This document shows positions 1 through 64,000 of a stretch of 64,000 bases of DNA, piece by piece. The notes below the pieces were generated by a model. That model was not told where the DNA came from and ran no database searches. It saw nothing but the letters and a program-made list of their open reading frames with translations. The stretch comes from Podarcis muralis (Eukaryota), in NCBI RefSeq assembly GCF_964188315.1, contig NC_135667.1, forward strand, positions 8,804,001 through 8,868,000, given 5' to 3'. How positions within the stretch are numbered: position 1 is the first letter of the stretch; each line of letters opens with the position of its first letter. Made by a program: the position numbers and the translations under genes.

Positions 1-554
1 GAACATTGTGATTCATTTCAAGAATTAGTGCTGCTTTATTTTTCCAAGTTGTCTAGACAAGGACTGGCTAACCTCTGCCCTTTAGAGGTTATTGGACTCT
101 GACTCCAAAATTAGGAAGAGAAAAGCCAGAACTTTCTCTTAAAACAAAAGAAAACATGTTTGCTTCCATAATTGCTACTCAAGGTCTCTAAAGAAGGAAT
201 TCTTTCTCGACAATTATTCTTGCCACACTGCATATATATATAAATATATACACAGAGAGAGAGAGACAAATCTCCAGAGGCTTTTCAGATAATAGGAAAA
301 ACAATAACTTGGCAAGCCTGAAAGTGGATATTAGTAGGCTTCTGGTGGACAAAAACCGGGAGTAGGGCACTGTCACTTTCATCTCTAACAAATCCCCTTT
401 CATTCTTTCACTAGGCAGATAATTCCTAGAATACTGCTAATCTCACCCAGTATTTAAGACATGCATTTTTGTAGATGTGGTGATTCAGAAGCCAATGATG
501 GATTTTCCCCTGTGAAATAGATTATTGGCAGAGGCAAGAGAGAAGCTTAATAGG

Positions 555-3500
555 ATGCTGGATCTAGTGAAGGTGCTTCTCCTCCTTCCAATTGCATGTG
601 GAGTAGGTAACAGTAAGTGCCCCACTAACGTTCCTATACCTGTAGAACATGAATGGTATCAAGGAGGTGACCTCCTAATTTGTGGGATGACTTCTCATAT
701 CATATACCATTTTAGTGAAGTATCCTTCCGAATACATCCTTCTCAGAAGTTATATGAATTTCCAAAGTAAGGACCTTCCCCCCCCCCTTCCTCCTCCCTA
801 TAAGATTTTCCTGGTCATATCACCAACACAAACAACAGTTTCTTTAAGTGACAAAAAATTTATATTGTAGACCACCCTGTGATCCTTAGATGAAGGGCAG
901 TATAACAATGATAATTATGATGATGATGATGATGTTCAAGGAAAGGCACACTGGGATTGCACCCATCCAGGAACACAATTGTGCTTCTCTAGCCTTTTGG
1001 TGCCTGGCGTGCTCTGGTCCATGGGGTCACGAAGAGTTGGACACGACTAAACGACTAAACAACAACAAAGCACCTTTTGGGATCTTGTGCATTCTACAGT
1101 GTTTAGAGAAAAAAATTGACTCTGGCATCCTCTTGTGAGATCTCTTCCTGATTTGTCCCTCAGATTCCAAATCCAACAGATTTTGCCCCTTGGTTATGGG
1201 ATAGATTTCATAGGAACTGGAATACACCCAGATCCAAGATCTCAGTATATTGATGCATGATTTGAAGAGGGAGTTTTTAATAGGTTGTAGATATCAGTAT
1301 CAAATTAAATGAGATCCATAGAATATAAATCAGTCACCACCTTTTTGTGGAATGTCAGGCACCGTGACATTATCTTGTGATACACTAAATTCTTCTGTTT
1401 GCAGTTTTGTGACAAAGTTCCACCAGCATGTCCTTGCCTTGGTGTTTGCAGTGAATGAGATCAATGAGAATCCAAATATCTTGCCCAATGTAACACTTGG
1501 GTTCCACATCTATGACAGCTACTATGATGCTAGGATGACCTATCGTACCACCCTGGACATGCTCTTCAAATCTCATAGATTTAACCCCAACTACAAGTGT
1601 GGCATCTGTAACAGCCTCATCACTGTCATTGGGGGACTTAGCTCTGATACTTCCTTCCATATTGCAGATATCTTAAGACCCTACAAGATTCCACAGGTAG
1701 GATCTCTGCATATGAGACATGGGGATGTGCAGAAACAAATCTCTTACCATGTTTGCTTTTGCTTTTATGGTTCAGAAGCAGGAAGAGGTCTGAACGGTAT
1801 TCTTGAAAAATTATTAATCTGCTCTAGAACCTTTATTGGTATTGATGTGAAGCTCACTGTTGGTAGTTACCTGGCTGTTCTTTTTTTGTCTTTTTGAATA
1901 TGGGGGAGACATTTGCTCCTTGTAAATCAGTACAATTAAAGTATCGAGGTGTTCCCTTACCACCTCTTTTCCTCTCTTGGGCTCCGTGACATCATTGATT
2001 CTGTTATCACCAGGTTTGGTTGATTGTCTTCCATTAACACATTTGAGTCCGTAAGTGACTGTGGAGGCTAATTATGGATCCACACATCCTTCCACAGTGG
2101 AGATAGTAGTTTCTGGGTGGGAGCTGATCATGGTGAGGGTTTGCCAAATGTGCCTTCCTCTTAGCACATTTCTCTCTTTCATCCCGAGTTTGAACATCTT
2201 CAGTGTCCATGATACCTTTGTAAATGCTGTTCTCCAGATGGAGCGCTTGCAGGCCACTGTTTTCCAACTGTCTATGTTCATACTACTTTTTTTTGTTAGA
2301 TTTGCCTTTTATACTTGTTTTATATTTTTAAATTTGGAATAGAGTTGTTGCTTTTGTAAGACAATAATCAGGCATCCAAACATAATCAGTCCAACAAAGT
2401 TGGGAGGGTGATACAATTTAATCTGTACCTTATTACTGGTATGCTGTTGCCCCCCACTCACATCCCCCCTAGGAAGGAGAATAGATAGACATAACCTTGT
2501 TTTAAATAAATTTCTGAAAACCATACACGTCTCTAGACATTTCAAAACAGCATGGCCATATCTCTATATTAACAGCTAAAATTCTGGGTGAGTTTTCATT
2601 TTCTTTACCTCTCATAGTGTTCATATTGTCCTTCAGGAAATATTTCTACCATGAAGAGCTACATATAAGGAGACACTCTACCAAGCAGATCTCTCATAAT
2701 ACTATGTGTTTTTAATAGATCACGTATGGCTTGTTTGCAGCAGGAAACAGGGAAACAACGCAGTCCAATTCCTTTTACCGCATGGTCGCAAATGAAGACC
2801 ATCAATATATGGGAATTATTCAGTTACTTCTACATTTTGGATGGACATGGGTTGGGATCTTTGCTGAAGATGATGATGGTGGAGAACATTTCTTGTCAAC
2901 CCTGGAACCATTCCTTTCCAAGAACAGAATCTGTTCAGCCTTTACAAAAAGAATTCCCAGACAAGCACATATAGGTGACATAGAAAAACTTCTCAATACC
3001 TGGTCAAATGTTTATCCAGCTTTGATAGAGAACAAACCTAGCACACTGATGCTGTATGGAGGTTCATTGACTATCATGTTGCTAATGACTATTACTTATC
3101 TCCCACATCCTGATTACAAAGGAAATACGTCCATTGCAAAGGTGTGGATTATGACAACACAGATTGATATCATATTAACAGGTCTTCAGATAGGCTTTGA
3201 TATACAACTCTTCCAAGGAGCTATCTCCTTCAGCATTCACACAAAAGAGTTGCTAGGCTTCCAGGAATTTCTTCAGACCATAAAGCCCTACAGTACCAGG
3301 GCAGATGGTTTTCTCAAGGATTTCTGGGAGCAAGCATTTGTCTGTTCATTTCCAAATCCCCAAGAGCTGGTGGATGAAGATGAACTATGTACTGGGGAAG
3401 AGAGGTTAGACAGCCTGCCTGATCCAGTTTTTGAAATGAGCATGACTGGCCATAGCTATAGTATTTACAATGCTGCCTATGCTGTGGCTCATGCCTTACA

Positions 3501-6500
3501 TGCCATCTCATCAAGATGCCACCACAGAAGAATGACTGATGGGGGAAAACATAAACTCCATGATCTCCAGCCTTGGCAGGTAATGTTTTCACAATTAAAA
3601 TCTTCTTCATTTTTACTCTTTGCCCAGAACAGTTTTGTAGAAATCATCAGAGAGTATCCAACCTTTTCCTACACAAAATTATTAATGAAATGGGTTCATA
3701 TTTCCTCTCAAATTGGTGGCTGTAATGGGGAATCAATTTTTTCTTCTATCACTATGCATGTTCCTTTATCTACCTTTTATCACGTCTAGTTGGGTCTTTG
3801 CTATAGAAAAAACATAAAGGAAAGGAATGTACAAATAATCAGCATTTCATGTCTATGGACATGAAATGTTAGCCCTTGTTTCTTTTCCACTTTCAAATAG
3901 CTGCAACCATTTCTGCAAGGGATTTCATTCAATAACTCAGCTGGAGAAACAATATCATTTAATGCTAAAGGGGAAATGGGAGGTGGATTTGATATCAACA
4001 ACATGGTCATCTTCCCAAACAGATCCTTCCAAAGAGTGAAAGTTGGAAGTGTGAGTGAAGGAAAAGGATTCATCATTCATAAGGCCATGATTATATGGCC
4101 AAGAGGTTTTAACCAGGTACAGATTGTGTTTCCCCCTATTCTTGACTGGACTATCAGTTCTAAAACACCACTTGTTGTGCAACCTTATGCATCTGTCTCT
4201 GTCATGAAATCAGGAAACTAAACAGAAGTGTATGATTAAATAGAAAATATTTATTTTCCAACCAACTTTTGAAAATGCTCTGCTTCTTTGAGCAATATAA
4301 ATTTCCTACGTTGTACCTACGGTATCTGTTTTCTTATTGATGGATAGGGGATTCCCATTTCGGTCTGCAGTGACTCCTGCCAATCTGGGTATCGGAAACA
4401 AAAAAAGGAGGGGAAGAAGTTTTGCTGTTATGACTGTGCTTTATGCCCAGATGGGAAGTTTTCAGACCAAAAGGGTAGGTGATACAGCTGTTCTCCTGAT
4501 ATAAAGGTAAAGGTACCCCTGCCCGTACGGGCCAGTCTTGCCAGACTCTAGGGTTGTGCGCTCATCTCACTCTATAGGCCGGGAGCCAGCGCTGTCCGCT
4601 GGGTCACGTGGCCAGCGTGACAAGCTGCATCTGGCGAGCCAGCGCAGCACACGGAAACGCCGTTTACCTTCCCGCTAGTAAGCGGTCCCTATTTATCTAC
4701 TTGCACCCAGGGGTGCTTTCGAACTGCTAGGTTGGCAGGCGCTGGGACCGAGCAGCAGGAGCGCACCCCGCCACGGGGATTCGAACCGCCGACCTGATGA
4801 TTGGCAAGTCCTAGGTGCTGAGGTTTTACCCACAGCGCCACCCGCGTTCTCCTGATATAGCATCCAACTAAAAGGCCTAGGGATCCTTACCCATCACCCT
4901 GGTGTGTTTGTGTATCTGAATCTGGTTCTGCATGTTGTAAACACTTTCTTGCAGGATGGGGTCTTTCATTGTCACTTGAGACGGACAAATGCCAACAACC
5001 AGTTTTTCAACTAATTTTATTTTAATGAATTCCCATAATTTTGTGTGAAATATATATTTCATATATAGGCATTTTAGCGAGAATCTATGTTTTCATCTTA
5101 TACATGATTTTTTATTAAAATTTGATGTAAAACCAATGTGTTTCCTAATTCCTTTCATGATCCCATTCCCCCCCCCAAACAAAAATGGATTGCTTTTCAA
5201 CTCAAGAAGAAAGTGGGTCATTAACCTCCCAATATTTCTCTTATAGCAGCAAAAAAATTATAGGAAGCTGTTTTATGTCAAGTGAGAAAATTTGTCCATC
5301 TAGTTCAGTATTGTCTACACTCAGATGTTCTAAACTGGCTTTAGAACTTAGAAAGAACATGCTGCCAAAACATGCAAGTGTACAAATCTCCCATTACTTT
5401 AAAAAAATAAAAATCCTCTTTGGCATTTAGGAAAATCACCTCCACCCATGTCAACTCAAGTGTGTACACATTGACACATCATCATTGTTCTCATTGTGGT
5501 GAGTCATGAATTCACATGTACACCTCCGCACTGGAACTATGAAACAGAAATCAAGAAATATATCATTTATTATTTGGGAGGAAGTGAGGAAATTCTTCTT
5601 AAGTCTCACATGGAATGACACTGAAATGAGATTTCTTTCTGTTTTTCAGATATGGATGACTGTCTCCAGTGCCCAGAAGATCAGTATCCAAGCAAGGACA
5701 AAGATCAATGTTTTCCAAAGCGTCTAACTTTTCTATCTTTCAAAGAGCCTTTAGGGATCATTTTAACTTCTCTTGCTGCATCCTTTTCCTTTATCACAGC
5801 TTTGGTTCTAGGAACCTTTATTAAACACAAAGACACCCGCATCGTCAAAGCCAACAACCGGGACATCAGCTACATTCTGCTTGTCTCTCTCGTCCTCTGC
5901 TTCCTCTGTTCTTTGCCATTCCTTGGACAACCCAATAATGTGACCTGCATTCTCCGGCAACCAGCTTTTGGCATCATCTTCTCTGTGGTTATTTCTTGTG
6001 TGATGGCTAAAACCATCACTGTTGTGGTCGCTTTCATGGCCACCAAACCAGGATCCAGCATGAGGAAGTGGGTGGGGAAAAGACTGGCCAACTCCATTAT
6101 CTTTTCTTGCACCCTCATTCAATCAGGAATTTGTGTTTTGTGGTTGGCAAACTTCTCTCCATTCCCAGATCTGGACATGCATTCTCAGAGCAAAGAGATC
6201 ATTGCATTATGCAATGAAGGATCTGTCCTCATGTTTTATTTAGTTCTGGGCTACATGGGATTTCTGGCCATCATCAGCTTCACAGTGGCTTTCTTTGCTA
6301 GAAAGCTGCCAGACACTTTTAATGAAGCCAAGTTCATCACTTTCAGTATGTTGTTGTTTTGCAGTGTTTGGCTGACTTTTGTTCCAACTTACCTGAGCAC
6401 CAAGGGAAAATACATGGTGGCTGTGGAGATCTTCTCCATCTTAGCTTCCAGTGTTGGATTACTTGGTTGTATCTTTTCCCCCAAATGCTATATTATTATT

Positions 6501-6554
6501 CTTAGGCCGGAGTTGAACAACAGGGAACAGCTAACGAAGAGAAAGAATTATTGA
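555..6554 (+). CDS. Vomeronasal type-2 receptor gene 1 (class C GPCR), 6 exons, about 870 aa, apparently intact
   Basis: Exons 555-766, 1405-1696, 2719-3579, 3901-4116, 4348-4474, 5650-6554, all GT-AG and in frame (2613 nt). Signal peptide, Venus-flytrap motifs ([27 protein letters not shown]), Cys-rich CCYDC exon, 7TM exon with [32 protein letters not shown]. Confidence 0.93.
1000..1069 (+). mobile_element. RTE-BovB-type 3' tail fragment in intron 1 of V2R gene 1
   Basis: GTGCCTGGCGTGCTCTGGTCCATGGGGTCACGAAGAG...ACGACTAAACAACAACAA; absent from the paralogous intron of gene 2 (about 15440-15470); same tail occurs inverted at 45140-45280. Confidence 0.7.
2020..2280 (-). mobile_element. Decayed RTE-clade LINE 3' fragment (intron 2 of gene 1; paralogous copy 16822-17080 in gene 2)
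   Basis: Minus-strand translation ends in [17 protein letters not shown], resembling the C-terminal Cys/His motif of RTE-type ORF2; shared by both paralogs. Confidence 0.55.
4504..4845 (-). mobile_element. Sauria-type tRNA-derived SINE in intron 5 of gene 1
   Basis: Inverted copy of the element at 22140; (ACCTTT)n tail; 14-bp TSD GTTCTCCTGATATA at 4490-4503 and 4846-4859; empty site in gene 2 at about 19293. Confidence 0.85.
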
Positions 6555-6575
6555 ACCTTTATGTCATATTAGTTA

Positions 6576-7074
6576 TGTTTTTTCAGGAACTGGCAGACTG
6601 CCAGCTTAGATAATCAGCACACCGTCATTGTTAGTTACAAGCATATTTATTATACACAGTAATTAACCACAGAGCGACCGTCCATCAAGATGATGTTGAG
6701 GCATCTGAATTCCAAGTGTGTCTCCAACAGGAAACACGCCAGCACCACCATCGCTTCTTCTTTGATTGACGCCTTTCTCTGACCTTTGTTCGTCCACGAG
6801 CCTGGGGACTCTCAGGGTCATCTCCCACCTCTCCCTCTGAGGAAGAGTCTACCCTCCTGTGTTGTGACCAAAGGCTGCTCCTCATAGAATTGGCCTCCAT
6901 CTAGCCCACTTTCACTGTCTTGAAATTTACAGTCTCTTCTCCTCTAGAGAAGGGCGTTGTGGCCCACTGCCTTCAGCTCACTGGGAAAGAGGCCAGTCTC
7001 TTTCCTCCTCTTCTGACTGACTGCTCCCCCACTCAGAATCCTTATCGTGGCTGTGGGAAGGCACGTCCATGACA
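6576..7074 (-). mobile_element. Probable solo LTR-like insertion just downstream of the gene 1 stop
   Basis: About 500-bp block with TG...CA ends and minus-strand AATAAA; absent at the paralogous site after gene 2 (about 21040); no clear TSD. Confidence 0.5.
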
Positions 7075-7157
7075 TGTTTGTTCTTTTCAGTGGGTCTGTT
7101 CTGACTGTAACTAACATTGGATCTTTATCATGAGCTCTTATTAGGAATTCTAGAAGA

Positions 7158-7183
7158 AGAAGAAGAAGAAGAAGAAGAAGAAG

Positions 7184-7215
<32 letters not shown>

Positions 7216-7492
7216 GAAGAAGAAGAACAAGAAGAAGAGTAGTAGTAGTAGTAGTAGTTTGGATTTGATATCCCGCCTTTCACTCCCTTTAAGGAGTCTC
7301 AAAGTGGCTAACATGCTCCTTTCCCTTCCTCCCCCACAACAAACACTCTGTGAGGTGAGTGGGGCTGAGAGACTTCAAAGAAGTGTGACTGGCCCAAGGT
7401 CACCCAGCAGCTGCATGTGGAGGAGCGGAGACGCGAACCCGGTTCCCCAGATTACGAGACTACCGCTCTTAACCACTACACCACACTGGCTC
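7158..7492 (-). mobile_element. tRNA-derived SINE with L2-type 3' end and (TTC)n/(CTA)n tail
   Basis: Minus strand starts AGCCAGTGTGGTGTAGTGGTTAAGAG (A box) ... GGGTTCGCGTC (B-box-like); (AAG)n then (TAG)n at about 7152-7258 on +; flanked by a 76-bp direct duplication. Confidence 0.75.
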
Positions 7493-8815
7493 TCTTTTCA
7501 GTGGGTCTGTTCTGACTGTAACTAACATTGGATCTTCATCATGAGCTCTTATTAGGAATTCTAGAAGAATGAAAGCACCCATGCTCTAATATTCGTTACG
7601 ACAGTTGTTTCTACATTCTGATTGCCAGAATAATACCTTCCATCCCATCCCTTTGAACACTCCATTTTGGGGATTCCTACCAACATTGGCTAAGCAAGCT
7701 TCAACTCTGACAGCCGAATCCTGTCTCTGCCATGATGAGGCATTCCTACTGGCATATATTTGGCTGAGTGTGGACTGGGGACTTATCACAAACTGAGTCT
7801 GGCTCAGCCATAAACCAGCTAGCTGAGCTGCACGTCCACTGCACAATGAAGTGCTCATGCTAGTGGACTTTGCCATAAGATTTCCCACCAAAGAATAGTA
7901 AAGCAGGTCAAAATTTGTTCTTACAAAAGCTCTATCTAAAGTTTTCAATGGCTCAAAACAGGAGAGCCTTTTTCAATGCCAGAAATTCTTTTAAGATGCT
8001 GCCAGTAAGTGAGCTTCTGGCTGTAGGAAATTAATATGTTCAAACTTCAGAGCATATTTATATGCCTTCTTAGAGTCTTATCAAGTTAATAAGTCAGTGT
8101 CCCATAAACATATTCATGTTTTTAAACATTTTTTATAGCTTTAACAAAACTCACATGTGCCCCCTCAACCACTTTGAATGGCAAAATTGGCACACTACAA
8201 TTTTCACATAAGGCCCATTCTACATTTGTAACCACTTGATCATTTATTATTATTATTATTATTCCACCCTATACCCACAAGTCTCTGGGTGGTTCACAGA
8301 ATGAAATTTAGTGTGGCTGCACATAAAACTCTCTGGCTCCATCACAGTGTTTGTTTCAGTGCCTACTAGAAACAGTTTAGATATGCTGATGTGAATTTCA
8401 ATCAGTTAGAATATTTTAATTTTCTGTATGCTTTAATGTATTGTGATCACCCGCCCCAATTTTATGGTTTTAATTCTTTGTAAACTGCTTTGAGGATTAT
8501 ATCTCCCAGATAAGGCTAGTTCTACATTAATTCTGACCAATTTTAGCCCCAACACCAATACATTAGTTTCTTTGACACACAGGGCAGCAGATGTGGCCTC
8601 CAAGGATTGCATCTTCAGTTGCTGCAGCCATGGTGGCAACAACAGGTGCAGTATGTTCCTTGGAGGCTGGCCTGCTGTCTTTCAGATAGCAGCAGCAGCA
8701 GCACCCCCTCCATGCTCATAGGTGTCTCTCGCTATCTTTGTATGATTGTGGGTTTCAACAAGAGCTGGGAGCTGAGTGGTAGGAGAAATGGCAAGGCAGT
8801 ATGAAGGAGACTAGG

Positions 8816-9253
8816 TGTCAGGGCAGAGCCAGGATGCTCAGAGTCCACTGACATAGCTGAGCATGGGCACTTAGAGACAGGAGCAGAAGAGGAATACATG
8901 TATGCAGAAGGGGAGAGAGAAGAGCCTAGTGGGGCAGCGTCAACACCAACAGGACCCGAGAACCAGGAAGAGGTGGGGAGTGAACAGGCTGACTTACAGG
9001 CACCGCAAGGGTTAACCTCAGAATTGGATGAGGGCAGGAGATTTACAAAAGAAAGGGTCAGAGGCGGGGCTCAAGATTCCCGCACTTTAGGTGCTGGAAG
9101 AGGAAGTAGAAGCCGTTAGCTGTATCTGAAGTGAGTGATTCAGATTGATGGATTAATCATTATGCCTTCTGTATATAGTTGTAAATAAAGACTATAAAAC
9201 CGTCAATGGTCTGCCGTGGTTTCTGGTGAAGAGAGCAACTTCCAGCCCTGACA
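8816..9253 (+). mobile_element. Solo LTR-like element (second copy 13444-13905)
   Basis: Ends TGTCAGGG...CCCTGACA (8-bp terminal inverted repeat, TG..CA), internal AATAAA; no matching TSD found. Confidence 0.6.
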
Positions 9254-10391
9254 GGGAATATGTTACATATGTGTGCGGCAATGCAATTCCTCTGTCATGA
9301 CAAGATCAAACATAATGAAAGTGATTAGGAGGACAATACTGTTCTTAGCCAAGTGTTCAAGGGGCCCTAGCTATGTCTCTGGTTATACTGTCTCTACAGT
9401 GGACTTTTTGGCAAATAGTAGGTACTACTGGTCTCCTATCACCTGTGTTCCTGATGTAGATCTTCACTCACTCCTTCTTCCCTGATTGGAGAAAAGTGAG
9501 CACATAGAGCACAAAGTGAGCAGATAGAATGGTACAATTTACTTCCTTGGAGCAACCCCTCAAGGAGATTGTGTGGCTTCTGTGAGAGAAAAGTGGTCTA
9601 TAAAAGAGGAGCAGGGACCTAATGAAGAAGCCATGCTCAAGATCCCACAAACCCTAGAGATGTGCAGGGTGACATTACTTGCAAGTGATTTAACAATTGC
9701 TGCATCTCAAGGCAGACCTCGAAGACTGCTTTGGATTAAAGTAGCATTCACTACACCCCTATTCAGTTCTGTGACTAGCTATTTTAATACTTTATAGCAA
9801 AGGAGAGTATTGACTACCATCCTGTAGATCAAACTGAAGCTGAACATTGTGATTCATTTCAAGAATTAGTGCTGCTTTATTTTTCCAAGTTGTCTAGACA
9901 AGGACTGGCTAACCTCTGCCCTTTAGAGGTTATTGGACTCTGACTCCAAAATTAGGAAGAGAAAAGCCAGAACTTTCTCTTAAAACAAAAGAAAACATGT
10001 TTGCTTCCATAATTGCTACTCAAGGTCTCTAAAGAAGGAATTCTTTCTCGACAATTATTCTTGCCACACTGCATATATATATAAATATATACACACAGAG
10101 AGAGAGAGACAAATCTCCAGAGGCTTTTCAGATAATAGGAAAAACAATAACTTGGCAAGCCTGAAAGTGGATATTAGTAGGCTTCTGGTGGACAAAAACC
10201 GGGAGTAGGGCACTGTCACTTTCATCTCTAACAAATCCCCTTTCATTCTGTCACTAGGCAGATAATTCCTAGAATTATCTCTCCCAGTATTTAAGACATG
10301 CATTTTTGTAGATGTGGTGATTCAGAAGCCAATGATGGATTTCCCCCTGTGAAATAGATTATTGGCAGAGGCAAGAGAGAAGCTTAACAGG

Positions 10392-10426
10392 ATGCTGGAT
10401 CTAGTGAAGGTGCTTCTCCTCCTTCC
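10392..10426 (+). pseudogene. Truncated V2R exon 1 remnant ([11 protein letters not shown]) interrupted by an L1
   Basis: Identical to the first 35 nt of exon 1 in genes 1 and 2, preceded by the same promoter, followed directly by the poly(T) of an inverted L1. Confidence 0.88.
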
Positions 10427-12875
10427 TTTTTTTTTTTAAAAAAATAATTTTTATTAATTTTCCAAACATATAATGAAAACAAACAATAAAACAAAACAAA
10501 ACATACAAACAAATAAACATGTATAATTTCATAAGCTCATTTTTCTTCACCTTATTTCTCGGACTTCCCCATACCTCCCTTTTTCTGCATCCTTATTTTT
10601 CCCTTTTAACAGCAACCCTCTATTTAATTAATTAAATCATCTTCATTATAATTCCCTTAAATTTATGATATACAGCTACAATTCTCTGTTTCTTAACACC
10701 ATTGCATCTCAGCACTCCTCAATGTTACAACAGTTTTTAAGGTATATTTTAAATTTCTTCCAGTCTTCTTCCACTGTCTCACTCCCCTGGTCACGGATTC
10801 TGCCGGTCATCTCTGCCATTCCCATGTAGTCGATCACCTTCGCTTGCCATTCTTCCAGAGTGGGTAGCTGCTGCATCTTCCAATACTTTGCCAGAAGAAT
10901 TCTTGCTGCTGTGGTAGCATACATAAAGAAAGTTCTGTCCTTCCTTGGCACCAATTGGCCCACCATGCCCAGGAGAAAAGCCTCTGGTTTTTTGGAAAAT
11001 GTCCATTTAAGAACCTTTTTAATTTCATTGTAGATCATTTCCCAGTAGGCTTTAATCTTCGGGCAGGTCCACCAAAGGTGATAGAAAGTACCTTCAGTCT
11101 CATTACATTTCCAACATTTATTATTGGGCAAATGGTAAATTTTTGCAAGTTTGACTGGGGTCATATACCATCTATAGATCATTTTCATTATGTTTTCTCT
11201 TAAAGCATTACAAGCCGTAAATCTAACACCAGTGTTCCATAACCTTTCCCAGTCATCAAACATAATGTCATGACCTATGTCTTGTGCCCATTTGATCATA
11301 GCTGATTTTACTGTTTCATCTTGTGTATTCCATTTCAGCAGCAAATTGTACATTCTTGACAAGTTCTTAGTATTGGGTTCTAACAATTCTGTTTCTAATT
11401 TCGACCTCTCCTTCTGAAAACCTATTTTCCTGTCTTGTTTAAATACCTCATTTATCTGAAGGTAGTGCAACCAATCTCTTACTTTAAACTTTAATTTGTC
11501 ATAACTCTGTAATTTGACCCTTTCACCATCTTGCTCTAAGATTTCACAATATTTTGGCCATTTGGACTCCATATTAAGTTTTTTTGTCTCTTTAGCCTCC
11601 ATTGGTGATAGCCACCTGGGAGTTTTACTTTCCAATAGATCTTTATATCTTATCCAAACATTGTATAGTGCTTTCCTAACAATATGGTTTTTAAAACCTT
11701 TATGCATTTTTACCTTGTCATACCATATATATGCATGCCAACCAAATCTGTTGTCGTACCCTTCCAGATCCAAAATGTCTGTGTTCTCAAGAAGCAGCCA
11801 TTGTTTCAGCCAGCAGAACGCTGCCGATTCATAATAAAGTCTCAGGTCCGGCAGGGCAAACCCCCCTCTGTCTTTTGCATCAGTTAAGATCTTAAAGTTT
11901 ATTCTGGGCTTTTTGCCCTGCCAGACAAATTTTGATATGTCTTTTTGCCACCTCTTGAAACAGTCCATTTTTTCCAGGATCTGGAGTGTCTGGAATAAAA
12001 ACAACATTCTAGGCAATACATTCATCTTGATGACAGCAATTCGGCCTAACAAGGAAAGTCTCAACCTTGACCATATTTCTAGATCTTTCTTCACCTCTGT
12101 CCAACATTTGTCATAGTTGTCTTTAAATAGATTCACATTTTTAGAAGTCAGATTCACACCCAGGTACTTCACCTTTTTTGTTATTACTAAACCTGTTTCA
12201 CTCTGAAACTTCTCTTTTTCTGCCATTGTTAGATTTTTCTCCAACACTTTAGTTTTTTGCTTATTCAATTTAAATCCTGCTACTTGACCAAATATCTCAA
12301 TTAGTTCTAATACTCTTTTAGTACTAGTATCTGGCTGTTGTAGAGTCAGTACAAGGTCATCTGCGAATGCCCTTAATTGGTAGTTTTTGGCTCCGACCTG
12401 AATCCCTTTAACCAATTGGTCCCCTCTAATCATATTTAGCAAGACCTCCAGGACTGTTATAAAAAGTAAGGGAGATATTGGGCACCCCTGTCGTGTACCT
12501 TTTTCTATAGGTATTTCTTCTGTAACCACATTGTTCACAATCAACTTTGCTTTTTGCTTAGAATATATAGCACCTATACCGTTTTCAAAACCTTGGCCTA
12601 CCCCCATGCCTTGGAGATTCTTCTTCATAAAGGTCCAACATATATTATCAAAGGCTTTCTCCGCGTCCACAAAAATCAATACCGCCTTTCTATTAATGTT
12701 CACTTCCAGCAGTTCCAAAATATCTATAATGTTCCTCACATTGTCTGACATATGTCTCCCTGGGAGAAAGCCTGTTTGGTCCTTGTGAATCTCCCCAATC
12801 AGCACTCTTTTCAATCTTTTTGCTAAAATGTCTGCAAAGATTTTATAATCCACATTAAGTAATGATATAGGGCGG
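10427..12875 (-). mobile_element. 5'-truncated L1-clade LINE (RT plus C-terminal CCHC region, open frame)
   Basis: ORF from RPISLLNVDYK through GTRQGCPISP, FADD and CWKC...H..W.C; poly(A) tail; 18-bp TSD GGTGCTTCTCCTCCTTCC at 10409-10426 and 12876-12893. Confidence 0.93.
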
Positions 12876-15014
12876 GGTGCTTCTCCTCCTTCCACCATAT
12901 ACCCACAAGTCTCTGGGTGGTTCACAGAATGAAATTTAGTGTGGCTGCACATAAAACTCTCTGGCTCCATCACAGTGTTTGTTTCAGTGCCTACTAGAAA
13001 CAGTTTAGATATGCTGATGTGAATTTCAATCAGTTAGAATATTTTAATTTTCTGTATGCTTTAATGTATTGTGATCACCCGCTCCAATTTTGTGGTTTTA
13101 ATTCTTTGTAAACTGCTTTGAGGATTATATCTCCCAGATAAGGCTAGTTCTACATTAATTCTGACCAATTTTAGCCCCAACACCAATACATTAGTTTCTT
13201 TGACACACAGGGCAGCAGATGTGGCCTCCAAGGATTGCATCTTCAGTTGCTGCAGCCATGGTGGCAACAACAGGTGCAGTATGTTCCTTGGAGGCTGGCC
13301 TGCTGTCTTTCAGATAGCAGCAGCAGCAGCACCCCCTCCATGCTCATAGGTGTCTTTCGCTATCTTTGTATGATTGTGGGTTTCAACAAGAGCTGGGAGC
13401 TGAGTGGTAGGAGAAATGGCAAGGCAGTATGAAGGAGACTAGGTGTCAGGGCAGAGCCAGGATGCTCAGAGTCCACTGACATAGCTGAGCATGGGCACTT
13501 AGAGACAGGAGCAGAAGAGCAATCATGTATGCAGAAGGGGAGAGAGAAGAGCCTAGTGGGGCAGCGTCAACACCAACAGGACCTGAGAACCAGGAAGAGG
13601 TGGGGAGTGAACAGGCTGACTTACAGGCACCACAAGGGTTAACCTCAGAATCGGATGAGGGCAGGAGATTTAAGACAGCTCGCGCAAGACGTGAGGACAA
13701 AAGAAAGGGTCAGAGGCGGGGCTCAAGATTCCCGCACTTTAGGTGCTGGAGGAGGAAGCAGAAGCCGTTAGCTGTATCTGAAGTGAGTGATTCAGATTGA
13801 TGGATTAATCATTATGCCTTCTGTATATAGTTGTAAATAAAGACTATAAAACCGTCAATGGTCTGCCGTGGTTCCTGGTGAAGAGAGCAACTTCCAGCCC
13901 CGACAGGGAATATGTTACATATGTGTGTGGCAATGCAATTCCTCTGTCATGACAAGATCAAACATAATGAATGTGATTAGGAGGACAATACTGTTCTTAG
14001 CCAAGTGTTCAAGGGGCCCTAGCTATGTCTCTGGTCATACTGTCTCTACAGTGGCAAATAGTAGGTGCTACTGGTCTCCTATCACCTGTGTTCCTGATGT
14101 AGATCTTCACTCACTCCTTCTTCCCTGATTGGAGAAAAGTGAGCACATAGAATGGTACAATTTACTTCTTGGAGCAACCCCTCAAAGAGATTGTGTGGCA
14201 TCTGTGAGAGTAAAGTGTTCTATAAAAGAGGAACAGGGACCTAATGAAGAAGACATGCTCAAGATCCCACAAACCCTAGAGATGTGCAGGTTGACATTAC
14301 TTGCAAGTGATTTAACAATTGCTGCATCTCAAGGCAGACCTCGAAGACTGCTTTGGATTAAAGTAACATTCACTACTCCCCTAGTCAGTTCTGTGACTAG
14401 CTATTTTAATACTTTATAGCAAAGCAGAGTATTGACTACCATCCTGTAGAGCAAACTGAAGCTGAATATTGTGATTCATTTCAATTAGTGCTGCTTTATT
14501 TTTCCAAGTTGTCTAGACAAGGGCTGGCTAACCTCTGCCCTTTGGAGGTTATTGGACTCTGACTCCAAAATTAGGAAGAGCAAAGCCAGAACTTTCTCTT
14601 AAAACAAAAGAAAACATGTTTGTTTCCATAATTGCTACTCAAGGTCTCTAAAGAAGGAATTCTTTCTCTACAATTATTCTTGCCACACTGCATATATATA
14701 TAAATATATACACACAGAGAGAGAGACAAATCTCCAGAGGCTTTTCAGATAATAGGAAAAACAATAACTTGGCAAGCCTGAAAGTGGATATTAGTAGGCT
14801 TCTGGTGGACAAAAACCGGGAGTAGGGCACTGTCACTTTCATCTCTAACAAATCCCCTTTCATTCTTTCACTAGGCAGATAATTCCTAGAATACTGCTAA
14901 TCTCACCCAGTATTTAAGACATGCATTTTTGTAGATGTGGTGATTCAGAAGCCAATGATGGATTTTCCCCTGTGAAATAGATTATTGGCAGAGGCAAGAG
15001 AGAAGCTTAACACG

Positions 15015-18000
15015 ATGCTGGATCTAGTGAAGGTGCTTCTCCTCCTTCCAATTGCATGTGGAGTAGGTAACCGTAAGTGCCCCACTAACGTTCCTATACC
15101 TGTAGAACATGAATGGTATCAAGGAGGTGACCTCCTCATTTGTGGGATGACTTCTCATATCATTTACCATTTTAGTGAAGTATCCTTCCGAAGACATCCT
15201 TCTCAGGAGTTATATGAATTTCCAAAGTAAGGACCTTTCTCTCTCCCCCCCCCCCTTCCTCCTCCCTATAACATTGTCCTGGTCATATCACCAACACAAA
15301 CAACAGTTTCATTAAGTGACAAAAATTTCATATTGTAGGCCACACTGTGATCCTTAGATGAAGGGCAGTATAGCAATGATAATAATGATAATGATGGTGA
15401 TGTTCAAGGAAAGGCACACTGGGATTGCCCCCATCCAGGAACACAATTGTGCTTCTCTAGCACCTTTTGGGATCTTGTGCATTCTACAGTGTTTAGAGAA
15501 AAAAATTGACTCTGGCATCCTCTTTTGACATTTCTTCCTAATTTGTCCCTCAGATTCCAAATCCAACAGATTTTGCCCCATTGGTTATGGGATAGATTTG
15601 ATGGGAACTGGAATACACCAATATCCAAGATCTCAGTATATTGATGTATGATTTGAAGACGGTTGTTTAATAGGTTGTAGACATCAGTAACAAATTAAAT
15701 AAGATCCATTGAATATAAATCTGTCACTGCCAGAAAGGAGCCCTTTTGTGGGATGTCAGGCACAGTGACATTATCTTGTGATACACTAAATTCTTCTGTT
15801 TGCAGTTTTGTGACAAAGTTCCACCAGCATGTCCTTGCCTTGGTGTTTGCAGTGAATGAGATCAATGAGAATCCAAATATCTTGCCCAATGTAACATTTG
15901 GGTTCCACATCTATGACAGCTACTATGATGCTAGGATGACCTATCGTACCACCCTGGACATGCTCTTCAAATCTCATAGATTTAACCCGAACTACAAGTG
16001 TGGCATCTGTAACAGCCTCATCACTGTCATTGGGGGACTTAGCTCTGATACTTCCTTCCATATTGCAGATATCTTAAGACCCTACAAGATTCCACAGGTA
16101 GGATCTCTGCATATGAGACATGGGGATGTGCAGAAACAAATCTCTTACCATGTTTGCTTTTGCATTTATGGTTCAGAAGCAGAAAGAGGTCTGAATGGCA
16201 TTCTTGAAATTTTATTAATCTGCTCTAGGACCTTTTTTGGTATTGATGTGAAGCTCACTGTTGGTAGTTACCTGGGTGTTGTTTTTTTGTCGGTCTTTTT
16301 GAATATGGGGAAGACATTTGCTCCTTGTAAATCAGTACATTTAAAGTAGCTAGGTGTTCCCTTACCACCTCTTTTCCTCTCTTGGACTCCCTGACATCAT
16401 TGATTCTGTTATCACCAGGTTCGGAACTAGTTTTCTTTTGGGTGAAGACAGACTCAAAATAGGTGTTGTCACCCAATAGCATTTCTCCGTCTTCTCCATG
16501 CAATGCACCTTCCACTTACTTGTGCTCCCTCTTCCTTCCAACATAGCCAAAGAAACTTTTTGAAATTAATTTTAACTCTTGTGCAAGCCTGAGCTCATTC
16601 GGAGCTTTAGGCAGCCTGACTTTCCCTCTGCAACTCTTGGCTACTCTTGTATACTTCTCCTTTGTAATTTCCCCTTTCTCCCATTTTTTTTACATGCCCT
16701 TCTTAAATCTCAGGTAATCTGTAAACCATACCAGTTTCGTTTTAGTTATTGTAATCTGCCCTGGGATTGAAAGTATAAGGGAGGGTCTTCTTCTTTGGCG
16801 ATCACTCATAGCTCAGTAAGATTGTCTTCCATGAACACAGTTGAGTCCGTAAGTGACTCTGGAGGCTTATTCTGGATCCACACATCCTTCCACAGTGGAA
16901 ATATTAGTTTCTGGGTGGGAGGTGATCATGATGAGGGTTTGCCAAATGTGCCTTCCTCTTAGCATGTTTCTTTCTTTCGTCCCGGGTTTGAATGTCTTCA
17001 GTGTTCATGATACCTCTGTCAAGGCTGTTCTCCAGTTGGAGCACTTGCAGGCCACTGTTTTCCAATTGTCTGTGTTTATACTACATTTATCTGATATTCG
17101 TTGAGAGAGTCTTTAATCCACTTTTGTTGACCACCAGCAATATACTTTCCATTTTTAAGTTTGGAGTAGTGTTGTTTCTTTGTAAGACAATAATCAGGCA
17201 TCCGAACATGATCAGTCCAACTAAGTTGGGAGGGTAATACATTTTAATCCCTACCTTATTACTGGTATGCTGTTGCGCCCCACTCATATCCCCCCTAGGA
17301 AGGAGAATAGATAGACATAACCTTCTTTTAAATACATTTCTGAAAACCATACACGTCTCTAGATATTTCAAAAAAGCATGGCCCTATCTGTATATTAGCA
17401 GCTAAAACTTTTGGAAGAGGTTTCAATTTCTTTACCTTTCACACAGTTGACATTGTCCTTCAGGAAATATTTCTACCATGAACAGCCACATATATGGAGA
17501 CCATCTACCAAGCAGATGCCTCATAATACAATTTGTTTTTAATAGATCACGTATGGCTCGTTTGCACCAGGAAAGACTGAAACAAAACAATCCAATTCCT
17601 TTTACCACCTGGTGCCAAATGAAGACCATCAATATATGGGAATTATTCAGTTACTTCTACATTTTGGATGGACATGGGTTGGGATCTTTGCTGAAGATGA
17701 TGATGGTGGAGAACATTTCTTGTCAACCCTGGAACCATTCCTTTCCAAGAACAGAATCTGTTCAGCCTTTACAAAAAGAATCCCCAAACAAGCACATACG
17801 GTTTCCATGGATGAAGTTCATGATGTATTTTCAAATATTTATCCAGCTTTGATGGAGAATAAACCTAGCATACTTATCCTGTATGGAGGTTCATTGACCA
17901 TCATGTTGTTACTGACTATTACTTGTCTCCCACATACTGAATACAAGGAAAATGCATCAGTTACAAAGGTGTGGATTATGACAGCACAGATTGATATCAT

Positions 18001-21000
18001 ATTAACAGGTCTTCAGAGGTTCTTTGATATACAGCTCTTCCAAGGAGCTATCTCCTTTAGCATTCACACAAAAGAGTTGCTAGGCTTCCAGGAATTTCTT
18101 CAGACCATAAAGCCCTACAGCACCAGTGCAGATGGTTTTCTCAAGGATTTCTGGGAGCAAGCATTTGTCTGTTCATTTCCAAATCCCCAAGAGCTGGTGG
18201 ATGAAGATGAACTTTGTACTGGGGAAGAGAGGTTAGACAGCCTGCCTGATCCAGTTTTTGAAATGAGCATGACTGGCCATAGCTATAGTATTTACAATGC
18301 TGCCTATGCTGTGGCTCATGCCTTACATGCCATCTCATCAAGATGCCACCACAGAAGAATGACTGATGGGGGAAAACATAGACTCCATGATCTCCAGCCT
18401 TGGCAGGTAAGGCATTCAGAATTAAAAACTTTTTTAAAAAACTGTGTAAACTGATTTTTAGAAATCATCAGAGACTATCCAACCTTTTCCTGCTCTGAAT
18501 AATTGGCGAAATTTGTTTATACAATTGCACATGAGTTCATATTATTTCTGAAATTGGGTGGTTGTAATGGGAAATCAGTTTTTTCTTCTATGACTATGAA
18601 TATTCCTTCCACTACCATGTATCACATCTGGTTGGGTCTTCACTATAGAGAAAACATAAAAGAAAGGATAGGGATGTACAAATAATCAGCATTTCATGTC
18701 CAAAGAGTCATGTTAGCCCTTGTTTCTTTTCCACTTTCAAACAGCTGCAACAATTTCTGCAAGGAATTTCGTTCAATAACTCAGCTGGAGAAACAATATC
18801 ATTTAATGCTAAAGGGGAAATGGGAGGTGGATTTGATATCAACAACATGGTCATCTTCCCAAACAGATCCTTCCAGAGAGTGAAAGTTGGAAGTGTGAGT
18901 GAAGGAAAAGGATTCATCATTCATAAGGCCATGATTATATGGCCAAGAGGTTTTAACCAGGTACAGATTGAGTTTCCCCCTATTCTTGACTGGATTATCA
19001 GTTCTAAAACACCACTTTTTGTGCAACCTTATGCATCCAACTCTGTAATGAAGTCAGGAAACTAAACAGAAGTGTATGATTAAATAAAAAATATTTATCT
19101 TCCAACCAACATTTGAAAATCTACAGTATCTGTTTTCTTATTGATGAATAGGGGATCCCCATTTCGGTCTGCAGTGACTCCTGCCAATCTGGGTATCGGA
19201 AACAAAAGAAGGAGGGGAAGAAATTTTGCTGTTATGGCTGTGCTTTATGCCCTGATGGGAAGTTTTCAGACCAAAAGGGTAGGTGATACAACTGTTCTCC
19301 TGATAAAGCATCCAACTAAATGCCCTCAGGATCCTTACCCATCACCCTGGTGTGTTTGTGTATCTGAATCTGGTTCAGCATGTTGTAAACACTTTCTTGC
19401 AGGATGGGGTCTTTCATTGTCTCTTGAGACAGACAAATGCCAACAACCAATTTTTCAATTGATTTTATTTTAATGAATTCCCATAATATTGTGTGAAATA
19501 TATATTTTATTTATTGGTGTTGTAAGTCAGAATCCTTGTTTCCATTACTTTATATATGATTTTGCTATTAAATTTTGATGTAAGACCAATGTGTTTCCTA
19601 ATTCCTTTCACGATCTCATCCCCCCCCCCACACACAAACAAAAATGAATTGCATTTCAACTCAAGAAGAAAGTAGTTCATTAACCTCCTAATTTTTCCCT
19701 TATAACAGCAAAAAATATAGGAAGCTGTTTTATGGCGAGTGAGAAAATTTATCCATCTAGTTCAGTATTGTCTACCCTCAGATGTTCTAAACTGGCTTTA
19801 GAACTAAGAAAGAACATCCTGCCAAAACATTTAAGTGTAAAAAAACTCCCATTACTTTTTCTTTTTTTTTAATCCTCTTTGGGATTTAGGAAAATCACTT
19901 CCACTCATGTCAACTCAAGTGTACACAAATTGACACATCATCATTATTCTCATTGTGGTGAGTGGTGAATTCACACAAACACCTCCACACTGGAACTACA
20001 AAACAGAAATCATGCAAAGTATCATTTATTATTTGGGAGGAAGTGAGGAAATTCTTCATAAATCACACATGGATTGACACTGAAATGAGATTCCTTTCTG
20101 TTTTTCAGATATGGATGACTGTCTCCAGTGCCCAGAAGATCAATATCCAAGCAAGGACAAAGATCAATGTTTTCCAAAGCATCTAACCTTTCTATCTTTC
20201 AAAGAGCCTTTAGGGATCAGTTTAGCTTCTTTTGCTCTTTTCTTTTCCTTTATCACAGCTTTGGTTCTAGGAACTTTTATTAAACACAAAGACACCCCCA
20301 TTGTCAAAGCCAACAACCGGGACATCAGCTACATTCTGCTTGTCTCTCTCCTCCTCTGCTTCCTCTGTTCTTTGCCATTCCTTGGACAACCCAATAATGT
20401 GACCTGCATTCTCCGGCAACCAGCTTTTGGCATCATCTTCTCTGTGGTTATTTCTTGTGTGATGGCTAAAACCATCACTGTTGTGGTCGCTTTCATGGCC
20501 ACCAAACCAGGATCCAGCTTGAGGAAGTGGGTGGGGAAAAGTCTGGCCAACTCCATTATCTTTTCTTGCACCCTCATTCAATCAGGAATTTGTGTGGTGT
20601 GGTTGGCAACCTTTCCCCCATTCTCAGATCTGGACATGCACTCTCAGAGCAAAGAGATCATTGCATTATGCAATGAAGGATCTGTCTTCATGTTTTATTT
20701 AGTTCTGGGCTACATGGGATTTCTGGCCATCATCAGCTTCACGGTGGCTTTCTTTGCCAGAAAGCTGCCAGACACTTTTAATGAAGCCAAGTTCATTACT
20801 TTCAGTATGTTGTTGTTTTGCAGTGTTTGGCTGACTTTTGTTCCAACCTACCTGAGCACCAAAGGGAAATACATGGTGGCTGTGGAGATCTTCTCCATCT
20901 TAGCTTCCAGTGTTGGATTACTTGGTTGTATCTTTTTCCCCAAATGCTATATTATCATTTTTAGGCCAGAGTTGAATGACAGGGATCAGTTAACAAAGAG

Positions 21001-21013
21001 AAAGAATGACTGA
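15015..21013 (+). CDS. Vomeronasal type-2 receptor gene 2, 6 exons, about 870 aa, close paralog of gene 1
   Basis: Exons 15015-15226, 15806-16097, 17546-18406, 18745-18960, 19152-19278, 20109-21013; GT-AG, same exon sizes as gene 1, no stops seen. Confidence 0.93.
16340..16560 (-). mobile_element. Decayed CR1 LINE internal fragment (shorter remnant at about 1945-2012 in gene 1)
   Basis: Minus-strand translation [11 protein letters not shown]...[12 protein letters not shown] resembles the CR1 ORF2 LNxYFxSVFT region. Confidence 0.6.
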
Positions 21014-22139
21014 ACCTAAGTATTTTATGTCATATTGGTTATTTTCTTTTCTTTTCAATGGGTCTGTTTTGACTGTAAGTAACATTGGATCCTTTATCAT
21101 AAGCTTTTATTAGCAATTCTAGAAGAATGAAAGCAACTCCGCTCTAATATTTGTGACCACTTTTGCTCTTATGTATCTAGCAAGAAACTATTACAATTAA
21201 ATGTAAAATGTTACACCTTTGTGGTCAGAGCAGAAGAGAAAGGGTGGAATAGGTATCCACAGGCAGGCAATACACTGGACTAAATGAGATAACAAGTCTC
21301 CAACCATTAGTTGCACCATCATGGATAATGCTCAGGAATTACTGAGTCATAGTCCAGCAATAACTGGAGCACCACAGTTAACAATACCCAGAGTAGATCT
21401 ACAAAGGGAGTTGGGGGAATGCTCTGAATAAGTCAGAAATTTAAGTGTTATAATAAAAGGGGGAAATGCAATCTAAAAATTGCATATATATATTTCTCTT
21501 TGTTACCACCTGGTGTTGCATGTTTATAATGCATTCAAAACTTCTTCATTTTTACTTTTGTAGCTGAGTCCCCATTCTAGATTCTCAACCCTAAATTCTT
21601 AAGCACCTAGTCTGACTAGGATGTAGTTGAGACATATGGGTAGAACTTTTTCCCCCTTAAAAACAAAACATTTTTATTCCAAAAGTGCCATTCCTTATCT
21701 CAAAAGAAGCAATTGTTTTCCTTGCAAATATCCAAAACTCAAAAATTGTTTTCACTGTTGACAAGACTCTGGAGGATTTCCAGAAGGAAGTGGTGAACAA
21801 TCCATAATCAGACCTGGAAATTGTTTCCTGGTGCAGTCAAAACTGGGAGTATGGCAAGAGGCTTATAGAGCTCTGTTAGTATCATTTTTAACAATTCCAC
21901 TTTACTCACATCAGCAGGCAGACATTAAATAAAATTATGTCAACCTCAGCTAAAATTGAAGACATGCATTTTTGTAGCTCTGCTAGTTCTAAATTAATGC
22001 TGAAATGCTCTGTGTTCAATAAAGCACTGGAAGAGACAAGCACCACAGAATGCAGTTTGTTTACTTAAAACTGGTAGTCATAGTCATCAGAAAATAGCCC
22101 TCTTCTCAGGCAAATTTAATGATTTACTGATAAGCAAGT

Positions 22140-22498
22140 GGGACGCGGGTGGCGCTGTGGGTTAAAGCCTCAGCGCCTAGGACTTGCCGATCGAAAGGTT
22201 GGCGGTTCGAATCCCCGTGGCGGGGTGCGCTCCCGTCGTTTGGTCCCAGTGCCTGCCAACCTAGCAGTTCGAAAGCACCTTCGGGTGCAAGTAGATAAAT
22301 AGGGACCGCTTACCAGCGGGAAGGTTAACGGCGTTCCGTGTGCTGCGCTGGCTCGCCAGATGCAGCTTGTCACGCTGGCCACGTGACCCGGAAGTGTCTG
22401 CGGACAGCGCTGGCTCCCGGCCTATAGAGTGAGATGAGCGCACAACCCTAGAGTCTGGCAAGACTGGCCCGTACGGGCAGGGGTACCTTTACCTTTTT
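22140..22498 (+). mobile_element. Sauria-type SINE, full length
   Basis: A box TGGCGCTGTGG, B box GGTTCGAATCC, ACCTTTACCTTT tail, 10-bp TSD ATAAGCAAGT (22130-22139, 22500-22509). Confidence 0.85.
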
Positions 22499-22542
22499 AA
22501 TAAGCAAGTATATCAAATTATTATGGCAGATGTTTTCAAGCA

Positions 22543-22759
22543 CAGTGGTACCTCAGGTTACATACACTTCAGGTTACATACGCTTCAGGTTACAGACTCC
22601 GCTAACCCAGAAATAGTGCTTCAGGTTAAGAACTTTGCTTCAGGATGAGAATAGAAATCGTGCTGCGGCGGCGCTAAAGTGATGCTTCAGGTTAAGAACA
22701 GTTTCAGGTTAAGAACGAACCTCCGGAATGAATTAAGTACTTAACCCGAGGTACCACTG
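22543..22759. mobile_element. Tc1/mariner-type (Tigger-like) MITE
   Basis: TIR CAGTGGTACCTC...GAGGTACCACTG, right TA target, left TA reads CA; internal CTTCAGGTTA repeats; family copies at 34307 and 43969. Confidence 0.8.
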
Positions 22760-22997
22760 TAGACAGTATGCTTTATTTGATGCATGAAGACATCACTAAA
22801 AAAAAGCATATATAGTATTTGTAGCATACAGTCTTCTGATGGGTTGGAGTTGTTTCTTAGCTCAAAATTCTTAACCAGAAACTGGAAGATATCATTGCAT
22901 TTCAAATCACTTGCAGCTGCAAAGTACTGCTTTGAGGTGTGCTGGTTTCAAGCATTGGAAGAATTTCTTCTGAAAGGCTAAATTTATATGTTTGCAG

Positions 22998-23190
22998 TGT
23001 AGTGATTACTATGAACAAGATCAACGAGAACTCAAAGATCTTGTCTAATATCACTCTCATGTCCCACATCTATAACAGCTATTATGAAGCTGAATGCATC
23101 TACCATACAACTCTAGACATGCTCTTCAAATCTTTTTAGGATTGACCCTCAACTATAAGTGTGACACCCAGAAAAAAACCCCTCATCATT
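22998..23190 (+). pseudogene. Orphan decayed V2R exon 2 fragment
   Basis: [42 protein letters not shown] then stop; homologous to [26 protein letters not shown]...LDMLFKS. Confidence 0.75.
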
Positions 23191-23549
23191 TAAGGTTGCC
23201 ATACGTCTGAGAAATTGCGGACATGTCCTTTTTTGGGGAGCCAACAGGCCCATCTGGGGGGGCATTTTTAACATTTTAAAGAAAATGTCCGGGATTTCGG
23301 TGTGTGTATCTATTTATTTATTAGTTTTTTGGACTCGGGCATAGGCTCAGGCGCGGGTGCAGGCGGCTCAAGCTCGGGCGGCTTTGCATGTTTTTATTGG
23401 TTCTAATTTTTATTTGTAAGCAGTCTTAAGTTCTGTCAGGGAAAAAGGTGGGTGTATAAACAAACAAAGAAGCAAACAAATAAATAATCTGACTTCTGGC
23501 TCTCTGGTGCCACCTCATGGAAATTCTCTCCCAAAATCAAGCAGTGAAG

Positions 23550-23588
23550 GGTTTTTGTATGAGATCTCATGGGATCCCTCTCACTGTG
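23550..23588 (-). other. Recombination signal sequence, 23-bp spacer, perfect consensus
   Basis: Minus strand CACAGTG (23588-23582), 23-nt spacer, ACAAAAACC (23558-23550), directly after TGT GCA GGA GA. Confidence 0.95.
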
Positions 23589-26500
23589 TCTCCTGCACAG
23601 TAATATAAGGCAGTGTCTTCTGCTTTTAAGTTGTTCATTTGAAGATAGAAGTTGGAGCCGCCCTTAGATGCTGTGAATCTCTCTCGGATGGCAGGAGAAT
23701 GATAACTCTTCCCAGAAGCTGTCCCATAATAGTGCACAAGCCATTCTAGTCTGTTCCCAGGTTTCTGTCTGACCCAATTCATCCAGGTGCTGCTAAGGTC
23801 AAACCCAGTGGTGGCACAAATCAATCTATGGGAGTCTCCAGGTTTCTTCAGTACTGGATCTGATTGAGTCAGAACTCCCTGTGAGAGGACATCTGATAGC
23901 AGGGGGGGGGGGAGAAACAAGTTAAAACAGAGAATCAACAACCTCCCAAAATCATACAAAACCCCACTTAAGTGGCAAAATGAATCAAAAGATAAAACTC
24001 AGCTATGGGAGACATGAATGGGGTGGTATCTACAAACATGGATAAGTCACAAAATCAAAACTTAACGACTGATGGAAGACTGCCTAAAACTTTCTTCGAA
24101 CTAACTGACAATATGGATTTGATTGACATATGGAGGACAAAAAACCCCTTAGGTAAAGAAGGAACTTTCTTTTCTGACGCTCATTTGTCATGGACACGAA
24201 TCGACCAGATATGGACAACTAGAGGGCTGGCACCTAAAACTAGAAAAGTGGAAATCTGCCCAAAAACCTGCTCCGACCATAACGCCTTGAAAGTGGAATT
24301 GAGACTTACTCCAACCGGTTCCTTCAGATGGAAAATGAATGACACCCTACTAAGAGATCAGGAGATTGTGAAGAAGGCCCAAAAAACTTTAAGAGACTAT
24401 TTTGAAATAAATTTGAATACCACGGTAGAAAAAAGAACAATCTGGGACGCAAGCAAAGCAGTTATGAGAGGGCTTCTGATACAACAAAATACGATCAAGA
24501 AAAGACTCTGGAATGAAAAAAAGGAGAAGATCTTGGAGAAAATAAGAGAAGGAGAGAAAAAACTGAGAACCAAACCAAAGTCGAAGGAGGTGCTGAGAGA
24601 AATTAAATTCCATCAAGCACAATATTCAAAATTGATAAATCAAGAGGTGGAATGGAAAATTAAACAAATGAAGCAAAGATCATTCGAATCAGCAAATAAA
24701 TGTGGAAAACTGCTAGCATGGCAGCTGAAAAAGAGACAAAAATTGAATACAGTTACAAACCTAGAGATTGAAGGGAGAATTGTTCAGAAACCAGAAGAAA
24801 TCAGAAAGTGTTTCCAGAGATATTTTAAAGAACTTTATGCACAGGGGCCACAGAGAGAGTTTGAAATAGATCAATTCTTAAAAACCAATGGACTATCAAA
24901 AATAACTCAGGAAAAGAGAACAATCCTGAACTGCAAAATAACGCAACAGGAAATTGAAGGTGCCATTCAGAATATGCAACTAGGCAAATCTCCAGGCCCT
25001 GATGGACTTACCTCCAAATATTATAAGACTTTGAAAGACTATCTGATACAACCTTTGATGGAGGTTTGTAACCAGATTATGGAGGGGAAGAAGGCCCCGG
25101 AGTCGTGGAAAGAAGCTTTCATCACATTGATTCCCAAAGTGGAAACTGAAAAGACCCAACTTAAAAACTACCGTCCCATCTCACTCCTAAATGTGGATTA
25201 CAAAATTTTTGCAGATATTCTGGCAAGTAGACTTAAAAAAGTACTGAATGAAGTAATCCATAAAGATCAGGCAGGCTTTCTCCCAGGAAGACATTTGTTT
25301 GATAATACCAGGAATATTATTGACATTTTGGAACTCTTGCAAACTAAAATCAATACAAGAGCAGTGTTAATTTTTATTGATGCGGAGAAAGCCTTTGACA
25401 ACATTTCTTGGATGTTCATGAAGAAAAACTTGGAAGGGATGGGAGTGGGACGGGGGTTTGAAAATGGAATAGAAGCAATCTATTCAGAGCAGAAAGCTAA
25501 ATTGATAGTGAACAATGTGGTGACAGAGGAGTTTAAAATTGAAAAAGGGACACGACAGGGGTGCCCCCTATCCCCTCTTTTATTTATTTCAGTCCTGGAG
25601 GTGCTTTTGAACATGATTAGGGAGGACCGGATGGTACAAGGAATACAGGTCGGAGTGAAACAATATAAACTGAAAGCATTTGCAGATGACTTGGTTTTAA
25701 CATTACAGGAGCCAGAATCTAGTACAAAAAGAGTTTTAGAACTGATTCAGGAATTTGGTCGGGTGGCGGGATTTAAGTTGAACAAGCAAAAAACTAAGGT
25801 TTTGGCTAAAAATTTGACATCTACAGAAACGGATGGGTTTCAGAGAGAGACAGGATTAAGTGTTGTTAAAAAAGTGAAATACCTGGGGGTTCATTTGTCT
25901 TCCAAAAATTTGAATCTATTTAAAGACAATTATGAAAAATGTTGGGTAGAAATCAAAAAAGATTTGGAAATTTGGTCAAGACTGAAACTTTCCTTGTTGG
26001 GTCGAATTGCAGCTATAAAAATGAATGTATTGCCGAAAATGTTATTTCTGTTTCAAGCCCTACAGATTGTGGACAGAGTGGAATGTTTTGGAAAGTGGCA
26101 GAAGGATATCTCCAAATTTGTCTGGCAGGGCAAAAAGCCCCGAATAAAGTTTAAAATACTAACTGACTCGAAAGAAAGAGGGGGGCTTGCCCTGCCAGAC
26201 TTGAGGTTGTATTATGAATCTGCAGCCTTCTGTTGGTTGAAGGACTGGTTTTTGTTGGAGAACACTGATGTCCTAGATCTGGAAGGGTTTGACAATGCTT
26301 TTGGTTGGCATGCATATTTGTGGTACGACAAGGTTAAAGTTCATAAATTGTTTAAAAACCATATTGTCAGAAGAGCAATATTTATGGTCTGGATGAAATA
26401 CAAAGACTTACTAGAGGGCAAGACCCCGAGGTGGCTATCACCGGTGGAGGCCAAGGCTCGAAAAAGACCCAACATGGAGGCCTACTGGCCGAAATACTGG

Positions 26501-27797
26501 GAAATAATTGAAAAAACTGGAGACAATTGGAGGTTGCAGAGCCAGGAGAAATTAAAAAATAAGGTGCGAGACTGGCTACACTATGCTCAAATTCAAGAGG
26601 TGTTTAAAATAGATAAAAAAGTTGGTTTCCAGGTGGAAAAATCGAAATTAGAGACGGAACTGTTAGAACCAAAAACTAAGATACTCTCTAGAATGTACAA
26701 CTTGCTGCTTAAATGGAACACACAGGATGAGACAGTAAAATCCGCCATGATAAAGTGGGCACAGGACATTGGGCACAACATTATTTTTGAGGACTGGGAA
26801 AGGTTATGGAACACCGGAATGAAGTTCACGGCATGTAATGCCTTGAAGGAAAACATTATGAAAATGATATACCGGTGGTACATGACCCCAGTCAAGCTTG
26901 CTAAGATATACCACTTGTCTGACAATAAATGCTGGAAATGTAAGGAGGCTGAAGGGACATTCTTTCACCTCTGGTGGACCTGCCCAAAAGTGAAGGCCTT
27001 CTGGGAAATGATTTACAATGAGCTAAAAAAGGTATTTAGGTATACCTTTCCCAAGAAACCAGAGGCCTTCCTCCTGGGCATGGTAGACCAGAAAGTGTTA
27101 AAGAAGGATAGAACTTTGTTTATGTATGCTACTACAGCAGCAAGAATTCTCATTGCAAAGCACTGGAAGACACCAGATTTACCCACGCTGGAAGAATGGC
27201 AGACGCAGTTGATGGACTACATGGAACTGGCTGAAATGACTGGCAGAATCCGAGATTTGGGAGAGGAAATAATGGAGGAGGACTGGAAAAAATTTAAGGA
27301 CTATTTGCGAAAACATTATAAGTTGTATGAATGTTAAGAATGTGTACGATTAGGAAACTATTGCTTCAGCAACTTGAATAGGTGAATTGGAACCTAAGTT
27401 ATAAGAAAGATGAGGTGGACAACATGAAGTAACCATACTATGTTTATTTTTAAGGCACAAATAACTGAGATACAGTATTTTGAATTTAGAAACATAGTAT
27501 TTGAAAGATACAGTAAGACATGAAATAAGGTAACAAATTGCTGATGTTTTAATTGCAAAGAACGCAGGATTCGGAAGATGTGGGGAAGTCTGGTTGGAAC
27601 GGTTAAAGTATTTTGGAAAGTTGGTTTCTATATATTTTTTTCTTTTTCTTATCTTCATTCTTTACTCTTTTCTGTAAATTTCTGACTATTTGAAAGAAAA
27701 TTTAATAAAATATTTAAAAAAAAACACAAAAGATAAAACTCAGCTCACATTGCAAGGAAGCAGCCAGCACAATGAGTACTGGCAAGAAGGACAGCGT
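23589..27797 (-). pseudogene. IGHV: Immunoglobulin heavy-chain-like V segment V1 (leader 27797-27749, V exon 23892-23589); probably non-functional (ACG start, L1 in intron)
   Basis: V exon open with C23, WVRQKPG and EDTALYYC hallmarks; leader (ACG)LSFLPVLIVLAASLQ then GTGAG donor; TATCAG acceptor; 23-RSS; upstream octamer-like motif. Confidence 0.85.
24005..27726 (+). mobile_element. 5'-truncated L1-clade LINE, open 1110-aa ORF2 (partial APE endonuclease, RT, CCHC)
   Basis: GDMN, RIDQIW and SDH endonuclease motifs; KSPGPDG; FADD; CWKC..H..W.C; AATAAA and A-rich tail; 19-bp TSD CAAAAGATAAAACTCAGCT at 23986-24004 and 27727-27745. Confidence 0.95.
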
Positions 27798-27880
27798 AGT
27801 GAAGGAATGGTCAGGATTTCAAGAGATCTGTGTAAAAATGGAGGTTTTGAGGTTTAAATAGGAACAAACGGCACCCTTAG

Positions 27881-27888
27881 CTTTGCAT
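27881..27888 (-). promoter_or_regulatory. Octamer-like motif ATGCAAAG of the V1 promoter
   Basis: About 85 bp upstream of the leader with a TATTTAAA box between; 1 mismatch to the IgH octamer ATGCAAAT; same 15-mer context upstream of V3. Confidence 0.65.
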
Positions 27889-28154
27889 AAATTGCTCAGC
27901 CCAAGGCAACACAGTATTATTGTGGTTCCAAGATCTCTCATGAGAATCAAAGAATCCCCTACAGCAATCTTTTCTCTTTTTTTGGTCTTGTTAGAAAGTG
28001 GAAGGAGTACTGGTTCTATGTTTTGTGGGGCCCTCAAGCACAATGGGCCCAGTGCTCCTATCCCCATTATCACACACTGACTCTCCCTCTGTCATTGGAG
28101 CCAATTCCCACCACTAACTGGTGACAGTAGTATGAGAAGGAAGACGTTCTTGGC

Positions 28155-28290
28155 CAGGCATCCCCAAATTCGGCCCTCCAGATGTTTTGGGACTACAACT
28201 CCCATCATCCCTGACCACTGGTCCTGTTAGCTAGGGATGATGAGGGTTGTAGTCCCAAAACATCTGGAGGGCCAAGTTTGGGGATGCCTG
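28155..28290. mobile_element. Palindromic hAT-type MITE
   Basis: CAGGCATCCCCAAA...TTTGGGGATGCCTG fold-back; 8-bp TSD TTCTTGGC / TTCTAGGC. Confidence 0.8.
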
Positions 28291-28727
28291 TTCTAGGCAG
28301 TAAAGCCAACTTTTGAGGTCAGCCCTGAGCAGAGGCTCGTAGCTGACATGCAGCTTAGCTAATTGCTTTGTACCCAATTTAAGTTACTTGTTCTATGGTT
28401 CCATTTCAGTATTACCTCTACTCTACCCTGCAGTCCGTATTTTGAGCTCTGTGGCCTCAGTCCCAAGTTGAGCTAATAAGGTTCATGGTAGGGGATGCTC
28501 CTGTCCCGTCTTATACTTGCAGCCACCTGAGTCTTTCTAAAGGGTTGGCAGCTCTGTAGGATGTGCTCATTGGAGAGCAGCATGGGAGAAGGCCCTGGAA
28601 ACTCTCCTTCCACAAACTTCTTTACGTTATCTGATCTAAGTTTCCATGCCAAAGCCTTAATGGAAAAGGTTTGACCCAATTCAAGTGACTTGTTCTACAA
28701 GTGTATTTCTGTATTTTATTTCAGGTT

Positions 28728-30490
28728 TCTTCCATCATAGTAACTATCATACATGTGGAATCCAAGTGTAACATTGGGCAATATCTCAGATTTTTTGTTG
28801 ATTTCGTTTACGGTAAATGCCAAGGCAAGTATGTGCTGGTAGAATTTTGTTGCTACACTACCAACAGAATCAATGTTAGCATTTCATGAGAGAAGTACAC
28901 AATTCATAAAGTTTCAAAACTACTACATTGATCATTTTTGTATGTAAATTATTTAGGGTAAAAAACCCCTATTCTTTTATACATTAATGATTTTTTCTGA
29001 GTTAATAAAGTCCTTTCTTTTGGGGCCAAAAATAAGTTATGCTGTGTGTGACTCCTTATATTAATGCTTGATATTTTACCTGTTTAAGAAACAGTTCCCC
29101 TCATCCTCAAGATGTATATTTGCACGCACTAGGATTTCACCTCCATCAATCTGCTGATACACTCATCAGCAGGTTGATGAAGGTGAAATCCTAGTGGGTG
29201 CAGATATACAGTTTGAGGATGAGGGGATATAACAAAGAATTGTTGCACTCGGAGGACCCAAAGTCCTTGTGCAACAATACTTCATTATATACAGTAGCAG
29301 TAAATGTTTTGTTAATTTCACTTTGTTGTAAAGGAATCTACAGAAACTGGGGGAAATAGTTTTATCTCACTCACCATTTCTAGATACTTGACTATTACCT
29401 CCTAACATTTCTGTTAACCTTAAGAACAGAATGAAGTAACTCCCCCAAACTGTTCTTAATTAGGAAGATAGAAAAATGCCTTATTCTGAATCAAGCCATG
29501 AGTCTAGATCTACTTTTCAAGTCACATAGATTTGTCCTCAACTACGACTGTGACACACAGAAAAACCTCATAGCTATCATTGGTGGATGTGGCTCTGATA
29601 CCTCTTCCCTCATGGCAGACATTTTAGGTCTCTTCAAGGTTCCTCAGGTAGGACTTGTTAATGGGGTGCTGGGGTGTTTTCACAAACAACTCTATTCTCT
29701 TCTAATTTTTGTTGTGATTTTGTGCTTCAGGAGGAAGAAGGAAAACAATCCTCCAGTTGCATTACCAGGTTCTGAGAAAAATCAGTTAGGAAAGTACTTG
29801 ATGGCAGTTCTAACTGAACCAATAAACAGATTCAACAAATTTTGGTTGAATAAATAGATGCATGCTCATGGAGAATGCTCTCAATTTTCATTCCTATATC
29901 TGCACATTTTTTAAGAGAGAAAAGCTGGCATATATATTTCATTTCCACCAAAGGAGAGCAATACAAATGATGTCATTTCCTTCTTCCAATATATGGCAAA
30001 TGAATTACAGTGGTACCTCGCAAGACGAATGCCTCGCAAGACAAAAAACTCGCTAGACGAAAGGTTTTTCTGTTTGCGAGTTGCCTCGCAAGACAAATTT
30101 CCCTATGGGCTTGCTTTGCAAGACGAAAACGTCTCGCGACTTTGTTTCCTTTGTCTAAATAATAATTCGCAAGACGAAAAATTCGCTAGACGACAAAACT
30201 TGTGGAACGAATTAATTTCGTCTTGTGGGGCACCACTGTATATCAGTTCATTGTGACCCATGAAGTGTTTTGGGTGGAGGAGGATTGGTCTCTTTGTGGT
30301 CAACAATATTGATGCAGAATATTTCTTACACATTGAAGTATCATTAATTTTCCAGAATGGGATCTATTCAGCAAGCAGTGAAAAATTCACAGACTTACTC
30401 CATATGGACAGCATACATAAAATTAGTGCTATAACTCCATGGTACACTTTTGTACCATTCACATAACAATAAAACTAGGACATTTACCTG
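28728..30490. pseudogene. Rearranged V2R pseudogene: exon 2 5' half inverted (28857-28728, minus), exon 2 3' half on + (29503-29647), then decayed exon-3-like relic
   Basis: Minus strand gives [20 protein letters not shown]...[10 protein letters not shown]; + strand gives [10 protein letters not shown]...GLFKVPQ/GT; flanks align with gene 5 intron 1 and intron 2. Confidence 0.85.
30008..30238. mobile_element. Tc1/mariner-type MITE (second family)
   Basis: TIR CAGTGGTACCTCGCAAGACGAA / TTCGTCTTGTGGGGCACCACTG, TA on both sides, internal CGCAAGACGAA repeats. Confidence 0.8.
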
Positions 30491-30672
30491 ACTGCAATCT
30501 CCATCTTTCCCCCATCCTGAGTAGCATAAGGAAGGCTACCTTACATTTGTTTGAATGCCGCTCCCTATTAACAACAAACTGATTAATATACTTCGATTGA
30601 ATTGCTTGATACTGCGACAGTGCAAAAGAACATGCACGACTGATTCTCTTTGTCTCTGTCCACAAGAGCATA

Positions 30673-30710
30673 GTATGAGCTTTCGTGTGCATGCACACTT
30701 CTTCAGATAC
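30673..30710 (-). ncRNA. Minimal type I hammerhead ribozyme motif (tandem copy 30783-30820)
   Basis: GUAU-CUGAAGA-A-GUGUG(CAUG)CACAC-GAAA-GCUC/AUAC: full catalytic core, stem II, palindromic AGCU stem III, 4-bp stem I. Confidence 0.72.
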
Positions 30711-30934
30711 ACTGTCTGCCATAGTCAAAACAAAAAAAATTCCTTCCAGTAGCACCTTAAAGACCAACTAAGTTAGTTCTTGGTATGAGCTTTCGTGTGC
30801 ATGCACACTTCTTCAGATACACTGAATGCACACGAAAGCTCATACCAAGAACTAACTTAGTTGGTCTTTAAGGTGCTACTGGAAGGAATTTTTTTTGTTT
30901 TGACTATGGCAGACCAACACGGCTACCCATCTGT
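30675..30934 (-). mobile_element. Non-autonomous Penelope-like mini-element made of pseudo-LTR pieces
   Basis: 14-bp TSD CACAAGAGCATAGT (30661-30674, 30935-30948); 41-bp direct repeat and 89-bp perfect inverted repeat; hammerhead motifs. Confidence 0.7.
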
Positions 30935-31419
30935 CACAAGAGCATAGTCTCTCCAAGAGTGATTTTTTTGGGAATCTCCCCTGTGGTATTGCCAAAGGTA
31001 GCACAATCAGTCTTGCTAGCATATATGCCCTATGCTGATTTGGGTTGGTCGAATGGGAGAGATAGGTCACGATTGGCTGTCCACAATCCACAGACTTGCA
31101 CAGCTGCTATTCCTGATTCAGCTACTAAATTCTTGGAATTTGTTGTCGAACAATCTGCATTTGATTATCTCAAACATAGAATTTTCTGATAAGCAGTACA
31201 GGGTGTCTATTGAGGTTCCTATCTGTTTAATTTTATTCTCAATCCCTCTTAACCATCCTGATGTTTGGTATTCAGCTATCATTTCCGTAACCAGACTGTT
31301 AGATTTAACTCTATAATGCAGCCATGAGCAGAACTTAAATATCAGCAGCCTTGCTTTTGTTACTAAAATTTTTTGGTTTGTTTTAGGCATAGGGCAGTGT
31401 AGGGAATGTAATTTGGTAC

Positions 31420-31420
<1 letters not shown>

Positions 31421-31479
<59 letters not shown>

Positions 31480-31480
31480 A
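31421..31480. repeat. (AAAG)n microsatellite; others: (AAT)n about 35100-35150 and 55651-55697, (TTA)n about 41207-41250, (GTT)n about 46803-46830, (TA)n 60837-60873 and 62619-62647
   Basis: Direct reading of the sequence. Confidence 0.95.
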
Positions 31481-32798
31481 CTTGAGGGGAAAGTGATTGA
31501 AGTCTTTTAGTAGCCTGATTGAAGGCATTTATCCATACTGGTATCCGATATAGCGGTTGGCATGAAACACCCTCGGACTGCTGGAACATACTGGCTCCTT
31601 TAGAATAATAGAAATGAGTGATCACTGACACACTACTTTTAGTATTTTTAGGCACTTCCATCAGCACTGTATTGCAACCTTTGGCAAATTGTAAATAAAG
31701 CCGGTGGGGTGCAATTCACAGTGTTTCAAAATGAAGAGTGTTTAGAGTTATATATTTAAGTAATGTTTATTTAGAATAAAACCATTACCTTATTCTGGAT
31801 GTAGAAAGTATACAAATGATCAATACAAAAAATTCTGCAAAGCTCTGGGTTAGGGTGCAGGAGTAAGGAACATGAAACAAAGAAGTTTCAAGGCTCTACC
31901 CTCTGGAAAAAAGAGAACATTGACCGGTTATTCACAAAAGGGGTTCAGAGTTGTCTAGCTCTTCTCTCCAAACTGCCAATCCTTTGCAGAAATGAACATT
32001 TTGAGGCCCACAAGCAAATTGGGAAATCTGAGAAACTGTCATAGACAGCAAAAAAATTCTCAGTGTGCATTTTAATGCTGCCATATATTCCCTTAGAATT
32101 CTTTTAAAACTTCTCAGTCAAATGGTAATAGACTGAAATGTGAGATTGACACCACCACTCCAGACAAAACAATATATGAGCAGGTTGTTTTTGTTTGTTT
32201 GTAACTGGTTTAATGGATGGTATCCATCTTGGGAGACAATGGAGAAGTGCACCCTTGAGGGTAAAGTCAAACTTTTGGAAGGTATAATCTGCTCACAGAG
32301 CCAACCTATCACATCATATCCTATTAAGGAGCAAAAGGGGCATGTGGTTGCTGTGTGAATAATATGTTTGTTTTTGAAAGTGCCTCTCTGCTTGGAGCCC
32401 AAACTTTGCAGAAGTAATTATCTCCTCCTGCAATTATCATAATCAGTATATTCATTTAACCGGTTAATTTCCTAAAGGTTTTCCAGAAGACACTAGAATA
32501 CAAGGAAGAAACAACACTGAACATTGTTAGAAATAACCAGTAGTGCAAGTAAGACGTCAGACAAGGGGCAAGAGGCAGGCAGTGCTCTGTTAGTTTTACC
32601 TTTGATATTTTCCATTTTATTCATACTCACCAGGTTTAATTTAGGAACTCTGCTGCTCTCAGCTATTCAAGACATTAATTTCTATCTCTCTTGATGCAAA
32701 AGAAATGCTTAAATGTCTTTAGAGGCGTGTAGCAGGTTCACTGACAACCAATTTAGCCTGTTTCTATCAGGTAGTTACTGAGATTGACAGATCTCAGG

Positions 32799-35104
32799 AT
32801 GCTGCAGCTACTGATGATATATTTTCTGCTTCTGTTGGAATGTAAAGTAGACGCTATAAAATGCCCCCTGAATAAGCCTTCTGTTTTACATGAGTGGAAT
32901 CAGCAAGGTAGCCTCCTCATTGGTGGGATGGCTTCTCAGATAATCTACTATTTTAATGAACGACATTTTCATGAGCATCCTTCTAATGAGTTGTTTCAAT
33001 TTCCAAAGTAAGAAATTCTCTTCTTTCTGCATCTTTGTGTTTTGGAGATATATTTCAGGCTTTACAAAAAATATCACAATTGGGGAAAATTTGTAATACA
33101 AATCTTTGAGCAAATGAAAGGGTATGTAAAAGGGCTCTGAATAATCTCATAGTTTAACAGAATTGTTCTTGCTTTTTAAAAAATAAGATAAATATATGTG
33201 TTGTGATAGGACAATATCCAGGGCACAGGGGTATTTCTGATGGTATTTGTCTCAAACATCAGTGCTAAAAAGGATCTGGTAAAGCTGATCCACTTTGCTG
33301 AGCATTTACTATTCACATATTAATAAGCGAGAGATGTCAATGTAATCATGAGATCTCCAATTTTTGTTGCCAGGCAAACAAGTTGCTTGTGCCATACTCA
33401 TGTGTTATCAACCATTGTATTAGCCATTGCATATATGTTGCCATAAGCACATGTTGAAGTGAGTGGTTAGCTCAGTTGGTTAGAAAGTGGTGCTGATAAT
33501 GCCAAGGTTGTGGGTTCAATCCCAGTCTGGGCAAGCTGCATATTCCTGCGTTGAAGGGGTTGGACGAGATTATCTTCCATGTACCTTCCAACTCTACAAT
33601 TCTGTGATTCAATTATAATGCTCAGGGAAAGCATGGATTGCTCTTAATTGCTAAGGATGCTGTACTAATACTGAATTAAGAAGGGCTGTAAGACTTGGCA
33701 TTTTCGTTTCCAGGTAGGGCTAGAAATGTATCTGCCTGATAGCCTTATGTTCCATCCACTGAAAATGCTTGTTGTTCAGAAGCCAAAGACCTGTATTGGA
33801 GGGAGCTAGACTAGAAGATCCTCCAGGTCCCTTCCAACTCAACAGTTCTATGATTCTATGTATTCTGTCGGCAGCATGGTGACAAAATTCTACCAGCATG
33901 TCCTTGCCTTGGCATTTGCCATAAATGAGATCAATGAGAACCCCAAGATTTTACCCAATGCTACACTTGGATTCCATATTCATGACAGCTACTATGATGC
34001 ACGAGTGACCTATCTTGCTACTCTAGATATGCTCTTCAAATCACATATATTTGTCCCCAACTACAACTGTGATACACGGAAAAAAGTCATAGCTGTCATT
34101 GGTGGACTTGGTTCTGATACCTCTTCCCTTATGGCGGACATTTTAGGTCTCTTCAAGATACCACAGGTAAGATGTATGAATGGGGTGTTGGTATTTTCAG
34201 GGAAAACAAACTATTGTCTTGTGTCGTTCTTACAGTGATTTTGTCCTTCAGATAGAGGGGAGAATATGTGTGTGAGTGAGAAATCTCCTAATAGACTTAC
34301 CAGATACAGTGGTACCTCGGGTTAAGTACTTAATTCGTTCTGGAGGTCCGTACTTAACCTGAATCTGTTCTTAACCTGAAGCACCACTTTAGCTAATGGG
34401 GCCTCCTGCTGCTGCCGTGCCGCCGGAGCACAATTTCTGTTCTCATCCTGAAGCAAAGTTCTTAACCTGAAGCACTATTTCTGGGTTAGCAGAGTCTGTA
34501 ACCTGAAGCGTATATAACCTGAAGCGTATGTAACCTGAGGTACCATTGTATTGATAAAATCCTGTTTGATGAATCATTGACTCTTATTGACCCAAGACAT
34601 TGCCCCAAAACATATGTTTTGAATAAAACATAGACATTTTCACAGACAAAGCTCCCAATCTGCCTGCCCAATATATGCACTTTTAAAAACTTTCATTTCC
34701 TGCACAGAAGGAGGATAACATTCTGGTTCTTTCTTTTTTCAGCATGGTACCCAAGGGATACTATCAAGATGTAGCCTTCATTATTTAGAGACGTAAACTA
34801 GCACATTTCAATAAAGACTTCCCCTCCAGAACAAAGGGCAAACTGACCTTCCACATATATTAATAAATTGGTTTTATAAATACAGTGGAGCAAAAGCATA
34901 TCCCACTCATCCACAAGAGTAAATTTAGCAGCCTAGTTAATAGTAAGTATATCATTGTTTGTAAGCAATTTATGTATTTAATCCAGGAGAGGTCTGTTTG
35001 ACAAGACATTGAAGATAGTGATAATAAATTTATGTCTTGGATCCTCATACGAGGGAGAGCTTAGCTGATAGCCTGCTAGTATATATAAATTCAATAAATA
35101 ATAA

Positions 35105-35150
<46 letters not shown>

Positions 35151-37308
35151 GTGCAATATATCTTTAACTTCACTGGGCTCTCAAATAATAATTTTTGTAG
35201 TTTGGGACACTGTTAAATGCCACATACAAGTAAACAGGAGGGATAAAATGAAGCCACAGAGTTGTCAATGATTTTTTTAAAAGACCTGCAGGAAGCAACT
35301 TTGTAAAATAAAGCTCCACAAAAAATGTCATTTTATATAATGGATAGTAAAACAACTGTTTTAAAACAGTTTTAAAAACAACTGTACTTTAACCAGTTAA
35401 TACATCAAAGGCATCAAAAAGAAGCAAGTAAGATACTACTAGAATGAACAAGAACTTGTAAGTACAAATAGCATTACAGCAGATTAAAGGCAACCTAAGT
35501 TTGAATATTATCATTAAACATATGATTGCAAAATATTACAAAAATACAAAATTTTACATATATTTATTAGGTTGATTTATACAAATTCTACCCATTCAAA
35601 GTCTGGAGGGGGTACACCCCCACACTTCTTATAAATCATTATTCTTACAACTTTTAAAATAATGAAATCTATTTTGAAACCATTCACCAAAATAACATTC
35701 TTCAAATAATGAAAAAGAAAACTTAAGGTTGTAAAGGTACAAGCTATTCCAATTTCACAGAATGAATCTGTTCATACCCTAGAAGATGGAGAACTTGACA
35801 TTAGTGCTATAGCCCCATGTTCCATCCACTGAAAATAAAAGCCAATGCATTTATCATTGCAAGAGAGTCTTCAGCAATGTCTGTGCATTTTCTTGTAGCT
35901 CACCTATGGCTCCTTTCCCACAGAGGAAAGCGATACAGGTCACATCCATTCCTACTACAACATGGTCCCAAATGAAGCCTATCAGTACAAGGGGATTATC
36001 AGTTTACTGAGGCATTTCAGGTGGAACTGGGTGGGGCTCTTTGTTGTAGATGATGAGAGTGGAGGATATTTTCTGAAGACATTGGAGCCATTACTTTCCC
36101 AGCATGGTATCTGTTCAGCTTTCACGCAAAGAATCCCACCGGAAGCACGTTTGGATGACATTGACCACATTATCGACATAATCTCACACAATTATGTAGA
36201 TTTCACAGATAACAAAGCCAATACATTCATCATCTATGGAGAGTCTATGACAATGGTATGGCTGAGAAATATTATGTTTGTACGAGATCCTGAAAGTAAG
36301 GAAACTGCATCATTTAGAAAGGTGTGGATCATGACAACTCAAATTGATTTATTATTATCAGGCACTCAAAAGGGTTGGGATCTTCAGTTGTTCCAAGGTT
36401 CAATTGCCTTTACAATTCACTCACAGTATGTTCCAGCATTCACGGAATATCTTCAGAAAGTTAGACCTTACTGGACTGAAGGAGATGGATTTGTCAATGA
36501 TTTTTGGGAGCAAGCATTTGATTGTTCATTTACAAATCCCGATGGACCGGCAAATGACATTGAAAGATGTACTGGGAAGGAGAAGCTGGAAAGTCTTCCT
36601 GGTCCTCAGTTTGAGATGCTCCTGAGTGGCCACAGCTACAGTATCTATAATGCAGTGTATGCCGTAACTCATGCATTGCATGTTGTTTACTCAGCTAGAA
36701 CCAAGCACAGAGCAATGGCTGGTTGGGAGAAATTTGAACTTCAAGATCTGCAGCCATGGCAGGTAATTTCATCACACCTCTTTTATAATAATATTTATTT
36801 TTCATACATAAACATAACGGAAAAAGAAAAAGTTGACAATAATAAAGGAGAAAGAATAAAAAAGAAAAAAAGAAAAAAGAATATGAAACATACAATACAA
36901 CAGATCATCACTTGACTAACAATTAATTAATTAAAATCCATCTTCATAAACATATTATTTGGCTTCCTCAAATATCTTCCATCTGAATTTCTTAGTAATT
37001 ATATATAGCAGTTTCCAATATCATTATTTCATAAACCATATCACAGTCATAATCATATTTCCTTACTTTTCTTTTTGTACATTTTCTTCTTTATATATTT
37101 AATCCCAATTTAATCCTAGCCCTAATTGATTCTTTCAAGGGATTACATATCTTTAATGTTATAATATTTATTCAAATAGTCTTTGAATTTCTTCCAATCT
37201 TCTTGGTGTTCCTTTTCTTCCTGGTCACGGATTCTCCCGGTGAGATCAGCCAGCTCCATAAACTCCATCATCTTCACCTGCCATTCTTCTACCGTTTCTC
37301 TCTCTCAA

Positions 37309-37370
<62 letters not shown>

Positions 37371-40300
37371 CTTAAAAGCATATTAGGTCTACATCAATAA
37401 ATACATCATCCATAAATAGTTGATCAAATGGTCAGTGGCAAGGAGGAGCCCAAGCCAGCACTGGCACAGCAACCAGGACTTAATGAGGGTCCCTGGAATT
37501 TGGGGGACAGTTCCGTAAACAATTAGATTTCATTCATAATAATTAAAACAGTAAGTTTTTGGTTCCCTGTTTGTGTGGGGAGCAAAAGCTGCCAGGAAAT
37601 GCCAAAGGATTTCTGGCTATGCTTCTACTGTCTGTAGCAATTTCGGTCAATGAGCATGGGGCGGGGGGGAGATAGGGAAAGCTTTACCTTGGCAACAGTT
37701 GGCAGTTGCAGTTGCTATAGCATTAATAGAAAGTAGTGCAGCCCCTGAAATGCTGAAATATATTCTAGTGGTGTGCAACCTTATATATGTCTACTCAGAA
37801 ATAACTTTCATTGTATTAAATGGGAAATGTATAGGATTGCAGGTAGTGTACAGGACTGCCTGTGAAAGGAATGCACAGCTAGACATAGAACTTAAGAGAT
37901 ATGATTTTCTGGATATTATTTTGTTTCTTTGTTTTTTCAATTAGCTCCACCCAATCCTTTGTGACATTTCATTCAACAACTCAGTGGGAGAAACAATCTC
38001 CTTTAATGCTAAAAGGGAAATGGGAGGTGGATTTGACATTACTAACATGGTCACATTTCCAAACAAGTCCTTCCAGAGAGTGAAAGTTGGACATGTGGGC
38101 CCTAATGGTGGCGAAGGACAAGAGTTCATCATTGACGAGGACATAATGACTTGGCATAGTGGTTTCAATCAGGTATGGATTCTAGGCTATTCTGAGTGTT
38201 GGGGTGGTGGAGGATATTTTCTTTGCTGCCTACAATGATGGTTTATCAGATTATGGTAGTGTTCCCGAACTTGGTGCTCCTTTTTGGCTCTGGTTTTGGT
38301 CATGACTTTTGTTTATGCTGTTTGGAGCTGATGGGATTTGGAACACAATATCTTAAATGTACCACATTGCTGGAGACAGCTTTGAAATGTAGCCTGATCT
38401 ACCTAGTAACTTCCTTATTAAAGTTATTGCGTTTAAACCACAATTTCTAAGGGAGCAATCATAATGCAAGATCTGCTGGGATGCGTAGGGTTAGGATTCA
38501 GTGGATATCCAGCTGAGCCAGGAGTTTTCTGGTGCAGCTTCACCACATGGTGTAACTCCCCATCCTCAACTCAACTGGCAAAACACCAGCATCTCTCTCC
38601 CATCCCTGCTCACCTGTGACTCAGATGTCTGATCCAAACACAGTGGACCTTATCCTTGAGTAAACTCTGAAAATGAGGCTTTCCATGGTTGGGACCAGAA
38701 AGGGTGGGAGTTAGGATGAATCTGAATCGTGGTCAACTCAGTCATGTGACCTAGCATGATGGTGTAAGCTAAGATGGAACAAAGGGCTTGGTAACTCAAA
38801 ATGCTATTGTAAAGGCTTATTTCCCTTTTCTAGGTTTAACCTAGCTCAACAAGACATAGCCCTGCTCATGAATGGAGCAAGGCTCCTGTGTACTCTGCAC
38901 TAGGTTGCTCTCTGTCAGCTTATTGTATATAGAATTGCTCACCTAAAACCCTGCACCCTGTTTCAAAACAATGTTAGTTAATTATTTCAGTGGATGTTGC
39001 CAAAATGTTGTTTGTTTGTTTGTTTCCCAACATATATTATAACAAAGTCTCAAAGTGGTTTACATTAGTTACTTTTTTTAAAAAAAAATGATATTTATTG
39101 AGAATTTTAAAATTACAAAGAAAAAAGAAGGAAAAAACAAGTGAAATAGAAAAAGGAAGAAAAAGGTAGATAAAAATAACAATTAAACAATACAAATCAA
39201 TAAAAGCCAAAGCAAAAAACAAAACACACAATACATCAAAATCAAAAAGCAAAAATAAACAAAAAAATTAAGAACAAATCCAATATTCCCAAATCCTTAA
39301 CTTTCATTAACTTATTTCATTGACCTCCTCACACCTCCCTTTTTTGTATTCTAGTTGTTAATTATCTCAGCAAATCCTTTCCATCTTTCACAATATTCTG
39401 TCATTTAATTACCTTAATCTATTTTAACCTTATCTTACCATAAAAAAACCCTAAAACTTAAAACTTAAATCTTATTAACACCAAATTCTTTTAACCATAA
39501 CATATTCTTACATAATTCTTTTTAACGTTTCTGCTAAAGCCAAATAATTTCATTCCAACATTTTTCTAATACTCATTAATTTTACGATACTTTTCCAAAT
39601 AAATTTTTATAACTTTCTTCCAATCTTCATCCATCGTCTCTTCTTCCTGGTCTTGGGTTTTGTCAGTCCTTTCTATCCCATCCATCTGGTCCATCAACCT
39701 GGTAACCTTATATCCGAGGCTCTTAAGTCTTTTCCATGTCCCTTCCGCAGGTCTTCTTCATGTTTATACCTGTACTTTACTTTGTCTTCTGCTGATCTTA
39801 TTCTTAATTTCCTTCCTTTCACTCGGGGAGACTCCAACTTGACAATATCTTTGTCCCTTCTCGACAAGTCAGCCCCTTTTCCATAGTCAACACTGAAATC
39901 CATGTGATATTTAAAGGTATGTTTCAAAGTCCCTCCAAAGTTGAGGGCCCCCACAACTCCGAACTCCCCCCGACCCAAAGCCAGACTCGAAATGTCAAAA
40001 CATCCCTGCATAGGGGGATCCATCCAGCCCCCATCTCCAAGCCAAACAGAACTCCATCTCTCCAAATCTGACTTTTTCCAGGTTCATTCGTCAAATCCAA
40101 CAACTCATGTTCCTGCTGGGCCGCAGCTCTCTCCATATCTGTTACTTTTGAGGTTCAGCAACAACCTCCTCCTTTATCTGATCTGTCAAAGCACATTCCT
40201 GGGTTAATTCCTGAGTGGGTTCTATATAGGTACCCACTGCCTGTCCAAATTTTCCGATCGCAACAGTCATCAAATCCATCTTCTCATGTAACTGTTCCAA

Positions 40301-41204
40301 TAAAGCACTTGTCTTGCAAAGAGCAAGCACCAAAGCCTCCTCTAAGCACATTCTTGTTCAAGGTCGAAGTCTGGTCCTACGATCTTTAATCTCTACAGCT
40401 GCAAAGCTCCCCAGTTCGACTCTAATAACAGTTTCACAAGCTCCCTCTAGGGGAAACAATTTCTATTTGTATCCATTTTTTTTTTTTTTTAAGGCAGATC
40501 TAGCAACAAAGTTTTCCTTTTTCGGATATTTTATTCCTTTTAAATGCGAAAGGGAACAATGGAATCAATATGCTTCTCTTCTTTTGACTATCTGTCAAAA
40601 ACGTTTGTCCATGGTCAATGAACTTCCCCAAAACGTCTGTCCTGACACCCCGCTCCCAGGTTCAAGACGGTGGAAATTTACCTTTCTTTACTCTCTCTTC
40701 TGCAGGTTTAGACAGTCTAAAAAAGGTTCCCCCCTCTTCTCCTGCTTCCCAGGGGGGTTCAGTAATTTTAAATGATGAAAATTTAATCCTTTACAAGCGG
40801 CTTTCCAGACTCTAGCTTGCCGTGTCTTTGCTTCAATCTATTTACAAAAGCGGAAGGCGGACTTCCTGTTTAGACCTTCCCGCTTCGGTGCCAAATTAAG
40901 AAATTTCATAGTCCAATTTTCCGTTCTACTCACGGGCAGTTGTTTAAAATCCAATTGTCCACAGGAAAAAGTCAGTGCTCTCTGGCAACAGCAACATTAG
41001 TTACTAATTACTCCTATCCTAAATTCTGTTCATGGATAGGGCCTTCCCCTTTCTATTTGTAATGAACACTGTCTCCCTGGTAATCAGAAGAAAAAGAAGG
41101 AAGGAGAAAAGTTCTGCTGTTATGACTGTGCTTTATGCCCAGAAGGGGAGATTTCAAACCAGACAGGTGGGTAATGCAGTATTCCATTTCTTTCATTGTA
41201 CAGC

Positions 41205-41254
<50 letters not shown>

Positions 41255-43946
41255 CATTTATACCCCGTCCTTCTGGGTGGGTTTCCCCAGCCACTCTGGG
41301 CGGCTTACAATGTATCTAAAAACATAATAAAAGCATCAATCATCCTCAGCTGACTAAATTCAAAAGTGATTGTCAAGGTGAGTTTGTGACCTATTAAACT
41401 GTTCTTCTTGGAATGGGATGAGAACCTTTCCTTGCTGACTTCAAATTCTGCTCCGTTCTGTGCATATTTACTTTGAAGTAAGCACCATTCTGATAAACTA
41501 AGTTTACACCCTGCTCGTGGCTAATTGATGAATAAAGATGCTGATAAATGTAGCCAACTTGAAACAATGGGCCACATTCTTAAATTTAACCAAAAACCTT
41601 AAGGGAAAAAACTATTAGTGCAGAATGTGGTTAAGATAAAGGTAAAGGTAAAGGTACCCCTGCCCGTACGGGCCAGTCTTGACAGACTCTAGGGTTGTGC
41701 GCCCATCTCACTCAAGAGGCCGGGGGCCAGCGCTGTCCGGAGACACTTCCGGGTCACGTGGCCAGCGTGACATCGCTGCTCTGGCGAGCCAGAGCCGCAC
41801 ACGGAACACCGTTTACCTTCCCGCTGGTAAGCGGTCCCTATTTATCTACTTGCACCTGGGAGTGCTTTCGAACTGCCAGGTTGGCAGACGCTGGGACCGA
41901 ACAACGGGAGCGCACCCCACCGCGGGGATTCGAACCGCCGACCTTTCAATCGGGAAGCCCTAGGCGCTGAGGCTTTTACCCACAGCGCCACCCGCGTCCC
42001 CACGTGGTTAAGATAACACCAGGCAATAACTACACTTGCCAGAGCAAGGACAAGTGATTCTGCCTACCCCATTGCTACAGTCATGCAATGAAGGTGAGTA
42101 AGGAAGCCTTACAGCATTACAACCACCCCACTGCCCCAACGCTTGGGGGTACTGAAGTTAGTTGGGCCCAAAGGTGGCTTGCATCATGCTCCAAGTCCTA
42201 TAATCCTAAACTGCAAACCCAGACATAAGCCCATCAACCTGAAAATCCCTAAGCAGGTCACAAAGCTTACCTGATCCTCAAACCTCACACATATACTATG
42301 TAAAAAAGATGTAAGTTTACAACCACCCTTTCTCTCCCTACCTCTTTCTTCTCCCCCAACTGTATACAACATTAAACTCTCACATTGAATATTACTTACC
42401 TGTAGAGAATCTGTAGGGAATCTAGAGTAGTATCATGCTTTAAGACAGATTAAAAACAAAGGTATATACTTTAAACACAACTAACATAAATACCAGTACG
42501 CGGGTGGCGCTGTGGGTTAAACCACAGAGCCTAGGACTTGCCAATCAGAAGGTTGGCGGTTCAAATCCCCGCAATGGGGTGAGCTCCTGTTGCTCGGTCC
42601 CTGCTCCTGCCAACCTAGCAGTTCGAAAGCATGTCAAAGTGCAAGTAGATAAATAGGTACCGCTCCGGCAGGAAGGTAAACGGCATTTCCGTGCACTGCT
42701 CTGGTTCTCCAGAAGCAGCTTAGCCATGCTTGCCACATGACCTGGAAGCTGTATGCCAGCTCCCTCAGCCAATAAAGCGAGATGAGTGCCGCAACCCCAG
42801 AGTCGGTCACAACTGGACCTAATGGTCTGGGGTCCCTTTACCTTTACCTTAACATAAATACCACAGTGATATGGTGATAATAAACCTAAACAAATGGACT
42901 AAAAAATTAAAAATGCCACAAACATAGCTAGGACCAGCATGTAGAAGCTAGAGTATCAACAAGTGCTGGACAAGAGGTAAAGCTATAAATATCCAAAAGT
43001 CAATTGAAATCAACACTGAAAAGGATCTAATTTCTATTTTCCAGATATGTCTGACTGCTTCAGTTGCCCAAGGGATCAATACCCCAGCAAGGACAAAAAT
43101 GGATGTATCTCCAAAACAATGAGCTTTCTCTCCCATGAAGAACCTTTAGGGTTCAGCTTAGTCTCAATTGCTGTTTCTTTTTCCCTGGTCACAGCCTCCA
43201 TACTAGGAATTTTTATTAAGCACAAAGATACCCCCATTGTCAAAGCTAACAACCGTGACCTCACCTACACTCTCCTCGTCTCCCTTCTGCTCTGCTTCCT
43301 CTCTTCATTGTTATTCCTTGGACAACCTGAGAAAGTCACCTGCCTTCTTCGCCAACCCACTTTTGGCATCATCTTCTCTGTGGCTGTTTCTTGTGTGTTG
43401 GCAAAAACTGTCACAGTGGTAGTAGCTTTCATGGCCATCAAACCAGGGTCCAGCATGAGGAAGTGGGTGGGGAAACGTCTAACTAATGGGATTGTCTTTT
43501 CCTGCTCTCTTATTCAAGCAAGCACATGTACTGTGTGGTTGGCAACCTCTCCCCCATATCCTGATTTAGACATGCATGCAGCAACTGAAGAAATCATTGT
43601 GAAATGTAATGAAGGGTCTGCCGCCATGTTTTACTGTGTTCTGGGATACATGGGCTTCTTAGCCATCATCAGCTTCCTTGTGGCATTCCTAGCCCGCAAG
43701 CTACCCGACAGTTTTAATGAAGCCAAGTTCATTACATTCAGTATGTTGTTGTTTTGCAGTGTGTGGTTGTCCTTTGTTCCAACATACCTAAGCACCAGAG
43801 GAAAATACATGGTGGCTGTGGAGATCTTCTCTATTTTGGCCTCCAGTGCTGGGTTACTGGCTTGTATCATTTTCCCGAAATGCTACATTATTATGTTAAG
43901 GCCTGAATTGAACAGCAGGGACCAACTAGTAAGGAAAATGAATTAA
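32799..43946 (+). CDS. Vomeronasal type-2 receptor gene 4, 6 exons, about 873 aa, apparently intact
   Basis: Exons 32799-33007, 33875-34166, 35899-36762, 37945-38172, 41040-41166, 43045-43946; GT-AG, 2622 nt in frame. Confidence 0.92.
33461..33610 (+). mobile_element. tRNA-Ile-derived SINE-like repeat with CR1-type tail
   Basis: Head GGTTAGCTCAGTTGGTTAGA...GGTGCTGATAATGCCAAGGTTGTGGGTTCAATCCC resembles tRNA-Ile; ends TTCCAACTCTACAATTCTGTGATTC like CR1 3' ends. Confidence 0.65.
34307..34548. mobile_element. Tc1/mariner-type MITE (family of 22543)
   Basis: TA-CAGTGGTACCTCGG...GAGGTACCATTG-TA. Confidence 0.8.
36781..37295 (-). mobile_element. Short 5'-truncated L1 3' fragment in intron 3 of gene 4
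   Basis: 37183-37290 aligns with the ORF2 C-terminus of the L1 at 10750-10860; followed by (CA)n(GA)n microsatellite. Confidence 0.7.
39074..40993 (-). mobile_element. 1.9-kb non-autonomous L1-tailed retroelement in intron 4 of gene 4
   Basis: Poly(A) end, L1-like 3' UTR and only the last about 60 nt of ORF2; 12-bp TSD ACATTAGTTACT at 39062-39073 and 40994-41005; no RT. Confidence 0.7.
41640..42003 (-). mobile_element. Sauria-type SINE
   Basis: Inverted copy; 13-bp TSD GTGGTTAAGATAA (41627-41639, 42004-42016). Confidence 0.85.
42496..42849 (+). mobile_element. Sauria-type SINE (older subfamily)
   Basis: TGGCGCTGTGG A box, GGTTCAAATCC B box, CCTTTACCTTTACC tail; 14-bp TSD TAACATAAATACCA. 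Confidence 0.85.
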
Positions 43947-43968
43947 AATATATTTATGTTTTAATTTA

Positions 43969-44213
43969 CAGTGGTACCTCTGGTTACATACGCTTCAGGT
44001 TACATTCGCTTCAGGTTACAGGCTCTGCTAACCCAGAAATAGTGCTTCAGGTTAAGAACTTTGCTTCAGGATGAGAACAGAAATCGTACTCCGGCAGTGC
44101 AGCAGCAGCAGGAGGAGGCTCCATTAGCTAAAGTGGTGCTTCAGGTTAAGAACAGTTTCAGGTTAAGAACAGACCTCCGGAACGGATTAAGTACTTAACC
44201 CGAGGTACCACTG
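43969..44213. mobile_element. Tc1/mariner-type MITE (family of 22543), 22 bp after the gene 4 stop
   Basis: TA-CAGTGGTACCTC...GAGGTACCACTG-TA. Confidence 0.8.
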
Positions 44214-44399
44214 TATTCATTATAGTATCTGTGAACAGAAATGATTCCAGACATTGTCCTGACCTTGTATTGTCTTACTGTTCAATAGCTTTTTAGAAGA
44301 AAATGGGATGGGCTTATAGGTTTTGCACTTGGTGTTGGGCCAGAAAGACAGATTGGGGATGCTGCTGGTCCATTGACCACCCTGTTGTCAAACAGCATT

Positions 44400-44680
44400 C
44401 CTGAAAAAGAGGAGACTAAGAGGAGATATGATGGCCATCTTCAAATATTTTAAGGGCTGTGACTTGGAAGATGGAGCAAGCTTATTTTCTCCTGCTCTGG
44501 AGGGTAGGAGCCAAGGCAATGGCTTCAAGAAAAGAGATTTTGACTAAACATCAGGAAGAACATTCTTCCTGTTTGACAGTGGAAGAGACTCCCTTGGGAG
44601 GTTGTGGGTTCTCGTTCCTTTAAGGTTTTTAAGCAGCGGTTGGATCTGCTATGTATACCTTAGTTGAGAGTCTCGCATTG
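44400..44680 (+). mobile_element. Decayed CR1 LINE 3' fragment
   Basis: AGACTAAGAGGAGATATGATGGCCATCTTCAAATA...CATCAGGAAGAAC matches the CR1 RRLRGDMIA.FKY region. Confidence 0.6.
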
Positions 44681-45139
44681 CAGGTGTCAACGGGTGGGGT
44701 GGTTGCTTGAGAGTAACCAGGCAGGACTCCGACCTGTCTTTTACAGGCTTTATTATTGGTGCAAACTATTTACAGTGAAGAGCGCCGTTAGTTCATGTCT
44801 GGCTCAATCAGCAGAATCCAGGAGCGGCATGGGGTAGATGGGTGGGGTATAAATAATAAGAACATTAAAATTATTATTAGTAATAATTTCAGTTAGATGC
44901 TTGCTTGCTGAAGATATTCTTATTTGAACAGGCCCACCCAGATGTTTAGAAAGTTTGTATGCATTTTAATTTGCTGCAGAATTCTAGTATTGCTTTAACT
45001 TTCTGTATGTTTTAAATTATAGTTGCATTTTTTAGTGATAATTCTATTGCTTTATCTTTTTTGTAAACCGCTTTGAGGTTTCAAGCAGTACACACATTTT
45101 ATTAAACAAATAAATAATAAAGAAAATGCCTAAATATTT

Positions 45140-45280
45140 GTTGTTGTTGTTTAGTCGTTTAGTCGTATCCGACTCTTCGTGACCCCATGGACCAGAGCAC
45201 GCCAGGCACCTCTGTCCTCCATTACCTCCCGCAGTTTGGTCAAACTCATGCTGGTAACCTCGAAAACACTATCCAACCAA
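45140..45280 (-). mobile_element. RTE-BovB-type 3' end
   Basis: Reverse complement ends ...GGGGTCACGAAGAGTCGGATACGACTAAACGACTAAACAACAACAAC. Confidence 0.7.
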
Positions 45281-46138
45281 ATATTAGTGTCTGTTAAGTG
45301 TGAATACTACTGTATTGAACTGATTGCTCAATATATTTGGGATTTGGGGATATGGACCATTAGATCTTCAAAATATGCCCTTTCAAAATGTCAACAAGCT
45401 TCTTTCCAAAGTTTCCCTCTTAACCCAGAATAGGGAAAAGACGACACATTTGGTAAGTTTACTTGCAAACACTTTAAAGGTAAGGTTCATGTGCTTCATA
45501 AATATTGCTCAGGGAGTAAAACCTAGCTTAGTCAGAAGTGGTGAAGGTTCCTAAATAATTTGTATAGGACAAAGGCTTTCAAATGTTTTGATTCCACAGC
45601 TCCCTTGACCAACTGCATTCATTCTGTGGGGCTCAGGACCCCAGTTATAACACCCTTTGCCTGCAGAGCTGGCAGCCTCTCACCCCCTCAATCACATATC
45701 TTGCAATACACATACACAATAACTTATATGTTTGTTTCAAAATTTCCTGCTTAAGCTGGAGCCCAAACTCTCAAGAAGTAATTATCTCCCTCTGCAAACA
45801 TTATAATTACTATAATTTTGTCAATCTTTCACAGCTGCAGATGTTTTCCAGAAGACACAGGCTAGCCATGAAAATGCAAGCTTGAAGTAGGTATAAATAA
45901 CCCCCAGTGTATGTAAGAACTGGGAATAGGAGCAAACTGCAGTCTGGACTCTGTCAGTTTTACCTCTATCAGTTTCCCCTTTATTGATATTATTAGCCAG
46001 ACTTAAATTAGGAGCATTGCTTTTCAGTGACTTACATCACTATCTTGCTTGCTGCTTGCTGTAGTTGGTGACTGCCCAGTTCAGCCTGTTTCAGTCAGGC
46101 TGTTTCTTTGAATGAACAAAAGACAGCTTGCATCTAGA

Positions 46139-49100
46139 ATGGTGGTCTATCTTCTCTTTCTAAAGACATGTGAATTAGATACTGGTCTGTGTCCCATGAA
46201 TGATCCCCTCCCTGTTCCACATGAGTGGTACCAGCAAGGTGAAATCCTCATTGGTGGGGTTGCTTCTCAGATCCTGTATCATTTTACAAAACCTGATTTC
46301 AGAGAACATCCTTCGGAAGAGTTATATAACTTTCCAGAGTAAGGAAAACTCCCCATCTCACCCCCTAGTTCCTGCTCCATCTTGCTGTTTTCCTTGATCT
46401 CCTTCTGTAGGCACTGTAAGACAGAGCTATTCTGCCTGGCCTTCAATTTGAATTAACCTGATCCTCTATTCCCTTTTCCCTTTCCTCTTCTATGAAGAAA
46501 CCCTTTCTGGGACCCCACATTTAAATTCTTCCATGGTCTCCTTGCTGGCCCTAGTAGTACCAACTTGGCCAGTTAGCCCTGGTGATCATTTGATGCCTAC
46601 TGACTGGTTTTTTTTTTCCTTTCCCAAATGACCCCGGAATTTTAGAATTTTATTGATATTGATGCTGCATTTTATGTTGTATTTTATGCTGTTTTATGCT
46701 GTTTTTAAGTTGCATTTTAATCAATGTTTTATATTTGCTGTTAGCAGCCCTGATCCCGGTTTTTAAACCTGGAAGAGTGGGGTATAAATAAATTTTTATT
46801 ATTGTTGTTGTTGTTGTTGTTGTTGTTGTTATCATCATCATCACACACACCCAATTACAGTTTATTGACGTGTGATGATGCTCAAGGAAAGGGTCTGTAG
46901 ACTTGACCTAACATTGGAGAATAGTTGTCCTTTTCAAATTCCTGAAGAAATCCCTTATGTTTTCCATGAAATTTGCTTCATTCTCTTTAGAAAAACAAAA
47001 ACAGAACCCTGCTTAATGTTTTTGTGTAAGGTTTTTCTCCTTCTTTTGCTTTTCCTGAGTAAAACATGATCACACAAAAAATGTTGATAGGAGTGGTTCA
47101 GTGTGACGAGAGAAAGCACCTTCAGAAACCTTCAGAGGCTTGTCCACAACACAGGCATTCTAACTTTTCATACATTTTTCCTTTGATGTTTCTGTACTGG
47201 GAAACCTACTTTCTCATATAAGCCTTACACATTCTACTAAATGTAAAGAAAAAAAGACTTTGTTCTTCTGGGAGACCTTTCTATATTGGAAAGCAGAGTG
47301 AAAGATTTAGGTATGCATGCACTGATGTATCAAATAGTTCTGGCTTAGAGTCAACAGGAAAGGTATTGGGGGAAATAAGCAAAATGAAAGTAAGATGTTA
47401 AAACCCAACAATAGAAGGTTTCAAAAAATGTGCAAAAGTGCAGGAAAGCTCCAGAATAAAAAAGGGGGAAGGAACTAAAGCCATTACAATTTTGCATGCT
47501 TACAAAAAGGAATTTGTGAAGGGTCCAGAATGCTCAATAGTATTTCAGATTGATCCACTTTGATCCACTTTCTACAGTATTAAGCTTTTGCAGGATTAAT
47601 GAATAGAACTAGCACTGGACTGAGGAGGCATTTATTGGCTCAGAAAAACCATTAATGTGTAAAAGGATAGTCTTTAAACCTAAACAATTTACATGCAGAA
47701 ATTGCAAAAATTTTAGTTTCAAAACTTTATGAATTTCATGATTCAAAATAACAATGTCAATTCTGTTGGCAGAGTGCTGATAAAATTCTACCAGGACATC
47801 CTTTCCCTGGCATTTGCTGTCAAGGAGATCAACAAAAGTTCCAAGATTTTGCCCAATGTCACACTTGGATTCCATATCTATGACAGCTACTATGATGGAA
47901 GACTGACCTATCGGACAACTCTAGATCTGCTCTTCAAATCACACAGATTTGTCCTCAACTATCATTGTGACACACAGAAAAACCTCATAGCTGTCATTGG
48001 TGGACGTGACATTGATACCTCTTCCCTTATGGAAGACATTTTAGGTCTCTTCAAGATTCCACAGGTAGGAGCTGTGAATGGAGTGTTGTGGATTCTCACA
48101 AACTGCTCTCTTCCCGTGTCATGGTCATTGTGATTTTGTGTCCCAGGAAGGGGGGTATACTCCAGTTGCATTACCAGGCCTTGAGAAAATTCCACAAGAA
48201 ATGTACTTGGTGGTAGCTGTCACTGAACCAATGAAATAATTCAACAAATAATGGTTGAATAAAGAGGCACATGCTGAGAGAGAATGCTGGCAATCTTCAT
48301 ATCCTATATCTGCACATTTTAGAAAGAAAAGCTAACGTATACTTCATTACCACTAAAGGATTATGATACAGTTCTTTGCATTTTCCAAATGGTGGTCCAT
48401 GAATCTCATCAACACATTGTGACTAACAGCTCTTGAAGTATTTGGGTTGGATGCAAGCTAGGCCCTTTCCTGAGAAAAATAGTGGTGAATAATATTTATT
48501 GAACAATATAGGACTGTTGATTCTGCAGAGTGGCGATTGTTCAGCCATAACCCAAATTTTCCCACAAGTACGAATATTGATAGTGTACAGGTACATTAAA
48601 TTATCAGTATACCACCATGGTACACTTACATACAATTCATATGTAAAAAAAAACAACCTAGCACATTTGTCATCTATGGAAAGTCTTTAGGCTTGTTTTA
48701 ATTGAGATACAGAGGCTGAAAGTGATGAGTTCTGGAAAGAGAGGAAAAAACAATTGTTTGGAAATTAGAAGAATGGACTGTGAACCAATGCTTGGAGAAG
48801 CATGTGACTGTACATATTATATTTTAATTAATCTATAAATATAAGTTTATGCAAGTAAAATTCCTGAATGTTAATGTCTGGACATTAGTTTAATTTCCAA
48901 AGGAGGGTGTCAGTCATATATATGATTTGAGCTTCTTAGCTGCATTTTTACTACCTTTACTCCAGCAATAACTACCTGTACATTTTCTTTTAGCTCACCT
49001 ATGGCTCCTTCCCTCCCGAGGAGAGTGATACTAGTAGAGTCCATTCTTTTTACCACATGGTCCCAAATGAAGTTCTTCAGTACACAGGGCTTGTCAGCTT

Positions 49101-52100
49101 GCTTAAGCATTTTCAGTGGACCTGGGTGGGGCTCTTTGCTCCAGATGATAGCAGTGCAGATTTTTTCACCCAGAAACTGGAATCATTGTTTTCCCAGCAT
49201 GGAATCTGTTTAGCTTTCACCAAAAAAATTAAACAAATAGCCCATTTTGATGATTATAGCAGACTTGGTGACATAATCGACAGAATCTTCATAAATTTAA
49301 GAGATGACAAAGTCAATGCACGGATCATCTATGGAGACTCTATGACACTTGTATGGCTGAGAACCATTATTTTTATAGGCGAATTTGAAAAGAGGTGGGA
49401 TGCATTTAAAAAGGTGTGGATCACCACAAGCCAGATTGACTTCATATTAACAGGCCATCAGAGGAATGCGGGGGACCTTCAGGTGTTCCATGGTGCAATT
49501 GCCTTTACAGTTCACTCAAAAGAGATTCTAGGATTCAAGGAATTTGTTCAGACAGTCAAGCCTCACTGGGCAGAAGAAGATGAATTTCTTAAAGACATCT
49601 GGGAGCAAGCATTTGACTGTTCATTTACAAATCCTGAAGAGTCTACAAATGACACTGGAGCATGTACTGGGGAAGAGAAATGGGAGAGTCTGCCTACATC
49701 TCTGTTTGAAATGCATATGTCTGGCCACAGCTACAGTATCTATAATGCAGTTCATGCTGTTGCTCATGCTTTGCATGATGTTTACACAGCTACAATGAAG
49801 AACCCAGTAATGGTGACTAGGAAAAGAGTTGAACTTCAGGATCTGAGGCCATGGCTGGTAATGTCTCCACACCAAAGTAATTTAAACCTATTATTTCTAG
49901 GTCTGACCAGAAGCCATTTTCTCATCCACAAATAGCTGATGGGATTGAGTTGCATACCTAAATAATTAGTACTGTTTTGTGGGTTTACGTTGCCTCTTAG
50001 ATCTGAAGAATTAAATGAATTTAAGTCATCTACAATGCAAAAGAAACTCTCTATTTACCATGTAATAAACATAGCTTATTTTTTCAAATGGAAAGTATTT
50101 TTATTAAAGCTTGAAAAACAGAAAAGAATATATGTAAAAGTTGACATCAAGTACCAAGTATTTTAGCTTAAAATCTCAAAGAGAGAAAAGAAAGGAAGGA
50201 AGAAAAGGAAAGCCTTCCAATTATCCATCTATTAGCTATATATAGACTTATGCAAAACACATTTCCCAGAATAATGTCCAACTCTTCTCTTTTCCATAAA
50301 CCAACCTTTTTTCCAGTCTTCAAAAACCAGATATCACAAATTCATTTCCCCTTTTGTGCAAAAAGTCTGAAATGGGTTCCTAATCATTAATATATATGAA
50401 CAATGAATTTTCTCTAATTAAACACGTCAACTTTGTCATCTCGGCCAAATCCAGTAATTTCAATAACCATGCTTCCATAGTAGGCATTAATAAGTTAATC
50501 ATAACATATGTTAAATATAGCTTGATGCTATACTTGCTCTTAGTTGGACTGCAGGCATCCCTTTGACCCCTTTATTTTTCTGTTTGTCTCTCCATTAGTT
50601 CTTCCCATTTCTTCACGGTATATCATTCAATAACTCAGTGGGAGAAACAATCTCTTTTGATGCTAAAAGGGAAATGGGAGGTGGATTTGACATTAACAAC
50701 ATAGTCACATTTCCAAATAAGTCCTTTCAGAGAGTGAAAATTGGAAGAGTGGGTCCTGATGGTCATGAAGGAAAAGAATTCATCATTAACGAAGACCAGA
50801 TTGAGTGGCACAGTGGTTTTAATCAGGTGTGAATAATTGGATATCCTTAGTGGGGGTCAACTCTGCTCTCCAAATGGACCAATGGGGTATTGGTGATTCT
50901 TTTCTTAGCTGCTTACAGCTATGCCTTATCAGAATGTGAGAGAGTCTTCCTCAAGTTGGGGAACACTGCTCTAATATTTTCTACCTACTACAAATATTTG
51001 CCATCTGCTAAAATAAAATAGATATAGCATTTAGATACCAAATATCTCCATAGCCTTGCTCCCAGTTTTGAAGCATAGATCATGGTCTAGCAATTGGCCA
51101 TCACTATTTCAGTGGCCATATTCTGAATATTCCATTTACTAATCTGAGCATCAGAAACTGACCAATATTATTTCCAGCTTGTCCATCCCTAATCTCTAAT
51201 TTATGGACAGGTACTTCCCATCTCTGTGTGTAACGAACATTGTCAGCCTGGTTATCAGAAGAAAAAGAAGGAAGTGCGGTTTTTTTGCTGCTACGATTGT
51301 GTTTTTTGCCCAGAAGGCAAGATTTCAAACCAGATGGGTAGGTGACATATATCTGCAACACTTTCACCATAGCGGCGTAATTCAAATTCTTTTATCAGCT
51401 GATTAAGTTTGGAAGTAGGGATGGAGGGGATATTTGATTCAGTTTGCATTTGAAGGCAAAAACGGAATTCACTTAAAAATAAATAAATCATAGTACTTAA
51501 ACCAAAACTTCAAAAATTGAGGGAAGGGCCACCAGCTTCTGAAGTAGTTTGTTCCACTGTTGAGCAGTTTACTGTCAGGAAGTTTAGTTGGAATTTATTT
51601 TGCTGTAATTTGAATCAGTTGCTTCTGGTCCAACCTACCGGAGCAGTAGAAAACAAACTTGTTCCATCTTCCTTGTGATAGCCCTTGAAATATTTGAAGA
51701 TGACTATATTATCATTTCTCAGACCTTTCTTCTCTAGTCCAAAAATACCAGACTCTTTTAACCCTTCCTCATAAGGCACTTGGTTCCCAGGTCCTTGATC
51801 ATCTTGGTCACCCTCCTCTGCACACATTCCAGCTTGTCAACATCCTTCTTAAATTATGGCAATTAGAACTGGATACAGCATTCCAGGTGTTGTCTAACTA
51901 AGGCAAAATAGAGTGGTACCATTCCTTCTCTTGATCTGGGCAATATACTTCTGTTGATGCAGCCTAGAATAGCATTAGGGTTTTTTACTGCTGCATCACA
52001 CTGTTGACTCATGTTACGCTTGTGGTCTACTAAGACCCCCTTGATCCTTTTCATATGTGTCCCCCCTCTTATATTTGTGCATCTGTTTATTTCTGCCTAA

Positions 52101-53338
52101 GTATAGAACCATATATTTGTCTGTATTGAAATTCCTTATGTAAGCTTTAACTTATGAGTAAATACAAATAGGATTGCACTTTCACATTACAAATCAAGCA
52201 GCACTTCTTGGCATACCCACTTGGAAACAGCAGTCATTGAACTAATGTGTTTCAGTTGCTTATATATTTTAGGATAGCTCAATGCAGTATTTATAGGAGT
52301 TTAAACACAGCAGAAATGCTTGACATTCCTTCCATACACATAAGTGGCATACATGTAATGGACTATTTTCATGCAATGATTGTCTGCAAGCAAAGAGAAA
52401 GTGGGACTGATATGGGCCTTATTTCTTTTTTTCCAGATATGACTGACTGTTTCAAATGCCCAGAAGATCAGTATCCAAGCAGTGACCAGACTCAATGCCT
52501 CCCCAAAACTATAACATTTCTTTCCTATGAAGAACCTTTAGGGATCTGTTTAGCCTCAGTTGCTGTTTCTTTTTCCCTCATCACAGCTTCCGTGTTACAA
52601 ATTTTTATTAAGCACAAAGATACCCCCATTGTCAAAGCTAACAACCGGGACCTCACATACATTCTCCTCATTTCCCTTCTGCTCTGCTTCCTCTCTTCAT
52701 TGCTATTTATTGGACAACCTGGGAAAGCAAGCTGCCTCCTCCGACAACCAGCTTTTGGCATCATCTTCTCTGTGGCTGTTTCTTGTGTTTTGGCCAAAAC
52801 TGCCATGGTTTCTCTAGCGTTTATAGCCACAAAACCTGGATCTAGGGTGAGGAAGTGGGTGGGGAAAAAACAGGCCTATTCAATTTTACTTTCTTGTTCT
52901 CTTATTCAAGCAAGTCTTTGCATTGCGTGGCTCTTAACCACGCCCCCATTCCCTGATTTAGATAAGTATTCGGTATCTCAAAAGATCATTGTGCAATGTA
53001 ATGAAGGGTCAGTTGCCATTTTCTACACTGTCTTGGGCTATATGGGCCTCTTGGCAATCATCAGCTTCATTGTGGCATTCCTAGTCCGTAAACTACCTGA
53101 CAGTTTTAATGAAGCCAAGTTTATCACCTTCAGCATGTTGCTCTTTTGCAGTGTTTGGTTGTCCTTTGTTCCAACCTACCTGAGCACAAGAGGAAAAGAC
53201 ATGGTAGCTGTGGAGATCTTCTCTATATTATCTTCCACTGCTGGGCTCCTGGGTTGCATATTTTCCCCTAAATGCTACATTATTCTGTTAAGGCCTGAGT
53301 TGAACAAGAGGGAACAGCTTATAAGGAAAACGAAGTGA
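46139..53338 (+). CDS. Vomeronasal type-2 receptor gene 5, 6 exons, about 870 aa (alternative upstream ATG at 46112), apparently intact
   Basis: Exons 46139-46338, 47773-48064, 48994-49857, 50599-50826, 51211-51337, 52437-53338; GT-AG, 2613 nt in frame. Confidence 0.9.
51535..52130 (-). mobile_element. Decayed CR1 LINE 3' fragment in intron 5 of gene 5
   Basis: Translations [27 protein letters not shown] and IFKYFKG...RSN are typical of CR1 ORF2 C-termini. Confidence 0.75.
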
Positions 53339-53735
53339 AACACATTTATTTCTTATTTAGTTTTGTAAATTTTTTTAAAACACTGCCTATCTATCTATTT
53401 ATCTATCTATGACTGAAATGAAATTAAGTATTACTTGCTTCACCTTAAGAAAATAACAGGAATTATGTGGGTTTTACTAAATGACGCTTGGTGTCCCTTC
53501 CAACTCTGCCATTCTATGATTCCATGAAATGTAAATAGTGGGTCTGAAAAGCCATGCTGAAGAGATACTGGCTCTGGTAATATATGAGATATGATATAAT
53601 ATACAAATCAACATATGAGATGCATGAATAGGAGAAGTGAACGGCTGAAATGTTCCATACAACTGATAAGCATTATTAGTTCCACTGAAGCCTCCTGGTG
53701 GACAAAATGAGAAGATGGCTCCTACAATTCCAAGA

Positions 53736-53763
53736 CCTTTTTGCTTTAGGGTTACTCACAGTG
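53736..53763 (-). other. Probable recombination signal sequence with 12-bp spacer
   Basis: Minus strand CACTGTG (53763-53757), AGTAACCCTAAA (12 nt), GCAAAAAGG (53744-53736; 6/9 to consensus, A-tract intact); no nonamer at the 23-bp position. Confidence 0.7.
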
Positions 53764-54266
53764 GGTCTCTCTCCTCATACAGTAATACATGGCAGTGTCT
53801 TCTGGCTTCAGATTTTTCATTTGCATGTAGAAATTACTGCCATCCTTTGAGACTGTAAAGCGACCTTGGATGTTGGGAGAATAGTAGTTTGTCACAGATG
53901 GTTTCCAATAGCTGATCAGCCACTCAGGGGCCTTCCCAGGTTCCTGCCTAAGCCAAGACATCCACCACTGGTCAGCAATGTCCATGGTGCATGTCAGTTG
54001 GACAGATTCTCCAGGTTGCTTCACCATAGCCATGGACTGGATTATAACAACTTGAAGCTGGGCAACTGCAGGAAGAAGGAAAGAAGATGCAGGGAATAGA
54101 AATGTCATTTCCATCCATTTATGTTATTGTGATTTGAAAAATTGTTGGAAATTCGAAACATAAGCCAATGTTTTAAAAGTTCTCAGCCTATGGGATGTGG
54201 AGAGGAACACATACCTTCTAACACCACCAAAAGGACAACCCATTGATACCAAGAGAACATTTTCAT
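53764..54266 (-). CDS. Intact VH-like V segment V2 (leader 54266-54215, V exon 54065-53764)
   Basis: ATG leader MKMFSWYQWVVLLVVLE, GTATGT donor, pyrimidine tract plus CAG acceptor, 149-nt intron; V exon open with LTC, WLRQEPGKAPEW, RFTVSKD, EDTAMYYC. Confidence 0.88.
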
Positions 54267-54387
54267 GCTATGCTCAAGAAAAGAGCTCACTGATCAAATA
54301 CTAATCTTGACACTTTAGGAGTCTGTAGGATTGCCTGAGTGTTCTCAATTTTGACAGTGAGTGCTTTATGAAGGAAGCAGGTTCAAT

Positions 54388-54395
54388 ATTTGCAT
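54388..54395 (-). promoter_or_regulatory. Perfect IgH-type octamer ATGCAAAT upstream of V2
   Basis: ATTTGCAT on +, about 120 bp upstream of the leader ATG, in the IgH-promoter orientation. Confidence 0.75.
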
Positions 54396-55226
54396 ATGTC
54401 CCTAATAAAAGGCGGTTTTCTGTTGATAGGGAACAAGTCTGAGAAGCAACGTTTATTTTGCCTGTAAAAGGTCCCAGGTTCAATCCCCAATATCTCCAGC
54501 TAGGGCTGAGAGAGACCTGAACCTGAAACCCTTGAGTTCCACAGCCAGTCAGTGTAGACAGAGGACTTATCCACACATCCTCTTGTCCCGCTTCTTCTTC
54601 CCTCCCCCAGAGTAAAGCTGCTCTTTAACATGCAGTCGAAGCAAAGAGCAATTTGGGTTTTCTCCAGGTTGATATTTGCTCCAATTTAGTACTAAAGAGC
54701 AGACTTTCCCTGGGAAAGAAGTGGGACAAGAGGAAAACCACTCAAACCTCTGCCTAGAAAATGGACTTCAAGTGGAAAACCACTCAGGCCTGTGTTTCAT
54801 AGGGATGGGGCAAGTGGAAGTGTGGATGAGCCCAATATTCTGTTAGATGAACCAATAGGAGTCCTTACTTTCTTAAACACCAGGTTGGTTTGCAACCAGT
54901 GTGGACATGAGCTTCTCAGTTACTGAGGGCAATTACTGTAATCAAAGCAGACATTTTGAAGTAATAAGGGAAACACAATGTAAGGACAAAAAGAAAGAAA
55001 TAATGAGATGTGTTTTGATTTAATATTTTTTCCCCATTAGGAACAGAATTTAAAATATTGTGTATTAAAGGAGTCTGGGTGAGAATCATTAGGTAACCCT
55101 AAAGCAGTCATTGGCCAATGTTGAGTGTGGATAATTTTTTTCTTGGTTCAGCAGTTTCTGTCTTGTGATTTTCTGGTTCTCTGGTGGCGCTTCTTTAGAA
55201 TTTTTGCCAAAAATCATGCAGCGAAA

Positions 55227-55649
55227 TGTTTTTGTCCGAGATCTAACGGGATCTGTCTCACTGCATATCTTTTCCAGCAGTACACTGATGTGTGTTCTGC
55301 TTTGAGGTTGTTCATGTGAAGTCAGAAGTTGGAGCCACTCTTATAAACTGTGAAATGCCCCTGGACTGCAGGGGAATTACTGTACCCAGAATGAATATCA
55401 TAATAATACAGGAGCCATTTCAGGCCTTTGCCAGGTTGCCGCTTGACTCAGTATATTGCAAAGCCACTAATATCAAACCTGGTGATGATTCAGTTCAGTT
55501 TATGGGATTCTCCAGGTTTCTTCAATACTGAATCTGACTGAGTCAAAACCATCTGTGAGTAGACACCTGTAGCGGGCAAAGAAACCAACAATAGGGAGAA
55601 CAACAACTAAGAGTGGGAAACAAGTTAAAACGGAGAAGCAACATCCCAC

Positions 55650-55698
<49 letters not shown>

Positions 55699-56485
55699 TT
55701 TTATTTATATCCCACCCTCCCCAGCCGAATCCGGGCTCAGGGTGGCTAACAACAATCAAATAATCAAACAGTCAAATAATCACACATTCTAAAAATATTT
55801 CATTATAAAATTAATTAAAATCAAATTGATGGCAACCGATTAAGCAAAATTCTGTGCAGGTTGCCAGAGGAGGGAGTCAGGCTGCGCCCTGACCAAAGGC
55901 CTGGTGGAACAACTCTGTCTTGCAGGCCCTGCGGAAAGATGTCAGGTCCCGCAGGGCCCTAGTCTCTTGTGACAGAGCATTCCACCAGATTGGAGCCGCA
56001 GCCGAGAAGGCTCTAGTTGAGGCCAGCCTAACCTCTCTGAGGCCTGGGACCTTGAGGATGTTATTATTTGCAGACCGTAGGTTTCTCTGTGGGGCATACC
56101 AGGAGAGGCGGTCCCGTAGGTACGAGGGTCCTAGGCCGTATAGGGCTTTAAAGGTTAAAGCCAGCACCTTAAACCTGATCCTGTACTCCACCGGGAGCCA
56201 GTGCAGCTGGTATAGTACTGGATGAATGTGATCTCGCAGTGAAGACCCCATAAGGAGTCTAGCCGCGGCATTCTGCACCCGCTGGAGTTTCTGGGTCAGT
56301 CTCAAGGGCAGCTCCACGTAGAGCGAGTTACAATAATCCAGTCTGGAGGTGACCGTCGCATGGATCACAGTGGCTAGGTCTTCAAAAAACCAAATTGATA
56401 GCTAGAAAAATAAAATAAGTCTAAAGTTTAACACACATGGTGAAGAGGCACCCAGTGCAATTAATTTTGGCAAGAAAGATGGTGC
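55227..56485 (-). pseudogene. IGHV: IGHV-like pseudogene V3 (degenerate 23-RSS 55265-55227, V exon 55566-55266, leader relic about 56485-56437)
   Basis: QMVLTQSDSVLKKPGESHKLN*...Y*VKRQPGKGLKWL...SNF*LHMNNLKAE with three TGA stops; TGCAGTG-23-ACAAAAACA; leader homologous to V1 but lacking ATG. Confidence 0.85.
55650..56380 (-). mobile_element. 5'-truncated L2-clade LINE in the leader-V intron of V3
   Basis: ORF SRLDYCNSLY..LP..LQRVQNAAARL typical of L2 ORF2 C-terminus; (ATT)n tail. Confidence 0.8.
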
Positions 56486-56595
56486 AGCAGAGGGGTTGGT
56501 GGTCTGGATCTCAAAGTGACTCTGTAAGCGCTGCCACAGATCTGTGGTGGGTGGGAGACTTTGAGAGTTTAAGAAGGATTTGAGAGTACTCCTGG

Positions 56596-56603
56596 CTTTG
56601 CAT
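56596..56603 (-). promoter_or_regulatory. Octamer-like motif ATGCAAAG of the V3 promoter
   Basis: GCTTTGCATAAATTG on +, identical to 27880-27894 upstream of V1. Confidence 0.6.
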
Positions 56604-58003
56604 AAATTGTTTGTCCTAAGAAAGGACAGCATGAAGATGGGATCAAAATGCTTCCTGAGAATCAAAACATCAGAGAAAGCAATCATTTCTAGGAAGGGGA
56701 AAGTAGGGCCACTTGTAGTGTTTGGGGGGCCCTGTAATAGCACAATTATACTTCCTCAGGCATTCAGCACCATGATAGCCAGGTGGCACTAACAAGAGGA
56801 GCCACAGCAAATCCTGATTTGCTGCCTAGTATTGCTGATCTCTGATCCCAGCCCTGAGCAGAAGTCTTCCAGCTTGCTGGTGGGATTTGGCTTGGCTAAT
56901 TGGATGGGCCCAATTCAGATGACTACAGGTCCATTGCTCCTTTATGTTTGCATTCACATGTATGTTTCCAGAGGTTTGTGAGATGATCAAACCTTTATGT
57001 GATGGGCTCATTGGAGGGTTACAGGGAAGAAGAGAACTCTGGGAACTGTTCTCCCATGGACTCCATTAAATTACCTGGTATTAGGACTTCGACTCACTTT
57101 CTCACTAGTGTTAATGGTGGTGTGTACTGACCATTTCAGGATTTATCCCCATTTTATGGGTTGGAGCCAACCCTCTGTGATTGGGCACTGAAGGAATGAA
57201 TGTTGAAGGTGGGGAATTCAATTGTACTGGTGGAACTCTGTTGGTCGAATGAAACTACAGCATTGGACAGAACATGATGTGCCCAATCAAACTGGTGTGT
57301 TCATCTTAGGCCCCAACTTTCCTCTTGGTAAATTTATTATTTATTATTTTTATTTTAATCTAATTTTAATCTGTATTTTAATTGATCATTTGACTTAATG
57401 TTTTAATGTATTATATATTGTGATGTTAGCTGCCCTGAGCCCAGCCTTGCAGGGGAGGGCGGGATATAAATAATTTTTATTATTATTATTATTATTACTA
57501 CTACTTTTGGAATATCAATCTGCTACTTCACATTCCAGCAGGGAGAAGAGAAGGGACTTTTGGTTGAATCTGGGAAGAAGATAACCAACATGTTTGTTAC
57601 AAAAAAAAAAAAAGTCACTTTAGAGAGCAGGCTCAGAAGGAGTAATTTTCTCATTTTGTAATTATTCAAATCAAGTTGCCCAATGCTCCAAAGGTTTTCC
57701 ATGAGAGAACAACAACAACAATGAACGGGGAAGCCAAAAAGTAGCTATAAGTAATCCCAGTAAAAGTAAGAGCTGGGAGTGGAGGCAAGAGGCAGGCTGG
57801 GCTCTGTTAATTTCACCTCTTTATTCATAGTAGCCAGACTTCAAGCAGGAACATTGCCACTCTCACCTATTCAAGGCATGTAACATACCAGAGTACTTTA
57901 GCAGAGGTGCACACCATCCAATTTAGCCTCTTTAAGTGATGAGGATGAAGAAAGTGACTAGATAAAGTAAAGATGTATCTTAGAGTGAAGCTTTTCTGCA
58001 AGA

Positions 58004-60832
58004 ATGCTGGGGTTGGTCGTGATATACCTCCTGCCTTCAATGACATTTGGCATATATGCTAGCATGTGCTCCATGAATGATCCCTTCCCTGTTCCAAATG
58101 AGTGGTACCAACCAGGTGGCCTCTTCATTGGTGGGATGACTTCTCAAATAATTTATGCTTCCCAAGAAGTTTGCTTTCACGAACACCCTTCTCAGAAGCT
58201 GTTTGAGATCTCAGCGTAAGACTTTTCTTCCCCATTTTCTATTGTTTGAGCCTGCTCTAATCATACACATACAAAAATTGAGAGGAGTGACAGAGTATGG
58301 GCAAGGACTTGCACGTTCCACTAAAATTAACATGCACATGGACTCTGTTGTAACAGTGGTTTCTATTTTGGAAAGTGTGGGTGACAGATTTAGGCACCCC
58401 TGCACCTATTTGCATGCATTAGAGCCACTGAGGAGTGAGGGGGAGGGATAAGGATAAGGAAAAGGAAATCTTCAAATGCAAAAGTGTCAGACATCACTAG
58501 TGATAAACTATCCAACACCTCTGCATAGGACTAAGGTCAGAATTCAGAAGCATATTCAACTACTATTATCACACCCTCGTTTATTACCTGCAGAGGTATA
58601 AAAAGTTGATCAATTGTATGATTCTCTTTTAAAATAGTAAAATAAATCTTTTGGCAGTATTGTGACAAAATTCTACCAGCATGCGCTTGCCTTGGCATTT
58701 GCCATAAATGAGATCAATGAAAATCCCATGATCTTGCCTAATGCTACACTTGGATTCCACATCTACGACAGCTACTATGATGCCATGATGACCTATCGAA
58801 CCACTCTAGATCTGCTCTTCAAATCGCATAAATTTGTCCTCAACTACAGATGTGACAGTCAGAAAAAACTCATAGCTGTCATTGGAGGACTTGGCTCTGA
58901 GACCTCTTCCCTTATGGCAGACATTTTAGGTCTCTTCAAGATTCCACAGGTAGGATCTCAGAATAGGGTGTTGGAAATTTTCCACAAACAACTCCATTCT
59001 CACTGTGATTTTGTGCTTCAGGAAGTGACAGAGAGAAAAAAATGTCATGGCTAATGGTCATGTAACAGTTATCTTTCAATTAATTTTTCAAAATCTGTTT
59101 TAAAGCCACACAATTTGCGGTCATCACTCCCTCTTGTTGGAACAAATTCTGTAATTTGACCATGTGCTGTGTAAAGAATTACTGGTATTGCCTATCCTAA
59201 ATCTTTGAACATCCAGCTTCATTCAATGTCTTAGATTTAAAGTGTTATGAGGGAGGTGGAAAAGCATTATTTTATCCAACTTATTTATGCCATGCATAAT
59301 TTTATATACTTTGATAGCCTCAAAATATTTATAATACCATACACATATTCATTCATTTAAATATTTAGAAACCTCACTTTTGTAAATAAAAAAGGAACTA
59401 GGCAGTGTTTATCGCAAATCACAATGCAAATAGTACATCTATCAGATATACATTATTTGACAATAAATATCTGTATATTTTCTTTTAGCTCACCTATGGC
59501 TCCTTTCCACCAAAGAAGAATGACATAGGTCATGTCCACTTTTTATACCACATGGTGCCAAATGAAGCCCATCTGTACAAGGGGATTATCAGCTTGTTTA
59601 ACCATTTTGGATGGACATGGGTTGGGCTCTTCGTTGTGGATGATGACAGTGGAGAACATTTCTTGCAGACCATGGAGCCATTGTTTTCCCAAAATGGAAT
59701 CTGTTCAGCCTTCATACAAAGAATCCCACAGGCACCCAATTTGGATGATTTGGATACAGTTATTGACATATTCTCAAGTAATTATATAGATTTCACAGAT
59801 GACAAAGCCAATGTCTCTATCATCTATGGAGAATCTATGACAATTGCATGGCTGAGAACCATTACAATTCTGCATGATTCTGCAAATCGGAGAAACACAC
59901 CATTTAAAATGGTGTGGGTCATGACAAGCCAGATTGATTTAATATTAACAGGCTTTCAAAGGGGTTGGGGTCTTCAGTTATTCCATGGGGCGATTTCTTT
60001 TGCAATTCACTCAGAGGATGTTCTAGCGTTCAAAGAATTTCTTCAGAAAGGAAAGCCTTACTGGGCCAAAGGAGATGGATTTGTTAAAGATTTCTGGGAA
60101 CAAGCATTTGACTGTTCATTTACAAGTTCTCTAGGTCCAACAAACCTCACTGGAAAATGTACTGGGGAAGAGAAGTTGGAGAGTCTTCCTGGTCCTCAGT
60201 TTAACCTGCTCATGTCTGGCCACAGCTACAGTATCTATAATGCGGTCTATGCCGTGGCTAATGCTTTGCATGCCATTTACTCAAGTAGAACCAAACCCAG
60301 AGTCATGCTGAGAAGGGGAAGATTTGAACTTCAAGATCTGCAGCCGTGGCAGGTAGTATCACTATAACAAAATATTTTAATTTAAGCAATGTATCAGCTC
60401 TAGTGGAGACTACAGACAGCTATACAGCTCAAAAATAAAACCTTCAAGTGTGTTTTAAGTGCAATATACAATGTGACAATAGATTTTAGAAGCATTTTTG
60501 AAATGGTTTTTTATATGTGTGTAGATGCCACCTACATCCAGTTTTCTGATTCACGAATAACTGATGGAATGGAGTTGCATAACTAACTTGCTGACAATAT
60601 TTTATCGGTTCACATTTCCTCTTTGAGCTAAAGAATTAAAATAATTAACGTCATCTCCAATGCTTTAATTACTCATACATTAAATGTAGTTTAATGCTAG
60701 TACTTGGTCATGATTAGATGAAACTCTGTAAACAGTATTAATAAAGAAAAAAGTTGGTAAAAGTGTCATGAGATGATGAAGGTGACCTTTCCTCTTTCTC
60801 ATTTTCATTCTGTTTTCCCTCCCAAATTAAAA

Positions 60833-60877
<45 letters not shown>

Positions 60878-62614
60878 GGTTTTGGTGTCCTCGGGTGTCT
60901 TCCCGTGTAAAAGTTGGGGTGTCTAGGCGACGTTTCGACGAGGTCTCACTCGTCATCTTCAGGCTGGTGCTTTCGGCTTCTTGTTACTGGAACAGAGCAG
61001 GATCTCAGTGTTTGAGTTCCTATAAATACTGTTGAGGAGGTGTGGTGTATAGCCTCCAATGTTCTGGGCCGAGAGGAAGTTCCCAGGCTAGTGTGCCTTT
61101 TCTTCTTTTGTTCCTTAATTGCTTGAGGGATATCTTGAGTGATTTCTTGAGTGATATCCTGAGTACCACTTAGGTGGGTCATTAGGTGTGGATTAGTTGC
61201 TAAAGCCTTTGTGTCTTGACCTCTTGAACTTTGTGAAGAGTTTTTCTGAGAAGATGGCTGTACTGCATTTAGTTGTGCTCTGGCTTGGCTTCGTGTATAG
61301 GGGCGAGCTGTGGTTTTGTGGCCTGTGTCAGCCAGATCTGTGTAGGGATTGCAGGGGGGTGCAGCATCCGGAGGTGCCACCATGGTTTGGCTACTGGATG
61401 GTGTCTGTAATTTATCTGTGGAGAGGGTCTGGGTTTGGGTCTGGTGTGGTTGATTGGTGATGGCGTTCTGTGTGCCTCTGGATCTGGTGTCAGTTTTTGT
61501 GGGGAGGGCTAATTTCCAGATGTCTGGCAAGCGGGATGTGTCGTCACGCTTGTTCATGTTGTGAGGGTGTTTCTCTATCTCGATGGCTTCCATGATTATT
61601 CTCTTGTGGTGATGTTCCATGTTAGAGAGCAATTTGGAATCTGCAAAATTAATTTCGTGTCCTGTTTCTTTCATGTGTTGGAAAAGAGAGGAAGTTTTTT
61701 CTTCTTTTTTGACGGCATTCTTGTGTTCTGCGATACGTGCATTTATTCGTCTGTTTGTTTGTCCAATGTACGTGGCTGGGCAGACTTTGCAGGGTATTTC
61801 ATAGACCCCTTGGTTTTCCAACTGGATTTTATCCTTGGGGTTTCTGAGGATATTGGCTATCTTTTGGTTGGCGCAAAAGGCTGTTTTGATATTGTGTTTA
61901 TGGAGGATTTTGCTAATTTTATCTGTAGTGCCCTTGATATAAGGAAGGAGGGCCATGCCATTGTTTTCTTCTGTGTCTTGGTTTTTGGGGGGTGTTTCTT
62001 TTTGGATTAGCTTCGTAACCCTGTTTTGCTGGTATCCATTGGCAATTAACACATTTGAGAGATTCTGTAACTCAGTTGTCAAGTGGTCTTTGTCAGCCAG
62101 GCGTTTGGTTCTGGAGATGAGAGTCTTGGCGATATATATATGCTTTCGTAGATTTTCACGGGTATAGGAATGCAGGTTTTGGTGTCCTCGGGTGTCTTCC
62201 CGTGTAAAAGTTGGGGTGTCTAGGCGACGTTTCGACGAGGTCTCACTCGTCATCTTCAGGCTGGTGCTTTCGGCTTCTTGTTACTGGAACAGAGCAGGGT
62301 CTCAGTGTTTGAGTTCCTATAAATACTGTTGAGGTGTGGTGTATAGCCTCCAATGTTCTGGGCCGAGAGGAAGTTCCCAGGCTAGTGTGCCTTTTCTTCT
62401 TTTGTTCCTTAATTGTTTGAGGGATATCTTGAGTGATTTCTTGAGTGATATCCTGAGTACCACTTAGGATAGGAACTCAAACACTGAGACCCTGCTCTGT
62501 TCCAGTAACAAGAAGCCGAAAGCACCAGCCTGAAGATGACGAGTGAGACCTCGTCGAAACGTCGCCTAGACACCCCAACTTTTACACGGGAAGACACCCG
62601 AGGACACCAAAACC

Positions 62615-62651
<37 letters not shown>

Positions 62652-64000
62652 AGAGATTACACAACATGCCCCTCCAGTTCTTTCCCTTCCCTCAATCCTC
62701 TCTTGTTTATTTGTCACATTCAATTAGCTCCACCTCTCTCTCAATGACGTTTCATTTAACAACTCAGCTGGAGAAACTATCACATTGAATGGAGAAACAG
62801 AAATGGGAGGTGATTTTGACATCACTAACATAGTCATATTTCCCAACAATTCCTTCCAAAGAGTGAAAGTTGGAAGGGTCAGTCCTGGTGGTCTTGGAGA
62901 AAAAGAGTTCATCATTGATGAGGACATCATTGTGTGGCCCAGAGGTTTTAACCAGGTGTGGCTTCTGAGATATTCATTTGGATGTCATAAAGCTTATTTG
63001 CTGTCCACCATGGTATTTTAAAAGGCTGTATGAGAATCTTCCTAAAACTACTTCCAGGTGACATTGTTGAGCTCCAGCTTCCAACTTCCCCGACCTTTGG
63101 TCATGTTGTTTGGGACTAAGGGTGGATAAAAATTTGTTCAATTTTCATTTAAAACCAAAGTTAATGAATTTGAGTTATCCGGAAAAGTAATGTGTACAAA
63201 AATGCATACATTCAGAGCAATTGTTTAGCAAAAATGTGCATATTAGCCAAAAAATACACATAAAATCTGCATATTAGGAAAAAAATCTGCACTCAAACGG
63301 CTTTAAATTTTAATCTGTATAAACACCTTTCCTGCATTTATTTCAGGATAAATAGGGGCGTTATACATTTTCTACAGCATATAGCCCTAACACAACTGAA
63401 GTTTTTGTATGCTTTAAGATATTGGTTCTAGATTTTCTTATTTCTTTTTGTAAACTGATTTGAGGTGTGTTTTTAAACAATCAAGTGATGTATAAATCTT
63501 ATGAATAAATAAAATAAAAAACTAAATCAAATGTTGATTAATTTGCAATATGAGGGTTGGGTTGTTTTTTTATATATAATGCAAATTTAGAGACTGAAAT
63601 TAATACTGGAAAAAGTGCTAGAACTTGAAATTGAAATATTTGCCAATCACTATTTTAGACTATTTGAAGGTAGTTGGAATCCACCAACATCTAAGAAACA
63701 CCACATAGAGAATGACTGGCATAAAATTAAGTCAGTGCAACCAATAATTTTCATAATCTAGTTACAGTCTTTAAATGCAAAACATCTCTATACTCCTCCT
63801 CTCATCTTTAAAACAGTGTTCATTCAGTGCTAGTTGTTTGAAAATCAGCAAAATGAAGGGGGGGGGGACTTTTTTTGCTATCTTCTCCCATTGTAAATTC
63901 TGTTTATGGATAGGTCCTTCCTATTTCTTTGTGTAATGAACCCTGCCATCCTGGCAACCAGAAGAAAAGGAAGGAAGGAGAAAAATTTTGCTGCTATGAT
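58004..64000 (+). CDS. Vomeronasal type-2 receptor gene 6, exons 1-5 (continues beyond the window)
   Basis: Exons 58004-58215, 58658-58949, 59489-60352, 62728-62955, 63914-end; GT-AG, in frame. Confidence 0.9.
60874..62618 (-). mobile_element. 5'-truncated Penelope-like element (GIY-YIG endonuclease) with direct and inverted pseudo-LTRs, inside a (TA)n tract in intron 3 of gene 6
   Basis: ORF has GVYEIPC...YIGQT.R....RI.EH and E...I...N; pLTR copies 60874-61174, 62171-62468 and inverted 62469-62618; (TA)n on both sides. Confidence 0.9.
60926..60965 (-). ncRNA. Hammerhead ribozyme motif in Penelope pLTR (copies 62223-62262 minus, 62527-62566 plus)
   Basis: CUGAAGA-U-GACGAG(UGAGAC)CUCGUC-GAAA-CGUC/GCC; palindromic ACGU stem III, GUC cleavage triplet; stem I weak. 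Confidence 0.65.

Follow-up and report, generated by a model that had tools for sequence, protein, structure and literature searches.

Immunoglobulin heavy-chain variable segments interleaved with vomeronasal V2R genes in a probable stretch of the wall-lizard IGH locus

Foreign gene families inside the V arrays of antigen-receptor loci are a well-known general phenomenon. In mammals, ADAM6 is a nonimmunoglobulin gene that lies between IGHV and IGHD, and olfactory receptor (OR) genes are found at the V end of the TRA/TRD locus. Trypsinogen genes reportedly sit inside the TRB locus of both human and mouse, an observation that is said to go back to Rowen et al. in 1996. The IGH locus of Anolis carolinensis has been described as a 610-kb segment that contains many VH clans and has duplicated recently only within its V region (bioRxiv 10.1101/002618), two features in which the locus described here resembles it; the text of that description makes no mention of vomeronasal or olfactory genes.

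Here, we analyzed a 64-kb stretch of wall-lizard (Podarcis muralis) DNA, referred to below as the window. It is probably a variable-region stretch of the IGH locus in which minus-strand VH segments alternate with complete plus-strand V2R genes. As in the reported trypsinogen case, an unrelated tandem family, in the lizard presumably expressed in another tissue, is placed in a rearranging locus among V segments of which at least one is functional. V(D)J joining reportedly removes the trypsinogen guests as a side effect, a fate that we infer for the lizard V2Rs. The lizard locus differs from TRB in being IGH, in having as its guest a chemoreceptor family on the opposite strand, and in that the guests locally outnumber the V segments (5 genes versus 3 V segments in 64 kb). 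The resemblance to TRA/TRD is that monogenically expressed chemosensory receptor genes are mixed with distal V segments, but mammals have few ORs, placed at the edge of the locus, whereas complete V2Rs alternate with V segments in the lizard. ADAM6 likewise is a functional, unrelated gene tolerated inside IGH, yet cases of that type involve single genes rather than an interleaved multigene family. A literature search, conducted outside subscription immunology journals, found no published description of an IGH/V2R mosaic, in keeping with the original prediction, which knew of none.

The window contains three minus-strand VH segments among five stop-free V2R genes of the six-exon type, one of them partial (V2R-F), and three V2R fragments. 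The V2R genes and fragments are as follows.

627-6554, plus strand: V2R-A, complete, with six exons at about 627-743, 1409-1699, 2719-3582, 3901-4119, 4351-4473, and 5649-6554
15087-21013, plus strand: V2R-B, six stop-free exons, recently copied in tandem from V2R-A (94% amino-acid identity over the 7TM exon)
22987-23127, plus strand: V2R exon-2 fragment, a relic (tblastn)
28728-28847, minus strand: V2R exon-2 fragment (tblastn)
29501-29650, plus strand: V2R exon-2 fragment (tblastn)
32868-43946, plus strand: V2R-D, six exons, stop-free
46112-53338, plus strand: V2R-E, six exons including the signal-peptide exon, stop-free
57989-64000, plus strand: V2R-F, exons 1-5, stop-free so far, extending past the window end

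The plus-strand genes are V2Rs (class C GPCRs), as their domain set and six-exon tandem structure show, and the named proteins closest to them are V2Rs as well. V2R-A, found to be stop-free by tblastn with P0046 and an exon-1 peptide, matches the Pfam families 7tm_3 (E 1e-84) and ANF_receptor (E 8e-19). The Pfam record of P0046 comprises ANF_receptor, NCD3G, and 7tm_3, and V2R exon 5 aligns within its NCD3G portion. Two of the genes (V2R-D and V2R-E) lie between the first and second V segments (V1 and V2), and V2R-F lies beyond the third (V3). The foreign family is therefore embedded, with intact V2R frames standing between V segments of which V2 is in use. This arrangement bears out the original prediction that two multigene families share one array on opposite strands.

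Searches by tblastn with V1 and V2 peptides recovered exactly three V segments in the window, all on the minus strand.

23550-23588, minus strand: V1 recombination signal, CACAGTG-23-ACAAAAACC, an exact pattern match with a chance expectation of 0
23589-23892, minus strand: V1 V exon, whose VH-type reading frame is intact and shows the Cys, Trp, and YYC landmarks
24004-27726, plus strand: L1-like LINE (~3.7 kb) inside the V1 leader intron, with a 1110-aa reverse-transcriptase ORF at 24005-27337
27749-27797, minus strand: V1 leader exon, with ACG at the position of the relatives' start ATG
27881-27888, minus strand: V1 octamer variant ATGCAAAG
53736-53744 and 53757-53763, minus strand: V2 recombination signal, nonamer GCAAAAAGG and heptamer CACTGTG, respectively, with a 12-bp spacer
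53764-54065, minus strand: V2 V exon
54066-54214, minus strand: V2 leader intron, spliced in RNA
54215-54266, minus strand: V2 leader exon
54388-54395, minus strand: V2 canonical promoter octamer ATGCAAAT, lying 122 bases 5' of the ATG
55222-56603, minus strand: V3 pseudogene, with a V exon at about 55266-55569 that contains three stops
55227-55235 and 55259-55265, minus strand: V3 nonamer and mutated heptamer TGCAGTG, respectively, with a 23-bp spacer
about 55680-56400: repeat insertion in the V3 leader intron
56596-56603, minus strand: V3 octamer variant

The segments are of heavy-chain type. Both V1 and V2 match the Pfam V-set family (E 1e-14 and 5e-17, respectively) and show the Cys, Trp, and YYC landmarks in translation. 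Every one of the top 60 PDB matches of the two is a VH, nanobody, or scFv heavy domain, and one reptile relative of these segments carries the name "Ig heavy chain V-III region." With 52% amino-acid identity, V1 and V2 fall into separate VH families; V1 and V3 are 71% alike. Within the window we found no D, J, or C segments, and an Rfam search of 21-58.5 kb at the gathering threshold returned zero matches.

The three segments are not equally preserved. It had been predicted that all three would carry a leader, an octamer, and a recombination signal sequence (RSS); three minus-strand VH-like segments are indeed there, but the canonical octamer is present only in V2, and the V1 leader has no ATG. 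V1 has a perfect 23-bp-spacer signal, and it departs from the usual split leader with a short intron and octamer promoter through the ACG in place of ATG and the LINE in its intron. V3, which had been described as a V segment with all of these elements, is a dead pseudogene: the V-set Cys, Trp, and YYC landmarks are gone, in addition to the three stops and the mutated heptamer. Only 1 of the 3 segments, V2, is clearly functional, and it has the split leader, the short intron, and the octamer promoter together. Spacers measure 23 bp in V1 and in V3 (with its dead heptamer) and 12 bp in V2, for which 23 bp had been expected. IGHV segments do not typically have an RSS with a 12-bp spacer.

The V2 leader intron (149 nt, GT..AG) is removed in RNA, and the resulting joint (54065/54215) was seen in 4 RNA runs. 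V2 RNA contigs from four runs end at 53766-53768, which is 2-4 bases before the V coding end, and two contigs continue past the break with 29-32 extra bases that do not align to the germline. In runs expressing V2, RNA depth was zero over the V2 RSS flank, V2R-E exon 6, and V3. The RNA variants at 53812, 53837, and 54272 match the alleles in an independent genomic contig of the V2 locus (L001, covering 53555-54508 only), so we attribute the transcripts to V2 itself rather than to a paralogue. A protein word-index search with V2 returned two genomic contigs only and zero transcripts. V2 is in use, and it probably undergoes V(D)J joining to a presumed IGH partner.

These transcripts bear on whether the V segments could be an orphon cluster, that is, relics that duplication carried from the genuine IGH locus to a V2R array, where they do not rearrange. 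Such a history would suit the pseudogene state of V3, the lost start codon and LINE-bearing intron of V1, and a window free of D, J, and C segments. Yet V2 yields spliced transcripts, and in four RNA runs these part from the germline sequence at the coding end. Because V2 is spliced and its transcripts break at the coding end, we read the window as working IGH V-region DNA, and the orphon reading appears very unlikely.

The joining mode of V2 is a separate matter. V2 may belong to a nonclassical system, for example as a heavy-chain gene that is D-less or has V and D fused in the germline and so rearranges straight to a 23-RSS partner. An 80%-identical relative (L002) has kept the 12-bp spacing together with the nonamer GCAAAAAG despite a different spacer sequence, and the germline stub of V2 after the Cys is long (CMRRET), both of which point this way. 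Against it, the domain is plainly of VH type and sits among ordinary 23-RSS VH segments. We regard the nonclassical reading as a possibility, tentatively held and short of an even chance. It would alter how V2 joins, not the mosaic.

An assembly artefact, with two loci collapsed or misjoined, could also produce such a mixture; multigene arrays are hard to assemble, and none of the same-species contigs that we fetched spans a V2R/V junction. The window assembly, however, contains no N, and it has three separate V/V2R junctions. The LINE in the V1 intron is bounded by an intact 18-bp target-site duplication (23986-24003 and 27727-27744), which indicates locally coherent sequence. Moreover, the same kind of junction occurs without a gap in an independent assembly of Podarcis lilfordi, where eight VH segments are followed 0.8 kb on by a V2R on the opposite strand, tail to tail as in the window. 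We therefore consider a misassembly extremely improbable. The P. lilfordi V2R beside the VH segments groups with V2R-A/B (support 86/90). We considered it as a cross-family orthologue of V2R-A/B and dropped this assignment, since it comes from a congener and, being 75% identical, is a paralogue.

The layout of the window follows a repeating geometry. The 3' end of a V2R faces a V recombination signal at a distance of 0.4-2.5 kb, and a V promoter faces the 5' end of the next V2R at a distance of 1.4-5 kb. The tail-to-tail part of this geometry recurs in P. lilfordi, and a CTCF-like motif lies about 30-40 bp past the nonamer of many V segments. Both observations are compatible with a functional coupling in which interleaving has been selected, for example through common chromatin control of two stochastic systems that each express one receptor per cell, or with a variant in which V2Rs serve as spacers or insulators and thereby influence which VH segments are used in loop-extrusion scanning. 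But CTCF patterns are about as frequent in the window as chance predicts (8 versus 6.85 expected), and we saw no coexpression: V2R-E, only 0.4 kb from V2, is silent in the RNA runs that express V2. Words from V2R-E exon 6 scored 0.00 in the indexed RNA runs of the species, a value that is not proof of nonexpression.

Duplication history also speaks against coupling. Self-comparison of the window yielded no coduplicated V-plus-V2R unit. The only recent duplication, 1-6583 versus 14464-21049 (87-96% identical), covers a V2R gene (V2R-A/B) and is free of any V segment. This result, along with the divergence of V1 from V3 and V2, leaves the predicted coamplification of both families by tandem duplication unsupported. 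No fused V-set/V2R gene models were present among 150 representative proteins.

Mixing of V segments and V2Rs was likewise absent from V2R loci of a gecko assembly (32 kb), a lacertid-sized chromosome (27 kb), a colubrid (35 kb), and Varanus komodoensis (46 and 98 kb, with gaps), all of which were picked by protein similarity and not by synteny, as well as from a cobra VH contig (27.6 kb), also not picked by synteny. These loci give no support to conservation of the mixture outside wall lizards, though they do not refute it. Functional coupling of the VH and V2R families is not supported either, and we judge it very unlikely in its two forms taken together. That interleaving is selected and not merely tolerated, whether V2Rs and their flanks shape recombinase reach or V-linked CTCF-like elements partition V2R choice, seems quite improbable.

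Under the preferred reading of the window as IGH V-region DNA, VH segments and V2Rs would be neighbors rather than partners. V2 would be joined by V(D)J recombination and expressed in presumably lymphoid RNA, where V2R-E stays silent, and the V2R open frames would be kept, presumably for vomeronasal neurons. The mixture most likely reflects two fast-duplicating, tissue-restricted tandem families expanding in one AT-rich, repeat-rich, duplication-prone region. If D, J, and C segments follow the V segments in the minus-strand direction, any B cell rearranging V2 or a V located farther out would excise the intervening V2Rs from that allele, probably as a harmless by-product. Such a somatic loss, also part of the original prediction, would follow from the deletional mode of standard V(D)J joining.

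On this reading, an entire family of chemoreceptor genes can reside within an antibody heavy-chain V region that still works, which would add IGH and V2Rs to the precedents set by trypsinogen in TRB and ORs in TRA. The locus would offer a natural system for asking how large blocks of foreign genes are accommodated in loop-extrusion scanning and locus contraction, whether B cells somatically lose pheromone-receptor genes, and whether duplication-prone, AT-rich neighborhoods collect "environment-facing" gene families. It also carries a warning for annotators, as squamate IGHV segments may be scattered through chemoreceptor arrays and mislabeled by automatic annotation. The VH genes of P. lilfordi have been automatically named "M1-specific T cell receptor beta chain-like."

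Two multigene families are interleaved in the window. The plus-strand genes matched the Pfam families 7tm_3 (E = 1e-84) and ANF_receptor, and their exons aligned one after another, free of stop codons, with an 847-amino-acid vomeronasal type-2 receptor (V2R) model protein (P0046); exon 1 was located by a separate second search. Five V2R genes and three isolated exon-2 fragments were identified in sequence that has no gaps and a G+C content of about 40%. As the original prediction of three VH-like segments among plus-strand V2R genes had it, a tblastn search with the intact V1 and V2 peptides as queries gave three V segments and no more, each of them on the minus strand.

V2R genes, V2R fragments, and the V exon of V1 in the window
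627-6554, plus strand: V2R-A, by exon alignment to the V2R model
15087-21013, plus strand: V2R-B, by exon alignment to the V2R model
22987-23127, 28728-28847, and 29501-29650: V2R exon-2 fragments
23589-23892, minus strand: V exon of V1, reading frame intact
32868-43946, plus strand: V2R-D, by exon alignment to the V2R model
46112-53338, plus strand: V2R-E, by exon alignment to the V2R model
57989 to the window end, where it is truncated, plus strand: V2R-F, by exon alignment to the V2R model

V1 and V2 both match Pfam V-set, and every one of their best solved-structure matches was a V domain of an antibody heavy chain or a nanobody. The closest database relatives were reptile Ig-like V proteins, one of which is named a heavy-chain V-III region. 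The layout repeats a rightward V2R gene followed by a leftward V segment. Facing each other, the V2R 3' end and the V signal are separated by 2.5 kb (V2R-B and V1) or 0.4 kb (V2R-E and V2), while the V promoter and the 5' end of the next V2R gene are separated by 1.4 kb (V3 and V2R-F) or about 5 kb (V1 and V2R-D).

The further expectation that duplication would amplify both families together was not supported. The sole young tandem duplication (1-6583 versus 14464-21049, 87 to 96% identical) copies a whole V2R gene and contains no V segment, and V1 is only 71% alike to V3 and, at the protein level, 52% alike to V2. We found no evidence for functional coupling of the VH and V2R families. Further duplicated upstream pieces lie at 8262-10426 and 12890-15049, with a minus-strand LINE (10709-12973) between them. 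Within intron 3 of V2R-F, a 435-amino-acid open reading frame (60873-62468) that weakly matches GIY-YIG (E = 6.5e-4) lies between 300-bp direct repeats sharing 98% identity; this reading frame may be a remnant of a Penelope-like element.

All three V segments had been credited with a leader exon, an octamer, and a recombination signal (RSS), a description that fits V2 but only parts of the others. V2 is intact: it keeps the conserved Cys, Trp, and YYC, its octamer is canonical, and an intron of 149 nt separates the V exon from a leader exon of 52 nt. V1 has an RSS of textbook form (CACAGTG-23-ACAAAAACC), but its octamer is a variant (ATGCAAAG) and its leader exon has ACG where relatives in Podarcis lilfordi have the start ATG. 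The V1 leader intron also holds a young insertion (23986-27744 including its target-site duplications), a 3.7-kb L1-like LINE with an intact 1,110-amino-acid reverse transcriptase reading frame, a poly-A tail, and perfect 18-bp target-site duplications. In V3, the first Cys is gone, the V exon contains three stops, and the heptamer is damaged, starting with TG rather than CA; the V3 leader intron contains a repeat.

Contigs from four same-species RNA runs, aligned to 52200-56700, established that V2 is expressed. The leader intron was spliced in all four runs (joint 54065/54215, GT..AG on the minus strand). The contigs span the leader and V exon and end at 53766-53768, 2 to 4 bases short of the coding end (53764); in two runs, 29 to 32 extra bases past the break had no match to the window. 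Depth was zero across the RSS flank (53559-53709), V2R-E exon 6, and the V3 exon in the four runs. Since a sterile (germline) transcript would read through the RSS, a break at the coding end is the pattern of V(D)J-joined messages. Nor do the messages come from a paralogue, because the bases by which the RNA departs from the window at 53812, 53837, and 54272 equal the alleles of an independent genomic contig of the V2 locus itself (L001), which is 97.9% identical and collinear through the RSS. V2 is thus expressed and, as read from the contig break, recombined, with a putative J/C joining partner. Of the V2-to-C message that had been proposed as a check, the spliced leader and the departure from germline at the coding end were seen. 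At the 5' end of V2, 30 bases of one contig (run X17) past 54318 did not align; adapter sequence or chimerism may account for them. High-copy repeats at 55673-56427 (V3 leader intron) and 53408-53558 had summed depths in the thousands in all four runs, a signal from repeats elsewhere in the genome and not V3 expression.

The V2R gene adjoining V2 is silent in RNA that expresses V2. RNA runs from the same two studies as the V2-expressing runs contained 0.00 of the V2R-E exon-6 words, and a further search of the index located this exon in no RNA run.

The V2 RSS has a 12-bp spacer (CACTGTG-12-GCAAAAAGG; 53736-53763). L002 (1470-1530), a relative in a different species with 80% identity, has the same spacing and nonamer (GCAAAAAG), with a changed spacer sequence. 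Following the Cys, V2 also carries a long stretch of germline sequence (CMRRET; signal and stub within 53736-53780). Together with expression, the 12-bp signal and the stub fit a heavy-chain V family, V-D-fused in the germline or D-less, that would join directly to a 23-RSS partner.

The mosaic could in principle be an assembly artefact. However, an independent P. lilfordi assembly, reached via two of its VH proteins (OX395138.1, 44.936-44.963 Mb), has eight tandem VH segments followed after 0.8 kb by an opposite-strand V2R (exons 2 to 6) in gap-free sequence. We read this locus as the congener's copy of the same region, which argues well against an artefact and says nothing for deep conservation. 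The VH-adjacent V2R clusters with V2R-A/B (support 86/90) and, at 75% identity, is a paralogue. It (L006 15805-22210, minus strand) is missing from the called genes listed at the locus, and the VH genes there (L006/L008, 44.94 Mb) are auto-annotated "M1-specific T cell receptor beta chain-like." Neither the V2R loci sampled from a gecko assembly, Varanus, and a colubrid nor a cobra VH contig, all picked by similarity rather than synteny, contained a VH/V2R mixture, and deep conservation is not supported.

No description of such a mosaic had been known beforehand, and a full-text literature search, with subscription immunology journals mostly outside its scope, found no description of V2R genes within an IGH locus, including in a paper on reptile V repertoires with an account of the Anolis IGH locus. 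Antigen-receptor V arrays housing foreign gene families are well known (trypsinogen in TRB, OR in TRA/TRD, and ADAM6 in IGH), which makes the window mosaic a further case of that phenomenon.

If the minus strand has D, J, and C segments downstream, joining of V2 or a more distal V by the standard deletional mechanism of V(D)J recombination would excise V2R-A to V2R-E. The loss would be limited to that allele in that B cell, and it would be without consequence because B cells make no use of V2R genes. The mosaic probably originated as two fast-duplicating, tissue-restricted families grew in one AT-rich, repeat-rich neighborhood. The broader notion that environment-facing genes form AT-rich tandem arrays is treated in bioRxiv 10.1101/2022.07.13.499775.

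The window V segments have a weaker CTCF-like motif (23500-23520, 53690-53702, and 55175-55190), and the count of CTCF-like patterns across the window is at chance level. About 30 to 40 bp beyond the nonamer, a CTCF-like motif is found in most P. lilfordi V segments (L008, e.g., CCAGAGGGGGCAGC) and in L002 (CCTCCAGGGGGCAG), and it resembles the CTCF sites that adjoin the RSS of proximal VH genes in the mouse.
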